Assembly: GCA_030949985.1 (NCBI GenBank)
Contig: JAUZRX010000063.1
Coordinates: 6,855-70,854, forward strand
Source: Acidobacteriota bacterium
Lineage (GTDB): Bacteria > Acidobacteriota > Polarisedimenticolia > J045
Length of the DNA: 64,000 bases
Direction: 5' to 3'
In this document: in pieces, positions 1 through 64,000 of the stretch
Numbering within the stretch: the first letter of the stretch is position 1
Layout of the letters: the number at the start of each line of letters is the position of its first letter
Made by a program: the position numbers and the translations under genes
Notes under the pieces: model-generated
Databases searched by the model: none
What the model was told of the DNA's origin: nothing
The model's input: the letters and a program-made list of their open reading frames with translations, nothing else

Positions 1-1
1 G

Positions 2-652
2 ATCGAATTCCTCCGCGTGCGGCCGGACCACCCTTTCCGCGACGCCCGCTTCACGTTCTTCATCTTCATCCTGATCCCCGTCCAGACCCTCTTCGCCCAC
101 AACTGGCTGACCCTGCCCTACTACCTGGACCGGGCTTTCCGCGGCTCGATGGTCAGCGACTACTTCGAGTTCTTCTCGAACATCAACCCGATCTTGATCT
201 TCGTCCTCGCCCCCATCGTCGCCGGACTGACCAGCCGCGCCAACGTCTACACCATGATGATCGCCGGTACCCTGGTGATGGCCGCCCCGACCTTCCTGCT
301 GGCGCTGGGGCCGATGGTGTTCCCCTTTCTGCTCTATGTCCTGCTGATGTCCATCGGTGAGGCCATGTGGCAACCCCGCTTCCTGCAGTGGATCGCCGAG
401 ATCGCCCCCCCGGACAAAACCGGGCTCTACATGGGTATCGGTCAGTTCCCCTGGTTCCTCACCAAGTTCGGCACGGGGCTCTACTCGGGTTACTTCGTGG
501 AAAAGTTCATTCCGCGCCCGGAAACCGGACTCCCGATGAACACGGGCCTGATGTGGTTGATCTACGCCGGCATCGCCATGATCAGCCCGGTGGCCCTGAT
601 CCTGGCCCGCAACTGGATGGCCAAGGGCATGCGGGAAAAGCACGGGGCCTGA
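2..652 (+). CDS. MFS-type transporter, C-terminal portion (5' end lies outside the window)
   Basis: Frame is open to the window edge. Product is a run of hydrophobic helices (…GEAMWQPRFLQWIAEIAPPDKTGLYMGIGQFPWFL…) typical of major-facilitator permeases. Stop TGA at 650-652. Confidence 0.55.
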   Translation: MEFLRVRPDHPFRDARFTFFIFILIPVQTLFAHNWLTLPYYLDRAFRGSMVSDYFEFFSNINPILIFVLAPIVAGLTSRANVYTMMIAGTLVMAAPTFLLALGPMVFPFLLYVLLMSIGEAMWQPRFLQWIAEIAPPDKTGLYMGIGQFPWFLTKFGTGLYSGYFVEKFIPRPETGLPMNTGLMWLIYAGIAMISPVALILARNWMAKGMREKHGA

Positions 653-685
653 TGAGGCCCCGGAGTCCGGCTTTGCTCACGAATT

Positions 686-761
686 TGGGGTGGGCGATGG
701 GATTTGAACCCACGACATCCTGATCCACAGTCAGGGACTCTACCGCTGAGCTACGCCCACC
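686..761 (-). tRNA. tRNA-His (anticodon GTG)
   Basis: Reverse complement folds as a cloverleaf: acceptor GTGGGCG/CGCCCAC, anticodon stem CCTGA/TCAGG with loop CTGTGGA, T-loop GGTTCAAATCC. Encoded extra G at -1 and 3' CCA, both tRNA-His hallmarks. Confidence 0.85.
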
Positions 762-794
762 ATGTCGCACTACCCCGGGGAAACCGGCGGCCAG

Positions 795-871
795 TGGCGC
801 GCCTGAAGGGATTCGAACCCCTGACCCGCTGCTTAGAAGGCAGCTGCTCTATCCGACTGAGCTACAGGCGC
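795..871 (-). tRNA. tRNA-Arg (anticodon TCT)
   Basis: Reverse complement: acceptor GCGCCTG/CAGGCGC, D-arm GCTC-AGTCGGATA-GAGC, anticodon stem GCTGC/GCAGC with loop CTTCTAA, T-arm AGGGG-TTCGAAT-CCCTT, encoded CCA. Confidence 0.85.
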
Positions 872-989
872 GCAGCCAAAAGCTGCCCGAATCCCTTTCC
901 GGCCGCAGCGCCGCGGCCGGGCCGGCAATCCCCTCGGCCCGCGTACCCTAGCCCGGAGCCCCGAACGGCGCAAGCTCCAAAGGCCCAAG

Positions 990-1065
990 TGGCGCGGCTG
1001 GCAGGAATCGAACCTGCGACACCCAGTTCCGGAGACTGGTGCTCTATCCCCTGAGCTACAGCCGC
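990..1065 (-). tRNA. tRNA-Arg (anticodon CCG)
   Basis: Reverse complement: acceptor GCGGCTG/CAGCCGC, anticodon stem CCAGT/ACTGG with loop CTCCGGA, T-arm GCAGG-TTCGATT-CCTGC, encoded CCA. Confidence 0.85.
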
Positions 1066-1126
1066 GCGAGCCGATGGGCAACAACCGGGCGATGATACCC
1101 ACCCCCGATGATTAGGCAAGCAGGTC

Positions 1127-1684
1127 CTACCAGTGGCGCCTGCGGCCCCTTCCGGCCAACAGGCCGATGAGCACCCCCGCCAGGGCCACCCCGCCACCCC
1201 ACAGCAGCCAGCGCAGGGCCGCCCCACGCCGCAGAATCAGCACCTCGCCGTGGAGCGCGTCGAGTTCCGTCTCGAGCGCCTCGGCATGCTGCTCGGCACC
1301 GGCGCCCTCGCTCTTCAAAGTTGCCAGCTCGTGGGCGAGTCGCTGGTTCTCCGCTTCGAGTTCGGCCACCCGGGACTCGAGGGCCGGCAGCCGCTCCCGG
1401 GCGGCGGGTTCCCGCATCAGGTAGCGGGAGAGCATCCAGCCTTCCTCGCCCCCCGCGGTGCGCACCCTGGTGTAGCCGGTCTCCGGGTCCCGCTCGAGAA
1501 TCTGCACGGCGGCGCCGGAACCGAGCACCTTGACGATGGCGTACTGGGCTCCCTTGCCGGTACGCAGGGTGACCGAGAGCTGGTCGGTCACCCAGCCGGT
1601 GGCGGCGGCCCGAGCCGGCGGCGCCGTCAACAGGGCGGAAGCCAGCAGGAAGACTCCCAGGAGCAGGACGGAAGTTCCTTTCAC
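1127..1684 (-). CDS. SH3b-domain, coiled-coil, C-terminally membrane-anchored protein (YgiM / SH3_and_anchor-like)
   Basis: GTG start with GGGAGG 5 nt upstream. Signal peptide MKGTSVLLLGVFLLASALL, SH3-like segment (GWVTDQLSVTLRTGKGAQYAIVKVLGSGAAVQILERD), heptad coiled coil (ELEAENQRLAHELATLKSE), C-terminal TM helix plus RGRRRHW tail. Confidence 0.7.
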   Translation of the reverse strand: MKGTSVLLLGVFLLASALLTAPPARAAATGWVTDQLSVTLRTGKGAQYAIVKVLGSGAAVQILERDPETGYTRVRTAGGEEGWMLSRYLMREPAARERLPALESRVAELEAENQRLAHELATLKSEGAGAEQHAEALETELDALHGEVLILRRGAALRWLLWGGGVALAGVLIGLLAGRGRRRHW

Positions 1685-1729
1685 GCTGCCTCCCGCCCCC
1701 CCAAACCGGAAACGTCCGGAGGGAAATTG

Positions 1730-1806
1730 TGGTCGGGGCGGCCCGATTTGAACGGGCGACCACCTGCTCCCAAAGCAGGCGCGCTACCAGGCTGCGCTAC
1801 GCCCCG
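1730..1806 (-). tRNA. tRNA-Pro (anticodon TGG)
   Basis: Reverse complement: acceptor CGGGGCG/CGCCCCG, anticodon stem CCTGC/GCAGG with loop TTTGGGA, T-arm GCCCG-TTCAAAT-CGGGC, discriminator A, encoded CCA. Confidence 0.85.
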
Positions 1807-1883
1807 ACGAGCGGGCGGAAACCCGGCAAGGCCCCGCCTCCAGAATTCCGGAATGCTAGCAGGGCCCCCACACCGCTGCCAGA

Positions 1884-2336
1884 TCAGTGGTCGCGACGAT
1901 TCCAGTCGAAGGGAATCTCGTTCACCTCCGGATCCCAGCGCTCTTCGTCGGGATCCCTGGGATCGAAGGCCTGGTCCGAGTAGACCACCACCAGGGCCTC
2001 CATCCCGCCGACGGCCTTGAGCCCGAACCAGACGCCGGGAGGCACGCGCACCCGCAGGGGCCCGTGGAGGCCCAGGAAGAACTCGTTGAGTTCACCGTTG
2101 GTGGGAGAGTCCTCGCGATCATCGCAAAGCCCCAGCCGCACCATGCCCGCCACGCAGGTGATCACGTCGGTGCTGCGCCGGTGCCGATGCCAGGCCTTGA
2201 CCACCCCCGGGTAGAGCGTGGTCAGGTGCACTTGCCCGAAAGCCGGCAGTCCCTCGTCCCGCCGGAAGAGGGGCACCACACGCCCTCTCTCGTCAGGCTT
2301 GACTTCCAGGCGGTCGACTACCACACCCTCGATCAT
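1884..2336 (-). CDS. Cupin-fold sugar epimerase/isomerase-like protein (RmlC/FdtA-like)
   Basis: 150-aa ORF with ATG start. Motifs KAWHRHRRSTDVITCVAG…VRVPPGVWFG resemble dTDP-sugar epimerase/ketoisomerase cupins. Assignment rests on motif memory only. Confidence 0.5.
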   Translation of the reverse strand: MIEGVVVDRLEVKPDERGRVVPLFRRDEGLPAFGQVHLTTLYPGVVKAWHRHRRSTDVITCVAGMVRLGLCDDREDSPTNGELNEFFLGLHGPLRVRVPPGVWFGLKAVGGMEALVVVYSDQAFDPRDPDEERWDPEVNEIPFDWNRRDH

Positions 2337-2498
2337 CGGGCCTCCCTCGCCGACCCACGCCCGGGCCGGGGGCTCACCCTAACCTCTCCTCCCACCGGCG
2401 ATCAACACGCACGGGCGACGGGGTGTACACTCCGCGGGCCTTTTTCGCGCGCGGCAGGTAGTGGCCGCGCCGCGCCGGCCATCGGAGACGGGAAGAAC

Positions 2499-3575
2499 AT
2501 GGATATCGGTTTGTGTGGCCTGCCGCGCAGCGGCAAGACGACGCTCTGGAAGATTCTCACCGGCCAGGAGGTCCCCCCCGGCGCCCGCCCGGAGACCCGG
2601 CGCGGAGTGACCCGGGTCCCCGACCCGCGCCTCGATCGCCTCGCGGCTCTCTTCAAGCCCCGCAAGACCACTCCGGCCACGGTGACCTACGTCGACCTGG
2701 CGCCCATGGAAAAGGGCTCCGGCCGGGCCGACAACCCGATCCTGGGAGAGTTGAGAAAGTCCGAGGCCCTGCTGGTCGTCCTCCGGGCCTGGGACGATCC
2801 GGCAGACCCTCATCCGGAAGGGAGTATCGACCCCTCCCGCGATCTCGACTCCCTCGAGACCGAGTTCCTGCTCGCCGACATGGACGTGGCCCAGCGCCGT
2901 CTCGAGCGCCTGGAAGGCATCATCGCCAAGGCCAACCGCGAGGAGGACCGGAGGGAAAAAGAGCTGCTGAGCCGGGTGCTGGCGATCCTGGAAGAGGAGC
3001 GCCCCCTGCGGGAAACCGCCTTCAGCCCCGAAGAACTCAAGACCCTGCGAGGTTACGCCTTTCTCAGCGCCCGCCCGCTGCTGGTGGCGGTCAACCTCCC
3101 CGAGGACCGCACCAGCGAGCTGGGTGCCGGTCCGGAGGCCTTCGGCCTCGAGCGCCTCGCCGGCCGTCCAGGATGTGACTTCGTCGCCCTGTCGGCCCGC
3201 ATCGAGGAGGAAATCGCCGCCCTCGACGAAGAGGACGCCCGCGCCTTCCGGGAGGATCTCGGCATCACCGAGCCGGCCCTCGACCGGCTGATCCGCGCCA
3301 GTTACCGGCTGCTCGGCCTGATCTCCTTCTTCACCGTGGGCGAGGACGAATGCCGAGCCTGGACCATCCGCCAGGGCACCCTGGCCCGGTCGGCGGCCGG
3401 GGCGATCCACACCGACCTCGAGAAGGGCTTCATCCGCGCTGAGACGCTCAACTGGGAGGAGTTGCTCGAAGCCGGCTCTCTGGCGGCGGCCCGGGAGCGG
3501 GGGGTGCTGCGGCTGGAAGGCAAGGACTACCAGGTCCAGGACGGCGATGTCATGCACATCCGCCACTCTTCGTAG
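2499..3575 (+). CDS. ychF: Ribosome-binding ATPase YchF (Obg-family GTPase)
   Basis: MDIGLCGLPRSGKTTLWKILTG (P-loop), coiled-coil insert, C-terminal TGS domain …LEGKDYQVQDGDVMHIRHSS. About 358 aa. ATG at 2499. Confidence 0.9.
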   Translation: MDIGLCGLPRSGKTTLWKILTGQEVPPGARPETRRGVTRVPDPRLDRLAALFKPRKTTPATVTYVDLAPMEKGSGRADNPILGELRKSEALLVVLRAWDDPADPHPEGSIDPSRDLDSLETEFLLADMDVAQRRLERLEGIIAKANREEDRREKELLSRVLAILEEERPLRETAFSPEELKTLRGYAFLSARPLLVAVNLPEDRTSELGAGPEAFGLERLAGRPGCDFVALSARIEEEIAALDEEDARAFREDLGITEPALDRLIRASYRLLGLISFFTVGEDECRAWTIRQGTLARSAAGAIHTDLEKGFIRAETLNWEELLEAGSLAAARERGVLRLEGKDYQVQDGDVMHIRHSS

Positions 3576-4938
3576 CGGCGACGAGAGCATCGACCACGAT
3601 CCCCGCTTCCCCGTCGAGGAGGGTCCGGGGATCGATCACCACCCGGCCATCCTCGATCCGGGCCACCACCGGCGGATCGTGCCGCCGCAGGCCGGCGAGC
3701 AGTCGCGTCTCGCTCACACCCCCGACGCCCACCCCGACCAGCCAGGTGGGCAGGCCGGCTCCTGGCGCCGAACCGCCACCGACGCACGAAGTGCCCCGGA
3801 CCACCTGGATCTCCGCCGCCGGCAGCCGCCGTCGCAGGCGACGGGCCAGGGCGTCCGCCCGGCGGCGGAGGGCCCCGGCGTCGACACTGAGCATGCGGGC
3901 CGTGGGAATCGCCGTCTCGGGCAGGCCGGACATCCACTCCCGGAGGGTGGCGGTCAACGCCGCAAGGGTCATCTTGTCGGGCCGCAGGGCCCGGGCCAGC
4001 GGATTGCGGGCGCAGGCCGCCACGATCTCGCGACGACCGACCAGAATCCCCGCCTGGGGCCCCCCGAGCATCTTGTCGCCGGAAAAGCAGACCAGGTCCA
4101 CGCCCTGCTCGAGGAGTCGCTCCACCGAGGGGTCGCCCGCGGGAGCCGCGCAGCGCTCCAGGAGGCGGCCGCAACCCTGGTCCGCCACCACCGGCACACC
4201 GGCTTCCCCGGCCAGCGCCACCAGCTCGGGAACATGGACCTCCCGGGTGAAGCCGACGACCTCGTAGTTGCTCGGCCAGACCTTGAGAATCATCGCGGTC
4301 TGCGGGCCCAGCACCCGGCGGTAGTCCTCCGGGTGAGTGCGGTTGGTGGTACCAACCTCCACCAACGTCGCCCCCGACCGCTCGAGGATTTCGGGGATGC
4401 GGAACGATCCGCCGATTTCGATCAGCTCACCCCGGGAAATGGGCACTTCCCGTCCCAGGGCCAGGGTGTTGAGAGCCAGCAACACCGCGGCGGCGTTGTT
4501 GTTGACCACCAGCGCATCGAAACCCGGAAAGAGCCTCTCCAGCCAGCGGGCCGGATGACTGCCTCGCCGCCCCCTCCGCCCCTTTTCGAGGTCGTACTCG
4601 AGATCGCAGTAGTGGGCGGCGACCCGGGCGACGGCGCGAACCGCGGAAGCCGACAGGGGAGCGCGCCCCAGGTTGGTGTGCAGCACCACGCCGGTGGCAT
4701 TGACCACGGCTCTCGGCCGGTCGACCTCCAGTTCGGCCAGGCGTTCGAGGACCCCCGCCACGATCGCGTCGGACGACGCGGAATCGCTCCGGCCCGTTGC
4801 GATCCGCTCCCGGCAGGCTCGCACCTGTTCGCGGAGCAGCGAGACCACCAGGCCGCGCTGCCAGCGCTTGAGCGCGGGCGCCAGGGCCTCGGCGGCCAGC
4901 AGCCGATCGATGGCGGGGACTTTTTGCCGTGGGTCCAT
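3550..4938 (-). CDS. selA: L-seryl-tRNA(Sec) selenium transferase SelA
   Basis: Internal ATG (MDPRQKVPAIDRLL…) chosen inside the 633-aa ORF. PLP-fold motifs, FSGDKMLGGPQAGILVGRREIV, about 463 aa. Converges on ychF with a 26-nt overlap. Confidence 0.85.
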   Translation of the reverse strand: MDPRQKVPAIDRLLAAEALAPALKRWQRGLVVSLLREQVRACRERIATGRSDSASSDAIVAGVLERLAELEVDRPRAVVNATGVVLHTNLGRAPLSASAVRAVARVAAHYCDLEYDLEKGRRGRRGSHPARWLERLFPGFDALVVNNNAAAVLLALNTLALGREVPISRGELIEIGGSFRIPEILERSGATLVEVGTTNRTHPEDYRRVLGPQTAMILKVWPSNYEVVGFTREVHVPELVALAGEAGVPVVADQGCGRLLERCAAPAGDPSVERLLEQGVDLVCFSGDKMLGGPQAGILVGRREIVAACARNPLARALRPDKMTLAALTATLREWMSGLPETAIPTARMLSVDAGALRRRADALARRLRRRLPAAEIQVVRGTSCVGGGSAPGAGLPTWLVGVGVGGVSETRLLAGLRRHDPPVVARIEDGRVVIDPRTLLDGEAGIVVDALVAATKSGGCA

Positions 4939-5097
4939 GCTCGAGCGATCTCCTGGAGACGGGGCGCCCGCAACGGTCGGGCGGCGGCTCCATTGTCGTG
5001 GCCCCCGTCTTCCCTCACAAGGGCACCGCTGGCCTGCGAGTCCCCGGAGCACCATCTTGGAGGTAAGGCGCCCACCCCGAGCGCGCCGGGGAACTCG

Positions 5098-5700
5098 ATG
5101 GCCGATACCCTCTTCACGCCCACGGAAGTGACCGCCGACCTGACGGCGCTCGAAAAACTGCTCCGGCGCGTTGCCATCGAGTGGGAGATGTTCATCAACC
5201 AGTCGGTCCCATGGCCGCCCCATCAGCGGCAGGCGGAGATCGAGGCGATCATCCGCCACTACCTCAAGACCCCGCCACGACGCACGGCCGACCGTTTCCG
5301 CTTCAACACCCTGGTCCACCGCTACCGCACGAGTTGCGAACTCTGGGCGCGACGAGTCCGCCGCAGGGAGGCTTCCGGCCAGGGCCCGCGACAGCGCGGC
5401 AGAAGGGGCCGGGGCGCGGAACAGGAACCGACCCGGGCCCGGGTGCTCCACCAGGTGCGGACACGCGAAGGCAAGACCAGCGGGGACCAGATGCGGGACC
5501 TCTACCGCGCTTTCCGGGATGCCCGGCGGGCCCGGGGTCAGGCGGTTTCCCGCCTGGCCTACCGGGACTTCGTCCGGCGCATCGACAAGAATCTTCAGCA
5601 GGCTCGACGCCGGGTCGGGGGGCGCGACCTGGAGTTGCGGGTCGACGAGGTCGGTGGCAAGGTGAGAATCACGGTACGCCCGGCCCGCGACGAGTCCTGA
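5098..5700 (+). CDS. Hypothetical protein (Arg-rich C-terminal half)
   Basis: ATG at 5098 in the tail of a long spurious frame. N-terminal 100 aa look protein-like (…EKLLRRVAIEWEMFINQSVPWPPHQRQAEIEAIIRHYLK…); the rest is R-rich and could be a GC artefact. Confidence 0.35.
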   Translation: MADTLFTPTEVTADLTALEKLLRRVAIEWEMFINQSVPWPPHQRQAEIEAIIRHYLKTPPRRTADRFRFNTLVHRYRTSCELWARRVRRREASGQGPRQRGRRGRGAEQEPTRARVLHQVRTREGKTSGDQMRDLYRAFRDARRARGQAVSRLAYRDFVRRIDKNLQQARRRVGGRDLELRVDEVGGKVRITVRPARDES

Positions 5701-5736
5701 CGCCCCGATCGCCCGGCGTGGCCCGAGGGAGGTTCG

Positions 5737-6384
5737 ATGCGCCGCTTCTCGATGACGGTTCTGGTCCTATGCACGGCGGTGATGCTCGTCGCGCCCCTGG
5801 CGGAAGCCAGCCGCAGCGGCAAGAAGAAAAAGAAGTCCCGGCGCGCCAGGGCCGAACAGACCATGACCTTCGAGAGCGAGTTGCTGGCCCAGGTGCCCGC
5901 GGTGGCCGCAGCACTGGCCTACCTCGAGGACAACCCGGACGCGCCCGCCGCCTGGCAGGCCCTCGGCGAGGCCCTGACCGAATTCGGAGCCTATCCGGAC
6001 GCCGCGACCGCGTTCGAGCGCGGCCTGGAACTCGATCCCCGGAACGCAGCGCTGTGGGTCGACCTGGGCGCGGCCCAGATCCGCGCCGAGAATCACCGCA
6101 AGGGGCTCAAGGCCCTCTCCCGCGCCCTGAAAATCGAGCCCTTCCTGGCCCTGGCCCACTACAACTCGGGCGTTGCCTACAGGGCGCTGGGACGCTGGGA
6201 AGAGGCGATGGACGCCTTCGAAAAGGCCCTGCTGCTCAATCCGGACCTGGGCGATCCCACCAAGAACCCGGGAGCGATCAACACCCCGGAGATGGGCCTG
6301 GTCAAGCTGCGGGTGTTCATGAAGACCTCGGGCGCGGCGCCCGCCCTTTTGACCGGCCAGGACCCGAAACGCTCGAAGAAGTAG
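5737..6384 (+). CDS. Secreted TPR-repeat protein
   Basis: GGGAGG RBS. Signal peptide MRRFSMTVLVLCTAVMLVAPLAEA, lysine-rich KKKKKSRRAR stretch, then three or four TPR units (…AWQALGEALTEFGAYPDAATAFERGLELDPRNAALWVDLG…). Confidence 0.8.
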   Translation: MRRFSMTVLVLCTAVMLVAPLAEASRSGKKKKKSRRARAEQTMTFESELLAQVPAVAAALAYLEDNPDAPAAWQALGEALTEFGAYPDAATAFERGLELDPRNAALWVDLGAAQIRAENHRKGLKALSRALKIEPFLALAHYNSGVAYRALGRWEEAMDAFEKALLLNPDLGDPTKNPGAINTPEMGLVKLRVFMKTSGAAPALLTGQDPKRSKK

Positions 6385-6399
6385 CCCCGGCCCCGGGGC
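6384..6399. terminator. Bidirectional GC hairpin between convergent genes (GCCCCGG-CC-CCGGGGC)
   Basis: Perfect inverted repeat in the 16-nt gap between the TPR gene stop and the tetR stop. No U-tract, so its function is inferred. Confidence 0.35.
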
Positions 6400-6400
6400 C

Positions 6401-6976
6401 TCACTCTTCCCGGCGGGCCAGGCCGAACTCCAGCAGATCCAGCAGGGCCTCGAGTTGAGGGCTGCCTTCCCGCTGGTAGGCCTCCTGCATCTCCACGTGT
6501 CGCACCAGTGCCTGGATCGCCGTGCTGGCGACCCTGGGGTCGGGCAGAACCCGCACACAGCCCTGTTCGACGCCCTTGGCGAGAACCTGCTCGAAAAGAG
6601 TCAACTCCTGGCCGTGAAACGGTCGCACTTCCGACGAGACGATCATCTTGATCTCTTCGAGCACGTCCTCGGAAACGCCCATCTCCTGCCGGCGGCGCCG
6701 GAGGACGGCGATCTTGGCCCGGATCGCGGCCCGAAGAGCCCTGCAGGCATCCGCTTCGCCATGGGCCGCCGCCGTCATCTGCTCGATGATGAAGGCCTCT
6801 TCCTGGGAGACGACGGCATCGAACATCTCCTTCTTGCCGCCGGGAACATGGTAGTACAGCGCCCCCTTGACGACTCCCAGTTCCTCGGCGATAGCAGCAA
6901 GGGAGGTCTGACGATAACCGGCGCGCGCGAAGTGCTTGCGCGCGGTCTCCAGGATCTGCTCTCTCGTCACTTTCAT
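6401..6976 (-). CDS. TetR/AcrR-family transcriptional regulator
   Basis: N-terminal HTH (ILETARKHFARAGYRQTSLAAIAEELGVVKGALYYHVPGGKKEMF). Start taken at the second ATG (MKVTREQ), which has AGGGGA upstream; the ORF could extend to 6985. Confidence 0.85.
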   Translation of the reverse strand: MKVTREQILETARKHFARAGYRQTSLAAIAEELGVVKGALYYHVPGGKKEMFDAVVSQEEAFIIEQMTAAAHGEADACRALRAAIRAKIAVLRRRRQEMGVSEDVLEEIKMIVSSEVRPFHGQELTLFEQVLAKGVEQGCVRVLPDPRVASTAIQALVRHVEMQEAYQREGSPQLEALLDLLEFGLARREE

Positions 6977-7071
6977 CGCTGGCATCCCCTGTCGAAGGGC
7001 CCTCTCGCCTGTGCTCCGGAATTCAGCCTATTCTACCCAAGCCGGACCCCCGGCGGGCAGGGCCCCGTCCA

Positions 7072-8529
7072 TCAGGCTCGGGAAAGATCGTCGAGGACTG
7101 CAGCGAGCAGCCTCCAGAATTTCTGCACCGAGGAGATCTGCACGCGCTCGCCGGGGGCGTGCGCACCTTTGATCTCGGGTCCGAAAGAGATCATGTCCAT
7201 CCCCGGAACCCGTTCACCGATCAGCCCGCACTCGAGGCCGGCATGAATCGCCGTGACCTCCGGCGTAGAGCCGAAGAGCCGGGCGGAGGCCTCGCGGGTG
7301 ACCTTCAGCACGGGGGAGTCCAGGTTCGGCTTCCAGCCCGGGTAACCGCCGTGCTCATGGACCTCGGCACCGGCCAGGGCGCCGACGGCCCGCAAGCCGG
7401 CCAGCACCTCGGCGAGCGCCGGAGCGTTCGAAGAGCGCGAACAGGAAACCGTCCGGACCGTCTCGCCGTCGGTGGTCACGACGCCGAGATTCGTCGACGT
7501 CTCCACCAGGCCCGGGATGTCCTGGCTCATGGCCACCACACCGCTGGGCGTGGCCAGCAGCAGGTCGATCAGGCGCCGGCTGAAGTCGGCGGAGAATGCC
7601 GGCGCAGCGGAGGCCGGTGTCAGGTCGACGGTCAAACCATCGTCCAGGCCCCGGTACTGTTCGCGCAGGTCGGCGCCCACCTCGTCCACCGCCTTCCGGA
7701 CGACGCCCTCCGCCGCGGCATCCACGAGCACCACGGCCTCGGACTCCCGGGGGATCGCGTTGCGCTTGCTCCCGCCGCCGATCGCCACCACCCGCAGGGT
7801 GGTCTCGGCGGAGGCGCGGCCGAGCACGCGGGCCAGGGCGCGGATCGAGTTGAGCCGGTTGCGGTTGATGTCCAGGCCGGAGTGCCCGCCCTTGAGCCCC
7901 GCCACGCGGATCTGCCAGGCCGTCGCCGCGCCCGGATCCTCCCGGCTGCCGCTGAGAGCCATTTTCGTGTCGCAGCCCCCCGCGCAACCGGCGAAGAGAA
8001 CGCCGTCTTCCTCGGAGTCCAGGTTGAGCATGATCCGGGCCCGCAGGATGGAAGGATCGAGCCCGATCGCCCCGGTCATGCCCGTCTCTTCATCGATGGT
8101 CATCAGCAGGTCGAGGGGCCCGTGAAGCACTTCCGGATCTTCGGCGGCGGCCATGCCCGCGGCCACACCGATGCCGTTGTCGGCCCCGAGCGTGGTGCCC
8201 ACCGCGCGGATCCAGTCGCCGTCACGCTCCACCTGGAGCCGGCCGACCTCCGCGTCGTTGGGGCTGTCCGAGTCCCGCTCGCAGACCATGTCGAGATGGC
8301 CCTGGATGGCGACGGCGGGGGCGGACTCGCGGCCGGGAGAAGCCGGCACGTGGACACAGAGATTGCCCGTGGCATCGCGCTTGACTTCGAAGCCATGCTC
8401 GGCCGCCCAGGCCTCCACGTAGGCCGCCATCTTCTCTTCTTTGCCGGAGGGACGCGCGATGCGGGTCATCGCGGCGAAGTGCTTCCATACTCGCGCAGGC
8501 TCGAGTCCCGCGAACGGATCGGCGCTCAT
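7072..8529 (-). CDS. pepD: Aminoacyl-histidine dipeptidase PepD (M20C Xaa-His dipeptidase)
   Basis: 485 aa. HLDMVCE, GADNGIGVA and TIDEETGMTGA metal-ligand motifs, end-to-end PepD-like. Confidence 0.85.
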   Translation of the reverse strand: MSADPFAGLEPARVWKHFAAMTRIARPSGKEEKMAAYVEAWAAEHGFEVKRDATGNLCVHVPASPGRESAPAVAIQGHLDMVCERDSDSPNDAEVGRLQVERDGDWIRAVGTTLGADNGIGVAAGMAAAEDPEVLHGPLDLLMTIDEETGMTGAIGLDPSILRARIMLNLDSEEDGVLFAGCAGGCDTKMALSGSREDPGAATAWQIRVAGLKGGHSGLDINRNRLNSIRALARVLGRASAETTLRVVAIGGGSKRNAIPRESEAVVLVDAAAEGVVRKAVDEVGADLREQYRGLDDGLTVDLTPASAAPAFSADFSRRLIDLLLATPSGVVAMSQDIPGLVETSTNLGVVTTDGETVRTVSCSRSSNAPALAEVLAGLRAVGALAGAEVHEHGGYPGWKPNLDSPVLKVTREASARLFGSTPEVTAIHAGLECGLIGERVPGMDMISFGPEIKGAHAPGERVQISSVQKFWRLLAAVLDDLSRA

Positions 8530-8748
8530 CTTCCACTCTCCATGAAGTACACGTCTCGTTCACCACGCAGCCGGCGGGCTCGAGCGTGAACCGAGATTCT
8601 ACCCTGCTCCCGCCCCCGGCGCCGTCCCCGCCGATGGCACGCGGGGCGCCGGCAAGAGATGCGGAGGCGGGGCGTAAGGGGGCGTAAGATAACGCGGAGC
8701 TGGACGTACGCGTTCACCCGGGCGGAGCGCCCGGCCGAGGAGATCCCG

Positions 8749-9354
8749 ATGTCACGTACTCTCTTGGTGGTCCTGGTCGTCCTGGCCCTGTTCCTGCTCC
8801 TGGGCCTGGGCCTGGCCGGCTTTGCAGCCTCCGGTTACAACCGCTTCGTCGCCCTCGACGAGCAGGTCAGCGCAGCCTGGAGCCAGGTGGAAACCAGCTA
8901 CCAGCGGCGAATGGACCTGATTCCCAACCTGGTTCAGACGGTCAAGGGCGTCGCCGGCTTCGAAAAGGAGGCCTATACGGCGGTGGCCGAGGCCCGCGCC
9001 CGGGCCGGCCAGGTCACCCTCTCACCCCAGTTGCTCTCCGATCCCGGAGCCTTCGCCAAGTTCCAGCAGGCCCAGGGCGAGCTGAGTTCGGCCCTCTCCC
9101 GGCTGCTGGTCACCGTCGAGCGCTACCCGCAGTTGAAGGCCAACGAGAACTTCCGCGACCTGCAGACCCAGCTCGAAGGCACGGAGAACCGCATCGCCGT
9201 GGCCCGCAAGCGCTACAACGACACCGTCAAGGCCTACAACACCGCCGTCCGCCGTTTCCCCGGCAGGCTGCTCGCCGCCCTCTTCGGCTTCCAGAGCCGG
9301 CCCTATTTCGAAGCCGACCAGGGAGCCGAAAACGCCCCGAAAGTAGAGTTCTGA
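8749..9354 (+). CDS. lemA: LemA-family membrane protein
   Basis: N-terminal TM (LLVVLVVLALFLLLGLGLAGF), then NRFVALDEQVSAAWSQVETSYQRRMDLIPNLV…RYNDTVKAYN. Stop overlaps the next start (TGATG at 9352-9356). Confidence 0.85.
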   Translation: MSRTLLVVLVVLALFLLLGLGLAGFAASGYNRFVALDEQVSAAWSQVETSYQRRMDLIPNLVQTVKGVAGFEKEAYTAVAEARARAGQVTLSPQLLSDPGAFAKFQQAQGELSSALSRLLVTVERYPQLKANENFRDLQTQLEGTENRIAVARKRYNDTVKAYNTAVRRFPGRLLAALFGFQSRPYFEADQGAENAPKVEF

Positions 9355-10142
9355 TGCGTCTTTCCCCGGCTGCCGGCAGGCTCGCGCTCGCCCTGGTCGC
9401 GTGGGGCCTGGCCGCCGCTCCGGGCTGGGCCTTGACGATCCCCCAGGCCCCACCCCGCTTCGTCCACGACGGGGCGGGCCTGCTGGCGTCCTCGGCCCGG
9501 CAGGCCCTCGAAGAGCGGCTGATGACGCTGCACCGGGAAAAGGGGCTCCAGATCGGCGTGGCCATCCTGCCCTCCCTCGAAGGCGAATCCCTCGAAGAAG
9601 CCACCCTGGCCATCGCCGAAGCCTGGCAGCCGGGGTTTCGCGGAAGGGACGACGGCCTGCTGATCGCCATCTTTCTCGACGACCGGAAGGTGAGAATCGA
9701 GGTGGGCTACGGCCTCGAGGGTGCGGTGACGGACCTGCTGGCCGGCAGGATCATCCGGGAACGCATCGCCCCCGCCTTCCGGGAGAAGGACTACGGCGGA
9801 GGCCTGCTCCAGGCAGTCGATGCACTGGCGGCGGCCGCAGCCGGCGAGACCATCCCGCCGCCGCGCCGACCGCGCAGCCGTGGTAGTGGGCGCACATCGA
9901 TCGTGCAGCTCGTCGCCCTGCTGATCATCGCCCTGGCGACCCTCCTCTCGCGCTTTTCCCGGCGGCGACGGGGCCTGGGCGCCCGGGGCAGCGACCTGCC
10001 CTTCTGGCTCTGGCTGCTTCTCTGGGGAGGACGAGGCGGCGGGGGAGGCTTCGGCGGTGGGGGCGGCGGCTTCTCCGGCGGCGGGGGAGCGTCTTTCGGC
10101 GGCGGCTCTTTCGGGGGCGGCGGCGCCTCGGGAGGTTGGTAG
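9354..10142 (+). CDS. TPM-domain protein (YgcG-like) with Gly-rich C-terminal tail
   Basis: Signal peptide. TPM fold (…LQIGVAILPSLEGESLEEATLAIAEAWQPG…DDGLLIAIFLDDRKVRIEVGYGLEG…), TM helix, then G/F/S repeat tail GGRGGGGGFGGGGGGFSGGGG…. Confidence 0.8.
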   Translation: MRLSPAAGRLALALVAWGLAAAPGWALTIPQAPPRFVHDGAGLLASSARQALEERLMTLHREKGLQIGVAILPSLEGESLEEATLAIAEAWQPGFRGRDDGLLIAIFLDDRKVRIEVGYGLEGAVTDLLAGRIIRERIAPAFREKDYGGGLLQAVDALAAAAAGETIPPPRRPRSRGSGRTSIVQLVALLIIALATLLSRFSRRRRGLGARGSDLPFWLWLLLWGGRGGGGGFGGGGGGFSGGGGASFGGGSFGGGGASGGW

Positions 10143-10145
10143 ACC

Positions 10146-10829
10146 ATGAAAACCGGTTTTGCGGACTCCCGGCGCCGGACCTTCCTCGGCCGCCTCCTGC
10201 TGGCGCTCTCCCTGCTTCTCGTCGTCTCGAGCGCCTGGCGCCTGCTGCGTGCCACCTGGCTCGCCCCGACCGACGGCTGGATCGCGGGAGGGGCGGCCGA
10301 CGCCCTGTTGCTGGGTAGCGCCGGCCTGACCCTGGGCCTGCTGGGCCTGTGGCTGCTCCGTTCGGCCCTCACCGCCGGCCGCTCCACCCCGGCCACCTTC
10401 CTCACACCCGAGGAAGAAAGGCGGGTGCTCGAAGCCATCGCGAGCTTCGAGTCCCGGACTTCGGGCGAGATCCGCGTGCACCTCGAAGACCGTGTCACCG
10501 GCGACCTGCTCGAGCAGGCCCGACGCACCTTCGAGGAGATCGGCATGACCCGCACCGCCGAACGCAACGGGGTGCTGATCTTCGTCGCCGTCGCTTCCCG
10601 CCGGTTCGCGATACTCGGAGACGAGGGCATCGACGACCGGGTGGAGGAAGGCTTCTGGGACAGCTGCGTCGAGCGGATTCGGCGGCGCTTTGCGGAAGGC
10701 CGCTTCGCCGACGGCCTGGTGGAGGGCATCGAGCTCGCCGGCGCGGCCCTCGCCGAACATTTCCCGGTCCGGGAAGACGATGTCAACGAGCTTCCCGACG
10801 GGATTTCCCGCAGAACCGGGCATGCGTGA
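10146..10829 (+). CDS. TPM-domain protein (second member of the LemA-TPM-TPM operon)
   Basis: Two N-terminal TM helices, then TPM core (…EIRVHLEDRVTGDLLEQARRTFEEIGMTRTAERNGVLIFVAVASRRFAILGDEGI…). Confidence 0.75.
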   Translation: MKTGFADSRRRTFLGRLLLALSLLLVVSSAWRLLRATWLAPTDGWIAGGAADALLLGSAGLTLGLLGLWLLRSALTAGRSTPATFLTPEEERRVLEAIASFESRTSGEIRVHLEDRVTGDLLEQARRTFEEIGMTRTAERNGVLIFVAVASRRFAILGDEGIDDRVEEGFWDSCVERIRRRFAEGRFADGLVEGIELAGAALAEHFPVREDDVNELPDGISRRTGHA

Positions 10830-10890
10830 GCAGGGGGCCCCGGCCGGAGTTACAATCGCTGCTTCCGATTCGGCTTGCGCAGGAGGTTCC

Positions 10891-12228
10891 ATGGCCCTGA
10901 AGGTCCCGCCCCCGGGCGTCGGTCCCGAGGCATACGCCCGCCGTCGCCGGCACGTGATGGACGCCATCGGCGACGGCGTGATGATTCTCGCCGCGGGCAA
11001 GGCTCCCACCTACTCCAACGACACCCACTACCGTTTCCGCCCCGACAGCAACTTCTTCTTCCTCACGGGCTTTCCCGAGGAAGAAGCCGTGGCCGTCCTG
11101 CGCCCCGGGGCGCCCTCGCCCTACACGCTCTTCGTCAGGCCTCGTAACGAGGAAGCCGAAATCTGGACCGGGCGCCGCTACGGGCCCGATGGCGCCGTCC
11201 GGGAATTCGGCGCCGACGCCGCATTCGAGGTGGGGGCTTTGGCCGAAAAGCTCCCCGACCTGCTCGACGGCGCCACCACCCTGTACTACCAGCCCTGGGC
11301 CCAGCGCTCCCTCGACCGGGTCGTGCGGCGCAGCCTCGAGGCCCTGCGCGGCAAGGAGCGCTTCGGCAGGATCGCCGCCGACACCCTGGTCCGGCCGGGC
11401 GCTCTGCTCGACGAGATGCGGCTGATCAAGGAACCGGCCGAGATCGAAGTCCTGGCCCAGGCCTGCCGGATCTCCGCCACCGGGCACCTGGCGGGCATGG
11501 CCGCCTGCCGGCCGGGCTGCATGGAGTTCGAGATCCAGGCGGCGATCGAGCACGCCTTCGTTCGCGAAGGAGCCAGCGGAGCCGGCTACCCGAGCATCGT
11601 GGGCGCCGGTGACAGCGGCTGCATCCTGCACTACATCGAGAACAACCGACAGGTGGCCGAAGCCGACCTCGTCCTGGTCGACGCGGGCGCCGAATTCGGC
11701 GGCTACACCGGTGACATCACGCGAACCTATCCCGCCTCCGGGCATTTCACCACCGCCCAGCGGCAGCTCTACGAGATCGTCCTCGACACGCTCGAACGGG
11801 GCATCGCCATGGCTCGCCCCGGAGAGACCATCGACGGTATCCACGAGGCCTCCCTCAGGCGGCTGAGCGAGGGGCTGCTGGATCTCGGCCTGCTGAGCGG
11901 AAGCCTCGACGAGGTGCTCGAAAAGGAAAGCTACAAACGCTACTACATGCACCGCACGTCCCACTGGCTCGGCATGGACGTCCATGACGTGGGCCGTTAC
12001 AGGAAAGACGGTGCCTGCCGGCCTCTGACCCCGGGCATGGTCTTCACCATCGAACCGGGACTCTACATTCAACCGGCGGATCCGCAGGCCCCGGAAGAAT
12101 TCCGGGGCCTGGCGGTGCGCATCGAAGACGACGTGCTGATCACCGACGATGGATGCCGGAACCTCACCCGCCAGGTGCCGGTGGACCCGGATGCGGTCGC
12201 GGCCCTGGTGGGCCAGCCCCGCCCTTGA
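10891..12228 (+). CDS. pepP: Xaa-Pro aminopeptidase PepP (M24B)
   Basis: AGGAGG RBS. N-domain (…YRFRPDSNFFFLTGF…) and pita-bread catalytic domain (…HYIENNRQVAEADLVLVDAGAEFGGYTGDITRT…HRTSHWLGMDVHDVG…). Confidence 0.85.
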   Translation: MALKVPPPGVGPEAYARRRRHVMDAIGDGVMILAAGKAPTYSNDTHYRFRPDSNFFFLTGFPEEEAVAVLRPGAPSPYTLFVRPRNEEAEIWTGRRYGPDGAVREFGADAAFEVGALAEKLPDLLDGATTLYYQPWAQRSLDRVVRRSLEALRGKERFGRIAADTLVRPGALLDEMRLIKEPAEIEVLAQACRISATGHLAGMAACRPGCMEFEIQAAIEHAFVREGASGAGYPSIVGAGDSGCILHYIENNRQVAEADLVLVDAGAEFGGYTGDITRTYPASGHFTTAQRQLYEIVLDTLERGIAMARPGETIDGIHEASLRRLSEGLLDLGLLSGSLDEVLEKESYKRYYMHRTSHWLGMDVHDVGRYRKDGACRPLTPGMVFTIEPGLYIQPADPQAPEEFRGLAVRIEDDVLITDDGCRNLTRQVPVDPDAVAALVGQPRP

Positions 12229-12284
12229 CCGGCTCTCCCCGCCTCCCGGATCTTCCCGCCAGGCCCTTCGATCCGCCGTGGGGC

Positions 12285-12962
12285 ATGGCCGGCACGCTGC
12301 TGGGCCTGGGAGCCACCTTCTGCCTGGCCATCACGGTGGCCGTCACCCTGGAAGCCGCCCGAACCCTCGCCGGCGTCGATCCCGAAGCGCTCCCCAGCCT
12401 GCCCTGGCGCTACGCCCAGGTGCTGGGCTTCCAGCTCACCCTGGTGGCCGTCCCGCTCCTCTTCGTCCGCTTCACCGGCGCGACCCTGCAGACGCTGGGT
12501 CTCGGCCCCCTGCGCAGGCGCCACGCCGCCGAAGCCATCCCGGTCGGCTGCGGGCTGAGCCTGCTCACCATCGCCTATGGTTCGGCCCTGGCCCGCTGGG
12601 CTCCCGCCGCCTTCGCCGAAATGATCGAAGAGCAGCGGCTCCAGCTCGAATTTCTCGAGGCCCCATGGTTCGTGCTGCTCCCGGTCGCCCTGCTCTGCGC
12701 GCCCCTGGCCGAGGAGATCTTCTTCCGCGGCTTTCTTTTCGGAGGCCTGCGCAATCCCCTCGGATTCGCCCTCGCCTCGGGTCTGACCGCGGCGCTGTTC
12801 ACGCTGGTGCACTGGATGAAATGGTCGACGCCGATCCTCTTCTTCATCGGCTTGTGCAGCGCGGCGCTGGCCCAGCGCCACCGCAGCCTCTGGCCGGCGA
12901 TCTTCATGCACGTGGCCTTCAACGCCAGCGAGCTGCTGCTCGACACCCTGGGGGTCGGCTAG
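12285..12962 (+). CDS. CPBP-family intramembrane metalloprotease (CAAX protease/Abi)
   Basis: Polytopic. Motif 1 EEIFFRGFLFGGL, then FTLVHW and HVAFNA histidine motifs. ATG at 12285 chosen; the frame is open from 12153. Confidence 0.75.
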   Translation: MAGTLLGLGATFCLAITVAVTLEAARTLAGVDPEALPSLPWRYAQVLGFQLTLVAVPLLFVRFTGATLQTLGLGPLRRRHAAEAIPVGCGLSLLTIAYGSALARWAPAAFAEMIEEQRLQLEFLEAPWFVLLPVALLCAPLAEEIFFRGFLFGGLRNPLGFALASGLTAALFTLVHWMKWSTPILFFIGLCSAALAQRHRSLWPAIFMHVAFNASELLLDTLGVG

Positions 12963-12970
12963 CCGCCCTC

Positions 12971-12997
12971 TGAAAAAGCCCCTTTCGCGCGAGGGGC
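12971..12997 (-). terminator. Rho-independent terminator for grxC (GCCCCT-cgcgcgaa-AGGGGC + TTTTTC on minus strand)
   Basis: Hairpin at 12978-12997 followed on the minus strand by a U-run (plus-strand gaaaaa at 12972-12977), about 55 nt past the grxC stop. Confidence 0.6.
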
Positions 12998-13052
12998 CCG
13001 TTCGACGGGGTGCCGGCCGACCTGGAGCACGCCCCGCCCCCTGTTCCGGGCG

Positions 13053-13331
13053 TCAGCCCCCGGGGCCCGACTCGCCGTCTTCGAGCAGGGGATCGAGGCG
13101 ACCGTTCCTGTCGAGAGCCACCAGGTCGTCACAGCCCCCCACGTGGCGCTCGCCGATGAAGATCTGGGGCACCGTCGCGGCTCCCGCGGAACGCTCGAGC
13201 ATCTCGGCCAGGGCGCCTTCCGTGCGCTCCACGTCGATCACCTCGGCCTCCACCCCCTTGGACTCGAGCAAGGCCAGGGCGCGATGACAGTAGGGGCACC
13301 AGCTGCGCGTGTAGATCGTGACTTTGGGCAT
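13053..13331 (-). CDS. grxC: Glutaredoxin 3
   Basis: MPKVTIYTRSWCPYCHRALALLESKGV…TVPQIFIGERHVGGCDDL. CPYC active site. ATG at 13331; the upstream TTG at 13373 is less likely. Confidence 0.85.
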   Translation of the reverse strand: MPKVTIYTRSWCPYCHRALALLESKGVEAEVIDVERTEGALAEMLERSAGAATVPQIFIGERHVGGCDDLVALDRNGRLDPLLEDGESGPGG

Positions 13332-13502
13332 GGTTTCGCCATGCACGATAGACTCCGCTTCCCGGTGGAGCAAGTGCGATTGACTACTCCCGAGTCCCGA
13401 CCGAGCGTCTCCCGATCCGCCCTTCCCCAGCCCGCTTCCCCCCGCGGCGGATGGCTGACGTCACCGGGGCGTGTCGCGGGCCCCGGGGCGAGGCGACGGG
13501 CC

Positions 13503-14933
13503 GTGGGGGTCGGAGCCTTGACCCTGGCCCTGACCTTCCTCCCCCTCGTCACGGGCTACGCGCTGCTGCAGCGGTGGAACTGGCAGCAGATCGTCGCCAC
13601 CGGGATCTACCCGGCCAGCGTTTTCTACGGGGGTTTTCCGCTGCAGATCCCCCGCCTGCTGGTCCTTTCCCTGTTCGCGCTCGACCTGGCTTTCTGGCTG
13701 AGCCTGTGGGCCGTCTCCCCCCTCGGCGAAGGCCCGCGTTCGGTCTTCGTCGCCGCCCGCCACCGTCTGCGGCGACGCCGCCTGCTGGCCCATGCTCCGC
13801 TGGTCCCCGTCGGTGCCCTGATCGTCGGCGCCCGCCTCTACGCCGAGGCCCTCTCCCTGTCGGGCGCCGGGGCCACGTGGTTCGAACCGGCCCGGCTGGC
13901 CGGGGGCGACACATCCCCGGCCGCCTCCTGGGTCTACGGCGAATCCCTGCTGCTGACTTCGCTGGCAGCCTGTTTCGGGGTCCACCTCTCACTGCTGGCC
14001 GGCCTTGCGCGTCCGGGCTGCCGGCTGCGCAACATGCTCCTGCTCCTGGCCGCCGCGGCAGGACTGACGGCGGTCGCCCGCACGCTGGTCCAACCCCTGG
14101 CCGACGGGGGACTGACCCGGGCGATGAACGCCTCCCTCGATCGGGCCGAGGCGACCTGCCCGACGGCCGCCTCCGCCGAGCCCATCGAAGCCGCGGCGAG
14201 GCTCTACGCCATCTTCATCAGAACGACGGCCGACACGCCCGGGCTGCGGCGCCTGCCCGCGGCCTGGCTGCCGCCAACGACCACGGCCTTGCCGCCGCTG
14301 CCCGTGATCTCCGACTCCGGCCTGGCCGTGGTCCTCCGCGGCGACGCGCTGCCTTCCGGCGGAGAACGAGGCGGTTTCGAATACCGGCTGACGGGAGACG
14401 GCACCGCCATCCGCTGGCCCGGCAACGTTCTTCCCTGTCCCGAAGCGCGGATCTTCAAGGGCGACCGGGGCCTGGGCTGGCCCCGGGTCCTCGAGGCGTT
14501 CGGGGAGATCGGTGAGGGGCCGCTGACCCTGGCCTTCCGGCCCGCGCCCCTGGGCCGCCCCCTCTCCCTGCCCGGGGGACCACCGCTGGTCCTGCGCCTG
14601 GCACGACAAGCGGCCGCCGGAAGTGCGAACGCCCCCCCGCCCCGACTACCGCTGCCCTTCCGCCGGCCGCTGGCTTCCGCCTCCGCCCCCTCGGGCGCCG
14701 AAAAAATCCGGCGTTTACGGCCCGGCAGGATCCATCCCTACCGCAGGGAGAAGCCCTTCGACCCCCTGTGGCACGACGCTCTTCCCCTGGTGCGGCCTCC
14801 GGCCGTCGACGGGCGGGGGCGCTGCCGCCTGCGGGTCGATGACCGGGTGTGCTGGGGCGACGTGCTCCGCGCCGTGGTCAGCGCACGTCTCGCCGGAGCC
14901 CGGGAAGTGACACTCCTGACCCCTCCGCGGTAG
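13503..14933 (+). CDS. Hypothetical polytopic membrane protein
   Basis: Several clear TM helices (…LTLALTFLPLVTGYALLQRWNWQQIVATGIYPASVFYGGFPLQIPRLLVLSLFALDLAFWLSLWAV…), then a soluble Pro/Arg-rich C-terminus. Start (GTG 13503) is uncertain. No family recognised. Confidence 0.4.
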   Translation: MGVGALTLALTFLPLVTGYALLQRWNWQQIVATGIYPASVFYGGFPLQIPRLLVLSLFALDLAFWLSLWAVSPLGEGPRSVFVAARHRLRRRRLLAHAPLVPVGALIVGARLYAEALSLSGAGATWFEPARLAGGDTSPAASWVYGESLLLTSLAACFGVHLSLLAGLARPGCRLRNMLLLLAAAAGLTAVARTLVQPLADGGLTRAMNASLDRAEATCPTAASAEPIEAAARLYAIFIRTTADTPGLRRLPAAWLPPTTTALPPLPVISDSGLAVVLRGDALPSGGERGGFEYRLTGDGTAIRWPGNVLPCPEARIFKGDRGLGWPRVLEAFGEIGEGPLTLAFRPAPLGRPLSLPGGPPLVLRLARQAAAGSANAPPPRLPLPFRRPLASASAPSGAEKIRRLRPGRIHPYRREKPFDPLWHDALPLVRPPAVDGRGRCRLRVDDRVCWGDVLRAVVSARLAGAREVTLLTPPR

Positions 14934-15014
14934 CCGAACCCGGGAAGCTGTCCGCCACGCCCCATCACGCTCAAGCCTCCCACCGGGGCGCCGGGAGCAA
15001 CCGTGCAGCCGGGA

Positions 15015-15446
15015 TCAGGACCGGCGCCCGAGCCGCTCGAGATTCCGGACGTAACCTTCCCGGTCGAAGGGGCCGGCAGCCTGGGCCACGTTCTGAATCG
15101 CCAGCAGCAACACCCGCAGCACCTCGTGCTCCGCTTCGTGGCGATCGCGTCCCTGGGCGACGAGCCGCTCGAGAGCCCGGGCGACCTCCGGCGGATCGCC
15201 CTGCCGGGCCTGGGTCTCGAGAACCTGGTGCAGCTGCACGTGGAGGAAGGGGTTGAGATGCTCGTCGGGCTCGCGCCCCTCCCAGTATTCGCGGAACTCC
15301 TCGTGACGCTCGAGTTGCTCGGCCACTTCCCGCTCACCGGGACTCATGTGTTCCTTCTCGTGGCGCCGAGCCCAGACCTCGCGCACGGCCCGGCGCCCGG
15401 CCCGGGCCAGGCTGCGCATGGTTTCGGCATTCTCAAAGGGGGTCAT
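15015..15446 (-). CDS. DUF1841-family protein
   Basis: 143 aa. AGGAGC RBS. Motifs NPFLHVQLHQVLETQ and RHEAEHEVLRVL match my recollection of DUF1841. Confidence 0.6.
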   Translation of the reverse strand: MTPFENAETMRSLARAGRRAVREVWARRHEKEHMSPGEREVAEQLERHEEFREYWEGREPDEHLNPFLHVQLHQVLETQARQGDPPEVARALERLVAQGRDRHEAEHEVLRVLLLAIQNVAQAAGPFDREGYVRNLERLGRRS

Positions 15447-17518
15447 CGGGTAGCTCCTGCTTCGCCCCGCGGATCGGCCGGCGACTGTGTCAGCGAAACC
15501 CGCAGGGCGTCGGATGGCCATGGATGCTCCCCCTCCAGCAGGATCCGGCCATCGGGAGAGAAGACCCAGCCCGCGTCGGGTCGGCGGCGAACCGCCTCGA
15601 GGGCCCGGTCGAGTTGCATGGGTTCGAGGGCGTCGACCACCAGCGCCAGCCCTTCCCCCGGCTCCCCGTGGGCCAGGGCGGCCGCCACGAAGGCCCCTGC
15701 CGCAGCGCTCGATCGTCCGTCCACCCCCAGCCGCCGCGGCGCGGTCAGCAGCGTGCGCTGCGGCGCCGGCTGCCCGGCGACCCTGTTCCAGAAACGCTCG
15801 GTGGCCCGTCCGAGCACGGCGACGCGGGCGGCCGCCTCCCAGTGGCGAGGTTGGACCTCCCCCTCCGCGAGAATCGTCGCCGCCGGAAAGAAAGTGCCCG
15901 CCAGCAGGCGCGCCCGCCCCTCGGTCCGCCGCCCCCTGCCCGCGCCGATGACGACCAGCTCGACCCCCCCCAGGGCCCGTCCCAGCACCGGGGGCCGGTC
16001 GTCCGGCTCCACAGCCCGCAACAGGTCCCAGCGGGGATCCACCTCCACCTCGACCGGGGGAAACTCCGTCCGCAGGGGCACGGTGACCGACGCGCCCGCG
16101 AGCCTGCCCAGGCCGCTGATCTGCTGCCCCGCGTCGCCCCGGACCGTGACCGGGATCGGCAGATGGCAGGGCGGGTCGGCGGCCACCGTCACATCCAGGC
16201 TGTGGCGCTTGCCCTGCCGCCGTTGGCGAACCGGTCCGACCCGCAACCGCGGCGGTCGCTCCATCGCCTCCCAGGCCTCGATCCACGGGCGGCGGGACGC
16301 CCCGGCCGCCTGGCGCAGCAAGGCCGCGAAAGCCTCCCGCCCCACACGCCGGCCCCTGTGGCGGGAGAGCAACTCCCGCAGGGCCCCGAGCACCCGCTGC
16401 CGGCCCACCAGAATCTCGAGCATGTGCATTTTCATGGCGGGAGCCAGCGCGGCATCCGGGGGGCGCCAGGACTCCCCCGCCAGGCGCAGGAGCCGGCGAC
16501 GATCGGCCAGAGCGCGCTCAGGCGGGAGGAAGAGACTCTCCGCCCAGCGCGCCAGCCCCTCGATCACGCCCTCGTCTCCGGCCCGGGGATGGATTCCCGC
16601 TCCGAACCACTGCCGGAGCCACTGCCGGCGCCACCAGTCGAGTCGCGGCTCGGCCAGGGCCCGGTCGAACTCGGCATCCGGGACGAGGAGCCCGCCGGCG
16701 ATCGCCCGGCCTGCATCCGGGGGCCCCGTCGTCACGACTACCCGGGACCAGGGCGGCGCGCCCAACAGGCTCGCCAGTTCCGCCGCCAGGTCCCGCAACC
16801 GCGCGGCGAGCCGGCGAGCCGCGACGGGATCGACGGCGTCGGACGTCCAGACCTCCACGGCGGTCCCCTGGCCGGGCGCCCGGTAGACCCGCCGCTCGGC
16901 CACCAGCAGGTCGATGCCGTCCACCGGCTTCTTCGACTCCAGCACGAGCCCGCCCCCCGGCTCCTCCCCGGGCAAGGGAGCCCCCGAAGCGAGGACCCGG
17001 GCGGCACCCACACCTTCCAGGCGCAGCCGGTAGGGGCGCGGCGGCCCCTCGAAACGCGGATACCACGCCGCCGTCCCGGGCAGCCAGGCACCCCCGGCAC
17101 CGATGCCGACGCCGCCGCCCCCCGGCGGCAGGGTCCCCCCCCAGGTCACCACGACTTCTCCTGCGCCGTCCGGAGCCGTGGAGGGCGCCACCAGGGTCCA
17201 GCGGCGCACCGGGGGGCCGGATCCGGCCGGACCGGGCGCGCGCCAGGTCAGCGGCAGGCTCCTGCCGGCCGTTGACCGCCAGGTGGCCTCCCGGGGCTCG
17301 AGGGTCGCGGCCAACCGGAAGTCGGGCGGCTGACCGATCCGACGCATCGGCAGGTGCAACGCCCCTTCGATGCGGCCCGAGGCCCTGTCGAAACGCACGT
17401 CGATGGTGAGTGCCGCCGCTGACGCGTCCGCTCCGCCACCCCGGGCCGCCGGGGCTGAAAGCACCCAGGCAGCGGCGCCCAGGAAGCACCACTGGCCGAC
17501 TTGCCGGATCCGACTCAT
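15443..17518 (-). CDS. Secreted hypothetical protein (691 aa)
   Basis: ATG at 17518 with signal peptide MSRIRQVGQWCFLGAAAWVLSAPAARG. Stop overlaps the DUF1841 start (ATGA). No catalytic motif recognised; HMLEI is not HEXXH. Confidence 0.55.
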   Translation of the reverse strand: MSRIRQVGQWCFLGAAAWVLSAPAARGGGADASAAALTIDVRFDRASGRIEGALHLPMRRIGQPPDFRLAATLEPREATWRSTAGRSLPLTWRAPGPAGSGPPVRRWTLVAPSTAPDGAGEVVVTWGGTLPPGGGGVGIGAGGAWLPGTAAWYPRFEGPPRPYRLRLEGVGAARVLASGAPLPGEEPGGGLVLESKKPVDGIDLLVAERRVYRAPGQGTAVEVWTSDAVDPVAARRLAARLRDLAAELASLLGAPPWSRVVVTTGPPDAGRAIAGGLLVPDAEFDRALAEPRLDWWRRQWLRQWFGAGIHPRAGDEGVIEGLARWAESLFLPPERALADRRRLLRLAGESWRPPDAALAPAMKMHMLEILVGRQRVLGALRELLSRHRGRRVGREAFAALLRQAAGASRRPWIEAWEAMERPPRLRVGPVRQRRQGKRHSLDVTVAADPPCHLPIPVTVRGDAGQQISGLGRLAGASVTVPLRTEFPPVEVEVDPRWDLLRAVEPDDRPPVLGRALGGVELVVIGAGRGRRTEGRARLLAGTFFPAATILAEGEVQPRHWEAAARVAVLGRATERFWNRVAGQPAPQRTLLTAPRRLGVDGRSSAAAGAFVAAALAHGEPGEGLALVVDALEPMQLDRALEAVRRRPDAGWVFSPDGRILLEGEHPWPSDALRVSLTQSPADPRGEAGATR

Positions 17519-17738
17519 GGTGGGGATGCTAGACCAAGTTGCGGCATCCGACACGGGAGCCTCCGCGCAGAAGGGGAAGGACGGGGACCGCAGCCGCGGT
17601 GATGCGAAAGGCCACCCCCGGAGAGACGAATCCCGGGAACCGGCCGCCACCTGGAGAAAAGCCTCTCGCCAAGGCCGATGCATGGGGCGGGGGCAGTGGC
17701 TATGATGTGCGGCTCATCGAGACAGGGAGGAGACCGCC

Positions 17739-18755
17739 ATGACCTACACCGCGACGCTGATCCCCGGGGACGGCATCGGCCGGGAAGTGACCCATGCCGC
17801 CCGGCGGGTTCTCGACGCCAGCGGCGTCGCCTTCGAGTGGGAGACCGCCGACGCCGGAGGCGAACACATCAGCCGCTACGGCACGCCCCTGCCCCAGGAG
17901 ACCATCGACTCGGTGATGCGCAACCGGGTCGCCCTGAAAGGACCGATCGGCACCCCGATCGGCGCGGGCTTCCGCTCGGTGAACGTGGAACTGCGCAAGA
18001 CCCTCGATCTCTTCGCCAACTTCCGGCCGGCGCGCAGCCTCGAGGGGGTCCCCACCCGCTACGCGGGAGTCAACCTGATGGTGGTCCGGGAGAACTCGGA
18101 AGGCCTGTACAGCGGCCTCGAGCACATCGTCGTGCCGGGAGTCGTCGAAAGTCAGCGGATCATCACCGAGGCCGCCAGTGAACGCATCGTGCGCTACGCC
18201 TTCGAGACCGCCCGCCGCCATGGACGGCGCAAGGTCACGGCGGTGCACAAGGCGAACATCCTCAAACTCAGCGATGGGCTCTTCCTCGAGGTCGCCCGCC
18301 GCATCGCCCGGGAGTTCCCCGGCATCGAGTACGAAGAGAGCATCGTCGACGCCACGGCGATGCGCCTGGTGCTCGACCCCTCCCTGTTCGATGTGCTGGT
18401 CATGGAGAATCTCTTCGGCGACATCATCTCCGACCTGACCTCCGGCCTGATCGGCGGGCTGGGCCTCGCCCCGAGCGCCAACATCGGCGACAAGTACGCC
18501 GTCTTCGAAGCCGTCCACGGCTCGGCGCCCGATATCGCCGGCCGGGGCATCGCCAACCCCACGGCCCTGATCCTCTCGGGCGCGCTGATGCTCGATCACC
18601 TCGGTGAACACCCGGCGGCCCGCCGGGTGGAGAAAGCCGTCTGCCGGGTGATCCGCGAGGGTGCCATCGTCACCCGCGACCTGGGAGGCAACGCGAGCAC
18701 CGAGGAGTACACGGAGGCCGTCATCGCCGCCATGGAACGCGAAGGGGACGACTGA
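17739..18755 (+). CDS. NAD-dependent isocitrate dehydrogenase (isocitrate/isopropylmalate DH family, IDH3-like)
   Basis: GGGAGGAG RBS. 338 aa. …NVELRKTLDLFANFRP…ENSEGLYSG…ENLFGDIISDL…GIANPTALILSGALML. Confidence 0.8.
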   Translation: MTYTATLIPGDGIGREVTHAARRVLDASGVAFEWETADAGGEHISRYGTPLPQETIDSVMRNRVALKGPIGTPIGAGFRSVNVELRKTLDLFANFRPARSLEGVPTRYAGVNLMVVRENSEGLYSGLEHIVVPGVVESQRIITEAASERIVRYAFETARRHGRRKVTAVHKANILKLSDGLFLEVARRIAREFPGIEYEESIVDATAMRLVLDPSLFDVLVMENLFGDIISDLTSGLIGGLGLAPSANIGDKYAVFEAVHGSAPDIAGRGIANPTALILSGALMLDHLGEHPAARRVEKAVCRVIREGAIVTRDLGGNASTEEYTEAVIAAMEREGDD

Positions 18756-18786
18756 TCCGCGCGGAAGAGGCTTTCGGCGCAGGCCG

Positions 18787-19600
18787 CTAGGAAAGCATCA
18801 GCAGGCCCAAATACCAGCGGATCAGCGGGTTGCCCCAGAATGCGGTGATCGCGGCGGCGGGGGCCAGGAAACAGCCGAAGGGAAGCTGGCGGGTCATGCC
18901 CCAGCGCCCCGACAGGAGATAGGGCAGGCTGAGCAGCGTGCCCACGATGGATGCCAGGAAGACCGTCACCACCACACCGCCGATTCCCAGGAAGGCCCCC
19001 ACCCCGAGCATCATCTTCAGGTCGCCTCCTCCCATGGCGTCACGGGCGAAGAGCATCTGCCAAACCATGGCCAGGGTGAAGAACAGGCCGTAACCCAGGA
19101 CCGCTCCTGCCGCCCCGGAAGCGAGCCGCGAGACCATGGACCCCTGCCCGAGAAAACCGGGAGCCAGGTCGAGCAGAGTGTTCCACGGCGCGAGAGCGAT
19201 GCCGATGGCGGCCGTCGGCAGGGTCACCTTGTCGGGAAGAAGCTGGTGGTCGTAGTCCGTGAAGAAAAGCACCACCAGCGCCGAGAGCAGCGGCAGCAGG
19301 ACGAAGCTGCGGGCCCCGCAGCCGAAGTGCAGGCCGGCGGCCAGCCACAACCCCGCGTTGAGGGCCTCGACCAGCGGATAGCGGGGAGAGATCGGCTCTT
19401 TGCAGTAGGCGCAGCGCCCCCCGAGCAGCAGCCAGGAGAGGATGGGCACGTTGTGCCAGGGGCGCAGGCGCCGCCGGCAGCGGGGGCAGGCCGACGGCGG
19501 CGTCACCACGCTCCGGCCCAGGGGCAGCCGATAGATGCAAACGTTGAGGAACGAACCCACCACCGCGCCGACCACCGCCAGCGCCACCAGGACTTCCACT
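18787..19600 (-). CDS. pilD: Prepilin peptidase PilD (A24A)
   Basis: GTG start (VEVLVALAVVGAVVGSFLNVCIYRLP). Zn-binding CPRC…CAYC pair. Polytopic C-domain with catalytic D motifs (…FFTDYDHQLLPD…GGGDLKMM…). Confidence 0.85.
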
Positions 19601-19619
19601 TGCAGCAGTCGGGCCGGGC

Positions 19620-20468
19620 TCACCGCCCCCCCCCCTCCACGACGCCGCCTTTCGGAGAGTCCACGGTGCAGGCATCGGGATCGAAGCTCAAGGGCCGGCC
19701 CGACGCTGCGCGCGGCAGCGCGGACAGCAGACCGCTGTGCAACAACTCCTCGAGTCTCCGCGGGCAACGCCCATGGCGTTGCCGGAAGGCAGTCAGCGCC
19801 CGACGCGTATCCCGCACCGCGATCCGAGTCCGGGTCTGTTCGAGCCACATGGCGACCACCTGGGCCGTCTTCTCGTCGGGGGGATCCTCCAGGATGCGCT
19901 GATACTCGGCCAGCGCGTCTTCCAGGCTGCCCGCCTTCTCGAGCATTCTCGCAGCGAGGCGGGTCAGCTGCGGGGGAGCCCCCGGAGCGCCGGACGCTCT
20001 TCTCCAGTAGTCCCGGGCCCGGAGGTAACGCCGGTCGTTGTAGGCCTCCCAGCCGGCCCAGTAGGCGAGCTCCCAATTGTCCGGCATCCGCTCGAGTCCC
20101 AGGTCGAGCAGCTCGAGAGCCATATCCGTGTTGCGGGCCTCGAGGGACATGATCATCGCTCCCACCAGGTAGACCTCGACGTAGCGAGGATCGAGTTCGG
20201 TGATGGCTCCCGCAAAGATCTCCCGCAGATACTCGAAGCGGGAGTCGTCGTCGTAGTTCGAGTAGTACTGGATCGACCAGATGTAGAGCAGGTCGGCCAG
20301 GGTCTCCTCGTGCCCCAGGGACAGCGCGCGCAGATAGGGCCCCTGGGGCAGGTAGAGCAGCGAGGCCTGGGGGGAGGCCTGCCGGTGGCCTTCGAGCCAC
20401 GCGCGTCCCTGCGCCATGCCCGCCGCCAGCATCGCCGCCAGCACCAGCCACGGCAACCAACGCCGCAT
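19620..20468 (-). CDS. Secreted helical-repeat accessory protein (PilG-position protein of a PilGHI-like module)
   Basis: ATG at 20468 overlaps the permease stop (ATGA). Signal peptide MRRWLPWLVLAAMLAAGMAQG. Helical repeats (…YIWSIQYYSNYDDDSRFEYLREIFAGAITELDP…). Confidence 0.6.
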   Translation of the reverse strand: MRRWLPWLVLAAMLAAGMAQGRAWLEGHRQASPQASLLYLPQGPYLRALSLGHEETLADLLYIWSIQYYSNYDDDSRFEYLREIFAGAITELDPRYVEVYLVGAMIMSLEARNTDMALELLDLGLERMPDNWELAYWAGWEAYNDRRYLRARDYWRRASGAPGAPPQLTRLAARMLEKAGSLEDALAEYQRILEDPPDEKTAQVVAMWLEQTRTRIAVRDTRRALTAFRQRHGRCPRRLEELLHSGLLSALPRAASGRPLSFDPDACTVDSPKGGVVEGGGR

Positions 20469-21235
20469 CAGACCAGGTCCCGTCGGCGGAAGGCCAGCGC
20501 GGCGACCAGCAGGAGCATGCCGGCCCAGGCCAGTTCGTAGATCGTGGCCCACGCGATGCGATCGAAACCCACCGGCACACCATGGACGACAAATGCCCGG
20601 ATGTCGCCGAATTCCAGGTCCGGCAGCACCAGGTAGAGCCCGTGCACCAGCTTGCGGGCCCAGGTGCCCGCCGGCAGTTTCTGCTCGAGCAGGGTCAGCG
20701 CCCAGCACAGATGGCCGACGACGTAGATCGCCGAGGTGAACAGGGCCGAGAAGATCGGCGTCGAAAAGGACGAGAAGAACACCGCCGCCGCGGTGATGAA
20801 CATCAACTCGACCCAGAGCATGAAGATCGCCGCCAGCAGCGAGTGAGTGTAGGCCCCACGCCACAAGGTCATGCCCACCAGCAGCCATCCGAGGGCCGCG
20901 GTGTTGATGGAGATCGTCGCCGCCAGGCCGAGATACTTGCCGAAGATGTACTCCCAGCGGGCCACGGGCGCCGAGAGCGTGACCTGTACGGTACGTCGTT
21001 CCATCTCCCGGAAGAGGATACCCACGCCCACGAAGAGGGCGACCAGCAGGCCCAGCACGCTGATCGCCGACAGACCCAGATCTTTGATGATCTTCGCGTC
21101 GTCCCCCACGGTCATCATCGACAGCACTCGGGAGAAAAGCATCAGGGCCGCGGCAAAGACCAGCAGCAGGTAGAGCACGCGGTGCCGGATGGCTTCGGCC
21201 AGGGTCGAGTGGGCGATGGCCAGAATCCTGCTCAC
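20468..21235 (-). CDS. ABC-2-type transporter permease (PilI-like)
   Basis: 255 aa, six predicted TM helices. Overlaps the ATPase gene by 4 nt. Confidence 0.8.
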   Translation of the reverse strand: MSRILAIAHSTLAEAIRHRVLYLLLVFAAALMLFSRVLSMMTVGDDAKIIKDLGLSAISVLGLLVALFVGVGILFREMERRTVQVTLSAPVARWEYIFGKYLGLAATISINTAALGWLLVGMTLWRGAYTHSLLAAIFMLWVELMFITAAAVFFSSFSTPIFSALFTSAIYVVGHLCWALTLLEQKLPAGTWARKLVHGLYLVLPDLEFGDIRAFVVHGVPVGFDRIAWATIYELAWAGMLLLVAALAFRRRDLV

Positions 21236-22185
21236 GATGCATCCCCCGCTTCCGCGCCCTGCAGGGTGCGCAAGAAGAGATCTTCGAGAGTCTCCCGCTG
21301 GGGAGTCAATGACAGCAGCGTTCCACCACCGGCCTGGACGGCGGCGACGATCTCGGGGGCCCGGGCCTCCGCCGGCAGGCGCCAGAGGCGCTCGTCGCCC
21401 CGTTGGGCGATCAGCTCACCCCCGGCGAGTGCGCCGCCGCCGAGCACCTCCACTTCCCAGCGCAACACGCGACGCTCGCGCTCGAGGCGGCCGAGATCCC
21501 GCACGGCGAGCAGTTTCCCGCCCTTGAGAATCGCCACACGATCACAGAGCATCTCGGCGTCGGCGAGCACGTGGGATGCGAAGAGCACCGTCACGCCCTC
21601 TTCCCGCAGGCCGAGGATCAGATCCCGGAACTCCCTGCGGCCGATGGGGTCCAACCCGCTCATCGGCTCATCGAGAATCACGAAGCGGGGGTTGCCGATC
21701 AGCGCCCGGGCCATCCCGGCACGCTGCACCATGCCCTTGGAATACTTGCGCAGAGGTCGGTCCATCGCCGCCGCCAGGCCTACCCGCTCGAGCCACTCGC
21801 CTGCGCGACGACGCCGATCCGTCCTCTCGATACCGTGCAGGCGACCGGCGAATTCCACCAGCTCCCGCCCGGTCAGGTCGTCGGGAAAGTAGGGACTCTC
21901 GGGAAGGAAGCCGACTTCCTTCCGCGCGGCGGGCTCGCTGGCCCTGCGACCCATCAGCCGCACCTCGCCCCGATCCGGGAAGATCAGCCCCAGCGCCAGC
22001 TTGATGGTCGTCGTCTTCCCCGCCCCGTTGGGACCGAGCAGACCGAGGATCTCCCCTGGCCGTACCGCCAGGTCGAGCCCGTCGAGGGAGAGCAGAGGGC
22101 GCTGCCAGAAGTGCGTGCGATAAGACTTGGAGACGCCCTCGTAGACGAGGGGCGCCCCGGCTTGTGTCGGGCTGCAAGTGGCCAT
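21232..22185 (-). CDS. ABC transporter ATP-binding protein (PilH-like)
   Basis: Walker A GPNGAGKTTT, signature YSKGMVQRAGMA, Walker B FVILDEPMSGLD. Confidence 0.85.
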   Translation of the reverse strand: MATCSPTQAGAPLVYEGVSKSYRTHFWQRPLLSLDGLDLAVRPGEILGLLGPNGAGKTTTIKLALGLIFPDRGEVRLMGRRASEPAARKEVGFLPESPYFPDDLTGRELVEFAGRLHGIERTDRRRRAGEWLERVGLAAAMDRPLRKYSKGMVQRAGMARALIGNPRFVILDEPMSGLDPIGRREFRDLILGLREEGVTVLFASHVLADAEMLCDRVAILKGGKLLAVRDLGRLERERRVLRWEVEVLGGGALAGGELIAQRGDERLWRLPAEARAPEIVAAVQAGGGTLLSLTPQRETLEDLFLRTLQGAEAGDAS

Positions 22186-22189
22186 AGGA

Positions 22190-22225
22190 GGTGACTGTTA
22201 ATGCCCGGACTTGTTCATGTCAAGC
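22190..22225 (-). promoter_or_regulatory. Possible sigma-70 promoter for the ABC operon (TTGACA-17 nt-TAACAG), preceded by the kinase's terminator hairpin
   Basis: Minus strand reads CCGTCG-GCCGG-CGACGG hairpin, then TTGACATGAACAAGTCCGGGCATTAACAG about 10 nt before the ATG at 22185. The -10 element is weak. Confidence 0.3.
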
Positions 22226-22249
22226 CGTCGCCGGCCGACGGGCTCGACT

Positions 22250-25200
22250 TCAGGCTGGAACCAGCCAGCGAGAGAGCACGGCTTCGACCTGGCCCTGGTT
22301 GATCGGTTTGGCCAGATAGTCGTCCATACCCGCCGCCAGGCACTTCTCCCGGTCACCCTCCATGGCGTTGGCGGTCAGGGCGATCACCGGAATCCGCCCC
22401 CTCTCCCCGGGAAGTTGCCGGATCTTCTCGGTGGCTGCGAAACCGTCCATGCCGGGCATCTGGCAGTCCATGAAGACCAGCGCGAAGTCTTCCCGCCTGA
22501 TGATCTCCAGCGATTCCTCTCCCCCCGAGGCGCACACCACCCGGCAACCGAGGCGGGTGAGCAGCTTCTCGGCGACGCGGAGGTTGATCTTGTTGTCATC
22601 GACCACCAGCACCTTGGCGGCCTGCCAGTCCGCCGGACGGGCCACCGGGGTCTTCGGTGCCGGCACTCTCCTCTCTTCGTGCGGCTTGATGCCGGTCAGC
22701 AGCTTGCGCAGCAGGCGTGCCGGGTGGACCGGCTTGGAGATCCGTTCGCAGGTTCCCGCCCGCTCGCAGACCATGCGCGCTGGATCCGCACCCAGGGGAA
22801 GCAGGAAGAGAACCCGAACCTCCCGCAGGGATGGATGGGCGTGCACGGCAGCCGAGAAATGCAGCAGATCGTTCTGCGTCTCGCCCACGTCGACCAGCAA
22901 CCAGTCGCAACTCCCCTGGAAAGCGCTGATCTCCTCGGCGCCGGCGGCCTCGATCACCTGCGCTCCGAAGAGTTCGAGCTGTTCCCGCAGCAGCGCGCGC
23001 AGGCTGGCGTTCTTCCCGACCAGGAGGATCCGCCGGCTTTTGAGCGGCGGCTCACGGCCGACGGCCAGGTTGCCGCCGAGTTCCACGTGGAACCAGAAGC
23101 AGCTTCCCTCACCCTGACGGCTGGCGACACCGATGGCGCCTCCCATCTGCTCGACGAGATGGCGACAGATGGTCAGTCCCAGGCCCGTCCCTCCATAGCG
23201 ACGGGCGAAGGAACTGTCCTCCTGGGAAAAGGGTTCGAAGATCTTTTCCCGGGCCGCGCTCTCGATACCGATTCCCGAATCCTCGACTTCGAATCGAACC
23301 CGGATCCGCCCGGGCTGCCCGGCGTCGCCGGCCGAGACACGAATCGTCACCTGTCCCCGCTCGGTGAACTTGATCGCGTTGCCCACCAGGTTGGTCAGCA
23401 CCTGGCGCACGCGGTGGGGATCTCCAACGACCGATTCGGGCACATCGCTGGTCACCAGGTAACCCAGCTCCAGGCCCTTTTTCGCGGCACGAGCCGCCAT
23501 CAACGCCGCCACGGAGGCGACCATCTCGGACAGGTCGAACTCGATCTCTTCGAGGCCGATCCGGCCGGCCTCGATCTTCGACAGGTCGAGCACATCGTTG
23601 ATGATCGCCAGCAGTGCCTTGCCGGAGCTGTGGATGATCTCGGCATACTCGGCCTGCTCGCTGCTGAGTTCGGTCCTCAGCAGCAGCTCTGTCATACCCA
23701 GTACACCATTCATCGGCGTGCGGATCTCGTGGCTCATGGTAGCCAGGAAGGCGGACTTCGCCTCCGCCGCCTGCCGGGCGGCGGCCAGGGCCTCCTGCAG
23801 CGCCTGGTTGGCCCGGTTGAGTTCCCGCTGGTGGGCTTCGAGATCGCGGGTCCGCTCCCGCACCTTCTCTTCCAGATCCCGGTTCTGGCGCTCGATACTG
23901 CGGATCTGGTAGCGGAAGGCGCCGTACACCATCGCGCCCACCAGGAACGCGGCCATCGTGTAAAACCACCAGGTTCGCCAGTAAGGCGTCCTGATACGGA
24001 AGCCGATCCGGGCGGGCACGGGGGAAGTCACCCCATCCGCGTTGGTCGCCTGGACCAGGAAGGTGTATTCACCGTAGGGCAGGTTGGAGTAGGTGGCGCT
24101 GGTGCGGGAGGTCGGAGCCATCCAATCCTTGTCGAAGCCCTCGAGCTTGTATCGATAGCGCACCTTGGTCGGCGCCGTGGTGGAGATGCCGATGAAGTCG
24201 AAAGTCAGGTGGTTCTGGTTGTACCGCAGCTCGAGGCCATCGGTGAAGTCGATCGGCTCGAGGAAGATCTGGACTCCCGTGATATGCACCTTGGGCGGAA
24301 CCATGTTGCGCCGGTCGGCACGGCGGTTGTAGCGCACGGCGCCGTCGATCGTACCCAGCCAGATATAGCCCCGATCATCCTTGTAGACGGCGTGGACGTT
24401 GGTCTCCAGGCCCGCGAACCCCTCGTCCTTTCCGAAATGAGTGAAGGCCCCGGGCACGCCGTCCCACTTGTACAGACCGTTGTTGGTGCCCACCAGCACG
24501 CGGTCGTCGTCCGTACAGGCCACGAGGTAGACATTCTCCCGGCTGACACGACTCCCCTCGGAGACGTTGACGAAGCGGCCGCCGCTGAAGTAGTAGACGC
24601 CCCCGTCGTCCGTTCCGATCCACAACCGCCCCCGCGAATCCTCGTCGATGGAGTTGAGGGACAGGTGCCCGAGCCCGCGCTCCCGGCCGTAGAAGACGAA
24701 GCGTCCCATGCGGCCGCCGGTTGCAGGCAGGTAGCGGGCGAGCCCCATATCCGAAGTCGTCAACCAGATCCGATTCTCCCGGTCGACGAAGACGTCGTAG
24801 ACGGAAGTGTCGGTCTTGCCCTCCCGCAGGCGGAAGAGATCCAGCTTCCCCTGCGCGAGATCCGCCCCGGGCGCTTTCGGCATCCGGTAGCGGGCCACGC
24901 CGTGCCCCAGCATGCCGAACCACAAGCTCCCGTCAGGCCCCGCCGTCAACCCGAGCAGACGATGGGTCGGCAACCCGTCATCGACGCCCAGGTAGTCCAC
25001 CTCGCCGCTGGCCGGATCGTAGCGGGCCAGGCCCCCTCGATCGATGGTGAACCAGACCTGGCCGGCATCGTCCACGTGAACGCCCCGTACGCTCAGTGCC
25101 GGCAGGCCGGCACTCGCCGCCAGTACGAGATCGGGAGGACCCACATGGTCGGGATCGGGATAGGGCACGTGGATCAGGCCGCCCTGGGTACCAAACCAGA

Positions 25201-26305
25201 GGTCCCCCTGCCGGTCCTGGGTCGCCTCCCAGATCACGGACTGGAGCGGATCCTCCCCCTGGAGGAGGACCGTGAAAGGACTCGGGCGGTAGAGGGAGGC
25301 ACCCCGCCCGTCCGTTCCGAGCCAGACATTCCCTTCGCGATCCAGCATCAGCGCGCGGAAGCGCGTGAAACTGAGGCCATCATCGATGCCATAGCTCTGC
25401 AGGACCCGGATCCGGTGCCCCGTCGGGTCGGGCGCAACGCGCAGGACTCCCCCCCCGAAACTGGCCAGCCACAGGACTTCACCCGTGACACCGGCAACCG
25501 GCAGGATCTGCTCGATGGCATACATCGGCAGAGGTTGATCGGGCTCGAGAGGCGAGTCCAGGGAAGCACAGTCCCTGTCCGTGGCCGGACAGGCGTAAAG
25601 GTCGCCGTTCTCCGCACCGAACCAGAGATTGCCGGCTCTGTCGATCGCTGCCGTGCGAAAGGCGACTTCGGCGGCACCCCCGATCTTGCGGAAAGGCCCC
25701 TCCACGGATACGGCCCCGCGGGCATCGGCTCGCGCCCTGTAGAGTCCGCGGTCGGTGGCCAGCCACAGGTAGCCCCGGCCAAAGACCACGCCGAAGACCT
25801 TGTCCGGCGGGAGGTGCAGCGGATCGACCCGCCGCAGCCAGCCCTCACCGTCGAAGCGCTGGAGCCCGTTGCCTTCGGTAGCCAGCCAAAGGTTGCCGGC
25901 GGCGTCCTCGGCCAGGGCGTGCACCTCGCCGGGGCTTCCCTTCTCGGGCGGGGGGAAGACGGAAAAACCGTTCCCGTCCCAACGGCTGAGTCCGCCGGCG
26001 GCGTGAGCCAACCAGACTCGGCCCCCGCGATCGACGAACGCCGCAGTGATACGGTTGTCGAGCAGGCCATCCCGGGTCGTGAACGTTCTGAAGTGCAGGC
26101 CGTCGAAGCGCGACAGACCGTACTGCGTGCCCAGCCAGATGTAGCCGTCCCGGTCCTGGACCATGGCCTCGACCTGGGACTGGCTCAGGCCATCTTCCAC
26201 CGTGAAATGGCGAAAAACGGCCTCCTCCGCCACGGATGCGAGGCCGGGCAGAGACAGGAAAACGACGAGAGCCCCCAAGGGGCCCAGTGGCCGGAGGCGT
26301 TTCAA
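22250..26305 (-). CDS. Hybrid sensor histidine kinase with periplasmic two-component-regulator beta-propeller sensor
   Basis: TTG start, signal peptide, about 750 aa of propeller repeats (…GYIWLGT…GLSRFDG…) and a Y_Y_Y region. TM, HisKA ([17 protein letters not shown]), HATPase_c, then C-terminal receiver ([19 protein letters not shown]…[12 protein letters not shown]). Confidence 0.85.
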
Positions 26306-26546
26306 GCTCGGCTCCGCATGCTCCTTCCGCCCGGACCCGCCGCGTCCATCGGACCCGGGCGATGGTGGCAGCCTCGCCGGGGAGGCCGGCGGTGGGAATA
26401 CAACGGCCCTCGCGCCGGAGTCTCCGGAGGCTGCCTGCTCACATCGTCTAAACTGGATTCCCGGGGGGGCCGGGGCAAGCCGTCCCCATCGGCCCCGGCA
26501 GAAACCGACTCGCAGTCACACTCGTCGGACAGTCGGCGCTGGACAG

Positions 26547-27731
26547 TCAGCGCTCCGGTTCACCCGCCGGAATCCCCGCCTGGCGGGCCAGGGTGAGATA
26601 GAGGCTTTCCTGGCGGCGAACCATGGTATCGATATCCCACGCCTCGACCCGCCGGCGGGCCCGACGGCCCATGGCCCGCGCCCGCCGGGGATCCGCCAGC
26701 AGGGCGGTCACCCCCCGGGCCAACCGCTCCACGTCACCGGCCTCCGCCAGAAAGCCCGTCTCGCCCTCTTCGACGGCCTCGGGGCTGCCGTCCACCGCCG
26801 TCACCACCACGGGCCGTCCCGCCGCCATCGCCTCCGGGATCACCCTCGGCAGCCCTTCGTGCCGGGAGGTGAGCACCAGCACGTCGATGGCCGCGAGAAC
26901 CTGCTCGGGATCCCGGCGCCAGCCCAGCAGGTGGAAACGCCCCTCAAGGCCCCGCGAGCCGACCTCGGCCTCCACCGCGGCCCGCAACTCGCCATCGCCG
27001 GCCAGCAGGAAGTGGGCCCCGGGTACCTCCCGCCTGACCCGCTCGGCGACCAGCACGTAGTCCAGCGGCGCCTTCTGGGGTTTGAGACAGGCGATCATGC
27101 CGGCCAGTGGAGCCTCGGCGGGCAGGCCCAGAGCCTGGCGCGCCCGGCGCCGGATCGTCTCATCCTCGGCGACCGTCTCGAAGCGATCGATCTCGATTCC
27201 GGAGTAGATCACCTCGAAGGCCTCGGCGGCGGCGATCTTGCGACGCTGCCCTTCGAGAGCGTTGGCCCGGGACACCGCCACGAGCTGGGTGCTCAGTTGT
27301 GCGGCGAATCTCTCGAGGGAAACGAAAATCCTCTGGCCCAGGATCGACTGGAGGGGCGTAAAACCCCACCCGTGCACGGTGTGCACGATGATGGGAACCC
27401 CGGCCAGAACCGCCGCCAGGCGCCCGAGAATCCCCGCCTTGGACGAATGGGTGTGGACGATCTGCGGTGCCAGCCGCTGCAGGCGACGGCGCAAGTCGGC
27501 CAGGGCCAGCAGGTCGCGCCCCGGTGCCACGGGGCGGGCCAGATGCGGGCAGGTCTCGAAGTGCAGCCCTTCGACGGCACGAGCCTGCGCTTCGAGCAGA
27601 CCGCCGGAGCCCGCCACCAGGATCGGCTCGAAGCGATCGCGGTCCAGGTGTGCGACGGTATAGAGAGTGTTCTGCTGGGCCCCACCCAGTTCGAGCTGGG
27701 TGATCAGGTGGGCCACCTTCAGCCGGCGCAT
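26547..27731 (-). CDS. Glycosyltransferase family 4 (GT-B)
   Basis: MRRLKVAHLITQLELGGAQQ N-domain; C-terminal EGLPRVIPEAMAAGRPVV (E-x7-E-like). ORF opens at TTG 27803; internal ATG preferred. Confidence 0.8.
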   Translation of the reverse strand: MRRLKVAHLITQLELGGAQQNTLYTVAHLDRDRFEPILVAGSGGLLEAQARAVEGLHFETCPHLARPVAPGRDLLALADLRRRLQRLAPQIVHTHSSKAGILGRLAAVLAGVPIIVHTVHGWGFTPLQSILGQRIFVSLERFAAQLSTQLVAVSRANALEGQRRKIAAAEAFEVIYSGIEIDRFETVAEDETIRRRARQALGLPAEAPLAGMIACLKPQKAPLDYVLVAERVRREVPGAHFLLAGDGELRAAVEAEVGSRGLEGRFHLLGWRRDPEQVLAAIDVLVLTSRHEGLPRVIPEAMAAGRPVVVTAVDGSPEAVEEGETGFLAEAGDVERLARGVTALLADPRRARAMGRRARRRVEAWDIDTMVRRQESLYLTLARQAGIPAGEPER

Positions 27732-37000: not shown

Positions 37001-37790
37001 CGTCGACCGGTCGCAGGGCGACCAGCGCCAGGGCCAGCACGACCGCCGCCGCACCGCCCAGCACCCGCCAGCGCGGGGCGACGCGCCGGCGAGTGACGAC
37101 CAGGACGGCGGCCAGGCCCACGACCAGTCCCAGCCAGGCACCCAGCGAGGCGGTCAGCACCAGCCCGAGGAGGATCAGCGGCAGGCAGGCGATGACCAGC
37201 GGCCGGGAGGACCCGCGGTCCGCCAGGACAGCGACGGCGGCCAGTCCCGCCAGCACCAGCGCCCCGGCCAGGGCGGCGGGCACCACGTGGGTGCCGAACA
37301 CCCGCCCGTGTTCGAGGCGCAGGATCATCTCGGCGGGCAGGCCGAGTCGCCGGGCCGCGGCCGCATCGAGGGCCATCAGTCCCAGACGCTGGGCCAGGGC
37401 CAGCAGCCCGAGACCCGCGCCGATCAGCGCCAGCACGAGCGGTACCTTCGCCCGGGCCGCCGCGCCGGCACCCCGGGCGGCCCAGAAAGCGGCGAGGGCC
37501 AGCACCCAACCGGCGACCACGCCGAGGCTGCGACCCGGAGCGAGGGAGACCGCGAAGTGAAAACCACCCAGCCCCACCACGCACAGGGCGGTGACGATCC
37601 CCGGGGCGGGGACAGCCACCCACAGCGCGGGAGCGAGAATCAGCGCCAGCAGAACGCCGGACAGGGGGTGAACCTCCGGCGGCAGTCCCAAGGCGATCCC
37701 GCCGGCCACGGCCACGAGAGCCGCCGGCCAGGTTCGGCGATCGACGCCCCTGGACGAGGTGTCGACAGGGCCATGACCTTCGGCCGTCAT
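34065..37790 (-). CDS. Giant polytopic protein with two O-antigen-ligase (Wzy_C)-like signatures and C-terminal TPR domain
   Basis: 1,241 aa, more than 20 TM helices. Motif 1 SETLYAHNSWLQIAAEGGWPALALL; motif 2 TFSGPHSDPLALLLALGLPAG. C-terminal about 250 aa are soluble TPR-like repeats. ATG overlaps the upstream stop (ATGA at 37787-37790). Confidence 0.7.
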   Translation of the reverse strand: MTAEGHGPVDTSSRGVDRRTWPAALVAVAGGIALGLPPEVHPLSGVLLALILAPALWVAVPAPGIVTALCVVGLGGFHFAVSLAPGRSLGVVAGWVLALAAFWAARGAGAAARAKVPLVLALIGAGLGLLALAQRLGLMALDAAAARRLGLPAEMILRLEHGRVFGTHVVPAALAGALVLAGLAAVAVLADRGSSRPLVIACLPLILLGLVLTASLGAWLGLVVGLAAVLVVTRRRVAPRWRVLGGAAAVVLALALVALRPVDVADLSRPDNPLRLRLGNWRGAVLMATAQPVTGTGLGSFGALYPRYRRAGDSETLYAHNSWLQIAAEGGWPALALLCAAAVFFFRRWRGVSGAGDGLWLLAALLAFVVHNLVDFTAYLPGVAVPAAILAGMVFARPGASDRPPTGAAPFVARAIALVLLLAAGGWWSMETASRGLMDRAMLEAAERPVSAAEVAARAARIAPWSTSRTVTAGNLLLAAGDRRSLAVLGGLLQVPLRLDSASPAPWHLLARWRLARGEVSAAWEAYRLAAIRHPAASAIRRQIEAIERAFDEKGLIGAESVPAPGEGSVPASAPAWQPWDDTLVLVGGLILLVVAVSLRRSGLVGALAVALSLVCLISAFGEGGALPGVRLVRAVVVAFAVLAWLLARSPEGRGRWPAWGGGAALVLGAWAALAAACAPAPLAARDGWLSLLTAGAILGLSFFLARENPHWIRICLTVVAAAAGLEAGLWLVQKGLLAAGVAVASRAPPLGTPNPLRPAGDFLHPGHLGTFLVVGAAALLGAGIRVSRGRALLALLLVFAGLSGGSRASLLALVAAGGVFASCASSRRLRRAVTAVVVVALVFGAAVVVWRLGYGDPYAWTRTRIWRAALEALFDRPWLGFGPGGFGPLAPRWSFEDPGSVARWSRTFSGPHSDPLALLLALGLPAGLIALALGGLGWCRAWAAARRAGSLAPVAALAAVSALLAHGLVDDLFSERPATWVVASLLAGVCLAGVARDRSGWVFEGCARRRAVALAVILAVVAGEVLPWAADRAFRAGRPEWALRLEPRSGRYALAMLERPVGRLAHVDSSRERALLARRMRPYDPLAWVRWAELEERLCRDLLPEQGACARALAGWSAALARRPEDVFARRHRARLRAHLGRLHAAEDDLRIALHTEPNFLAARLDLARVLIEQGRAGPACEQWSALESLARRLSGVRPDSRRGSALLRLSAREVAGVRQRCEALSPVTGDTGDRPAEGG

Positions 37791-39292
37791 GGAGCGCCCT
37801 GCGCGTCGGGCCCCGTCCGATGGACCCGGTAGACAGTGAAGTACATCGGATCGGGCCCCCGGACGAACATCCCGTCAAAGCGGAACAGGCCGATCCGCTC
37901 GAGCGCCAGGCCGGGGATCTCCCGCCGCAGCGGCTCGGGCGCGATCTCCACCAGCACCTCCGGGGGATGGAGGGCGAGGTAACGATCGATCGCACCCTCC
38001 CTTTTGAAGGGTACGATTTCGGGAGTCGCCAACCCATTGAGATCGAGGATCCTGCGTCCCGAGAGCAGTCCCAGGGCCCCGATGTTCGGTGTGGCGATCA
38101 CCGCGTCGAGGGGCGTTTCGGCGGCCAGACGCCGGGCCAGGGGGAAGACCACGGTCTGCATCGAGCGGCCGTAGGCCCGGGTCCGGGGCACCACGACGGT
38201 GGTGGCCAGCACCAGGTTGCCCGCCAGCGTCGCAGCCACCACGCCGCCCCACAGCCAGTTTCCCCGCACGCCATCCAGCCTCCGCGCCGCCGCCACCATC
38301 CCGGCCATGCCCACGGCCACCACCAGCGCGGTCAGGGGCAGCAGGTAGCGCGTGTAGACCCGGACGTGGCGTAGGGCATAGACCAGCAACAGCAGCACGG
38401 CGAACAGGAGCACGACGCGCACCAGGTCGCCGCGCCCCGGGGCGCGCTCCGAGCGCGCCTCGCCCTCCCCCGCCCAGAGCCACGCGGCGACCGGCAGGAA
38501 CAGCAGGGCCGGCAGCTGGGTCGACGCGACAACCACCAGGACTCGAGCGGCGGCTTCGGAAGCCCCGATGTTCATCGCGCCCAGGCTGCCCTTGGCCGCC
38601 ATGGTCGAGGGCAGCACGGTGCCCCAGGTCCGCAACGCGAAGACGCTCCAGGCCACGGCCACCAGTCCTCCCGCGAGCAGGTCCCCGGCCAGTCGGGACT
38701 CCCTGCCGCGGAAAGCCCGCCAGGCCTCCATGAGCACCACCGCGAAAGTGAACAGGGCCAGCTCGGGTCGCACCAACGGAGCGACGGCCAGCAGGAGGCT
38801 GCCCAGGCGATCGACGAGGCTGCCCCGCCCGGCCCGCACCCGGATCAGCGCCGCCCCGCACACCACGGCCACCGCCAGACCGGTCTCCATGCCGCTCCAC
38901 AGCCAGCGCGCGGTCCAGGCATCGGCCGCCAGCGCGAGGCTGGTGGCCCACGCCGCCCGTACATCGCCGGCCAGGCATCCGGCGAGCCGGGATGCGCAGA
39001 TGATGCCCACCACCCAGAAAAAAGCGGAGAGGAACTGGGCGACCCGCACTCCCCCGAAACCCACCTTGCCCAGCGACACCAGGGTCAGCAGCCAGGCTCC
39101 GGAAGAGGCGACGTCGACGTTCTGATGAGGGTTGAATCCCCAACCGCGGCCGGAGAGCACGTTGTCGACCACGCGCAGATAGATGAACAGGTCGTCCGGC
39201 TGAAAGTCGAGACAGGGCAAGGCGGCGACCACTGCCGCCAGGGCGGGGAGCATCGCCGCCCATCGGTGCGTGTGCTGCCCGCTGTCGATCAC
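37787..39292 (-). CDS. GT-C-superfamily-like integral membrane glycosyltransferase (putative)
   Basis: 501 aa. TM1 followed by LDFQPDDLFIYLRVVDNVLSGRGWGFNP (acidic DD loop motif as in ArnT/PMT/arabinosyltransferases), about 11 TM helices, soluble C-terminal domain. GTG at 39292 or ATG at 39253. Confidence 0.45.
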   Translation of the reverse strand: MIDSGQHTHRWAAMLPALAAVVAALPCLDFQPDDLFIYLRVVDNVLSGRGWGFNPHQNVDVASSGAWLLTLVSLGKVGFGGVRVAQFLSAFFWVVGIICASRLAGCLAGDVRAAWATSLALAADAWTARWLWSGMETGLAVAVVCGAALIRVRAGRGSLVDRLGSLLLAVAPLVRPELALFTFAVVLMEAWRAFRGRESRLAGDLLAGGLVAVAWSVFALRTWGTVLPSTMAAKGSLGAMNIGASEAAARVLVVVASTQLPALLFLPVAAWLWAGEGEARSERAPGRGDLVRVVLLFAVLLLLVYALRHVRVYTRYLLPLTALVVAVGMAGMVAAARRLDGVRGNWLWGGVVAATLAGNLVLATTVVVPRTRAYGRSMQTVVFPLARRLAAETPLDAVIATPNIGALGLLSGRRILDLNGLATPEIVPFKREGAIDRYLALHPPEVLVEIAPEPLRREIPGLALERIGLFRFDGMFVRGPDPMYFTVYRVHRTGPDAQGAP

Positions 39293-39448
39293 AAAGGTGA
39301 AGGCTCCCGCCGTGGACTGGATCTCCGCACGCTCATCCCGGAGACATCATACTCGCAGCGCGCCTTTTGGGAACCCGCCCTGCCGCCCAACACTGCGGAT
39401 GCGACCCTGACACGGGGCGCCCCATGATCCTCCACCCGGAGCCGAGGA

Positions 39449-39922
39449 TCAGTCGGGAGCGTTGAGAAAGCCCCCGTCGGCGAAAACGATGTCGTAATCG
39501 AACTCTCGAGCCGTCGCGCGGGATATGTTCTGAGGGCCGTCGACCCCGTCCCGGCCGTAGCTCTCGATCGTGTAATGGCTGCTGCCCGAGCTGTAGGCCA
39601 GGTCGTTTCCCCAGGCGTCGGTCGTCTCGACCCGCTTGTAGACCTGATCCGACAAGGCCGCCGACAACTCGGCTGCGGTAATGCCGTTGCGCGGGAATGC
39701 GCTGTGGTCGTTCGAGTAGGCCTCGACGGCCGTGCCGACGTTGCGGATGGTGGTCATGGTCTTGCGCTGGCGGCTCTTGTCGAGAGCAGACTGGAGATTG
39801 ACTACCGCGATGGCGGCGATGATACCGATCACGGCGACGGTGACCAGCAGTTCGACGAGAGTGAACCCCAGCGCCTGCCCGTACCGCGCGCGGGGACCGA
39901 GAGAATCCCTGTCCTTCTCCAT
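39449..39922 (-). CDS. Type IV pilin (second, minor or alternative pilin) with 19-aa leader
   Basis: [30 protein letters not shown]|FTLVELLVTVAVIGIIAAIAVVNL (G-1, F+1, E+5). C-domain shares …RQ(R/K)KTM…VGTAVEAYS…SYG(R/K)DG…FD(Y/D)DI(V/I)F(A/Q)DG(G/A)F… with pilA. Confidence 0.85.
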   Translation of the reverse strand: MEKDRDSLGPRARYGQALGFTLVELLVTVAVIGIIAAIAVVNLQSALDKSRQRKTMTTIRNVGTAVEAYSNDHSAFPRNGITAAELSAALSDQVYKRVETTDAWGNDLAYSSGSSHYTIESYGRDGVDGPQNISRATAREFDYDIVFADGGFLNAPD

Positions 39923-40007
39923 CTCCCTCCTCCTCCACGATCCTCCCCCGGCGAAAAGAAACCGGGGGCAGGCAGCGAGGCCCGCCCCCGGCCATCTCGC
40001 CCAAGGG

Positions 40008-40466
40008 CTACTGCTGCTGGCCTTCAGGCCACTGGACGAAGGCACCATCCTGGAAAATGATGTCATCGTCGAAGCTGGTGGTCTTACCGCCGGTGGCGGT
40101 GGTCTTGGTGCCGTCCTTTCCGTAGGACCGGACCGTGTAGTTGGCCCCTCCGGTGGCGGACTGGTACTTCAGGGCGTTGCTCCAGCCATCGTCATCCGGG
40201 CACTTCTTGATGTAGACCGGCTCGAGGTGGGTGTCGAGATTCCCGTTGACATCCGACTCGGTGGTGATGGTGGGGTAACGGTTGTTGTCCACCGAGTAGG
40301 CCTCGACAGCCGTGCCGACACTGCGCATATCGGCCATGGTCCGCTTCTGACGACCACGGTCGATGGCGTTGAGCAGGTTCGGGATGGCGATCGCGGCGAT
40401 AATGCCGATGATGGCCACCACGATCAGCAACTCGATGAGGGTGAATCCACGTTCGTTCCGACGCAT
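40008..40466 (-). CDS. pilA: Type IVa major pilin PilA
   Basis: GGGAGG RBS. MRRNERG|FTLIELLIVVAIIGIIAAIAIPNLL, a classic class III signal. 152 aa. Thr/Ser/Gly-rich C-terminal stretch KDGTKTTATGGKTTSFDDD. Confidence 0.9.
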   Translation of the reverse strand: MRRNERGFTLIELLIVVAIIGIIAAIAIPNLLNAIDRGRQKRTMADMRSVGTAVEAYSVDNNRYPTITTESDVNGNLDTHLEPVYIKKCPDDDGWSNALKYQSATGGANYTVRSYGKDGTKTTATGGKTTSFDDDIIFQDGAFVQWPEGQQQ

Positions 40467-40516
40467 GCTTTTGTTTCCTCCCTTAAAGCCTTAAGGTTTT
40501 CCGGACACTGTCTCCA

Positions 40517-40532
40517 AGCAATCTCGGTGCCA
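40517..40532 (-). promoter_or_regulatory. Sigma-54 (RpoN) promoter TGGCAC-N5-TTGCT upstream of pilA
   Basis: Minus strand reads TGGCACCGAGATTGCT about 50 nt upstream of the pilA ATG. A perfect -24 GG/-12 GC match, consistent with the adjacent sigma-54 activator PilR. Confidence 0.75.
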
Positions 40533-40660
40533 GAAAGGCCACTGTCCAGCATTTCGTTTAACTCCAATAGATACTTAAAGTTACATGGCCGCCCGCGGCC
40601 ACCTCGCCCCTTCCCTCGCCCGGACTGACATTCTGTGGCAAGTGGGGGTGACAATCCATG

Positions 40661-42085
40661 TCATTTCTTCCCCGCCGGGCCCGCTCCCACCAGGCCGGCC
40701 TCTTCGCGGGTGGATGAGCCCGCCGGACGCGCCGTCAGGCCGAACTTCTTCGCGAAGTAGCGGAACGAGCGAAACGTCATGCCCAGCCGCCGGGCCGCCT
40801 TCGTCTGGACGCCACCGGCCTGTTCGAGAGCCTGCTGCATGAAAACCCTGCGCTGCTCGTCGAGATAGCTTTCGAGGTCGAAGTCTTCGGGCATCGTTCC
40901 CGCTCCGGCCACCGGCAGTCCCGAACCGCCCCTGATTTCCACGGGAAGCAGATCCTCGCGCAGTTCACCCCCACTCGACAGGGCGACCATGCGCTCGAGA
41001 ACATTCTCGAGTTCCCGAACATTGCCCGGCCACGAGTAGCGGGAGAAAGCCGCGATCACCGCCGGTTCGACGGCCAGGTCTCTTCGCCCCAGCCGCTCGC
41101 CCTGCCGCAGCAGGAAGGCGGCGACCAGCTCGGGGATGTCTTCCGCCCGCTCCCGCAACGGCGGGACCTCGACCCGAATCACGTTGATCCTGTAGTAGAG
41201 GTCCTCCCGGAAGCGCCCCTCCCGGACCAGTGTGTCGAGATCCCGGTGAGTCGCAGCCAGGATACGGACGTCGATGGGAATCTCCTCGGAGCCGCCGACC
41301 CGCCGGATCCGGCGATCTTGCAGCACGCGCAGCAGCTTGACCTGCATCTGGGCCGGCATGTCGCCGATCTCGTCGAGGAAGAGAGTCCCGCCCTCGGCGG
41401 CCTCCACCAGGCCGCGCCGAGCCCGGTCCGCCCCCGTAAACGCCCCCTTGACGTGCCCGAAGAGTTCGGACTCCAGCAGGCTCGCGGGAATCGCCCCGCA
41501 ATTGATGCCGATGAAGGGATGCTCCCGGCGGGGCGAGGCCTGATGGATCGCCCGGGCGACGACCTCCTTGCCGCTTCCGGACTCACCGGTGATCAGAACC
41601 GTACTCTCGGTCGCGGCGATCCGGCCCACCACATCCCGCAGTTCCTGGGTCCGTCCGCAACTCCCGATCAGGCGCCCCTCGAGTTGCAGCCGGCTGCGCA
41701 GGCGACGGTTTTCCGCGCTCAGTCGGGCATGCCCCAGGGCCCGCCGCACGTGGAGTTGCATCTCCTCCACGTTGAAGGGCTTTTCGAGGTAGTTCACAGC
41801 CCCGTGCCGCATCGCCTCGATCGCCGTCTCCTTCGAGCCATAGGCCGTGATCACCATCGAAGGCGTCTCGGGCCGGGCCTCGCGAATCCGCCTCAGCAGC
41901 GCCAGGCCATCCATACCCGGCATGGAAAGGTCGGTGATGACCAGGTCGATATCTTCGGTCTCGAAGACCTCCAGGGCCTTCTCGGCGGAGGAAGCGCAAA
42001 GCACCCTGTGCCCGTCGGAGCGCAGGGCGGCGCGCAGCACCTCACGGATTCCTGCCTCGTCATCGACGACCAGAATCAGCGACAT
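40661..42085 (-). CDS. pilR: Sigma-54-dependent response regulator PilR (NtrC family)
   Basis: REC domain ([12 protein letters not shown]…[14 protein letters not shown]), AAA+ sigma-54 interaction domain ([21 protein letters not shown]), C-terminal Fis-type HTH. Confidence 0.9.
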
Positions 42086-43740
42086 CAGCGTTCCCCCCCC
42101 GGGGCCTCTGCCGCGGCGGCTGCGGCCACCGGAACCTGGGCAGCGGGCAGAATCAGGCGTATCTCGGTCCCGCGGCCCGGCTGGGAGACCACCTGCACCC
42201 GGCCTCCCTGCTCCTCGATGATGCGATAGACGATCGCCGCACCCAGCCCCGCTCCCGTCTCGAAGCGCCCCTGGAAGGGCTGGAAGATGGCCTTCAAGGT
42301 GGCGTCATCCATGCCGTGCCCCTCGTCGCGGAAAGAGACCTGCACCTCGTCGCCGCCGTGGCCCTCGACCCGGATCCACAGGGTGCCCCCGTCGGGCATC
42401 GCCTTCAGGGCGTTGGAGGCCAGGTTCCAGAAGACCTGGCGCATGCTGTCGGGGTCGACGAGCGCCCGTGCGCAGCCGGGCCCGGCGATCACCTCGACCC
42501 GGTGGCCGGGGTGCAACTCCGGGCTCTTGCGCAGCAGCCTGCCGAGCTGTTCCATCATCTCGACCAGGTCGCAGGGCCGGGGGTCGTGCCCCCCCGGGCG
42601 GGCGAACTTGAGAAAGTCTCGAATGATGCGATCGAGGCGGTCCGACTCGCGCAGCACGACCTCCCGCAACCTCCCGGCTTCTTCTTCGTCGCTGTTCCCG
42701 CTGGAGAGAACCTGCACCGAACCGCAGATCGCGGCGAGGGGATTGCGCAGCTCGTGCGCCATGCCGGCAGCCATCTCGCCCAGGGCCGCCATCCTCTCAC
42801 GGGTACGCACCTGCTGCTCGAGAGAGGCGATCTCGGTCAGGTCCTGGAACACGATCAACCAGCCCTGGTGCTCACCCTCCGGCCCCCGCAAGTAGGACAC
42901 GCTGAAGCCGAGAAACAGGCGTTGTCCGTCCGCCGGACGCCGCCAGTCCCGCTCGAAACGAAAGCGACGCCCGGCGGCCAGGTGCTGGCCGGCACCCTGG
43001 GGGAACGACTCGGGCAGGTCGAAAACCTCGGCTGCCCGCCGCCGACGAAGCTGAACCGGGTCGGCCCGCAGAATTTCCAGCCCCGCCCGATTGATGAACG
43101 AGATCCGGCCATCGGGCTCGGTCGTCATCAGCCCGGTGCCGATGGAAGCGACGATGTCGGCGTGCAGAGCGCGCAACGCGATCAAGTCCTGGCGCTGCTC
43201 TTCGAGCTCTTCCCCCTGCCGCTCGAGGCGGTCGGCCAGCACCCCCCCCAGGGCTCCCAGGGCGGCAAAGGCGACGAGGTGAGAGACCGCCAGATAGAGC
43301 GCCCGCCCCGGCGGCAATTCCGTGGGCGGCAGATGCCAGGACGACCACGCCAGGAGCAGGGCGTAGAAGCCGCCCAGGATGCCCGCCGTGTAGACCCCGC
43401 CCCGCAGCCCCGCGAGAGCCGCGGCCATCATCACCGGAACCGCCAGCAGGAAAGACAGCGGCGAAAGTCCGCCCCCCGTGGCGACCAGGAAGCCGAAAAC
43501 CAGCAGGGCGTCGCCGCAAACCTGAACCACCACCATCGGCGGACCGCCACCGAGGAAGCGATCGAGCAGGGCGTAGGTCAACACGGCGGCGTAGGCACAG
43601 CCGGACAGCAGGTAGAAGGGGGTCAGGGAGCGACCGGGGTTGAAAAGAACCTCGATCACCACCGAAGCCAGCAGGAGGCTCGTCACGGCCACCGCCCGTG
43701 CGACGTTCAGTCGTCTCAGGCTTCGCCGCCGGGGATCCAC
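42085..43740 (-). CDS. pilS: Sensor histidine kinase PilS
   Basis: GTG start with AGGAGG RBS. Six N-terminal TM helices, PAS, HisKA (AAGMAHELRNPLAAI), HATPase_c. Stop overlaps the pilR start (ATGA). Confidence 0.85.
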   Translation of the reverse strand: MDPRRRSLRRLNVARAVAVTSLLLASVVIEVLFNPGRSLTPFYLLSGCAYAAVLTYALLDRFLGGGPPMVVVQVCGDALLVFGFLVATGGGLSPLSFLLAVPVMMAAALAGLRGGVYTAGILGGFYALLLAWSSWHLPPTELPPGRALYLAVSHLVAFAALGALGGVLADRLERQGEELEEQRQDLIALRALHADIVASIGTGLMTTEPDGRISFINRAGLEILRADPVQLRRRRAAEVFDLPESFPQGAGQHLAAGRRFRFERDWRRPADGQRLFLGFSVSYLRGPEGEHQGWLIVFQDLTEIASLEQQVRTRERMAALGEMAAGMAHELRNPLAAICGSVQVLSSGNSDEEEAGRLREVVLRESDRLDRIIRDFLKFARPGGHDPRPCDLVEMMEQLGRLLRKSPELHPGHRVEVIAGPGCARALVDPDSMRQVFWNLASNALKAMPDGGTLWIRVEGHGGDEVQVSFRDEGHGMDDATLKAIFQPFQGRFETGAGLGAAIVYRIIEEQGGRVQVVSQPGRGTEIRLILPAAQVPVAAAAAAEAPGGER

Positions 43741-43815
43741 CTTACCCTACCTCCTGCCTGCCCTACGGGCCCCACCCAGCCGGCGTCTATCGCGCCACGG
43801 CAACCCCGAACGCGG

Positions 43816-45018
43816 TCAGCCGATCTTTCCGATGAGGCTGAACATCGGCATGTACATCGAAATCACGATGCCGCCGATGATGGTTCCGAGAAACACGATC
43901 ATGATCGGCTCGAGCAGGGACAGCAGGTTCTGGGTCGCCTCGTCCACCTCGTCTTCGTAGAAGTCGGCGATCTTGCTCAACATCGTGTCCATCGCGCCTG
44001 TCTGCTCTCCGACAGCGATCATCTGCACGACCATGTCGGGAAAGACCCGGGTCTCCCGCAGCGGTTCGGAAACCGTCTTACCTTCCTCGACGCTCCTCCG
44101 CACCTCGTAGATCGCATCCTCCACGATAGCGTTTCCGGAGGTTCGCGCGCAGATATCGAGGCCGTCGAGAATCGGCACGCCGGAGGAGGTCAGAGTCGAG
44201 AGCGTGCGGCAGAAACGAGAGACCGCGATCTTTCGCAGCAACATGCCGATCACGGGAATCTTCAGCAGCATCATGTCGATGACATGCCGCCCCTTGTCGG
44301 TCTTGTAGTACTGCTTGATGCCGAATCCGAGTCCAACCATGCCGCCGATCATCAGCCACCACCAGCGGCGGAGGAAATGACTCAGCGCGATGGTCAGCCG
44401 CGTGGGCATCGGCAGTTCCGCGCCCAGCCCGGTGAAGAGATCGGCGAAAACCGGGATCACGAAGGTCAGGATGACCCAGACCACGACTCCCGCGATGGCC
44501 AGTACCGCCACCGGGTAGATCAGCGCGCCCCGCACCGCCGCCTTGAGCTTGACGATCTTTTCGATGTAGACCGAAAGGCGCTGGAGAATCGTGTCCAGAA
44601 TACCGCCGGTCTCTCCCGCGGCGACCATGTTCGAGTAGAGGTCGTCGAAGACCCGCGGATGCTTGCGCATGGCATCGGCCAGCGTGGAGCCGGCTTCGAC
44701 ATCGGCCCGCACGGCGTTGAGCACGCCCTGAAAGACCTTGTTCGGCTGCTGTCCGGCCAGGATCTCGAGGCACTGCACGAGCGGCAGACCCGCGTCGATC
44801 ATCACTGAAAACTGGCGCGTGAAAACCGACAGCTCCTTCTGCTTGACGCCGCCGCGCAGTCGCGGCAAGGCGATCTCACGACCTTTTTCGGTGACCGAGG
44901 AAACGATGACGCCCTGGCGCCGGAGAGCTGCTACGGCCTCGTCCCGGGTCTTTGCATCGACCGTGCCTTCCCGGGCCTCACCTGTGCGCGTGCGACCCTT
45001 GTAGACGAAAGTAGCCAT
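43816..45018 (-). CDS. pilC: Type IV pilus platform protein PilC (GspF family)
   Basis: GGAGGAG RBS. Two GspF repeats (…FTRQFSVMIDAGLPLVQCLEIL…, …FCRTLSTLTSSGVPILDGLDIC…). 400 aa. Confidence 0.9.
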   Translation of the reverse strand: MATFVYKGRTRTGEAREGTVDAKTRDEAVAALRRQGVIVSSVTEKGREIALPRLRGGVKQKELSVFTRQFSVMIDAGLPLVQCLEILAGQQPNKVFQGVLNAVRADVEAGSTLADAMRKHPRVFDDLYSNMVAAGETGGILDTILQRLSVYIEKIVKLKAAVRGALIYPVAVLAIAGVVVWVILTFVIPVFADLFTGLGAELPMPTRLTIALSHFLRRWWWLMIGGMVGLGFGIKQYYKTDKGRHVIDMMLLKIPVIGMLLRKIAVSRFCRTLSTLTSSGVPILDGLDICARTSGNAIVEDAIYEVRRSVEEGKTVSEPLRETRVFPDMVVQMIAVGEQTGAMDTMLSKIADFYEDEVDEATQNLLSLLEPIMIVFLGTIIGGIVISMYMPMFSLIGKIG

Positions 45019-45033
45019 TGTGAATCTCTCCTC

Positions 45034-46143
45034 CTATCTCCGGCCCCGTACGGGGGCTCCGCCGCCGAGTGCTCCAACGCCGCGGTTGATCATTTCCTGC
45101 AGTTCCTCCGGGTTGTGCGAAACATCGAGGGCGACCTGCATCGAGATCTGGCGACGGAAATAGAGCGTGGCGAGAGATTGGTTGAAGGTTTGCATGCCGT
45201 GCTGGGCCTGCCCGGTCTGCATCATGGAGTAGATCTGGTGGACCTTGTCTTCCCGGATCAAGTTCCTGATCGCGGAATTCGGCACGAGGATCTCCATCGC
45301 CAGCACCCGTGCGCGTCCGTTGACGTGCGGCAGCAGCGACTGACAGAGGATGCCTTCGAGCACGAGGGAAAGCTGGGACCGAACCTGCGGCTGCTGATTG
45401 GCGGGAAAGACGTCGATAATGCGATTGATCGTCTGCGAAGCCGAATTGGTGTGCAGGGTCGCGAAGGTCAGGTGTCCCGTCTCGGCGATGCGCAGCGCGC
45501 ACTCGATCGTCTCCAGGTCACGCATCTCACCGATCAGAACCACGTCCGGATCTTGCCGCAGCACGGACCGCAACGCGTTGGGAAAGGACTTGGTATCCGC
45601 TCCCAGTTCGCGCTGGTTGACCAGGCAGCGCTTGTGGGAGTGCAGGTACTCGACAGGATCCTCGATGGTGACGATATGGGCCTGGCGCTCCCGGTTGATC
45701 TTGTCGATCATCGCCGCCAGGGTCGTACTCTTACCCGATCCGGTGGGTCCGGTGACGAGCACCAGCCCGCGGGGCCGGTCGGCAAGGGTCGCGATGACCT
45801 CCGGCAGGCCGAGTTCCTGGAAGGACTTGATCTCCCAGGGGATCGTGCGGAAGGCCGCCGCCACGGCGCCTCGCTGGAGGAAGACATTGGCCCGGAAACG
45901 AGCCAGGCCTTTCATCCCGAAGGAAAAGTCCAGTTCCAGGTTGTCCTCGAAACGGTGCTTCTGCTGGTCGGTCATCACCGAGTAGACGAGGGCCTTGGTC
46001 TCGGCGGCATTGAGGGCCGGCATCTGCAAGGGTACGAGCAGGCCGTGAATCCGGATCTGGGGCGGCGAATTGGTCGTGATGTGGAGATCGGTACCCCCCT
46101 GTTCGACCATCGTCTTGAGCAACTGCTGCAGCGATACAGCCAC
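45034..46143 (-). CDS. pilT: Twitching-motility retraction ATPase PilT
   Basis: GTG start with GAGGAG RBS. GLVLVTGPTGSGKSTT Walker A. …AHIVTIEDPVE…, AIRNLIREDK and GMQTF PilT signatures. 369 aa. Confidence 0.9.
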   Translation of the reverse strand: MAVSLQQLLKTMVEQGGTDLHITTNSPPQIRIHGLLVPLQMPALNAAETKALVYSVMTDQQKHRFEDNLELDFSFGMKGLARFRANVFLQRGAVAAAFRTIPWEIKSFQELGLPEVIATLADRPRGLVLVTGPTGSGKSTTLAAMIDKINRERQAHIVTIEDPVEYLHSHKRCLVNQRELGADTKSFPNALRSVLRQDPDVVLIGEMRDLETIECALRIAETGHLTFATLHTNSASQTINRIIDVFPANQQPQVRSQLSLVLEGILCQSLLPHVNGRARVLAMEILVPNSAIRNLIREDKVHQIYSMMQTGQAQHGMQTFNQSLATLYFRRQISMQVALDVSHNPEELQEMINRGVGALGGGAPVRGRR

Positions 46144-46188
46144 CTTCGTCTCCTCACTCCCCCGGGGCCCGGGGCACGCCGTACGCCA

Positions 46189-47922
46189 TCAGAACACCGT
46201 CTCCCGGACGACCTCATCGATCGTGGTCATGCCTGCCGCGATTTTTCGCAGGCCCGAACGACGGAGGGTGATCATGCCTTCCTCAACCGCCTGGCGCTTG
46301 AGTTCCAGCGCGCTGCATCCGGTGAGGATCATTTCGCGAATCTCCTCCGAGACTTCCAGAACCTCGAAGAGTCCGACCCGTCCCTTGTAGCCCGTGTTGT
46401 TGCAGGTCGGGCAACCGCGTCCCTTCAGCGGCGTGCAGGTCTCGGCCTCCTCCGGGGTGAACCCGATGTCGATCAGCGCCTGGGGCGGGATCTGCTGCTC
46501 CTGTCGGCAGTCCTTGCAGACCCGCCGCACGAGGCGCTGAGCACAGATCAGGTTGACGCTCGTAGCCACGAGGAAGGGCTCGATGCCCATGTTCATCAGG
46601 CGATTGATCGTCGAGGGCGCATCGTTGGTATGCAGGGTCGAGAGCACGAGATGGCCGGTCAGGGCGGCCTTGACCGCGATTTCGGCGGTTTCGAAGTCAC
46701 GGATCTCACCGATCAGGATGATGTCGGGGTCTTGCCGCAGAAAGGATCGCAGGGCCTCGGCGAAGGTCAGGCCGATCTGCTCCTTGGTCTGGACCTGGTT
46801 GATCCCGTGGAGATTGAACTCCACCGGATCTTCCGCCGTCATGATGTTGGTCTCGGGCTTGTTGATTCTGCTGATCGAGGAATAGAGAGTGTTCGTCTTA
46901 CCGGACCCGGTGGGCCCGGTCACCAGGACCATGCCCCAGGGCTTGAGGATCGCCCGCTCGAAGGCCTCGAAAGACTCGTCCTCGAACCCCAGCTTGGTCA
47001 GGTCGAGACAGAGATTTTCCTTGTCCAGCAGACGAAGCACGACCTTTTCGCCGAAGAGCGTGGGGACGCAGGAGACACGGTAGTCCATCTCGCGCGTCCG
47101 GTCGTCGAGCTTCATCTTGATCTTGATTCGACCGTCCTGGGGCAGTCGACGCTCGGCGATATCGAGCTTGGACATGATCTTGATGCGGCTGATGATCGCG
47201 TCTTTCAGCTTGGCCGGGGGATGCATGTATTCGTGGAGCACGCCGTCGATGCGGAAACGGACGCGGAAGTCCTTCTCGTAACTCTCCACGTGGATGTCCG
47301 AAACCCCCTTGTGGATCGCATCGACCAGGATGCGGTTGACGATCTTGACCACCGGCGCGTCGGCGCTGAGGTTCTCGAGGCTCGAAGCGTCGATCTCGTC
47401 CTCGTCGGCCATCAGCTCGACGTCTTCTTCGTCGGGCCCGGTCAACTCGAACTCTTCGTCGGCCTCGTTGGTTTCGAAGAGGTCCAGGCGCTTTTCTTCG
47501 TAGGAATGCTCGATCGCCTCGCGCAGGGCGAACTCGCTGGCCAGTACAGGCTCCACCTCGCATCCCGTCCTGAAACGGATGTCATCGAGGGCCACCACGT
47601 TGGTCGGATCCGCCATGGCGAGGGTCAGGATGTTGCCCGTCTTGTGTACCGGGAAGACCAGGTAGCGCCCGGCGATGTCTTCCGGGATCAGGTCGAGCAG
47701 GTCACGGTCGACGTGGGGAAAGAGGCTCCGCAGGTCGATGGCCGGGATGCCGTACTGCTCAGAGAGGAGGTGGACGAGATCTTCCTCGCTCACCGCGCCG
47801 GTCTGAACCAGGTGGTAACCCAGCTTACCCCCCTCGGCCTTCTGGCGTTCAAGGGCTTCAGCCAGGGCCTCCCGGGTTAACAGCCCTTCGCTGAGCAGCA
47901 GATCTCCGATGCGATCCGACAT
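46189..47922 (-). CDS. pilB: Type IV pilus extension ATPase PilB
   Basis: N-terminal MshEN-like domain, GMVLVTGPTGSGKTNT Walker A, tetracysteine CKDC…CPTC. ATG at 47922 (MSDRIG); the frame opens at TTG 47928. Confidence 0.9.
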   Translation of the reverse strand: MSDRIGDLLLSEGLLTREALAEALERQKAEGGKLGYHLVQTGAVSEEDLVHLLSEQYGIPAIDLRSLFPHVDRDLLDLIPEDIAGRYLVFPVHKTGNILTLAMADPTNVVALDDIRFRTGCEVEPVLASEFALREAIEHSYEEKRLDLFETNEADEEFELTGPDEEDVELMADEDEIDASSLENLSADAPVVKIVNRILVDAIHKGVSDIHVESYEKDFRVRFRIDGVLHEYMHPPAKLKDAIISRIKIMSKLDIAERRLPQDGRIKIKMKLDDRTREMDYRVSCVPTLFGEKVVLRLLDKENLCLDLTKLGFEDESFEAFERAILKPWGMVLVTGPTGSGKTNTLYSSISRINKPETNIMTAEDPVEFNLHGINQVQTKEQIGLTFAEALRSFLRQDPDIILIGEIRDFETAEIAVKAALTGHLVLSTLHTNDAPSTINRLMNMGIEPFLVATSVNLICAQRLVRRVCKDCRQEQQIPPQALIDIGFTPEEAETCTPLKGRGCPTCNNTGYKGRVGLFEVLEVSEEIREMILTGCSALELKRQAVEEGMITLRRSGLRKIAAGMTTIDEVVRETVF

Positions 47923-48111
47923 CCGCAACCGGCTCCTTTGCGGCCGCGCGGCGCGCGCGCCCGGTCACCGGCGACACCCCTGCCGCCAGGCAACACCTTC
48001 GGGAAGCTCCGGAGTCAAACTTGTGTGCCGGTCGGGAAAGGGTCAAGGCGGGAATGGCGGGGATCTCGCGGAATCGGGAGACAGCGGGGCGGGGCGCTCG
48101 ACTTTCGCCGA

Positions 48112-49470
48112 CTATGCGCCCCGCGCTTTCCGGCGCGCGAGGAACTCCTCCATGAAACGGGTGGAGAAATCGCCGTCCCGGAACCCGGGTTCCGCCACCA
48201 GCTCCTTGAGCAGGGGCAGATTGGTCGTGATGCCTTCGATCACGAAGAAGTCCAGGGCCCGGCCAAGGCGGGAGAGCGCCTCGTCGCGATCCCGGCCGCG
48301 CACGATCAGCTTGGCGATCATCGAGTCGTAGTGCGGCGAGACCTGGTAGCCGGCGTAGGCCGCGGTATCGATGCGGACTCCAGGCCCCCCGGGAGGATGG
48401 AAGGTCGTAATCGGCCCGGGACAGGGGCGGAAGGTCCAGGGGTCCTCCGCCGTCACCCGGGCTTCGATGCTCCACCCGCGAGGCTCGAGATCGTCCTGGC
48501 CATAGCCCAGGGGCTCCCCGGCCGCGATACGGATCTGCTCCTTGAGAAGATCGAGACCGGCGACGTTCTCCGTCACGGGGTGTTCGACCTGGATCCGCGT
48601 GTTCATCTCCATGAAATAGAACGAACGGTCTTCGTCGAGCAGGAATTCCACGGTACCCGCGTTCTGGTATTCCACCGCCCGGGCGGCCTGCACCGCGGCA
48701 CGCCCCATCTCGACCCGCAGGGCCTCGTCGAGCGCCGGAGAGGGGGCCTCCTCGATCACCTTCTGGTGGCGCCGCTGGAGCGAGCACTCCCGTTCGAAGA
48801 GGTGAACGATATTCCCGTGCAGGTCCCCGAGGATCTGGAACTCGATGTGGCGCGGCCGGACGATGAATTTCTCGAGATACAGCTCTCCCGAACCGAAGCC
48901 GGCCAGAGCCTCGGACCGACAGGTCTCGACGGCGCTTTCCAGGTCCTCCGGCCTTTCGACGACCCGCATCCCCCGACCGCCGCCCCCGGCCGCCGCCTTG
49001 ACGATCACCGGATAGCCGATTGCCTTGGCCAGCTCCGCCGCCTCCTCGAAAGACTCGAGGGTTCCCCGGCTGCCGGGAATCACGGGCACACCGGCGCTGA
49101 TCATCGCGGCCCGTGCCGCGGCCTTGTCGCCCATCTGCCGAATCGTCGCCGCCTGGGGTCCGATGAAGCTCAGGCCGCACTCGGCGCAAATCTCGGCGAA
49201 GTGCGGATTCTCGGCGAGAAAGCCATAGCCGGGGTGGATCGCATCGGCACCGGTGATCTCGGCAGCCGAGATGATGGCCCCGATGTTGAGGTAAGAGTCG
49301 GTCGACCGGGCAGGACCGATACACACGTCCTCGTCGGCGAAACGGACGTGGAGCGAATCCTGGTCGGCGTCGCTGTGCACCGCCACGGTGCGAATGCCCA
49401 GTTCCTTGCAGGCCCAAATGATCCGCAGCGCAATCTCGCCGCGGTTGGCGATGAGTATCTTCTCGAACAT
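48112..49470 (-). CDS. accC: Acetyl-CoA carboxylase biotin carboxylase subunit
   Basis: [17 protein letters not shown]…, ATP-grasp, …[14 protein letters not shown]…. 452 aa. Confidence 0.9.
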
Positions 49471-49479
49471 GGTCGTCGT

Positions 49480-49947
<468 letters not shown>

Positions 49948-50057
49948 CTCTTCCTCCGCTTTCTCCCTCCACCCGATTCCCGTCGGGTGGCAAGGCCAGG
50001 AAAAAGGCACCCGGTGTCAGGGTGCCGCGGGGATTGTGGCCGAGCGATTCGAGCGGG

Positions 50058-50471
50058 TCAACCCGGGCCTGAGGCTGCGGCGGGCCCGAGACGGTCGGCG
50101 AGGCGACCGGCGAGGACCCGGCCCGCCAGCCTCATACGTCCCAGATAGGGTTCCGGGCCCGCATCGAGAACCAGCACCAGCCCCACCGAGGGGACCCGGC
50201 GCAGCACGGCGATCCCGCCGCTACCGGTGACGATCACCTCCTCGCTGTCACCGATCCGGGCCGCGCGCAGAAGACCGGCCGCCGCCGCCATCCCTCCCAG
50301 GGCCTCGGCGCCCAGCTCTTCCAGGTCGCCGTCCAGGGCGGGATCGAAGCAGGCTCCGTCGACGAGTACGCCGTCCAGGTCGACCAGCACGGCACGGCGA
50401 ACGCCCGGGCACAGGCGGGCGGCGTCAGCCAGCAGCGAAGCCAGCTCCCCCCCTGTCATCGTCGTCACCAT
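50058..50471 (-). CDS. Roadblock/LC7-domain protein (MglB-like)
   Basis: 137 aa. …LVDLDGVLVDGACFD…SEEVIVTGSGGIAVLRRVPSVGLVLVLDA… alpha-beta-beta-alpha-beta roadblock fold pattern. ATG at 50471. Confidence 0.65.
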   Translation of the reverse strand: MVTTMTGGELASLLADAARLCPGVRRAVLVDLDGVLVDGACFDPALDGDLEELGAEALGGMAAAAGLLRAARIGDSEEVIVTGSGGIAVLRRVPSVGLVLVLDAGPEPYLGRMRLAGRVLAGRLADRLGPAAASGPG

Positions 50472-50489
50472 GGGCCGGGCCCCGTCACG

Positions 50490-51044
50490 TCACTGGGTGC
50501 CGCAGCTCGTCGCCGTCTCCACCGGCACCTGCCCACGAGCCGTCATCGGTTCGCCGCTGGCATCCTCGCCGCGGAAGACCAGGTCGATCCTCCCGCGCTC
50601 ACCGAGACTGAAGAACCCGGCCGCGATATCCGTGGCCAGCACCGTGGTCAGCTCCTGGCTCGCCGTGCCCCCGGCAGGGACGGTGATGGTCACCGATTCG
50701 CTGCGGTCGGGCGGCGCGCTCCCATCGAGGATGTAGTTGATGTCGACCGACGAAAAGATCACGTCGTTCCAGGCACCGCCGGCCTGCCCCCGCAGACGTG
50801 AGTCGAAGTTGATGGTCTGCGTCACGGAAGAATAGACCGTGGTTTCCTTGGTCCCGTCGCCATCCAGATCGACCAGCTCGCCGTCCACGTCGACGCAGGC
50901 AGTGAGCGGATTGACGCTGGATACGGTCACGACGTTCTCCGACACGCCCGGATCGTCCGTCGCGTTGTTGCAGGCCACCGCCGTCAGCACGACCACCAGG
51001 CCCAAAGCCGCCAGCGGCGACCAGACTCTCAGCTTTTCCATCAT
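50490..51044 (-). CDS. Small beta-rich lipoprotein encoded at the 3' end of the pilMNOPQ operon
   Basis: Frame opens at TTG 51065, which overlaps the pilQ stop. ATG at 51044 with GGAG RBS gives MMEKLRVWSPLAALGLVVVLTAVAC|NNATDD (signal peptide plus lipobox-like AVAC). Mature part is Thr/Ser/Val-rich. Confidence 0.6.
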   Translation of the reverse strand: MMEKLRVWSPLAALGLVVVLTAVACNNATDDPGVSENVVTVSSVNPLTACVDVDGELVDLDGDGTKETTVYSSVTQTINFDSRLRGQAGGAWNDVIFSSVDINYILDGSAPPDRSESVTITVPAGGTASQELTTVLATDIAAGFFSLGERGRIDLVFRGEDASGEPMTARGQVPVETATSCGTQ

Positions 51045-51061
51045 GGTGCCCGTCTCCATCC

Positions 51062-53338
51062 TCAAGAGGCCTTGATGATCCGCGGCGTGATGAAAATCAG
51101 CAGCTCGCGGTTGCGCGTCTGAATATTCTTCGAGCGGAACAGCCAGCCGAGTCCCGGCAGCTTGCGGAACCAGGGAACGCCCGTTTCACTCCGCCCCTCG
51201 TTGACCGTGAAGATACCGCCGATCACGGTCGTTCCGCCGTCTCCGATCAGGACCTTGGTCGTCGCCCGTTGGGTGTTGATGGCAGGCACTTCGCCAACGG
51301 TGTTGACGAAGTCCGGCGAGTTGTTCTCGACCTCGATCTCCAGCACCACTGTTCCCTCGGCCGTGATCTGGGGCGTGACCTCGAGCCGCAGCGAAGCCGA
51401 GACGAAGCGCACGTCGATCTCCGTGGCCGTGGTGCTGACCACCGGGATGCGCACACCCTGCTCGATCTCCGCCATCTCGTTGTTCTGAGTGGCGATCTTC
51501 GGGCTCGACAGCCGTCGGGCGTAGCCTTCGGTCTCGAGAGCGTCGAGAGTGATGTCCAGCGTCACCGAATCCAGCACGTTGCCGAAGGAGAACCCGAGGG
51601 CCGAGGCCGCGGGGTTACGTGCCAGGTTCAGGTCGAAGGCCCCGGCGGCCCGATGTGGAAACTGAAGGTTGGTCTGCGTTCCATTCCCCGGATCCGCCGC
51701 AGCGAAGAGACCCCAGCGAACGCCCAGATCTTTGACGAAGTCCCGGGAGACCTCGACGATGCGGGCCTCGATCATGACCTGGGGGGTCTCGGCGTCGAGG
51801 GTCGTGAGCAGCTTGTCGATCGCCTCGACACGGGTGGGAATGTCACGAATGATCAGGGTATTGGTCCGCTCATCGACGATCACCCGGCCCTTGCGGCTGA
51901 GAATGCCGTCCCGCACCACGGCCTGGACCTCCTTGGCCTTGGCGTAGGAGAGGGTCCGCGTGATGGTGACCGGCGGAACTTCAAGCTCCTTGGCCTCGAA
52001 CAGGGCCTTGCGCGCCGCCGATTCCTGGGCGAGCTTGGAGATCGGCGCAATCCGGATCACGTTGCCCTCGAGCACCATGTCCAGGCCGTTGTTCTTGAGA
52101 ATCAGGTCGAGGGCCTGGTCCCAGGGGACATCGTCGACAACGATGGTCACGACCCCCGACACGGCGGGATCCAGGACGAAGTTGAGCCCGGAGATGTCAT
52201 GGAAGAGGCTGAAGACCTGCTTGATGTCGGCGTCGATGAGCTGCAGCGAGACTTTGCGCCCGCTGTAGACCCTGCGTGCGTCCTCGATGGTCTTGGCCTC
52301 GGTATCCGGCAGGGGCACGACCTCGGCCCGACCGGTTTCGACCGGCAACGAGACGGTGTCGTGGCGCGGGGCCTCGACCCGGGTCGCCAGGCCCGCGGCC
52401 TCCTCCACCACCTGGGCGATCTCGGGCTCCTGCCAGGCCGTAGCCGGCGGCGGGGCGGCGGGAAGGCCGGAAGTCGGAGCCGGTTTGGCCACCGGCTCGG
52501 TCAGGGATGGGGTCGCCGGTGATTCCGGCACCGTCCCGGTGGCCGGCTCCGGAACTTCCATCGCCTCGCCGCCCCCGGGGGCCGGCGCGGCAGGCTCGGC
52601 GACAGGAGACGCAGGAGCCTCCAGGCGGACTTCCCGGGGAGCGGGTACCGTCTCCGCTGCGATCGCCATTTCCACCGGGGTTCCCGGCTCCGCATCACTC
52701 GCGGTCGCGTACATCGCCGGATCGGGTTCCGCCCGCGGCGGCTCCGGCACCACGGGCGCCGGCGCCACGGCGCTCGCCAGCGACGCCTCCGGCTCCCCGG
52801 AAGACCCGGGAGCCTCCGAGGGCTGGGCCTGAGTCATCGGCAGAGGGTCGCCCCCCTGGGGACTCACGCGAATCAACAGGTGCGTACCTTCGCGGACGAC
52901 ACTCCACTCCATCGGCTCGAGCAGGTCGAGGACCACCCTCGCCATGGGCGTGGGATCTTCCTGGTACTGGCCCACGCGGACCCGCACCAGGGTGTCACTT
53001 CCGACCTCGAGGCGCTGGCCGGCCTGGGGAGCCACCACGCCGGGCAGATCGAAGACGATCCGATCCGGTCCCGTCAGCGTGAAGACCTGGTAGGCCAGGG
53101 CGCCGTCGGCCTCGAGCCACACCTCGTACATGCCGCCCGAAGTCGGTTCGCTCACCGTCACTTCGCTCAGGCGAGCCGCTGGTGCCAGGCCTTCCGGCAC
53201 CGGTTCCGATGCCAGCAGAGGCGGGCGATCGTCGTAGGCGTCACCGCTCATGCCCATCACGGCCGGTGCCGCAAAGGCGATGGCGATCGTCAATGCCAGG
53301 AACCAACTGGTATGGCCCCGGAGGTAGCCCCTCCTCAT
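51062..53338 (-). CDS. pilQ: Type IV pilus secretin PilQ
   Basis: Signal peptide, AMIN domain, about 180-aa Pro/Ala/Glu-rich linker, N0/N1 domains, secretin core (…VLIGDGGTTVIGGIFTVNEG…ETGVPWFRKLPGLGWLFRSKNIQTRNRELLIFITPRII). 758 aa. Confidence 0.9.
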   Translation of the reverse strand: MRRGYLRGHTSWFLALTIAIAFAAPAVMGMSGDAYDDRPPLLASEPVPEGLAPAARLSEVTVSEPTSGGMYEVWLEADGALAYQVFTLTGPDRIVFDLPGVVAPQAGQRLEVGSDTLVRVRVGQYQEDPTPMARVVLDLLEPMEWSVVREGTHLLIRVSPQGGDPLPMTQAQPSEAPGSSGEPEASLASAVAPAPVVPEPPRAEPDPAMYATASDAEPGTPVEMAIAAETVPAPREVRLEAPASPVAEPAAPAPGGGEAMEVPEPATGTVPESPATPSLTEPVAKPAPTSGLPAAPPPATAWQEPEIAQVVEEAAGLATRVEAPRHDTVSLPVETGRAEVVPLPDTEAKTIEDARRVYSGRKVSLQLIDADIKQVFSLFHDISGLNFVLDPAVSGVVTIVVDDVPWDQALDLILKNNGLDMVLEGNVIRIAPISKLAQESAARKALFEAKELEVPPVTITRTLSYAKAKEVQAVVRDGILSRKGRVIVDERTNTLIIRDIPTRVEAIDKLLTTLDAETPQVMIEARIVEVSRDFVKDLGVRWGLFAAADPGNGTQTNLQFPHRAAGAFDLNLARNPAASALGFSFGNVLDSVTLDITLDALETEGYARRLSSPKIATQNNEMAEIEQGVRIPVVSTTATEIDVRFVSASLRLEVTPQITAEGTVVLEIEVENNSPDFVNTVGEVPAINTQRATTKVLIGDGGTTVIGGIFTVNEGRSETGVPWFRKLPGLGWLFRSKNIQTRNRELLIFITPRIIKAS

Positions 53339-53859
53339 GCTTCATCCTCCTCGACGAGATCCTCGTCCGACGGGTAGAGCCTCTTGATCACGTCCCGATA
53401 TGGCTTGATCCGGCGCGGATCGTCCACATTCTGGCGAAAGACCACGACACCCCGGTCGGGATCGATGGAAAGCACGCGGCCGTCGTAGACCACGTCCCCG
53501 ACGCGCAGCGTGTAGCCGCGATTGTCACTGCCGCTGAACAGGGCCGCCGGATAGCCCCTGGCATCGATCACGATGCCCTTGAGGTCGATCTCCGAGACCA
53601 GCATGCCGGCGATGCCCTTGGGCCGCTTACCCGTCGCAGCCGTCGGCGTCGCGCGGACCAGTGGTTCGAAGGGATCGCGACGGCCGGCGGGATCGTAGGT
53701 GAAGTGCCGTCCGGTAATCACGGACTCGCTGTCCCGCTCGATGCGATCCATCATCGCGTCGTGGCCCTCCCCGGGAGCCGTGGATGGCTGGCCGAAGGCG
53801 GAGACCACGGCCAGAGCGGCCAGTCCAAAAGTCACCAGCGCTGTTGCCCGGCGGATCAT
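53335..53859 (-). CDS. pilP: Pilus assembly lipoprotein PilP
   Basis: ATG at 53859 overlaps the pilO stop. Signal peptide/lipobox region, then …RDPFEPL… and a beta-domain. Stop overlaps the pilQ start (ATGA). Confidence 0.75.
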   Translation of the reverse strand: MIRRATALVTFGLAALAVVSAFGQPSTAPGEGHDAMMDRIERDSESVITGRHFTYDPAGRRDPFEPLVRATPTAATGKRPKGIAGMLVSEIDLKGIVIDARGYPAALFSGSDNRGYTLRVGDVVYDGRVLSIDPDRGVVVFRQNVDDPRRIKPYRDVIKRLYPSDEDLVEEDEA

Positions 53860-54452
53860 CACGGAGCACCTCCTTCGGCAGCCGCGGCATCCTCGCGGAA
53901 GATGAAGGTCTTGGCGACGAACGAGGCCGCGATGGTCGCGGTTCGTACCGAGCGGTTGGTATTGGGGGTGATGCGCACGTTCTCGACGTTGATGATGCGC
54001 GCGTGCTTGCTGACCCGGTCGAAGAACATGCCCAGCTGGTGGTAGGTGCCCACCACGTTCATCCGAATCGGCTGCTCCTTGAGCAGCTCCTGTTCCTGCA
54101 GCGGCTGGGGATTGAACAAACGCAGATCCAGGTTGGCCTGATCGGCGAGGGACTTGATCCACTTGAGCAGATCACCCAGTTCGGGTTCGGTGGGCAGGAT
54201 CGCCTTGAGGTCGGCAAGCTTGAGTTCCAGCGCGGCGATATCACGCTCCAACTCGTCGAGCTTGGCCAGTGCCAGCTTGCCCTGGCGGATCTTGGCCTGC
54301 GTGTCCTCGATCCTGGTGGTCAGGTCCTCGATCTTCGCCTTCTTGGCCGACAGATTGGCCGGGGCCATGGAGTAGCTCAGCCAGATCAAGACGCCGCCGA
54401 CGACGGCAGCCAGGATCAGGTGACCCCACCAGGGCATGTTCTTGAAGTCCAT
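53859..54452 (-). CDS. pilO: Pilus assembly protein PilO
   Basis: MDFKNMPWWGHLILAAVVGGVLIWLSY TM, then a coiled coil, then …VVGTYHQLGMFFDRV…. Starts 2 nt after the pilN stop. Confidence 0.8.
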   Translation of the reverse strand: MDFKNMPWWGHLILAAVVGGVLIWLSYSMAPANLSAKKAKIEDLTTRIEDTQAKIRQGKLALAKLDELERDIAALELKLADLKAILPTEPELGDLLKWIKSLADQANLDLRLFNPQPLQEQELLKEQPIRMNVVGTYHQLGMFFDRVSKHARIINVENVRITPNTNRSVRTATIAASFVAKTFIFREDAAAAEGGAP

Positions 54453-54454
54453 CG

Positions 54455-55057
54455 TCAGCTCCTCGCGCCGGCGTCGTCCGACGATGCGTCCTCGCCGCCG
54501 CTCGCACCCGTGGGGGGGGTAAACCTGCACGACAGCACGAAACTCACGCCCTCGGGAACGCGCTGGGTGGTGCCCATGGTCACGTCGGAGAAGAAGGAGG
54601 AGTCGCGCAGGTTGTTGTAGAAGTTGCTGACAGCATTGAACGTAGTAGCCTTGCCGCGCACCCGGATACCGCCGTCCCGCTCCTCGAGCCCCTCGAGCCA
54701 GAGGAACTCGGGAAGCTGGCGGCTGATCTGGTCGAGCAGGTGGACGGGTACGCGCTGACGACGCTTGAGTTCGGAGATCAGCGCGACACGCTGCTCGAGA
54801 GCGTCCTTCTTGGCCTGCCGCTCGTCGACAGTCCTCAGGGCCTGCTCGACTTCCTTGAGGTCCTCTTCAGCCTGGGCCAGATCCTGCTTGAGGGTCTCGA
54901 TCCGGTTGCCGAGGGTGTACCAGCTGACCCCGATGTAGCCGAAGGTCAGCAGCATCACCACGATCCACACCACACCGATGGTCGAAATCCCGCCGAAGCT
55001 GATCTTCGGGCCTTCCTTGGTCGTCTTGTCTTGCTCGAGCAGGTTGATCCGAATCAT
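54455..55057 (-). CDS. pilN: Pilus assembly protein PilN
   Basis: MIRINLL conserved N-terminus, single TM, coiled coil. 200 aa. Overlaps the pilM stop (ATGA). Confidence 0.85.
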   Translation of the reverse strand: MIRINLLEQDKTTKEGPKISFGGISTIGVVWIVVMLLTFGYIGVSWYTLGNRIETLKQDLAQAEEDLKEVEQALRTVDERQAKKDALEQRVALISELKRRQRVPVHLLDQISRQLPEFLWLEGLEERDGGIRVRGKATTFNAVSNFYNNLRDSSFFSDVTMGTTQRVPEGVSFVLSCRFTPPTGASGGEDASSDDAGARS

Positions 55058-56118
55058 CGGTCACCCACCTTTCGCAGGGCGAGGCCCACGGCCACCGCGG
55101 TATCGGGTCCGGCATCCCCAAATTGGCTTTCCAGGCGCGCCGGCAGCCGGACCTGGCGGAACGGGTCGAGTTGGTGCACAGCCGCACCGAAACGCTCACC
55201 CAGGGCCTGCTGAAGTCCCGGAAGGCGGGAGCCGCCCCCGGTGAGGTAAATCGCGTCCACCGGGGCTTCGCTGCCGGCGAAAGCCTTGACGAAGTCCACG
55301 GTGCGCTGAATCTCGTTACCCAGTTCCTCGTTGACGGAGCCCAGAATCGCCGACACCTGCTCGCCGGGAACGCCCTCCACCGCCTCGCCCCGCTTGGCCG
55401 CCTCGGCCTGCTCCCGCGAGAGGCTCAGTTCCCGCTGAATCGTGTCGGAGTACTGGTTGCCCCCGATGGAGATGTCTCTCCAGAACACCGAGGTCCCGTC
55501 CTGCAGGATCGAAACGCTGGTCACGGAAGCTCCGATGTCGATCAGGGCCGCCGACGGGGGCATCTCGTCGCGGTAGTTGACCTCGAAGCAGTTGAGGGCG
55601 GCGAAGGTGCCCACGTCCACCGTCGCCGGCTCCAGGCCGGCCTGACCGATGACGGAAGTGTAGTCGTCGATCTTGTCCTTGCGGGCCGCGACGAGAATCA
55701 CGTCCATGTTCCCCTCGCCGGCCAGGGAGGATCCCTCGAGCACGTGGTAGTCCAGGGAGACCTCCTGCATGTTGAAGGGGATGTACTGCTCGGCCTCCCA
55801 GCGGATCTGTTCGGCGAGTTCCTGCTCACTCATGGTGGGCAGGTTGATCCGCCGGATGATCACCGACGGCCCGCTGAGAGCCGTGGCGACGCGCCGGTTG
55901 CGGATCTTGCCATAGGTCCAGATCCGCCTGAGAGTCTCCACCACCAGGCCGGCATCCATGATGGTGCCGTCCACGATGGCTTCCTGGGGCAAGGGCTCGG
56001 TGGCGATGGACTGGACCTCCCAGCCCTTGTTTCTCCCGAGATCCTTGAGCTCGACCACCTTGATGGAGCTGTCGCCGATGTCGAGCCCCACCAGGTCCTT
56101 CGACCGCCCAAAGAGCAT
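55054..56118 (-). CDS. pilM: Pilus assembly protein PilM (actin-like ATPase fold)
   Basis: GGAGG RBS. …VGLDIGDSSIKVVEL… and …DIGASVTSVSIL…YLTGGGSRLPGL…, an FtsA/PilM fold. 354 aa. Confidence 0.9.
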   Translation of the reverse strand: MLFGRSKDLVGLDIGDSSIKVVELKDLGRNKGWEVQSIATEPLPQEAIVDGTIMDAGLVVETLRRIWTYGKIRNRRVATALSGPSVIIRRINLPTMSEQELAEQIRWEAEQYIPFNMQEVSLDYHVLEGSSLAGEGNMDVILVAARKDKIDDYTSVIGQAGLEPATVDVGTFAALNCFEVNYRDEMPPSAALIDIGASVTSVSILQDGTSVFWRDISIGGNQYSDTIQRELSLSREQAEAAKRGEAVEGVPGEQVSAILGSVNEELGNEIQRTVDFVKAFAGSEAPVDAIYLTGGGSRLPGLQQALGERFGAAVHQLDPFRQVRLPARLESQFGDAGPDTAVAVGLALRKVGDR

Positions 56119-56503
56119 CCGTCAACCTCCGCAGGATCCGCCAGCCGCTGGGCTGCCGCCGGACGGGACCGAAAGTAAGCGATACAGACAGGGCCGGTCA
56201 AGGCGGCCTCAGGCAAACCTGGACAATTAAAGGCTCATTCGAACCATTTCGTCCACCGATCCTGCCAGATTCGCTCCTGCTCGGAACCCGCCGGAGCTTT
56301 CCCTGGAGCCCCGGATCTTCCTCTCGCAGCCGCCGGAAATGCCCTGTCGTCAGGCGGAAGACAGGGCCCCCAAGAATCCGGCAGGCCTTCTCGCGGCGAA
56401 TATAGGTCCCCCGGGGACCACGGCAAGCCGGGCCTCGGCACCCGTTCCCCGGCCGGGAAGACGAGAAAGAGGAAAAGAGGAAAAGCGGAGAGGGGGGGCG
56501 GAT

Positions 56504-56887
56504 TCAGTCGACCCGGGCGACGGCGTCGATCTCGACCAGGGCGTCCTTGGGCAGACGGCTGACCTCCACCGCCGCCCGAGCCGGCCGGTGGGTGCCGAAG
56601 AACTCCTGGTAGACCTCGTTCATCTCATCGAAGCCGTCGAGATCCGCCAGGTAGACCTGGCACTTGAGCACCTGCTCGAGGCTGCTTCCCGCCGCCTCCA
56701 GCACGGCCTTGAGGTTGCTCAAGACCCGGCGAGTCTGGCCGGCCACCCCTCCGCCCACCATCGCCCCGGTGGCGGGATCGAGGGCGATCTGGCCCGAACA
56801 GAAGACGAGCTGGCCGGCTACCACGGCCTGGCTGTAAGGGCCGATGGCGGCAGGCGCCTGAGTCGTAGCCACGGTCTTGATCGTCAT
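56504..56887 (-). CDS. ridA: RidA/YjgF-family reactive-intermediate deaminase
   Basis: [48 protein letters not shown]…[23 protein letters not shown]. 127 aa. Confidence 0.85.
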
Positions 56888-56928
56888 CCGCTGTCCTCCT
56901 CGAAAAAACCGTTGTCCCGCCGGCGCCC

Positions 56929-59148
56929 TCAGGAGCGGGCCTGGCGCGGAGAGATGCGGGTCACCCGGCGCACACCCTCGATGCGGCGGATCCGCTCGAT
57001 CAGGCGCTCGACCTGCCGCCGGTTCTCCACCTCGGCAATGATCGTAATGGTCCCCTGACCGTCGTCGCTCACCCCCGCGTCGGCATGCCGGATGTTGATC
57101 TTCTCCTGCTCGAGCAGATCGGCGACCCGGGCCAGGCGCCCCGGGCGATTGGCGGTTTCCACCCGGATGCCGACCTCGAAGCGGTCGGTCTCGCTGCCCG
57201 AGGCCCACGCCACCTCGATCCGCCGGTCCTCATCGACCAGCAAGGCTTCCAGGTTGGGGCATTCTTCGGTATGCACCGAAACCCCCCGCCCCCGGGTGAC
57301 ATAGCCCACGATCGCATCCCCCGGAATCGGGTTGCAGCAGCGTGCCAGGTTGACCATGGTATCGCCCAGGCCGTGAACCAGGACCTTGTCCCGGTTACGG
57401 CCCAGCACCCGGCCCACCCGGCGGAAAAGGGATGAACCGGCCGACTCCCGGGCCCCGGTGGGCACCGCCAGGGAGACGAAGTGGGCCGGGGTGATCTTTC
57501 CCGTGCCCAGGGCGGCGAGCAGGTCATCCATGCTCGCCAGCTTCAAGGTCCGCAGGGCCTGGTCGCGCCCCTCCTCGGGTAGGGCCTTGGGGCGCAAGCC
57601 CAGTTTGCGCAGCTCCTTTTCCAGCATCGAGCGCCCCAGCTCGATCGATCGCTCCCGCTCGACCCGCCTGAGATAGGCGCGGATCTTGGCCCGAGCGCGC
57701 CCCGTACGAACCACCGTCAGCCAATCCCGGCTGGGCTTCCCATCGGCCTGGGTCAGGACCTCGACGATGTCTCCGTTGGCCAGCGGCGTCTTCAGCGGCA
57801 CCAGGCGCCCGTTGACCTTGGCCCCCATGCAGCGGTGCCCCACCTCCGTGTGAATCGCGTAGGCGAAATCGATCGGCGTGGCGCCGGCGGGGAGGTCGAT
57901 GACCTTGCCCCGGGGCGTGAAGACGTGGACGTCGTCCTGGAACAGGTCGCGCATCAGGTTGCGACTGAACTCCCGCGGTTCGCTGACGTCACCCTGCCAA
58001 TCCTTGACCGCGCGAAGCCACTCGGCCCCGGCGGTCTCTTTCTCGGTCAGCTGGCCGCGCTCCTTGTATTTCCAGTGGGCCGCGATGCCGTGCTCGGCCA
58101 GCTCGTGCATCTCCCGGGTACGGATCTGGACTTCGAAGGGCAGCCCCTTTTCGGACATGACGGAGGTGTGCAGGGACTGGTAGAGGTTGGGTTTGGGAAC
58201 GGCGATGTAGTCCTTGATCCGGCCCGGCACGGGGGGCCAGATGGAATGGATGATCCCCAACGCACCGTAGCAGTCCTTGACCGACCTGGTGATCAGGCGA
58301 AAAGCCAGGACATCATAGACCTCGTCCACGTCGATGCCCTGGTCCTGCATCTTCTTGTGGATCGAGAAGACGCTCTTGATCCGGCCGCTGATTTCGGCCT
58401 CGATCCCGCTCTCCCGCATTTTCTCTTCCAGCACCCGGCCGACGTCGCGGATCAGCGTGTCGATCAGATCCCTGCGAGCGGCGAGGTGGGCGTGAAGATC
58501 CTGGTAGATCTCGGGCTCCCCGAAACGCAGGGACAGATCCTCGAGTTCCGACTTGATCTGTCCGAGCCCGAGCCGATTGGCCAGGGGGACGTAGATCTGC
58601 AGGGTCTCGCCCGCGATGCGCTGCTGCTTGTGCGGGGGCAGGTGGCCCAGGGTCCGCATGTTGTGCAGGCGGTCGGCCAGCTTGACCAGCACCACCCGCA
58701 CGTCGTCCACCATCGCCAGGATCATCTTCCGCAGGTTGGCGGCCTGCCGATCGGCATCGGTGGCGAACTCCAGCTTCTTCAGCTTGGTCACACCATCGAC
58801 CAGCTGGTAGATCCCCTCGCCGAAACGCTGCTGAAGTTCTTCGGCGGTGGCCCGGGGATCGGCCGCGTCCTCGATGGTGTCGTGAAGCAGGCCCGTGGCC
58901 ACGGTAGCTTCGTCCAGTTCGAGGTCGGCCAGGATGTAGGCCACGGCCAGCGGGTGGATCAGGTAGGGCTCGCCGGAGTAGCGACTCTGCCCCCGGTGGA
59001 CCATCGCGGAGAAGATGTAGGCCCGGCGCAACAGCTCGGTGTCCGCCGCCGGGCGATACTGCTCCATCCTCTCCTGGATGTCTTCGAATCGAATCACGTC
59101 AGGGCTCGGCACCGACCACGCTGGATCATGGTGAATTATAGCCCGCAT
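56929..59148 (-). CDS. spoT: Bifunctional (p)ppGpp synthetase/hydrolase (RelA/SpoT homolog)
   Basis: HD hydrolase domain ([17 protein letters not shown]…HDTIEDA), synthetase domain (…[12 protein letters not shown]…), TGS and ACT. 739 aa. Confidence 0.9.
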
Positions 59149-59281
59149 CGTTCATCGGCCTTCGAGTCCGGGCGCCGCGTGGACCGAAGGGTGGATGGGG
59201 ATGGCGGAACCGGGCATGGGCCGGAAACACCACGGGGCGGCCCCGGCCGCCCCGCGACTGCGCACCGGCGGGAGCCGCCGG

Positions 59282-60487
59282 TCAGCTATTGACCTTCCTG
59301 GCCCCGCGGGGGATCCCCGACCGGGTACGGGAGAGGGTCTTGCCCGGGAAGAGCTTGCGCCAGATCAGCAGTACCGGGCTGGCGATGTAGATCGACGAGT
59401 AGGTCCCGACCACGACGCCGATGAGCAGGACAAAGGCGAAGGGATGGATCACCGGCCCACCCCAGGCATAGAGCGCGAACACCGCCAGGAGGGTCGTCAA
59501 CGAAGTGATCAGGGTTCTCGAGAGGTTCTGGTTGATCGAGAGATTGATCACTTCCAGCAGCGCTCCCGAACCTCGAGCCTTGAGGTTCTCGCGGATCCGG
59601 TCGAAAACCACGATGGTGTCGTTGACCGAGTAGCCGACCAGCGTCAGGAAGGCCGCCACAACGGGCAGGTTGGCCTCCATGCCGGCCAGGGAAAAGGCCC
59701 CGAGGGTCAGGATCGTGTCGTGCACCAGGGCGAGGATCGCCGCCAGGCCCCACTGGAACTGGAAGCGGATCCAGATGTAGATCAGCATGCCTCCGAGAGC
59801 GCCGAAGATCGCTCCCACGGCCTTGTCGCGCATCTCGCTCGACACGGAAGCTTCGATGAACTCCTGACCACGCAGGGCAAAAGGCCCGAGAAAGGTCTTT
59901 TCCCGCAGGAAGCCATGGATCGTCTCGTCGACGCCCTCGATGGCCTCGACCTCCTCCATGCTGCGGAACAGGCCGCCGCCCTCACGGCGCACCTTGGTGA
60001 TCGCCGAGGCCGCCGCCATCGCCGCCGGTTCGTCGAGGCCCGCGTCGGCGGCGAGGCGGTCGGCCAGGGTCACCTCGTCCACCAGGTTCAGGTCGATCAG
60101 ACCCGCGGCCAGTTTGGCGGCGACCTCCTGCGGACGCAGGGCCTCGACGATCTTGGCCGCCAGGTCCGTGTGGTCCTTCGCCTCGGCGCCCTCCTCCTCC
60201 TTGGGCAGGGGCACACGAATGACGATCTCGGCGCCGCCCGTATCGCCGAAGGCGGTGACCGAACCTCCGGAGAGGTCGTTTTCGAGCAGCGCCGCACGCA
60301 CATCCTCGAGGGCCGGCGCCTCGACGAACTTCAGGATCACATCGGCACCACCGGCGAACTCGACACCCTTTTCGATGCCGCGAGTGACGAGGATGCCGAT
60401 GGAAGCCACCATCAGCAGGAGGGAGATCCCCAGCGAGATCCAGCGCCCCCCCATGAAGTCGAAACGCGTTTCACCTACGATTCGCAT
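59282..60487 (-). CDS. secF: Protein translocase subunit SecF
   Basis: …FQFQWGLAAILALVHDTILTLGAFSL…VGYSVNDTIVVFDRIREN…. Unusually long periplasmic insert of about 190 aa. 401 aa. Confidence 0.85.
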   Translation of the reverse strand: MRIVGETRFDFMGGRWISLGISLLLMVASIGILVTRGIEKGVEFAGGADVILKFVEAPALEDVRAALLENDLSGGSVTAFGDTGGAEIVIRVPLPKEEEGAEAKDHTDLAAKIVEALRPQEVAAKLAAGLIDLNLVDEVTLADRLAADAGLDEPAAMAAASAITKVRREGGGLFRSMEEVEAIEGVDETIHGFLREKTFLGPFALRGQEFIEASVSSEMRDKAVGAIFGALGGMLIYIWIRFQFQWGLAAILALVHDTILTLGAFSLAGMEANLPVVAAFLTLVGYSVNDTIVVFDRIRENLKARGSGALLEVINLSINQNLSRTLITSLTTLLAVFALYAWGGPVIHPFAFVLLIGVVVGTYSSIYIASPVLLIWRKLFPGKTLSRTRSGIPRGARKVNS

Positions 60488-60502
60488 CGCCTGCTCCTCC
60501 CC

Positions 60503-62110
60503 TCAGATCGACAGCCGCTGCACGGGACGATCACCGATCACCAGCATGAACAAGGTTCGGCTGACGAAAATCGCCGTGAAAAGCGACGCGACGATGCCCA
60601 CACTGAGGGTCACGGCGAATCCCCGCACCGGTCCCGTTCCATACTGGAAGAGGAACAGAGCGGCGATCAGCGTGGTGATATTGGCATCGAAAATAGCGGA
60701 CAGGGCCTTGGAAAAACCGGCGTCCAGGGCGCCCTTGACAGTCTTGCCGGAACGGAGTTCCTCTCGCACGCGCTCGAAGATCAGCACGTTGGCGTCCACG
60801 GCCATGCCGACGGTGAGGATGAAGCCTGCGATTCCCGGCAAGGTCAGGGCCGCCCCCACCGAGGCCATCGCCGCCGCCACCAGCAGAAGATTGAGCAGCA
60901 GAGCGATGACGGCGTTGAGGCCGGAGAGCTTGTAGTAGAGCAGCATGAACAGCATCACCAGGACAAAGCCGATGCCCGCGGCCCGAATGCCGGCCTGGAT
61001 CGAATCCCAGCCCAGCGAGGGTCCCACCGTCCGTTCCTCGATGGTGATCATGCGAGCGGGCAGGGCTCCGGCCCGCAGGACCAGAGCCAGGTCCTCGGCC
61101 TCTTCGAAGGTGTAATCCCCCGTGATCCGACCGCTGCTGCCGATTTCAGACTCGATCACGGGGGCGGTGGCGATCTTGCGATCGAGAATCACGGGCATGT
61201 AGCGCTGGATATTGGCCCGCGTGAATTTCGCGAACCGATCCGCAGCCCTGACCCTCAGCTGGAAGTCCACCTCCCAGCGACCCCACTGCTGGTCCTTGCG
61301 GGCCTGGGCGTTCTGCAGATCGGCGCCCGTCACGGCGGCCGTCTTCTCCACGGCCCAGAACTCGGCGATTTGTTTCTCTCCGGTCTCGGGATTCTTGCGT
61401 TCGAGGGGCAGCACTTCCACCCCCGGGGGCAGGCTGCCGCCAAGCTGCCGGATGACATCTTCTTCGCTGCTGCCGCGGAACGGACCGCTGCCATCGGGCG
61501 CGTAGTAGGCCAGCCGCAACTCCAGCTTGGCCTGGGCCTGAATGATCCGCTTGACCCGCGATGGATCTTCCACGCCGGGCAACTCGACGAGAATGCGATC
61601 GGCTTCTCCGGTTCCGATGCGCTGGATGTTGGGCTCCGCCACGCCGAACTCGTCGATCCGGTTGCGCACGGTGGTCAGGGCCTGCTTGACAGCCTGGTCC
61701 CGCAACCCGGTTTTCTCGCGCTCGGACATGGACATGACGATGCGGTCGCCGTCGACGGCCACACTCCAACTCTCGAACTCCTCGTCGATGATCGACTGGG
61801 CCGTGCTCAACCGATCGCCGGGGATGCCGTTGACCACCACCTGGCCCAGCTCCTCGCCCAGGATGGCCCGTGCCTGGGGATAGCCCTCCGCGCGCAGCTT
61901 CTCGCCGATCTGGGTGGCGACCAGGTCGCACTGGGCCTTGATCGCGTCATTGGTGACGACCTGCATCACCAGGTGGGATCCACCCTTGAGGTCGAGGCCG
62001 AGGTACATGTTGAGGAACGGACGGCCTTCCTCCGGACGGGGCCAGGCGTTCCACGCCGCCCAGACCAGCACGGCGGCGATGACGATCAATCTCCAGGTCG
62101 TTGCCTTCAC
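60503..62110 (-). CDS. secD: Protein translocase subunit SecD
   Basis: GTG start. Periplasmic P1 head, then the RND-like TM bundle …GIAGFILTVGMAVDANVLIFERVREEL…. 535 aa. Confidence 0.85.
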   Translation of the reverse strand: MKATTWRLIVIAAVLVWAAWNAWPRPEEGRPFLNMYLGLDLKGGSHLVMQVVTNDAIKAQCDLVATQIGEKLRAEGYPQARAILGEELGQVVVNGIPGDRLSTAQSIIDEEFESWSVAVDGDRIVMSMSEREKTGLRDQAVKQALTTVRNRIDEFGVAEPNIQRIGTGEADRILVELPGVEDPSRVKRIIQAQAKLELRLAYYAPDGSGPFRGSSEEDVIRQLGGSLPPGVEVLPLERKNPETGEKQIAEFWAVEKTAAVTGADLQNAQARKDQQWGRWEVDFQLRVRAADRFAKFTRANIQRYMPVILDRKIATAPVIESEIGSSGRITGDYTFEEAEDLALVLRAGALPARMITIEERTVGPSLGWDSIQAGIRAAGIGFVLVMLFMLLYYKLSGLNAVIALLLNLLLVAAAMASVGAALTLPGIAGFILTVGMAVDANVLIFERVREELRSGKTVKGALDAGFSKALSAIFDANITTLIAALFLFQYGTGPVRGFAVTLSVGIVASLFTAIFVSRTLFMLVIGDRPVQRLSI

Positions 62111-62418
62111 GAGGACTCCTCCCCTTGCTTGCCGGCGATATGGCTCCGCAGAACGGTGACCTCCACCCCCGTCCCCAGTTTGAGCCGCACCGTCCCCTCA
62201 TCGACGCCGACCACGGTTCCCAGCAGGCCGCCGTTGGTGACCACCTTGTCGCCGGCCTGGAGGGCGTCGATCATCGCCTGGTGCTGTTTTTGCCGGCGGC
62301 GGGCCGGCATGATCAGGAGCACGTAGAAGATCACGGCGATGATCCCCAGCATGACGAGCTGGGAGAAGAAGGCGCCGGAGGGGGCTCCAGGTGACTGGGC
62401 GAACAGGATCGCGACCAT
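62107..62418 (-). CDS. yajC: Preprotein translocase subunit YajC
   Basis: ATG at 62418 with GAGGAAA RBS. FFSQLVMLGIIAVIFYVLLIMPARRRQK…GDKVVTNGGLLGTVVGVDEGTVRLKL. Overlaps the secD start (GTGA). Confidence 0.85.
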   Translation of the reverse strand: MVAILFAQSPGAPSGAFFSQLVMLGIIAVIFYVLLIMPARRRQKQHQAMIDALQAGDKVVTNGGLLGTVVGVDEGTVRLKLGTGVEVTVLRSHIAGKQGEESS

Positions 62419-62596
62419 CTGCGGATTTCCTCTTCTTGTTGTGGGCTTTGCCACAGCGCCCGCACCGGCACGAGGCCACGCGGAGCCCGTGCCCGGGACA
62501 CTGTCGACCCGGGGGACCACAAGCGGCACATGATGGACGGTTCCCGCGCCGCTGGCAAGCTCCCCCCCGCAGGACTCGCGGACCGGGGGAGCGCCG

Positions 62597-63235
62597 GTGA
62601 ATACCCTGACCTCCCGACGCCTTGCGGAGTGGGCCGGATTGGCCCACGGCTTTGTCCCGAACCTGGCATCGGGCCCCCGCCCGGCCCCATGGCGGCCGAT
62701 CCAGGTTCACGGGAGCCGGATCGCCCGCCCTGCCACCGGGGCCGAGGAGCCGCGGGAGGCGGATGCCGCCGTGGTTCCGGCCGGGGGGCCCGCCGTGGGC
62801 GTGATCACCGCCGACTGCGTGCCCCTCCTGCTCGCCGGCCCGACGGGCGCCGCCGCCGCGGTCCACGCCGGCTGGCGCCCGGTGGCCGCGGGCATCGTCG
62901 AGGGCGCGGTGGCCGCCATGGAGGCCCTGGGCTCCCCCGCCCCGTCCCTGGTCGCCGCCCTGGGGCCGGCCGCGGGGGGCTGCTGCTACCAGGTGGGGAC
63001 CGAGGTCGTCGAGGCGCTCTCCAGCCCTGGCAGGGCCCGGCTCGACGGCGCCGACCGGTTCCGGCTCGACCTGCGGGGGGTGGTCAGGGACCGGCTGGTG
63101 GCCCTGGGAGTCGACCCCCTCCGGGTGGATGTGGTGGGCCCCTGCACGATCTGCTCGGCGGGCTGGCCATCCTGGCGGCGCCAGGGGCCCGCCGCGGGCC
63201 GGGCGCTGGCCTGGATCGCTCCCGCCCCGGGCTGA
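62597..63235 (+). CDS. pgeF: Peptidoglycan editing factor PgeF (YfiH/DUF152 laccase-domain protein)
   Basis: …GVITADCVPLLL…HAGWRPVAAGIVE…GPAAGGCCYQVGTEVVE… conserved C-H-C-H metal-site pattern. GTG start. The N-terminus looks about 30 aa short compared with E. coli YfiH. Confidence 0.7.
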   Translation: MNTLTSRRLAEWAGLAHGFVPNLASGPRPAPWRPIQVHGSRIARPATGAEEPREADAAVVPAGGPAVGVITADCVPLLLAGPTGAAAAVHAGWRPVAAGIVEGAVAAMEALGSPAPSLVAALGPAAGGCCYQVGTEVVEALSSPGRARLDGADRFRLDLRGVVRDRLVALGVDPLRVDVVGPCTICSAGWPSWRRQGPAAGRALAWIAPAPG

Positions 63236-63436
63236 GACCTTTTTCTTCCGCCCGCCGACGCCCATATTCATCGGTGCCGCCAGGAGGAACCAGGGCGGCG
63301 GCTTCGAGGAAGTCGACGGCACCGGCCGCCGGAGCTCCCCGGGGGCTTTCGCCACGGGATCCCGGCCGGGGCGGAGCGCCGGGAACGAGGCGCTGATGCA
63401 TAATCCGCCTTCAGGCAGCATGAGGAGAACACCCTG

Positions 63437-64000
63437 ATGCCCTCCATCCATGATTTCTCGATCCAGACCCTTGGTGAGCCTCGCTTTGTCTCCCCCATGC
63501 CCCTGGGAGAGACTCCCGGGGAGGGAGGGGCGGATTTCGTCCACGAGGAGAGCCGGGTGCTCTTCCACCTGGATACCGCCCGCCTGGCCGAGGACCTCGG
63601 TCTCGGCGAGCCCCCTTCCCTCGAGCGGGCCGGGCCCCGGCACCATGTCTACTTCCACGGGCCCGAGGTCCGCGCCGCGGTGGTCACTTCGGGGGGCTTG
63701 TGTCCCGGCATCAACGACGTGGTCCGCTCGATCGTGCTGACCCTCGTCCATCACTACGGGGCCCGGGAAATCCTGGGCATCCGCTATGGCCTGCGGGGTT
63801 TCGTAGACAAGGTGGAGACACCGATCCGCCTGACCCCGGAGGAAGTCAAGTACGTCCACCTCCAGGGCGGCTCCTTCCTCGCCTCCTCCCGGGGAACCCC
63901 GCCGGTAGAGGAGATCGTCCGTTTTCTCGACCGCCAGGCGATCCAACTGCTGTTCATGATCGGCGGCGACGGGACACAGAAAGCCGTGGCGGCGATCACC
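63437..64000 (+). CDS. pfkA: 6-phosphofructokinase (PFK-A family), 5' portion (3' end lies outside the window)
   Basis: GAGGAG RBS then ATG at 63437. GGLCPGINDVVRSIV, YGLRGF and MIGGDGTQKA are definitive PFK motifs. Frame is open to the window end. Confidence 0.85.
   Translation, partial: MPSIHDFSIQTLGEPRFVSPMPLGETPGEGGADFVHEESRVLFHLDTARLAEDLGLGEPPSLERAGPRHHVYFHGPEVRAAVVTSGGLCPGINDVVRSIVLTLVHHYGAREILGIRYGLRGFVDKVETPIRLTPEEVKYVHLQGGSFLASSRGTPPVEEIVRFLDRQAIQLLFMIGGDGTQKAVAAIT

Follow-up and report, generated by a model that had tools for sequence, protein, structure and literature searches.

A type IVa pilus gene cluster from an uncultured member of the Acidobacteriota, with a glycan module proposed for pilin glycosylation

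The stretch of DNA that was analysed (the window, 64,000 nucleotides) carries a complete type IVa pilus gene set between positions 18787 and 56118, as identified by Pfam, NCBIfam and PDB searches (Table 1). All genes are on the minus strand except an HDOD gene on the plus strand, and the order is pilMNOPQ-(lipoprotein-Robl)-accBC-pilBTCSR-pilA-pilin2-glycan genes-ABC-TPR-pilD. All 29 genes listed in a first-pass annotation were found again at the coordinates it claimed, and its span for the locus is right. Its description of a consolidated type IVa pilus (T4aP) cluster is supported, the machinery being complete (PilMNO(P)Q, PilB, PilT, PilC, PilD and two pilins), as is its placement of the glycan genes between pilA and the ABC-pilD tail.

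Table 1. Genes and other features of the pilus locus, in minus-strand order
Feature	Position	Strand	Remarks
pilM	55054..56118	-	Pfam PilM_2 E 1e-77
pilN	54455..55057	-	Pfam PilN E 3e-16; ATGA overlap with pilM
pilO	53859..54452	-	Pfam PilO E 1e-28; 2-nt gap after pilN
PilP-position protein	53335..53862	-	Pfam PilP E 0.05 only
pilQ secretin	51062..53338	-	AMIN, STN, Secretin_N, Secretin; ATGA overlap with pilP
Clade-specific lipoprotein	50490..51044	-	Ig-like beta-sandwich
Roadblock/LC7-like protein, weak	50058..50471	-	Pfam Robl_LC7 E 1.5e-4, under cutoff
accB	49480..50010	-	Start possibly TTG 49947
accC biotin carboxylase	48112..49470	-	
pilB extension ATPase	46189..47928	-	MshEN + T2SSE, Walker A, two CxxC
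pilT retraction ATPase	45034..46143	-	AIRNLIRE motif, residues 291-298
pilC platform protein	43816..45018	-	2 x T2SSF
pilS sensor kinase	42085..43740	-	6TM_PilS, PAS, HisKA, HATPase
pilR sigma-54 activator	40661..42085	-	1-nt overlap (TGATG) with pilS
Sigma-54 promoter, perfect consensus	40517..40532	-	51 nt upstream of pilA ATG
pilA major pilin	40008..40466	-	Leader MRRNERG/FTLIE; GspG-like globular domain
Intrinsic terminator-like hairpin, strong	39960..39993	-	14-bp stem + T run, after pilA
Second pilin (pilin2)	39449..39922	-	19-residue leader
GT-C glycosyltransferase	37787..39292	-	501-aa polytopic protein; confident GT-C fold
Fused double Wzy_C protein, 1241 aa	34065..37790	-	C-terminal TPR; ATGA overlap with GT-C
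ggt gamma-glutamyltransferase	32351..34063	-	TIGR00066 371.5 bits, over cutoff; start 1 nt past ligase stop
HDOD gene, frameshifted	31343..32212	+	
GT2 glycosyltransferase	30171..31172	-	
WecA/MraY-family polyprenyl-phosphate HexNAc-1-P transferase (PGT)	29158..30174	-	PF00953 E 1e-32; TIGR02380 wecA E 3e-25
UDP-galactopyranose mutase (UGM) homologue, eukaryotic type	27719..29044	-	Start 29044 or 29032
GT4-family (GT-B) glycosyltransferase	26547..27716	-	
Hybrid sensor kinase	22250..26305	-	Reg_prop, Y_Y_Y, HisKA, HATPase, REC
ABC transporter ATPase	21232..22185	-	DrrA/GldA/NodI-like
ABC-2 permease	20468..21235	-	PF12679 E 1e-9; GTGA overlap with ATPase gene
Secreted TPR-like accessory protein	19620..20468	-	Acidobacteriota family
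pilD prepilin peptidase	18787..19623	-	A24_N_bact + Peptidase_A24; GGGD, two CxxC; GTGA overlap with TPR gene

The protein in the PilP position has a signal peptide without a lipobox Cys and is 52-72% identical to proteins at the equivalent position in relatives. The lipoprotein is possibly associated with the secretin. The Roadblock/LC7-like protein matches PDB entry 7f8m with an E of 0.03, and its gene was seen in the closest relatives only. A terminator-like hairpin (50026-50006) precedes accB. The PilS-PilR pair is encoded upstream of the perfect sigma-54 promoter that fronts pilA, and its consensus, TGGCACCGAGATTGCT, has no second match in the window. The last residues are ...QWPEGQQQ in PilA and ...APD in pilin2. 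Both pilins lack a C-terminal Ser/Thr, whereas TfpO and TfpM use such a residue (PMC9829042).

Translational coupling at many junctions, as first proposed, is supported, and the gene calls of relatives show the same couplings. The claimed 4-nt overlaps stand for pilM/N, pilP/Q and GT-C/ligase (ATGA) and for ATPase/permease (GTGA), are ambiguous for pilO/P and GT2/PGT (4 or 1 nt), and shrink to 1 nt (TGATG) for pilS/R and permease/TPR. The overlap claimed for pilQ and the lipoprotein gene is wrong: it requires TTG as start codon, and in the NCBI call the 184-aa protein begins 17 nt past the pilQ stop. A true 4-nt GTGA overlap missing from the earlier list joins TPR to pilD. To read "stoichiometric co-translation" into these junctions is to over-read them. 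Overlaps of 4 nt are the commonest type in compact bacterial operons, so they mean operon packing and say nothing special about stoichiometry.

By fold, the GT-C protein comes closest to the arabinofuranosyltransferase AftB, and in the first loop of the protein D34 is invariant and D33 near-invariant. A homologue at 54% identity stands alone, apart from pil genes, in L083/L084. For the GT-C donor, neither a polyprenyl-phosphate sugar synthase nor any gene of the D-Araf pathway was identified. The 1241-aa protein has Wzy_C in two stretches (E 4e-26) and an internal repeat (30% identity, E 4e-14), its two halves correspond to genes that stand separately, in tandem, in relatives, and the His motif is kept in both paralogues. 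It is two tandem Wzy_C-TPR paralogues fused into one protein, and a candidate O-oligosaccharyltransferase or ligase. The UGM homologue, first called "Glf-like", matches 4dsg (E 2e-44, residues 5-429) and 3ute (E 2e-39) by phmmer against PDB, and the best model for GT4 is an EPS-type (PEP-CTERM system) transferase. In the tail, the TPR-like protein has 159 homologues, every named one from Acidobacteriota, and the permease-TPR-pilD order is constant in all contexts examined. The ABC ATPase resembles DrrA/GldA/NodI-type models and not Wzt/KpsT-type exporters, so that a part for it in glycan export is speculative.

A PilC search gave 226 relatives, and PilC served as the anchor for 80 related loci. 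Nearly all of the best 80 come from MAGs or isolates of Acidobacteriota, with identities of 98% (one Acidobacteriota MAG), 88%, 81%, 80% and lower; many other Acidobacteriota fall at 65-81%. A few of the 80 carry other phylum labels, two being Thermodesulfobacteriota at 52-54%. Sequences identical to the GT-C and the lipoprotein stand at NCBI as Q9Q40_12940 and Q9Q40_12995, proteins of an Acidobacteriota MAG. A myxobacterial source was rejected, the close PilC relatives all being Acidobacteriota.

Four of the relatives share the order pilN-O-P-Q-(lipo-robl)-accB-accC-pilB-T-C-S-R-pilA-pilin2, and in eight others the order from pilN to pilin2 is identical but without lipo/robl. The MNOPQ-accBC-pilB order is common to more than 15 acidobacterial loci. 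Placement of MNOPQ first, with accBC ahead of pilB, is thus the norm of the clade and not the rearranged Myxococcus-type order first proposed.

In the relatives the glycan genes are found at the equivalent place, beside the pilins, and not at unrelated loci, and this position is kept as PilC identity falls from 81% to ~65%. A Wzy_C(-TPR)-like gene starts at most 2 kb past the last pilin in 10 of the 15 relatives with enough downstream sequence, and Pfam places Wzy_C(+TPR) directly after pilA in five loci, including L014 (Mor1). Three relatives (L008, L012, L019/L087) have no Wzy_C beside pilA; L012 and L087 keep PGT-UGM-GT4, which lies between pilA and the ABC genes even in distant relatives. 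The content of the module is mosaic from relative to relative, with a common core. L085, which continues the contig of L006, reads Wzy_C(1258 aa)-GT2-PGT-amine oxidase-GT4-ABC-permease-TPR-PilD, L087 reads pilS-R-A-PGT-UGM-AsnB-GT4-ABC-permease-TPR-PilD, and L082 reads pilBTCSR-3 pilins-RraA-GT-C-Wzy_C-GT2-PGT. The GT-C gene occurs in some relatives only. In CP070706, where the pil cluster is apparently broken up, a pilin-pilin-GT-C-Wzy_C-GT2-PGT-UGM-GT4-ABC block lies 1.3 Mb from pilTCS, still with the pilins.

Wzy_C, PGT, UGM and GT4 are ancestral to the locus of the clade, and the glycan genes are not a recent insert. The ABC ATPase gene lies ~17 kb from pilin2, where a single insert with a length of ~14 kb had been described, and the only subclade-specific insertions are ggt, the HDOD gene with its frameshift and the hybrid kinase. 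ggt was not found at the equivalent position in four relatives (L005, L081, L082, L085), and the kinase is present in the nearest relative (L088/L089) only, missing from L081, L085 and L087. The HDOD frameshift lies near 31640-31656, one frame holding profile positions 2-80 and a second frame positions 93-195; the split gene is either a pseudogene or an assembly error.

It is probable that the locus is a consolidated T4aP cluster of an uncultured member of the Acidobacteriota, with a layout inherited in the clade and a glycan module proposed for pilin glycosylation. The glycan genes adjoin the pilin genes across the clade and thus probably decorate the pilus, and this adjacency makes pilin O-glycosylation their most likely function. 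Against it stand the C-termini of the two pilins, the three relatives without Wzy_C beside pilA, the solitary GT-C homologue in L083/L084, the DrrA/GldA/NodI-type ABC ATPase, the EPS-type model for GT4 and the lack of an identified gene for the GT-C donor. The WecA-like PGT would prime polyprenyl-PP-HexNAc, and GT2 and GT4 would lengthen the chain with sugars that may include galactofuranose from the UGM homologue. The lipid-linked glycan may reach the periplasmic face via the adjacent ABC-2 transporter, a route proposed because no Wzx is present. In the manner of TfpO and PglL, the pilin-adjacent Wzy_C-TPR enzyme would move the glycan en bloc to Ser/Thr residues of the pilin, and the AftB-like GT-C would attach furanosyl residues from a polyprenyl-P donor, like TfpW. 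On this reading ggt, HDOD and the hybrid kinase entered the locus later, in this subclade.

It is possible, though rather unlikely, that the glycan genes, the ABC-2 transporter and the TPR protein make and export a surface polysaccharide (O-antigen-like or EPS) that serves the pilus, e.g. by triggering retraction or by forming a matrix for anchoring, without attachment to pilin, and that the Wzy_C proteins are its ligases or polymerases. ABC-transporter-dependent galactan O-antigens use WecA, Glf, glycosyltransferases, an ABC-2 exporter and a WaaL-type ligase (Klebsiella O2a, mycobacterial galactan), and the content of the locus equals this parts list. The EPS-type models for GT4 and the PGT-UGM-GT4-ABC-permease-TPR core kept in L087 and L012 without an adjacent Wzy_C point the same way. 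In Geobacter sulfurreducens the xapD operon lies directly after pilA. Its ABC ATPase GSU1501 (xapD), encoded in a polysaccharide operon, promotes polysaccharide secretion (PMC5585712, PMC8683041) and offers a precedent, as does the need of M. xanthus T4P for EPS in order to function (PMC9109919). However, the Wzy_C-TPR genes abut the pilins specifically and stay with them in the fragmented CP070706, their C-terminal TPR suggests a protein partner, the ABC proteins do not fit Wzm/Wzt-type models, and the cluster has no outer-membrane polysaccharide export component (Wza/OPX).

It is very doubtful that variable surface-glycan and housekeeping genes (accBC, ggt) merely gathered at a tolerant spot with no tie to the pilus. 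accB-accC, ggt, the hybrid kinase and the HDOD gene with its frameshift clearly hitch-hike, the module is mosaic, G+C is 62-65% in pilB-pilC versus 74% in the GT-C/Wzy_C genes, and Desulfuromonadales clusters have large inserts (14 kb, 12 genes) at the equivalent site (PMC6060248). However, the glycan genes hold their position across the range of PilC identity and through the apparent break-up in CP070706, and the GT-C/Wzy_C and TPR/pilD junctions are coupled by 4-nt overlaps.

The B-T-C-S-R-A-[ABC]-D block here is collinear with the pil gene order of M. xanthus. That resemblance, and the large single T4aP clusters otherwise reported from Cystobacterineae (with one 17-gene cluster in M. xanthus), Bdellovibrionales and Desulfuromonadales (PMC6060248), would suit a rearranged Myxococcota or deltaproteobacterial locus with MNOPQ moved before pilB and the glycan and sensor genes (~14 kb) taken up recently at once, but this is highly improbable given close relatives that are all Acidobacteriota (deltaproteobacterial-type PilC reaching only 52-54% among the best 80 of 226), the shared acidobacterial order, and an ancestral glycan core in a ~17 kb block built by several separate insertions.

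The proposed pilin glycosylation has a precedent in P. aeruginosa, in which tfpO and tfpW lie directly downstream of pilA, and Wzy_C is carried by all known O-OTases (PMC9829042; bioRxiv 10.1101/2020.04.19.049825). The C-terminal TPR of the Wzy_C protein would likewise match TfpW in pointing to a protein partner.

The evidence best fits a type IVa pilus (T4aP) supercluster of the kind typical of the clade, with a glycan module associated with the pilins. The high G+C content of the window (~68%) fills raw ORF lists with spurious frames; genes were called by third-position G+C and then confirmed with profile searches. Every gene named in the first-pass annotation was recovered in the order it had proposed. 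On the minus strand this is pilM, pilN, pilO, a protein at the PilP position, pilQ, a lipoprotein, a weak Roadblock/LC7 (Robl) protein, accB, accC, pilB, pilT, pilC, pilS and pilR, followed by pilA, a second pilin (pilin2), a polytopic GT-C protein, a double Wzy_C protein with a TPR (the ligase), ggt, GT2, a phosphoglycosyl transferase of the WecA/MraY family (PGT), an FAD protein, GT4, a hybrid kinase of the Reg_prop/Y_Y_Y type, an ABC ATPase, an ABC-2 permease, a secreted TPR-like protein (the TPR protein) and pilD. An HDOD gene lies within the locus on the plus strand.

Coordinates of the locus and of individual features in and around it
Feature	Positions	Strand	Remark
T4aP locus, pilM to pilD	18787-56118	-	
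Four-tRNA gene cluster	689-1806	-	far end of the window
Long ORF	12963-14933	+	657 aa, high GC3, no Pfam match
Long ORF	15443-17713	-	757 aa, high GC3, no Pfam match
End of collinearity with nearest relative	~17697		
TPR protein	19620-20468	-	
FAD protein	27719-29044	-	
PGT	29158-30174	-	
Spurious ORF	31213-31779	-	antisense to the HDOD gene, no family match
HDOD gene	31343-32212	+	frameshifted near 31640-31656
ggt	32351-34063	-	
Ligase	34065-37790	-	1241 aa
GT-C	37787-39292	-	501 aa
GT-C/Wzy_C genes	34000-39300		~74% G+C
pilB-pilT-pilC	43800-48000		62-65% G+C
accB-accC	48112-50010	-	biotin carboxyl carrier protein and biotin carboxylase
Sigma-70-like promoter match	56426-56399		upstream of pilM
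RidA/YjgF-like ORF	~56480-56930	-	between relA/spoT and pilM

The pilus machinery is represented by the PilB extension ATPase (T2SSE and MshEN, E 3e-140, with two CxxC motifs), a separate PilT retraction ATPase (AIRNLIRE at 291-298 and a Walker A motif), the PilC platform, the PilM-N-O-P alignment complex, a PilQ secretin with AMIN, STN and Secretin domains, and the PilD peptidase (GGGD and two CxxC motifs). PilP was recognised by its place in the order, its conservation and a match that is only weak (E 0.05). PilA has the prepilin leader MRRNERG followed by FTLIELL, a class III signal (N_methyl E 1e-10), and pilin2 has the same FTLIE/N_methyl motif. No minor pilins and no PilY1-type tip adhesin were recognised within the 37 kb. 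The best NCBIfam match of PilA, in its globular part, is the type II secretion pseudopilin GspG (78 bits, below cutoff), which raised the possibility of a T2SS; this identity was rejected in view of PilT with its AIRNLIRE motif, PilMNO and the AMIN-bearing secretin. Across the clade (pilA genes of loci L005-L087) the N-terminal 50 residues of PilA are identical and its C-terminus has a conserved F-x-Q-W/Y-P-E/Q-G-x-Q-Q.

The lipoprotein encoded after pilQ comes from a family of 12 members that is specific to the clade and in which the lipobox Cys and two other Cys residues never vary. Its predicted structure is an Ig-like beta-sandwich (pLDDT 82.6), and a sequence search against PDB chains gave no match. 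The same search with the Robl protein gave nothing useful (best E 0.03). The TPR protein before pilD was considered as a PilF/Tgl-type pilotin and rejected, as it has no lipobox Cys and its TPR scores are marginal; its named homologues are found in Acidobacteriota only.

Both flanks of the locus hold housekeeping genes: an Iso_dh-family dehydrogenase at one end, and a ridA-like ORF, relA/spoT, secF, secD and yajC at the other. The ridA-like ORF means that the gap between relA/spoT and pilM is not an 800-bp intergenic region. In the nearest relative a Macro-domain gene adjoins Iso_dh instead, which is where collinearity with the window stops. The two long ORFs beyond lie in a 74% G+C stretch. 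An Rfam search of the window found no riboswitch or other RNA inside the cluster and returned four tRNAs alone, far from the locus.

A PilC scan with one genome per species gave 226 relatives, and taxonomy was taken from the best 80. Nearly all of the best 80 of 226 are Acidobacteriota, with a handful of other loci under different phylum labels; two Thermodesulfobacteriota and one Deltaproteobacteria MAG are among these 80, at 52-54% PilC identity. PilC is 98% identical to that on a short contig of MAG JALTMS01, 76-88% to those of several other MAGs, 69% to that of isolate Mor1 (CP011806) and ~68% to that of Polarisedimenticolia. The window aligns collinearly with the JALTMS01 MAG at ~80-85% nucleotide identity. 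The GT-C and lipoprotein sequences are the same as NCBI Q9Q40_12940 and Q9Q40_12995 of an Acidobacteriota MAG, and these tags are 11 genes apart, which matches the gene map.

For synteny, every protein of the window was compared with the fetched loci by tblastn. The order pilN-O-P-Q-lipoprotein-Robl-accB-accC-pilB-T-C-S-R-pilA-pilin2 is common to L005, L006, L009 and L023, and the same order with the lipoprotein and Robl undetected is seen in L008, L010-L014, L017 and L025. Since the order is kept in these acidobacterial loci, MNOPQ before pilB with accBC in between is the normal layout of the clade and not a rearrangement of a Myxococcus-type locus, as had been thought. For its clade, the locus is an inherited pilus cluster of the ordinary kind. 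More than 20 acidobacterial loci have the accB-accC pair between pilQ and pilB (L003, L005, L006, L008-L015, L017, L018, L020, L021, L023, L025, L030, L032, L039, L043, L046, L050 and L072). The pair is a separate unit, with a terminator-like hairpin before accB in the window, and represents conserved housekeeping hitch-hiking within the pilus cluster.

The glycan genes are also kept in relatives. L085, which continues the L006 contig, has Wzy_C (1258 aa)-GT2-PGT-amine-oxidase-type FAD protein-GT4-ABC ATPase-ABC-2 permease-TPR-PilD, a stretch without ggt, HDOD, kinase or GT-C. L082 has pilBTCSR, three pilins, RraA, GT-C, Wzy_C (1204 aa), GT2 and PGT. In the nearest relative (L088/L089) the order is GT2-PGT-FAD protein-GT4-hybrid kinase (1351 aa)-ABC-permease-TPR-PilD-Iso_dh. 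The more distant L087 has pilS-pilR-pilA-PGT-FAD protein-AsnB-GT4-ABC-permease-TPR-PilD and then candidate minor pilin/PilX_N genes. The kinase of the nearest relative is a single gene in the ENA assembly (L088) and two ORFs (814 and 495 aa) in the NCBI assembly of that population (L089, 2597-6525), probably another frameshift.

With a panel of these proteins as queries, a Wzy_C-like gene was found to start no more than 2 kb past the last pilin in 10 of the 15 loci with at least 2.5 kb there; the Wzy_C gene of L082, 3 kb past the pilins, is additional to these, and the exceptions are L008, L012 and L019/L087. The Wzy_C gene is directly past the pilin in L005, L006, L010, L011, L014, L023, L024, L029 and L030, and GT-C intervenes in the window. 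Pfam searches of the ORFs directly past pilA identified Wzy_C(+TPR) in L010, L024 and L030; L011 has a tandem pair of Wzy_C-TPR genes, and so does Mor1 (L014), where a Wzx-type flippase follows. In CP070706 a pilR fragment, two pilins, GT-C, Wzy_C (1258 aa), GT2, PGT, FAD protein, GT4 and the ABC ATPase form a block; pilT-C-S-pilR' is 1.3 Mb away from it and permease-TPR-pilD 0.65 Mb away (L002, L081 and L086 at 2.33, 3.60 and 2.95 Mb). The pilR of this MAG is in two pieces, an N-terminal part that follows pilS at 2.33 Mb and a C-terminal fragment of 216 aa ahead of the pilins at 3.60 Mb. No pilB lies upstream of pilT, and permease-TPR-pilD are apart from the ABC ATPase. This layout may be a real rearrangement or a misassembly; whichever the cause, the glycan genes remain with the pilins. 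An incidental linkage of the glycan genes to the pilins is therefore unlikely, as the relatives compared keep these genes beside the pilins. There is a counter-example for one gene, a homologue 54% identical to GT-C that stands alone in L083/L084. In L024, ~4.5 kb between pilR and pilA (6859-11179) encode an 840-aa protein with a match to YfhO, another GT-C-type family, and a 636-aa protein; the similar loci L030, L038, L040, L041, L044 and L072 probably have this too. In these Polarisedimenticolia-type relatives the pilin genes are thus accompanied by another kind of glycosyltransferase arrangement.

Wzy_C-TPR beside the pilins and PGT-UGM-GT4 before ABC-permease-TPR-pilD are ancestral to the locus. 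GT-C varies between relatives: it is found in the window, L081 and L082 and is absent from L005, L006 and L023. The ggt, HDOD and hybrid kinase genes are later insertions. Between the ligase and GT2, ggt and HDOD occur in the window only, with 0-38 bp there in L081, L082 and L085; the kinase gene, placed between those of GT4 and the ABC ATPase, is common to the window and its nearest relative only. A single insert of about 14 kb had been envisaged, and this does not describe an ancestral core with genes inserted at separate points, in which the distance from pilin2 to the ABC ATPase gene is ~17 kb. The ggt gene is a bona fide gamma-glutamyltransferase, above the TIGR00066 cutoff, and starts 1 nt past the stop of the Wzy_C fusion, with a Shine-Dalgarno sequence of its own. 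Some enzymes of the GGT family, CapD among them, attach polymers. The HDOD profile positions 2-80 and 93-195 are in different frames; the N-terminal half stops at TGA 31654-31656 and the C-terminal half opens at 31643. The gene is a pseudogene unless the MAG assembly is in error here.

Many junctions of the cluster are tight. Of the four-nucleotide overlaps that had been listed, those at pilM/N, GT-C/ligase, ATPase/permease and pilP/Q are real and those at pilO/P and GT2/PGT are either 4 or 1 nt. At pilS/R and permease/TPR there is a 1-nt overlap only (TGATG), and an overlap at pilQ/lipoprotein would need TTG as the start codon, which is unlikely; NCBI places the start of the identical protein (184 aa) 17 nt past the pilQ stop. 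A true 4-nt overlap that had been missed joins TPR and pilD. The same couplings are seen in the gene calls of relatives and are conserved in these operons. Bacterial genes routinely overlap in this way, and alone such overlaps do not show the stoichiometric control of translation that had been read from them.

The motif TGGCAC-N5-TTGCW has a single match in the window. The match is perfect and lies past pilS-pilR, 51 nt before the start codon of pilA; a terminator with a 14-bp stem follows pilA. Control of pilA is thus predicted to be the classical PilSR/sigma-54 arrangement.

The enzymes of the glycan module differ in how well they match known families. GT-C has no Pfam, NCBIfam or PDB sequence match. 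Its AlphaFold model is confident (19 sequences, pLDDT 90.4) and has the GT-C fold, with a mycobacterial arabinofuranosyltransferase as the nearest solved structure, and the C-terminal 110 residues form a small alpha/beta domain. A PDD motif follows the first helix, D34 being invariant and D33 at least 90% conserved in the 19 sequences; the model and a TM scan suggest that the first extracytoplasmic loop holds the DD motif. Close family members are few, with 17 proteins, all from Acidobacteriota. A profile search reached 39,078 cluster representatives at E<=1e-3 and 3,810 at 1e-30; eight of ten sampled members had no Pfam match at E 0.01, one had a marginal DUF6798 match (E 0.009) and one PMT_2. 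One JGI member is named arabinofuranosyltransferase. GT-C is thus one member of a large GT-C family that has no name.

The FAD protein, described as Glf-like, matches UGM chains over its full length in a PDB sequence search (4dsg, E 2e-44 over residues 5-429; 3ute, E 2e-39), with a marginal match to bacterial-type Glf (E 1e-3) and an NCBIfam match of PRK07208 type (E 3e-48, below cutoff), and it is a homologue of eukaryotic-type UDP-galactopyranose mutases. The ligase matches Wzy_C in two stretches (E 4e-26), and its halves are 30% identical to each other (E 4e-14). The best match of the N-terminal half is the first tandem gene of L011 and L014 and that of the C-terminal half is the second, which identifies the ligase as a fusion of two paralogues. 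Each half keeps the His motif (HNSWL at 320, HSDPL at 913), and the catalytic His is putative, being assigned by motif. A PDB sequence search gave TPR matches only, with no solved WaaL or PglL chains, and O-OTases and WaaL ligases are not separable from sequence alone. The ABC ATPase resembles the DrrA/GldA/NodI type and the permease matches ABC2_membrane_2; neither is like canonical Wzt/Wzm. The window has no DprE1/E2/UbiA-like genes. With its fused Wzy_C-TPR, AftB-like GT-C and eukaryotic-type UGM, the pilin-linked glycosylation gene set is an undescribed variant. The first-pass annotation was largely right in what it observed and partly right in its interpretation, the conserved glycan linkage holding and the rearranged Myxococcus-type layout failing.

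For the function of the module we propose that the WecA-like PGT would prime a glycan, that GT2 and GT4 would extend it, Galf included, that the Wzy_C-TPR enzyme would put it en bloc on the pilin by O-glycosylation, and that GT-C might add further furanosyl residues. Pilin O-glycosylation is inferred from the conserved adjacency, from the known pilA-tfpO and pilA-tfpW arrangements (PMC9829042; bioRxiv 10.1101/2020.04.19.049825) and from the TPR domain of the ligase, which suggests a protein partner. Against it, the pilins do not have the C-terminal Ser/Thr of TfpO/TfpM substrates (PilA ends QQQ and pilin2 ends PD), and some relatives keep PGT-UGM-GT4-ABC without an adjoining Wzy_C gene. An acceptor signature in PilA, Ser/Thr-rich or C-terminal, that would track Wzy_C was sought and dropped, the variable Thr/Gly-rich loop and the Cys pattern not separating the groups cleanly. 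The main rival explanation is a T4P-linked surface polysaccharide exported via the ABC system, for which the Geobacter xapD operon is a precedent (PMC5585712, PMC8683041). It is rather unlikely that the whole clade has dedicated pilin glycosylation in its T4aP cluster, by Wzy_C-TPR (plus an AftB-like GT-C in some lineages) with a Galf glycan made by PGT-UGM-GT4 and ABC-2 transport across the inner membrane. The ABC-2 transporter presumably occupies the position of M. xanthus PilH/PilI. Were the whole of this reading true, the transporter of PilGHI type in consolidated pil clusters, which has long lacked an explanation, would export lipid-linked glycan for the pilus.

In PMC6060248 single consolidated T4aP clusters are treated as peculiar to some Myxococcota, Bdellovibrionales and Desulfuromonadales, and the function of PilGHI is described as not yet tested. 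Among the papers searched, none was found that describes the organisation of T4aP clusters in Acidobacteriota. That the B-T-C-S-R-A-[ABC]-D backbone also occurs across a broad Acidobacteriota set bears on the origin and spread of the cluster, and the locus offers a handle on the role of PilGHI-like transporters. The conserved placement of Wzy_C-TPR, PGT, UGM and GT4 between the pilins and the ABC-PilD tail leads to a testable prediction, that acidobacterial pili are O-glycosylated with a furanose-containing glycan. The predicted enzyme architecture, Wzy_C plus TPR in tandem or fused, would be outside the four characterised O-OTase families. Each ingredient has precedents, and the value of these predictions is as a lead for acidobacterial surface biology and not as a surprise.

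Galactofuranose polymers are made via an ABC transporter in Klebsiella O2a galactan and in mycobacterial arabinogalactan (WecA, Glf, GlfT, Wzm/Wzt, AftA/AftB). The module resembles these systems in its WecA-like PGT, UGM, GT2/GT4, ABC-2 type transporter, AftB-like GT-C and Wzy_C-type ligase; however, its ABC proteins match models of DrrA/GldA and not Wzt type, its UGM is of eukaryotic type and its context is a pilus cluster. The Geobacter xap operon lies just after pilA, which it separates from the other genes of the pil cluster. Compared by description, the G. sulfurreducens xap genes (GSU1501 xapD; PMC5585712, PMC8683041) similarly have an ABC exporter and glycosyltransferases in one operon, but the product is reported as extracellular polysaccharide and no pilin-adjacent Wzy_C-TPR is reported there.

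In P. aeruginosa group IV pilA-tfpW (bioRxiv 10.1101/2020.04.19.049825), as here, a gene just past the pilins encodes a polytopic GT-C with a DD motif in the first periplasmic loop. TfpW, compared by description only, has 646 aa and a TPR, whereas GT-C has 501 aa and a small alpha/beta C-terminal domain; no D-Araf genes are nearby, and GT-C stands alongside a Wzy_C enzyme and does not replace one. P. aeruginosa group I pilA-tfpO and the Moraxellaceae pilin-tfpM (PMC9829042) also have a gene for a Wzy_C membrane protein directly downstream of the pilin, and the His motif is in both domains of the ligase. TfpO and TfpM have 420-470 aa without TPR, whereas the ligase has two fused Wzy_C domains in 1241 aa and a C-terminal TPR, its relatives being Wzy_C-TPR proteins of 578-736 aa. 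The glycan synthesis genes here are dedicated and in the same locus, whereas the TfpO/TfpM type borrows O-antigen units.

In M. xanthus pilMNOPQ is downstream of pilD and a second pair, pilS2R2, is present. [quoted passage not shown] The acidobacterial locus is like that of M. xanthus in having nearly all core T4aP genes in one cluster, a contiguous pilB-T-C-S-R-A, pilA under PilSR with a predicted sigma-54 promoter, and, by position, an ABC ATPase, permease and accessory protein between pilA and pilD, here with 17 kb before the ABC genes. It differs in phylum, in pilMNOPQ being upstream of pilB with accBC between, in its one pilSR pair without pilS2R2, in accC and not ribF flanking pilB, in the glycan module between the pilins and the ABC genes, and in an accessory protein that belongs to an Acidobacteriota-only TPR-like family.

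Follow-up and report, generated by a model that had tools for sequence, protein, structure and literature searches.

Tandem pilin genes in an acidobacterial type IVa pilus cluster: a presumptive major pilin and its conserved, probably accessory, paralog

What does a bacterium gain from two different type IV pilin genes set one behind the other, and which machine do their products serve? The question is raised by a 64-kb stretch of DNA from an uncultured member of the Acidobacteriota (64,000 nucleotides, here called the window), in which an earlier note had pointed to two divergent pilin genes that might be antigenic or phase alternatives, or else a major/minor pair with attenuated read-through. 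We favor the latter option, which fits the comparative evidence best (a sigma-54 promoter before the first gene only, a conserved hairpin between the genes and a clade of second pilins), over the former. In our reading, the product of the first gene, P1, is probably PilA, the main building block of a type IVa pilus, and that of the second, P2, a conserved accessory pilin of lower abundance in the same machine. Soils and sediments are rich in Acidobacteriota, yet the literature that we searched held no experiments on the pili of this phylum. Our comparison set consists of 80 related loci, nearly all from Acidobacteriota MAGs; the nearest record, L001 (a MAG with the label Acidobacteria bacterium S139), encodes a P1 that is 97% identical to the one described here.

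Two pilin genes beside pilSR

Both tandem genes are present as open reading frames on the minus strand, with the leader lengths and cysteine counts that had been claimed for them. P1 (40008..40466, minus strand), the presumptive major pilin or pilA, has 152 residues, a 7-residue leader (MRRNERG, followed by FTLIELL), Pro22, a GspG-like head and one cysteine. P2 (39449..39922, minus strand), the accessory paralog, has 157 residues, a basic 19-residue leader (MEKDRDSLGPRARYGQALG, followed by FTLVELL), Val22 in place of Pro22, a GspG-like head and no cysteine. A pairwise protein alignment over 146 residues gives 45% identity between P1 and P2 (E 3e-30). Each carries the class III signal (Gly-1, Phe+1 and Glu+5) followed by a hydrophobic alpha1-N helix, and prepilin peptidase cleavage and entry into a filament are therefore to be expected of both. 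On the Pfam N_methyl model (cutoff 21.2), P1 reaches 41.2 bits and P2 25.7 bits, TIGR02532 is above its cutoff for both, and these are the sole prepilin motifs in the window. The marks of a type IVa major pilin, i.e. a leader of about 5–10 residues together with Pro22, are both found in P1 and both missing from P2. Neither protein has a family-level match to the core minor pilins or pseudopilins (FimU-PilVWX-PilE, GspH-K); GspH (23.5–29.6 bits against a cutoff of 80), GspI, ComGD and ComGE all score far under their cutoffs, and nearly all of these matches are confined to the N-terminal helix. The strong ribosome-binding site that had been ascribed to P2 is indeed there: the purine-rich GGAGGAGGAGGGAG (about 39923..39936, minus strand), as read from the sequence, lies directly before the P2 ATG. 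An extended open reading frame of 205 residues (39449-40066) was considered as the true P2 and rejected, given that it overlaps P1 and crosses the terminator-like hairpin described below and that the ribosome-binding site sits at the ATG at 39922.

The gene order of the cluster is pilMNO-pilQ and pilB-pilT-pilC-pilS-pilR, then P1 and P2. On TIGR02538 (cutoff 675.65), PilB reaches 766 bits, with a sub-cutoff score for GspE, and PilT, PilQ and PilM are above their NCBIfam cutoffs; Pfam recognizes PilM/N/O, a secretin that carries an AMIN domain, PilC and the 6TM domain of PilS. None of the ATPase, the secretin and the platform reaches the cutoff for its T2SS counterpart (GspE, GspD and GspF), their assignments being PilB, PilQ and PilC, and no genes for GspC/L/M or GspH-K were found in the window. 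Judged by this gene content, the cluster encodes a type IVa pilus and not a type II secretion system (T2SS). No prepilin peptidase was identified among the window genes scanned, and the core minor pilins are absent from the window. Two regulatory genes complete the picture upstream: a pilS-like sensor histidine kinase (42085..43740, minus strand; Pfam 6TM_PilS, PAS, HisKA and HATPase_c), syntenic in related loci, and a pilR-like sigma-54-dependent response regulator (40661..42085, minus strand; Response_reg, Sigma54_activat and HTH_8), which immediately precedes P1 in most related loci; roughly a dozen others have it about 2–4.5 kb upstream of P1.

A head domain of the GspG family

P1 and P2 were said to share a C-terminal frame, and the motifs VGTAVEAYS, SYG[KR]DG and FD[DY]DI[IV]F[QA]DG[AG]F are as described, but the first motif of the frame should read RQ[KR][RK]TM. 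The frame is the GspG-like Pfam domain T2SSG (PF08334; 44.9 bits in P1 and 35.9 bits in P2, cutoff 21). Additionally, the best full-length NCBIfam match of both proteins is GspG (TIGR01710), at scores of 78.2 (P1) and 59.3 (P2) bits that lie under the cutoff of 88.85. The predicted folds of both proteins also find their best match in GspG; the top Foldseek matches of the P2 model, whose head is GspG-like with a pLDDT of 83, are GspG (3gn9, 3g20) and Thermus PilA4, and PilA4 is among the best structural matches.

This assignment bears on the missing disulfide. There is no C-terminal disulfide-bonded D-region, P1 having one cysteine and P2 none as the earlier note had seen, and orthologs carry 0 to 3 cysteines with no conserved pair; the absence is not an anomaly among type IVa pilins, however, because the heads belong to the GspG/T2SSG family, which is characteristically disulfide-free. 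Pseudopilins have no disulfides and use Ca2+ in their place (PMC5131608); heads of this type are held stable in other ways, possibly by a Ca2+ site. In OutG/PulG, the site consists of the side chains of D117 and D125 together with backbone carbonyls in a C-terminal loop, and the YGxDG and D-I motifs of P1 and P2 align with these two ligands (PMC13081927). The candidate equivalents are YGKDG ... DDDI in P1, with D118 and D135 (precursor numbering) as the putative pair, and YGRDG ... DYDI in P2, with a loop between the Asp residues that is about 9–11 residues longer than in GspG; the first candidate Asp is variable among P1 proteins, some relatives having N, G or T there, and any Ca2+ binding by either protein would be putative. 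P1 and P2 thus resemble GspG/PulG/EpsG of the T2SS (4lw9, 3gn9, 3g20, 5wda) in head family, fold and lack of a disulfide, and differ from GspG in scoring under the equivalog cutoff, in lying within a type IVa pilus cluster with PilT and in the longer inter-Asp loop. The Thermus pilins PilA4 and PilA5 (PMC5131608; 6xxd, 6xxe) offer a second comparison: like P1 and P2, they are type IVa pilins with a GspG-like head, two to a machine, but they keep their disulfides, and their genes do not form a promoter-terminator-paralog pair beside pilSR.

One promoter, one hairpin and two genes

How might the two genes be expressed? About 50 nt upstream of P1 lies a perfect consensus match to a sigma-54 (-24/-12) promoter, TGGCACCGAGATTGCT (40517..40532, minus strand), which is the sole match at up to one mismatch in the window; about one such match is expected by chance, so this count alone is not significant. 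In most of the 80 loci, the DNA before the P1 ortholog matches at 10–11 of 11 positions at the same place. Second P1-type copies, where present, usually have a sigma-54 promoter of their own; P2-type genes have one in no locus (at most 7 of 11 positions matching). P1-type pairs occur, for example, in Thermoanaerobaculum, a relative. P1 therefore has every element of a PilA-type setting (pilB/T/C and pilM-Q, a place beside pilSR and a predicted sigma-54 promoter), and P2 shares the location without the promoter. P2 may have a sigma-70 promoter of its own, the consensus scan being weak in DNA of 68% GC.

The earlier note had placed a hairpin after each pilin gene, and one of them, that after P1, holds up; both sets of coordinates were a few bases off, and the repeat after P2 is at chance level. 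The post-P1 element (39951..39993, minus strand) is intrinsic-terminator-like, with a GC-rich stem of 14 pairs at 39960-39993 (11 of them GC, loop of 6 nt) followed by the U-rich tail UUUCUUUUCG. A scan of 39200-40700 found no other terminator-like site. The hairpin forms the center of the MFE fold and, as a GC-rich stem-loop with a U-rich tract after a stop codon, fits the definition of a predicted Rho-independent terminator. The inverted repeat CCCCCGG-N10-CCGGGGG that had been noticed between the genes is present (39945..39968, minus strand), but its arms lie at 39945-39951 and 39962-39968 and not within 39948-39971, and it is not the favored structure: the arm at 39962-39968 belongs to the much stronger 14-pair hairpin, and the repeat is an alternative pairing of the terminator 3' arm, outside the MFE fold. 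Against mononucleotide shuffles, the best local hairpin after P1 has z = -4.4 here and a median of -4.5 over 79 related loci, 76% of which are below -2; in practically every locus examined, a strong hairpin, of differing sequence, stands right 3' of the stop codon of P1. The fold of the whole P1-P2 spacer stands out little (z = -1.5 against dinucleotide shuffles). In an RNAalifold analysis of nine close relatives, compensatory changes occur in 3 of 10 pairs, the CGGGG/CCCCG core does not vary and the upper part of the stem is misaligned; given this thin covariation, conservation was judged by per-locus folding and shuffles. An Rfam scan of 39000-40900 (E up to 1) matched no RNA family. The U-tract is interrupted in the window and a clear U-run is seen in only about half of the related loci, so that the main role of the hairpin could be to stabilize the mRNA or to mark a processing site.

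The repeat after P2 is a different matter. Its 8-bp arms, TGATCCTC-N11-GAGGATCA (39425..39451, minus strand; arms at 39425-39432 and 39444-39451, not 39418-39442), overlap the P2 stop codon, and it folds no better than shuffled sequence, with z = -0.5 here and a median of -0.9 over 31 loci; the whole-region fold after P2 gives z = +1.05. At 68% GC, only the local-hairpin test separates the sites after P1 and after P2. Having no U-run, the element does not fit the definition of an intrinsic terminator, and we consider it probably a product of chance.

These observations suggest a simple scheme. PilS and PilR would activate the sigma-54 promoter of P1; most transcripts would end, or be stabilized at their 3' end, at the GC-rich hairpin and U-tract directly after P1; and a read-through fraction would allow translation of P2 from its strong ribosome-binding site, so that P2 would be co-regulated with P1 and made in smaller amounts. 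We infer termination with read-through, the relative abundance of the two pilins and the entry of P2 into pili. The scheme has a close counterpart in the pilin-accessory cassettes of Pseudomonas aeruginosa and also of Dichelobacter nodosus, Eikenella corrodens and Xanthomonas, in which a sigma-54 pilin promoter likewise lies beside pilSR, a stem-loop likewise follows the pilin stop and a co-oriented gene without its own sigma-54 promoter comes next; a Rho-independent terminator that attenuates the downstream accessory gene is described there as broadly conserved (PMC11841053). It is because the downstream gene lacks a sigma-54 promoter that its level would be set by read-through. Unlike the TfpO/W/X/Y/Z-type accessory proteins of those cassettes (PMC11841053), the downstream gene product here is a full pilin paralog, the host is an environmental acidobacterium and the attenuation is predicted.

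Two pilin clades and what they may build

The P1 family has more than 7,900 relatives, the best matches being mostly 60–97% identical, and P1 orthologs keep both a 6–8-residue leader and Pro22. P2-type proteins form a single clade of 30 with leaders that are mostly 12–28 residues long and basic; Val22 is found in 23 of the 30, and Pro22 in 93 of 97 proteins outside the clade. By its phylogeny and motifs the P2 clade is distinct, old and orthologous, and the P1-P2 pair has been inherited together across many lineages; P2 is absent from many others with the same cluster (e.g. L018, L019 and L022). Both genes are under purifying selection (dN/dS 0.02–0.35), from which we take P2 to be functional, and the idea that P2 is a decaying duplicate was rejected in view of this ratio and of motifs that are intact across the clade. 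P2 evolves faster than P1, and dS is lower in P1 than in P2 in 10 of 10 close pairs compared, which is consistent with codon constraint from high expression of P1. As a separate observation, P2 keeps Glu5 and a full-size head and is about the size of P1, and it could be a second major pilin and not a minor one.

Might the pair, then, be alternative major pilins, forming two filaments from one type IVa machine or an obligate heteropolymer, with P2 used when read-through rises or an unrecognized promoter fires? Precedents exist: Thermus thermophilus makes wide pili of PilA4 and narrow pili of PilA5, and PilE1 and PilE2 of Streptococcus sanguinis form an obligate heteropolymer. Solved structures of Thermus PilA4/PilA5 (6xxd, 6xxe, 8qqj) and of a heteropolymeric pilus (8pfb) are among the matches to our proteins, and P2 itself is full-length with an intact Gly-1/Phe+1/Glu+5 signal, a confidently modelled head, a strong ribosome-binding site, purifying selection and a conserved pairing with P1. 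We nevertheless find this arrangement rather unlikely, as P2-type genes never have the sigma-54 promoter that duplicated P1-type genes usually have, a terminator-like hairpin is conserved between the genes, P2 lacks the Pro22 that is kept almost everywhere outside its clade and the many lineages with the cluster alone indicate that P2 is dispensable for this pilus. A bolder picture, which we hold to be unlikely, is an acidobacterial type IVa pilus built of disulfide-free, GspG-type subunits, possibly stabilized by Ca2+, with P2 either an obligate co-polymer at a ratio fixed by read-through or the subunit of a second filament. If true, this would place a natural intermediate between type IVa pilins and the endopilins of the T2SS within one of the major phyla of soil and sediment, and it would bear on the origin of T2SS pseudopili from type IVa pili.

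The GspG resemblance also raises the prospect that P1 and P2 are pseudopilins of a secretion device, T2SS-like or akin to PilA-N/PilA-C of Geobacter, a system with a proposed role in secretion; P1 would then be an endopilus subunit of the GspG kind. The T2SSG domain is present in both proteins, GspG is their best full-length and structural match, PilA-N of Geobacter is the nearest match of the N-terminal segment and the order pilB-pilT-pilC-pilS-pilR-pilin-second gene is the same in Geobacter. Sub-cutoff GspG scores, an ATPase, secretin and platform of the pilus type, the presence of the PilT retraction ATPase and of PilM/N/O, and a window in which GspC/L/M and GspH-K were not found make such a device improbable. 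More improbable by far are phase or antigenic alternatives, with recombination or inversion between the two genes as the switch. Side-by-side paralogs that share a conserved N-terminus and vary more in their central part do serve variation in some pathogens, but here no recombinase is found among the neighboring genes scanned, a repeat scan of 39250-40700 with arms up to 40 nt apart revealed no long inverted repeat or switch-like element, 45% identity provides little substrate for gene conversion and P1 and P2 belong to separate old clades with different conserved features. With dN/dS well below 1 and the pair passed on across many lineages, this part of the earlier proposal finds no support.

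We return to P1 as major and P2 as accessory pilin, a layout that is an ordinary variant of a known one and no new kind of system. Tandem pilin pairs also occur in Kingella kingae, Xylella and Synechocystis (pilA1/pilA2); compared with such pairs, the acidobacterial one is more diverged (45%), its second copy has a long leader and no Pro22, and its first copy is promoter-proximal and more conserved. In Legionella pneumophila, where two related pilins, PilA1 and PilA2, are likewise encoded side by side and both look major in silico, only one behaves as the major pilin (PMC13170364). The value of the present analysis lies in a testable model of subunit stoichiometry and in better annotation. A very large family now labelled 'general secretion pathway protein G' or 'prepilin-type domain protein' can be given a clean annotation, as members in such a context are, by their gene neighborhoods, type IVa pilus subunits under PilSR/sigma-54 control and not T2SS pseudopilins, and a second conserved pilin clade is defined, recognizable by its long leader and by the lack of both Pro22 and a sigma-54 promoter of its own.

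Two further genes lie downstream of the pilins. The neighbor of P2 encodes a conserved polytopic membrane protein of 501 residues (37787..39292, minus strand) with no match in Pfam, NCBIfam or PDB sequences; it is syntenic 3' of P2 in L001, L003 and L005, and 3' of a third pilin gene in L006, L011, L012 and L015. Next comes a 1241-residue, O-antigen-ligase-like Wzy_C protein with TPR repeats (34065..37790, minus strand; Pfam Wzy_C, 92 bits), whose matches to PDB sequences are to the TPR only and which most related loci encode 3' of their pilin genes, whether P2 is present or not.

The two pilins and the pilus cluster around them

The presumptive major pilin gene pilA, here P1 (40008-40466, minus strand), is a 152-aa ORF with a prepilin N-terminus that starts MRRNERG|FTLIELLIVVAIIGIIAAIAIPN, and the second pilin gene, P2 (39449-39922, minus strand), is a 157-aa ORF of the same kind that starts MEKDRDSLGPRARYGQALG|FTLVELLVTVAVIGIIAAIAVVN, with a purine-rich ribosome-binding site immediately 5' of its ATG. 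A 205-aa version of P2, the longest ORF (to 40066), was discarded because it overlaps P1 and crosses the intergenic hairpin. P1 and P2 carry the only prepilin motifs in the 64-kb window; they are 45% identical over 146 residues (BLASTP, E 3e-30), with one cysteine in P1 and none in P2, and the earlier note's wording of their common motifs was essentially right.

The minus-strand gene order is pilM (55054-56118), pilN, pilO, probably pilP, pilQ (51062-53338, with an AMIN domain), two small ORFs, accB, accC, pilB (46189-47928), pilT (45034-46143), pilC (43816-45018), pilS (42085-43740), pilR (40661-42085), P1, P2, a gene for a 501-aa protein and a gene for a Wzy_C protein. Judged by its family assignments, this cluster encodes a type IVa pilus (T4aP) and not a type II secretion system (T2SS): PilB scores 766 with TIGR02538 (cutoff 675.65) vs 607.7 with GspE (cutoff 630.25), and PilQ 385.6 with TIGR02515 (cutoff 284) vs 229 with GspD (cutoff 351), while PilT (TIGR01420, 493, cutoff 319) and PilM (TIGR01175, 270, cutoff 133) have no applicable T2SS model. 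PilC best matches a Myxococcus-type PilC model, at 507 bits below its cutoff of 700, vs 403.7 for GspF (cutoff 424). Of the four genes in the pilQ-pilB interval (48112-51065, minus strand), accC encodes a biotin carboxylase and accB a biotin carboxyl carrier; the other two are an ORF whose weak Roadblock/LC7-like match, at 21.9 bits, misses the cutoff of 23, and a 191-aa ORF without a family match.

Both pilins score above Pfam's gathering thresholds for N_methyl and T2SSG, the latter being the head domain of the T2SS major pseudopilin GspG (T2SSG: P1 44.9 and P2 35.9 bits, cutoff 21), and the GspG equivalog is the best full-length NCBIfam match of both, below its cutoff of 88.85 (P1 78.2, P2 59.3). 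AlphaFold models from 54-sequence alignments are confident (pLDDT 84 for P1, 83 for P2), and the best Foldseek matches of the predicted P2 structure are GspG of V. vulnificus and EHEC, and Thermus PilA4; type IV pilins with pseudopilin-like folds are a precedent for such heads (PMC5131608). The cysteine pair is indeed absent, as the earlier note saw, but this is a trait of the head-domain family rather than an oddity, since GspG-family pseudopilins lack the pilin disulfide and have Ca2+ instead (PMC5131608). In OutG/PulG the Ca2+ ligands are D117, D125 and the backbone carbonyls of 114, 119 and 122 (PMC13081927). Both Asp positions have a candidate in P1 (YGKDG...DDDI) and in P2 (YGRDG...DYDI), with a longer inter-Asp loop than OutG/PulG and a first Asp that varies within the P1 family, so that Ca2+ stabilisation is putative.

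Relatives, promoter and hairpin

More than 7,900 entries of the protein database are related to P1, the named ones nearly all from Acidobacteriota MAGs and labelled GspG or 'prepilin-type'. A one-genome-per-species scan gave 510 relatives, and 80 loci were fetched; the nearest, L001, is 97% identical and comes from a MAG labelled Acidobacteria bacterium. By tblastn with window proteins as queries, the order pilB-pilT-pilC-pilS-pilR-P1-P2-(501-aa protein)-Wzy_C recurs, whole or partial, in dozens of loci. In about 30, a gene closer to P2 than to P1 comes after P1; some loci have a third pilin, and others have P1 alone and then the Wzy_C gene. The P2-type proteins form a single clade of 30 tips (neighbour-joining tree), with mostly 12-28-aa basic leaders vs 6-8 aa in P1 orthologs, Val at residue 22 in 23 of 30 vs Pro in 93 of 97 outside the clade, mostly DG.F.[AS]SPE vs F.QWPEG.QQ at the C-terminus, and almost always no cysteine vs 0-3 without a conserved pair. 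Orthologs of P1 share a mean pairwise identity of 0.66, those of P2 one of 0.51. Comparison of coding sequences shows purifying selection on both (dN/dS 0.02-0.35, P1 and P2 alike), and P1 has the lower dS in each of the 10 close pairs compared (e.g. window vs L001, 0.33 for P1 and 0.94 for P2), which would fit tighter constraint on the codon usage of P1 as a highly expressed gene.

The third pilin that follows P2 in L006 (11464-11910), L011 (11266-11712), L012 (6293-6739) and L015 (11264-11707) is 36-40% identical to P1, with a 15-17-aa leader, Pro22 and a C-terminal ...QWPK or ...QQVPK. P1 also occurs, at 53-68% identity, in loci labelled Gemmatimonadota (L019, L046), Verrucomicrobiia (L034), Dongiaceae (L063, L070) and Cryosericum (L044), labels that may reflect mis-binning or horizontal transfer; L019 and L070 also have a pilR-like gene, and L046 has pilR and a P2-type gene.

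Next to pilR, some 50 nt 5' of the P1 ATG, is a perfect sigma-54 promoter motif, TGGCACCGAGATTGCT (40517-40532, minus strand). One such match per 64 kb is the chance expectation, and its weight therefore rests on conservation: in most of the 80 loci, P1 orthologs have a 10-11/11 match at the equivalent position. Upstream of P2-type genes no sigma-54 promoter was found across the fetched loci (best score at most 7/11), and second genes that are duplicates of the P1 type usually come with one of their own (e.g. L031, L042, L048, L064, L073). In Thermoanaerobaculum-like and some other lineages (L031, L037, L042, L048, L064, L073, L078) all tandem pilins (locus position ~9400-11400) are P1-type, with Pro22 and a short leader. 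A sigma-54 promoter precedes most of these copies individually, so that the arrangement differs from the P1-terminator-P2 layout of the window. Intervening genes place the end of pilR about 2-4.5 kb before P1 in L017, L038, L040, L047, L051, L056, L057, L061, L069-L071 and L076, with the P1 promoter retained.

Both inverted repeats of the earlier note exist, a few bases from where it put them: CCCCCGG/CCGGGGG is at 39945-39951 / 39962-39968, and the repeat after P2, TGATCCTC/GAGGATCA, at 39425-39432 / 39444-39451. Much stronger than the first pairing is a stem at 39960-39993, which includes the arm 39962-39968 and has 14 pairs, 11 of them GC, followed by UUUCUUUUCG; it is the sole terminator-like site in a scan of 39200-40700 and the core of the spacer's minimum-free-energy fold. 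We compared the best 44-nt fold within 70 nt 3' of each stop with shuffles. After P1, z is -4.4 in the window (median -4.5 in 79 loci, 76% with z < -2), vs -0.5 after P2 (median -0.9 in 31 loci, 26% with z < -2), and per-locus folds place a strong hairpin of varying stem sequence directly 3' of the P1 stop in essentially all two-pilin loci. These comparisons show that the inter-pilin hairpin is real and conserved, and they do not separate the repeat after P2 from chance. An Rfam search found no known RNA families in the region. A near-perfect 16-bp GC-rich palindrome, CATGGGGCGCCCCGTG (39411-39426, minus strand), just 3' of the post-P2 repeat in the 156-nt gap ahead of the 501-aa gene, may bind a protein or have arisen by chance.

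How the locus might work

This analysis establishes the features of the sequence, the assignment of domains and folds, synteny, the conservation of promoter and hairpin, and purifying selection; we infer termination with read-through, the relative abundance of P1 and P2, the presence of P2 in pili, and Ca2+ stabilisation. PilSR and sigma-54 would activate transcription of P1 as the major pilin, the hairpin would serve as a terminator or 3'-stabilising element, and read-through would yield P2, a conserved accessory pilin co-regulated with P1 at a lower level. The proposal of a major/minor pair with attenuated read-through, already raised in the earlier note, fits the P1-only sigma-54 promoter and the conserved inter-pilin hairpin. 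Could P2 instead be a second major pilin, or P1 and P2 a heteropolymer? Thermus PilA4/PilA5 and S. sanguinis PilE1/E2 are models for such readings, which we consider rather unlikely here. A secretion-type endopilus is unlikely, given PilT in the cluster and the family assignments of PilB and PilQ, and nothing among the findings supports antigenic or phase variation of P1 and P2, the earlier note's other suggestion.

Each element of the P1-hairpin-P2 locus has precedents: Legionella PilA1/PilA2 for tandem pilin paralogs (PMC13170364) and, for the hairpin, a terminator after pilA, a Rho-independent terminator 3' of a pilin gene that attenuates a downstream accessory gene being a broadly conserved arrangement (PMC11841053). 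What is new is the assignment to T4aP of a very large Acidobacteriota family whose present annotation misleads, and the definition of the P2 clade; our literature search found no experimental work on proteins of the P1/P2 family.

Downstream neighbours

The pilin O-oligosaccharyltransferases TfpO and PglL are Wzy_C proteins, and by this analogy the O-antigen-ligase-like Wzy_C protein of the window (34065-37790, minus strand; 1241 aa), whose C-terminal part has TPR repeats, may glycosylate a pilin, for example at the Thr-rich loop GTKTTATGGKTTS of P1. Its gene lies 3' of the pilin gene or genes in most related loci, with or without P2. Between it and P2 is the gene for the 501-aa polytopic membrane protein (37787-39292, minus strand), for which Pfam, NCBIfam and PDB sequence searches gave no match; an as yet unrecognised glycosyltransferase and an accessory protein of the pilins are two possible identities. 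The gene occupies the same position in L001, L003 and L005, and lies 3' of the third pilin in L006, L011, L012 and L015 (47-76% identity).

Follow-up and report, generated by a model that had tools for sequence, protein, structure and literature searches.

A probable sigma-54-dependent, PilR-controlled promoter of the major type IV pilin gene in an uncultured Acidobacteriota bacterium, with a candidate PilR operator

Control of pilin genes by PilS and PilR through sigma-54 is textbook knowledge for Pseudomonas, Myxococcus, Geobacter and Neisseria. In Geobacter the genes are arranged in the order pilB-pilT-pilC-pilS-pilR-pilin, and in Pseudomonas aeruginosa pilSR is not known to adjoin pilA as it does at the locus described here. 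Myxococcus xanthus reportedly has the order pilS-pilR-pilA and a sigma-54-dependent pilA gene, in work attributed to Wu and Kaiser and dated to 1997. The Geobacter pilR gene adjoins an RpoN-dependent pilA promoter that was mapped by 5'-RACE (PMC2725144), and Geobacter mutants in IHF lose PilA (PMC7962754). In commensal Neisseria (N. elongata), the region ahead of pilE holds an Npa activator site, then a site for IHF and then an RpoN box, and the gene is controlled by a PilS/PilR-like pair; the IHF site of Neisseria pilE is recognisable, and its mutation lowers transcription (PMC6528607). P. aeruginosa possesses a PilS with a multi-helix membrane domain, an NtrC-class PilR and a sigma-54 pilin promoter (PMC6058289, PMC10418997), and the hallmarks of its PilR site, as cited in PMC6058289, are TGT-N11-AGA and nearby GTCT elements.

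We analysed a 64-kb stretch of DNA from an uncultured Acidobacteriota bacterium (64,000 nucleotides, hereafter the window), in which domain searches identified a type IVa pilus cluster comprising pilM, pilN, pilQ, pilB, pilT, pilC, pilS, pilR and a pilin gene, all on the same strand. Upstream of pilS lie, in that direction, pilC, pilT, pilB, pilQ (a secretin with AMIN and Secretin domains), pilN and pilM, and the completeness of the cluster makes the name pilA (major pilin) reasonable for pilin 1. The sequence of the region between pilR and this gene, 40467-40663, indicates that the major type IV pilin gene is very probably transcribed from an enhancer-dependent promoter located there, served by sigma-54 and by the adjacent PilR. 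The type of circuit is already known, and the acidobacterial case is ordinary PilS/PilR/sigma-54 control of a pilin gene. In sequence, domain content and gene context the locus shows the defining features of both a sigma-54 promoter and a PilSR pair; the IHF consensus and a P. aeruginosa-type operator are absent. The coordinates of all features are collected in Table 1.

Table 1. Features of the pilS-pilR-pilin locus, in positions of the window; relative positions refer to the predicted transcription start
Feature	Position	Strand	Description
pilS	42085..43740	-	Sensor kinase: PilS-type six-helix membrane domain, PAS, HisKA, HATPase_c
pilR	40661..42085	-	Sigma-54-dependent response regulator: REC, AAA+, HTH_8
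Candidate activator site I	40649..40663	-	Perfect palindrome TGACATGGATTGTCA; TGACR-N5-YGTCA
Candidate activator site II	40626..40640	-	TGCCACAGAATGTCA; 1 mismatch; promoter-proximal half-site GTCAG conserved
AT-rich island	40539..40592	-	Candidate bendable spacer; about -86 to -33
Sigma-54 promoter	40517..40532	-	TGGCAC-CGAGA-TTGCT = TGGCACCGAGATTGCT; GG 40531-40530, GC 40519-40518
Small palindrome GACAGTGTC	40504..40512	-	4-nt arms, 1-nt spacer; from -6 to +3; regarded as coincidental
Predicted transcription start	40506	-	12 nt downstream of the -12 C
CCTTAAGG-CTTTAAGG duplication	40481..40496	-	In the leader, CCTTAAGGCTTTAAGG; potential 6-bp RNA hairpin
Shine-Dalgarno GGGAGG	40477..40482	-	10 nt before the ATG; AAGGGAGG invariant in alignment A1
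Pilin 1	40008..40466	-	152-aa prepilin, 7-aa leader, G/FTLIELL, T2SSG-type globular domain
Terminator	39950..39993	-	Intrinsic, downstream of pilin 1; GC-rich stem of 14 bp, then a T-run
Pilin 2	39449..39922	-	157 aa, 19-aa leader; pilin 1 paralogue (Pfam, NCBIfam)

The regulatory proteins encoded next to the promoter have the expected composition. PilR combines REC, sigma-54 AAA+ and Fis-type HTH domains, the architecture of a PilR-type response regulator (Pfam Response_reg 3e-31, Sigma54_activat 6.5e-73 and HTH_8 6e-9, with AAA_lid_14 also present), and its translation contains Asp52, the Walker A motif GESGSGKE and the GAFTGA loop. Among the NCBIfam matches listed for PilR, all equivalog models score below their cut-offs (NtrC 458 against 558.6, PEP_resp_reg 405 against 502.6), and the best 25 matches include no model named PilR. 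PilS carries the Pfam domain PF25323 6TM_PilS (1e-8, 35.5 bits with a cut-off of 27) together with PAS_4, HisKA and HATPase_c. The closest relatives of PilR are found in Acidobacteriota metagenome-assembled genomes, at loci L001 (86% identity) and L002 and L062 (66-67%). These three loci and the window make up the alignment referred to below as A1, which thus spans 66-86% PilR identity.

Pilin 1 begins with MRRNERG/FTLIELLIVVAIIGIIAAIAIPN, that is, with a leader ending in Gly, followed by an N-methylatable Phe, Glu5 and a hydrophobic alpha-1 helix, as in prepilins. It matches the Pfam families N_methyl (9.6e-11) and T2SSG as well as TIGR02532, is 97% identical to the pilin of L001 and is presumed to be the major type IVa pilin. 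Its globular domain is GspG-like, and we considered the pseudopilin GspG of a type II secretion system (T2SS) as an alternative identity; the score against TIGR01710 is 78.2 bits, below the equivalog cut-off of 88.85, and the context of pilT, pilMN and an AMIN-type pilQ contradicts this assignment, belonging to a type IVa pilus and not to a T2SS.

With Geobacter sulfurreducens the locus shares a pilR gene directly upstream of the one for the pilin, a short intergenic region that contains an RpoN -24/-12 promoter, and the gene order pilB-pilT-pilC-pilS-pilR-pilin. It differs in the phylum, Acidobacteriota, and in the pilin, which with 152 aa and a T2SSG-type globular domain is not a truncated geopilin. 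With N. elongata pilE it has in common the succession of activator site, bending-site position and GG-N10-GC, as well as a PilS/PilR-like two-component pair. The likeness to P. aeruginosa extends to a PilS sensor with a multi-helix membrane domain, an NtrC-class PilR, a sigma-54 pilin promoter and a TGTC core inside the putative binding sites. The order pilS-pilR-pilA is the same as in M. xanthus, and the N-terminal 70 residues of pilin 1 match the NCBIfam model typeIV_PilA_Myxo at 1.4e-15; however, this match is limited to the N-terminal helix and reaches 57.8 bits against a cut-off of 400, whereas the globular domain resembles GspG.

The -24/-12 element TGGCACCGAGATTGCT (40532-40517, minus strand) is the sole exact match to TGGCAC-N5-TTGCW in the 64-kb window, and none of 100 dinucleotide shuffles contained any match. 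When one mismatch was allowed, 1.08 matches were already expected per window, making that scan uninformative, and therefore the exact match alone is significant by itself. The GG and GC are placed exactly 10 nt apart within an extended consensus, and the element is intergenic and on the same strand as pilin 1. An initial annotation of this DNA, whose sequences and coordinates we recovered exactly where it gave them, had placed such a box about 50 nt upstream of the pilA ATG and 130 nt downstream of pilR, with a pilin gene on one side and a sigma-54 activator gene on the other. The distances measured are 51 nt from the -12 C (40518) to the ATG (40466) and 128 nt from the pilR stop codon (40661-40663) to the box, and both the consensus scan and the domain assignments of the flanking genes bear this description out. 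Furthermore, a cognate enhancer-binding protein with the GAFTGA motif is available in the form of the PilR encoded at 40661-42085.

Conservation of the element provided further support for its function. Alignment A1 shows no change in the GG and GC, in contrast to a variable 5-nt spacer between the two blocks. A search of genomes for PilR homologues returned 80 loci, and a pilin gene lies directly downstream only in L001, L002, L062 and L027, the remaining loci presumably being other NtrC-family paralogues; a metagenome scan with the pilin alignment added about 37 further orthologous loci, giving a set of 41 orthologous pilin loci. Requiring at most 2 mismatches, with GG and GC kept, within 130 nt upstream of the gene, we found a sense-strand box in 29 of the 41 loci and an antisense box in none (0/41), compared with a background of 0.011 per 130 nt, although these counts, like those given below for the palindrome, overstate independence because several loci are close relatives (the window and L001, L002 and L062, L096 and L113). 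The distance from box to start codon ranges from 28 to 100 nt across the 29 loci, and a relaxed filter raises the number of box-bearing loci to 33 of 41. The orientation and position of the box are thus conserved in the orthologous loci. From the standard geometry of sigma-54 promoters we infer a transcription start near 40506.

Upstream of the box we observed two related palindromic elements. Candidate site I is the sole perfect TGAC-N7-GTCA in the 64-kb window; its centre lies 125 nt upstream of the -24 GG, and it opens with the three letters of the pilR stop codon (TGA, 40663-40661). Its half-sites are invariant in A1 and the palindrome is perfect in L001, L002 and L062. In the latter two, 27 nt separate it from the end of pilR, so its conservation is explained neither by coding constraint nor by the overlap with the stop codon. 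Candidate site II follows 23 bp closer to the promoter, with its centre 102 nt upstream of the GG, and its TGTCAG is invariant in A1. The initial annotation had expected activator sites for PilR in 40590-40660, and the two candidates fall there, except that the first runs 3 nt beyond this interval, into the pilR stop codon.

Such sites recur in many lineages beyond the closest relatives. A site centred 99-105 nt from the GG is found in L092-L095, L100, L101, L103 and L106, and a half-degenerate second copy 22-23 bp towards the promoter is present, by a reading made partly by eye, in the window, L001, L002, L062, L092, L093 and L095. In a 130-nt search interval upstream of the box, a perfect TGAC-N7-GTCA occurs in 14 of 28 loci, where about 0.002 would be expected per locus, and when one mismatch is allowed and the search is extended to 200 nt of the box, a copy is found in 23/28 loci against a background of 0.089. 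Positions 5 and 11, both of which were unconstrained in the search, are a purine in 25 of 27 sites and a pyrimidine in 26 of 27, respectively, which yields the consensus TGACR-N5-YGTCA; the two positions are mutually complementary, as would be expected for a palindrome bound by a dimer. This consensus is found in 27 of the 33 box-bearing loci and in none of the 8 loci that have no box (Fisher p = 3e-5). It persists in loci whose GC content spans 29-74%, and it occurs likewise in loci with another pilin gene or an unrelated gene upstream in place of pilR. The helical phase of the activator site relative to the box, assessed by eye on the basis of the distances, revealed no consistent pattern.

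The palindrome is probably the sequence bound by PilR, as suggested by its position, its co-occurrence with sigma-54 boxes, the adjacency of pilR and a recognition segment of the HTH domain, (S/T)(F/Y)RS(F/L/I)RY, that is conserved in the upstream activators of L083, L090, L100, L101, L103 and L106. It does not resemble the P. aeruginosa site as cited in PMC6058289: within 40533-40680 we found no TGT-N11-AGA, GTCT or [CG]TGTC in sense orientation, and the only reverse-complement match in this interval, GACAG at 40546, lies by the box and outside both sites. In place of those cited hallmarks the locus has a 15-bp palindrome in one perfect and one half-degenerate copy. Bare TGTC cores within 40533-40680 are confined to the two palindromic sites, so that, apart from this common core, the candidate operator of the window looks different, and the assignment of the palindrome to PilR relies on position and co-occurrence. 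A literature search found no published palindromic PilR operator. We put forward tentatively, as a reading somewhat short of probable, that TGACR-N5-YGTCA may be a previously undescribed PilR operator, unlike the P. aeruginosa site, common to a widespread family of GspG-headed type IVa pilins in uncultured lineages that span 29-74% GC. Such an operator would typically consist of a perfect palindrome and a half-degenerate copy 22-23 bp away, one site having its centre some 100-105 nt upstream of the -24 GG.

Site II (40626-40640) is followed towards the promoter by a GC-rich stretch and then, ahead of the box (40517-40532), by a segment of unusual composition. The lowest GC content of any 40-nt stretch in the 64 kb, 0.30, is reached at 40547, and 40539-40592 is the sole island in the 64 kb in which the 40-nt GC content falls to 0.375 or below (mean 0.682, sd 0.077; about 5 sd below the mean). 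This unique minimum, and its placement where a bending site would be expected, agree with the initial annotation, which had pointed to an AT-rich island in the position of IHF sites; the IHF consensus itself is missing and the AT-richness proved to be lineage-specific, the lowest 40-nt GC of the region between pilR and the pilin gene being 0.30 in the window, 0.38 in L001 and 0.55 in L002 and L062. Across the family, we read this position as one where a bending or flexible element would belong, represented in the window by an AT-rich segment without a recognisable IHF core.

Two explanations of the island can be weighed. The first, to which we assign an even chance, is that it serves only as spacer DNA, either flexible or bent by its own sequence, or reflects neutral drift of composition in this lineage, and has no sequence-specific protein partner, so that looping would rely on DNA flexibility or on non-specific proteins of the HU type. 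Consistent with this, the island contains no recognisable consensus, and its sequence and composition differ between the window and L001 despite the 97% identity of their pilins. L002 and L062 have lost the AT-richness while retaining the promoter and the activator sites, and in L085, L096 and L113 the palindrome is just 38-39 nt from the GG, which leaves no room for a bending site. On the other hand, the most AT-rich 40 nt in 64 kb would be an extreme outcome of drift alone, and good IHF-like sites exist at the same position in several relatives, which speaks against a mere spacer.

The latter observation leads to the second explanation, that IHF binds specifically to the island and so bends the DNA that separates the PilR sites from the promoter, an arrangement proven for pilE of commensal Neisseria; we consider this possible but rather doubtful. 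The centre of the island, about 60 nt upstream of the predicted start and between activator sites and box, would suit such a role, and both the production of PilA in Geobacter (PMC7962754) and the transcription of pilE in Neisseria (PMC6528607) require IHF. In L001 the IHF-like site TAAGATGTTGACT has 1 mismatch (shuffle p = 0.02), sites with 1 mismatch are centred 45-49 nt from the GG in L083, L086 and L090, and in L101, L103 and L106 a perfect match, TATCAAnnnnTTA, occupies the equivalent position. Against this reading, the island of the window has no match to the IHF consensus WATCAANNNNTTR at one mismatch or fewer, the best match on both strands having 3 mismatches (shuffle p = 0.91), although this comparison uses the E. 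coli consensus, which may not hold for acidobacterial IHF. At the position homologous to the IHF-like site of L001 the window reads TAACTTTAAGTAT, so that the TTGA core is lost. L002 and L062 combine a poor IHF match (3 mismatches) with the absence of AT-richness, the best match in these and many other loci having 3-4 mismatches, and a motif search of the 64-kb window found no gene for IHF or HU. The segment thus differs from the equivalent one of Neisseria pilE in being AT-rich without the IHF consensus.

A smaller element, between the promoter and the ribosome-binding site, had been annotated as a GGACAnTGTC palindrome that might act as an operator or an RNA hairpin. The sequence GGACACTGTCTCC is indeed present (40503-40515, plus strand), and the perfect palindrome inside it is GACA-G-TGTC alone, with arms of 4. 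An RNA hairpin was rejected: the palindrome GACAGTGTC spans -6 to +3 of the predicted start, and hence only 3 nt of it would be transcribed. It is also very unlikely that GACAGTGTC is a functional operator, such as a pair of PilR half-sites or a repressor site that blocks open-complex formation. It has the same GACA/TGTC cores as the upstream sites, overlaps the region melted by the sigma-54 holoenzyme and is identical in L001, but this identity carries no information, since the leader of that close relative is nearly identical throughout, and the element is absent from L002 and L062 in A1. Its spacing is N1, in contrast to the conserved N7 of the upstream sites, and palindromes of its size are at chance level in the 194-nt intergenic region (4 compared with 2.61 +/- 1.75 in shuffles, p = 0.27). 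Neither proposed role of the palindrome is thus upheld.

The CCTTAAGG-CTTTAAGG duplication in the leader could form the hairpin CCUUAAGG (CCUUAA/UUAAGG, 6 bp), which is weak (-5.0 kcal/mol) and reaches into the ribosome-binding site as far as its first two G; the duplication is deleted in L002 and L062 and is lineage-specific. The leader RNA folds no better than its shuffles (z = -0.27), and an Rfam search of 39000-41500 at E <= 1 gave two chance-level matches, both elsewhere, and no known RNA element in the leader.

The reading least probable of all, and one we regard as highly improbable, is that the box for sigma-54 has become vestigial, as it has in pathogenic Neisseria, where pilE uses RpoD (PMC6528607), and that the pilin gene's transcripts arise at a sigma-70 promoter or by read-through from pilSR: no terminator was detected between pilR and the pilin gene and no RpoN-box motif marks an rpoN gene within the 64-kb window, but the box matches the consensus perfectly, constraint on its GG and GC is evident across many lineages, the intact activator gene encodes the GAFTGA motif, no sigma-70-like promoter was found in the intergenic region (40467-40660) and the activator-site palindromes co-occur with the box.

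Returning to the preferred reading of a sigma-54 promoter controlled by PilR, the presence of rpoN in the genome is assumed because the activator gene is intact, and as no terminator was detected after pilR, read-through from pilSR could contribute to pilin transcription. The features described would combine into the following mechanism. RNA polymerase with sigma-54 would bind TGGCAC-N5-TTGCT (40532-40517) as a closed complex, and the membrane kinase PilS would phosphorylate PilR on Asp52. PilR dimers would then occupy the two TGACR-N5-YGTCA sites, I and II, and the bound PilR would assemble into an AAA+ oligomer. The intervening DNA, including the AT-rich and presumably flexible segment 40539-40592, would loop, allowing the GAFTGA loops of PilR to contact sigma-54, and ATP hydrolysis would open the promoter so that transcription begins near 40506. 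The predicted product has a 40-nt leader with the strong GGGAGG ribosome-binding site, followed by pilin 1; the strong terminator would end most transcripts, and read-through may supply pilin 2 and the downstream membrane proteins.

The terminator after pilin 1 folds as RNA with -48.2 kcal/mol (z = -5.03), and L001, L002 and L062 have an equivalent hairpin of different sequence after the pilin gene. Pilin 2 is kept in the same three loci. No promoter of its own was detected for pilin 2, with no sigma-54-like box nearby, and two sigma-70-like matches (9 of 12) fall within or after the gene; it is probably expressed by read-through of the terminator. The combination of a terminator after pilin 1 and a pilin 2 without a detected promoter suggests an abundant monocistronic pilin mRNA, with read-through serving the downstream genes.

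The locus extends the known PilS/PilR/sigma-54 circuit to a poorly studied and mostly uncultured phylum and does not represent a new circuit. What is gained is modest and consists of a precise annotation of the promoter, the candidate activator sites, the ribosome-binding site and the terminator. It also offers a case of a promoter in which activator sites and -24/-12 box are preserved around a presumed bending element that changes quickly. The consensus of the candidate operator is the one mildly new product of the analysis: as a conserved candidate PilR operator, TGACR-N5-YGTCA may serve in genome scans for additional PilR targets and, if it is indeed a new operator, PilR regulons would become predictable directly from metagenome-assembled genomes.

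The position of the TGAC-N7-GTCA palindrome, the inferred PilR binding site, relative to the sigma-54 box was examined across pilR-pilin and orthologous pilin loci. In three metagenomic relatives (L085, L096 and L113), only 38-39 nt separate the centre of the palindrome from the -24 GG downstream of it, which is far below the spacing usual for enhancer-binding proteins. At ~38 nt from the GG there is therefore no space for a bending site in these promoters. Pilin genes stand in tandem in L085 and in two further loci (L087 and L088); the ORF upstream ends in a pilin-like C-terminus, and the downstream pilin copy carries its own sigma-54 box.

Two orthologous pilin loci, L092 and L094, retain the upstream palindrome at ~104-105 nt and feature a -12 element that reads GG or GA instead of the canonical GC (boxes TGGCATTTGCCTTGGG and TGGCACGACGATTGAT). 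These boxes may represent weakened or decaying sigma-54 promoters, or else assembly errors. In the more distant locus L027, a sigma-54 box is present (TGGCATCACCCTTGCG) and TGAC-N7-GTCA is absent from the segment analysed, which contains the inverted repeats CTGCACG...CGTGCAG and GCAGATTG...CAATCTGC. These repeats suggest that the PilR lineage of L027 recognises a different operator.

Features at the pilin locus, in the pilus cluster and in L027
Feature	Coordinates	Strand	Remarks
Terminator hairpin	window 39950-39993	(-)	very stable (z = -5.0); directly after pilin 1
Two genes directly 3' of both pilins	window 34065-39292	(-)	501-aa and 1241-aa proteins
584-aa ORF	window 47858-49612	(-)	pilus cluster, between pilB and pilQ
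275-aa ORF	window 53335-54162	(-)	pilus cluster, between pilQ and pilN
Long ORFs antisense to real genes	window 34590-37832, 42316-44808, 45115-47880	(+)	830-1080 aa
pilR-pilin locus L027	L027 4371-4586		more distant; PilR identity 45%

The terminator hairpin that follows pilin 1, the presumed major type IVa pilin, is also found 3' of the pilin in the acidobacterial relatives L001, L002 and L062, where the structure is kept and the sequences differ. Beyond this hairpin, 85 nt past the stop codon of pilin 1, begins a second, paralogous pilin gene, whose product has a leader peptide of unusual length, 19 aa (MEKDRDSLGPRARYGQALG/FTLVELL). Within the pilus cluster, neither the 584-aa nor the 275-aa ORF was assigned a family in a Pfam search at E <= 1e-5; the latter occupies the expected place of pilO/pilP. 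We rejected the antisense ORFs as genes, as their high content of R, G, P and Q is typical of spurious frames in DNA of ~68% GC.

Downstream of the two pilins, the 501-aa product is a multi-pass membrane protein with no match in Pfam or NCBIfam, and the 1241-aa product combines a Wzy_C (O-antigen-ligase) domain with TPR repeats. In P. aeruginosa, pilin glycosylation enzymes (TfpO/PilO) are encoded adjoining pilA, a position resembling that of these two genes. By analogy, the 501-aa and 1241-aa proteins could act as pilin-modifying enzymes.
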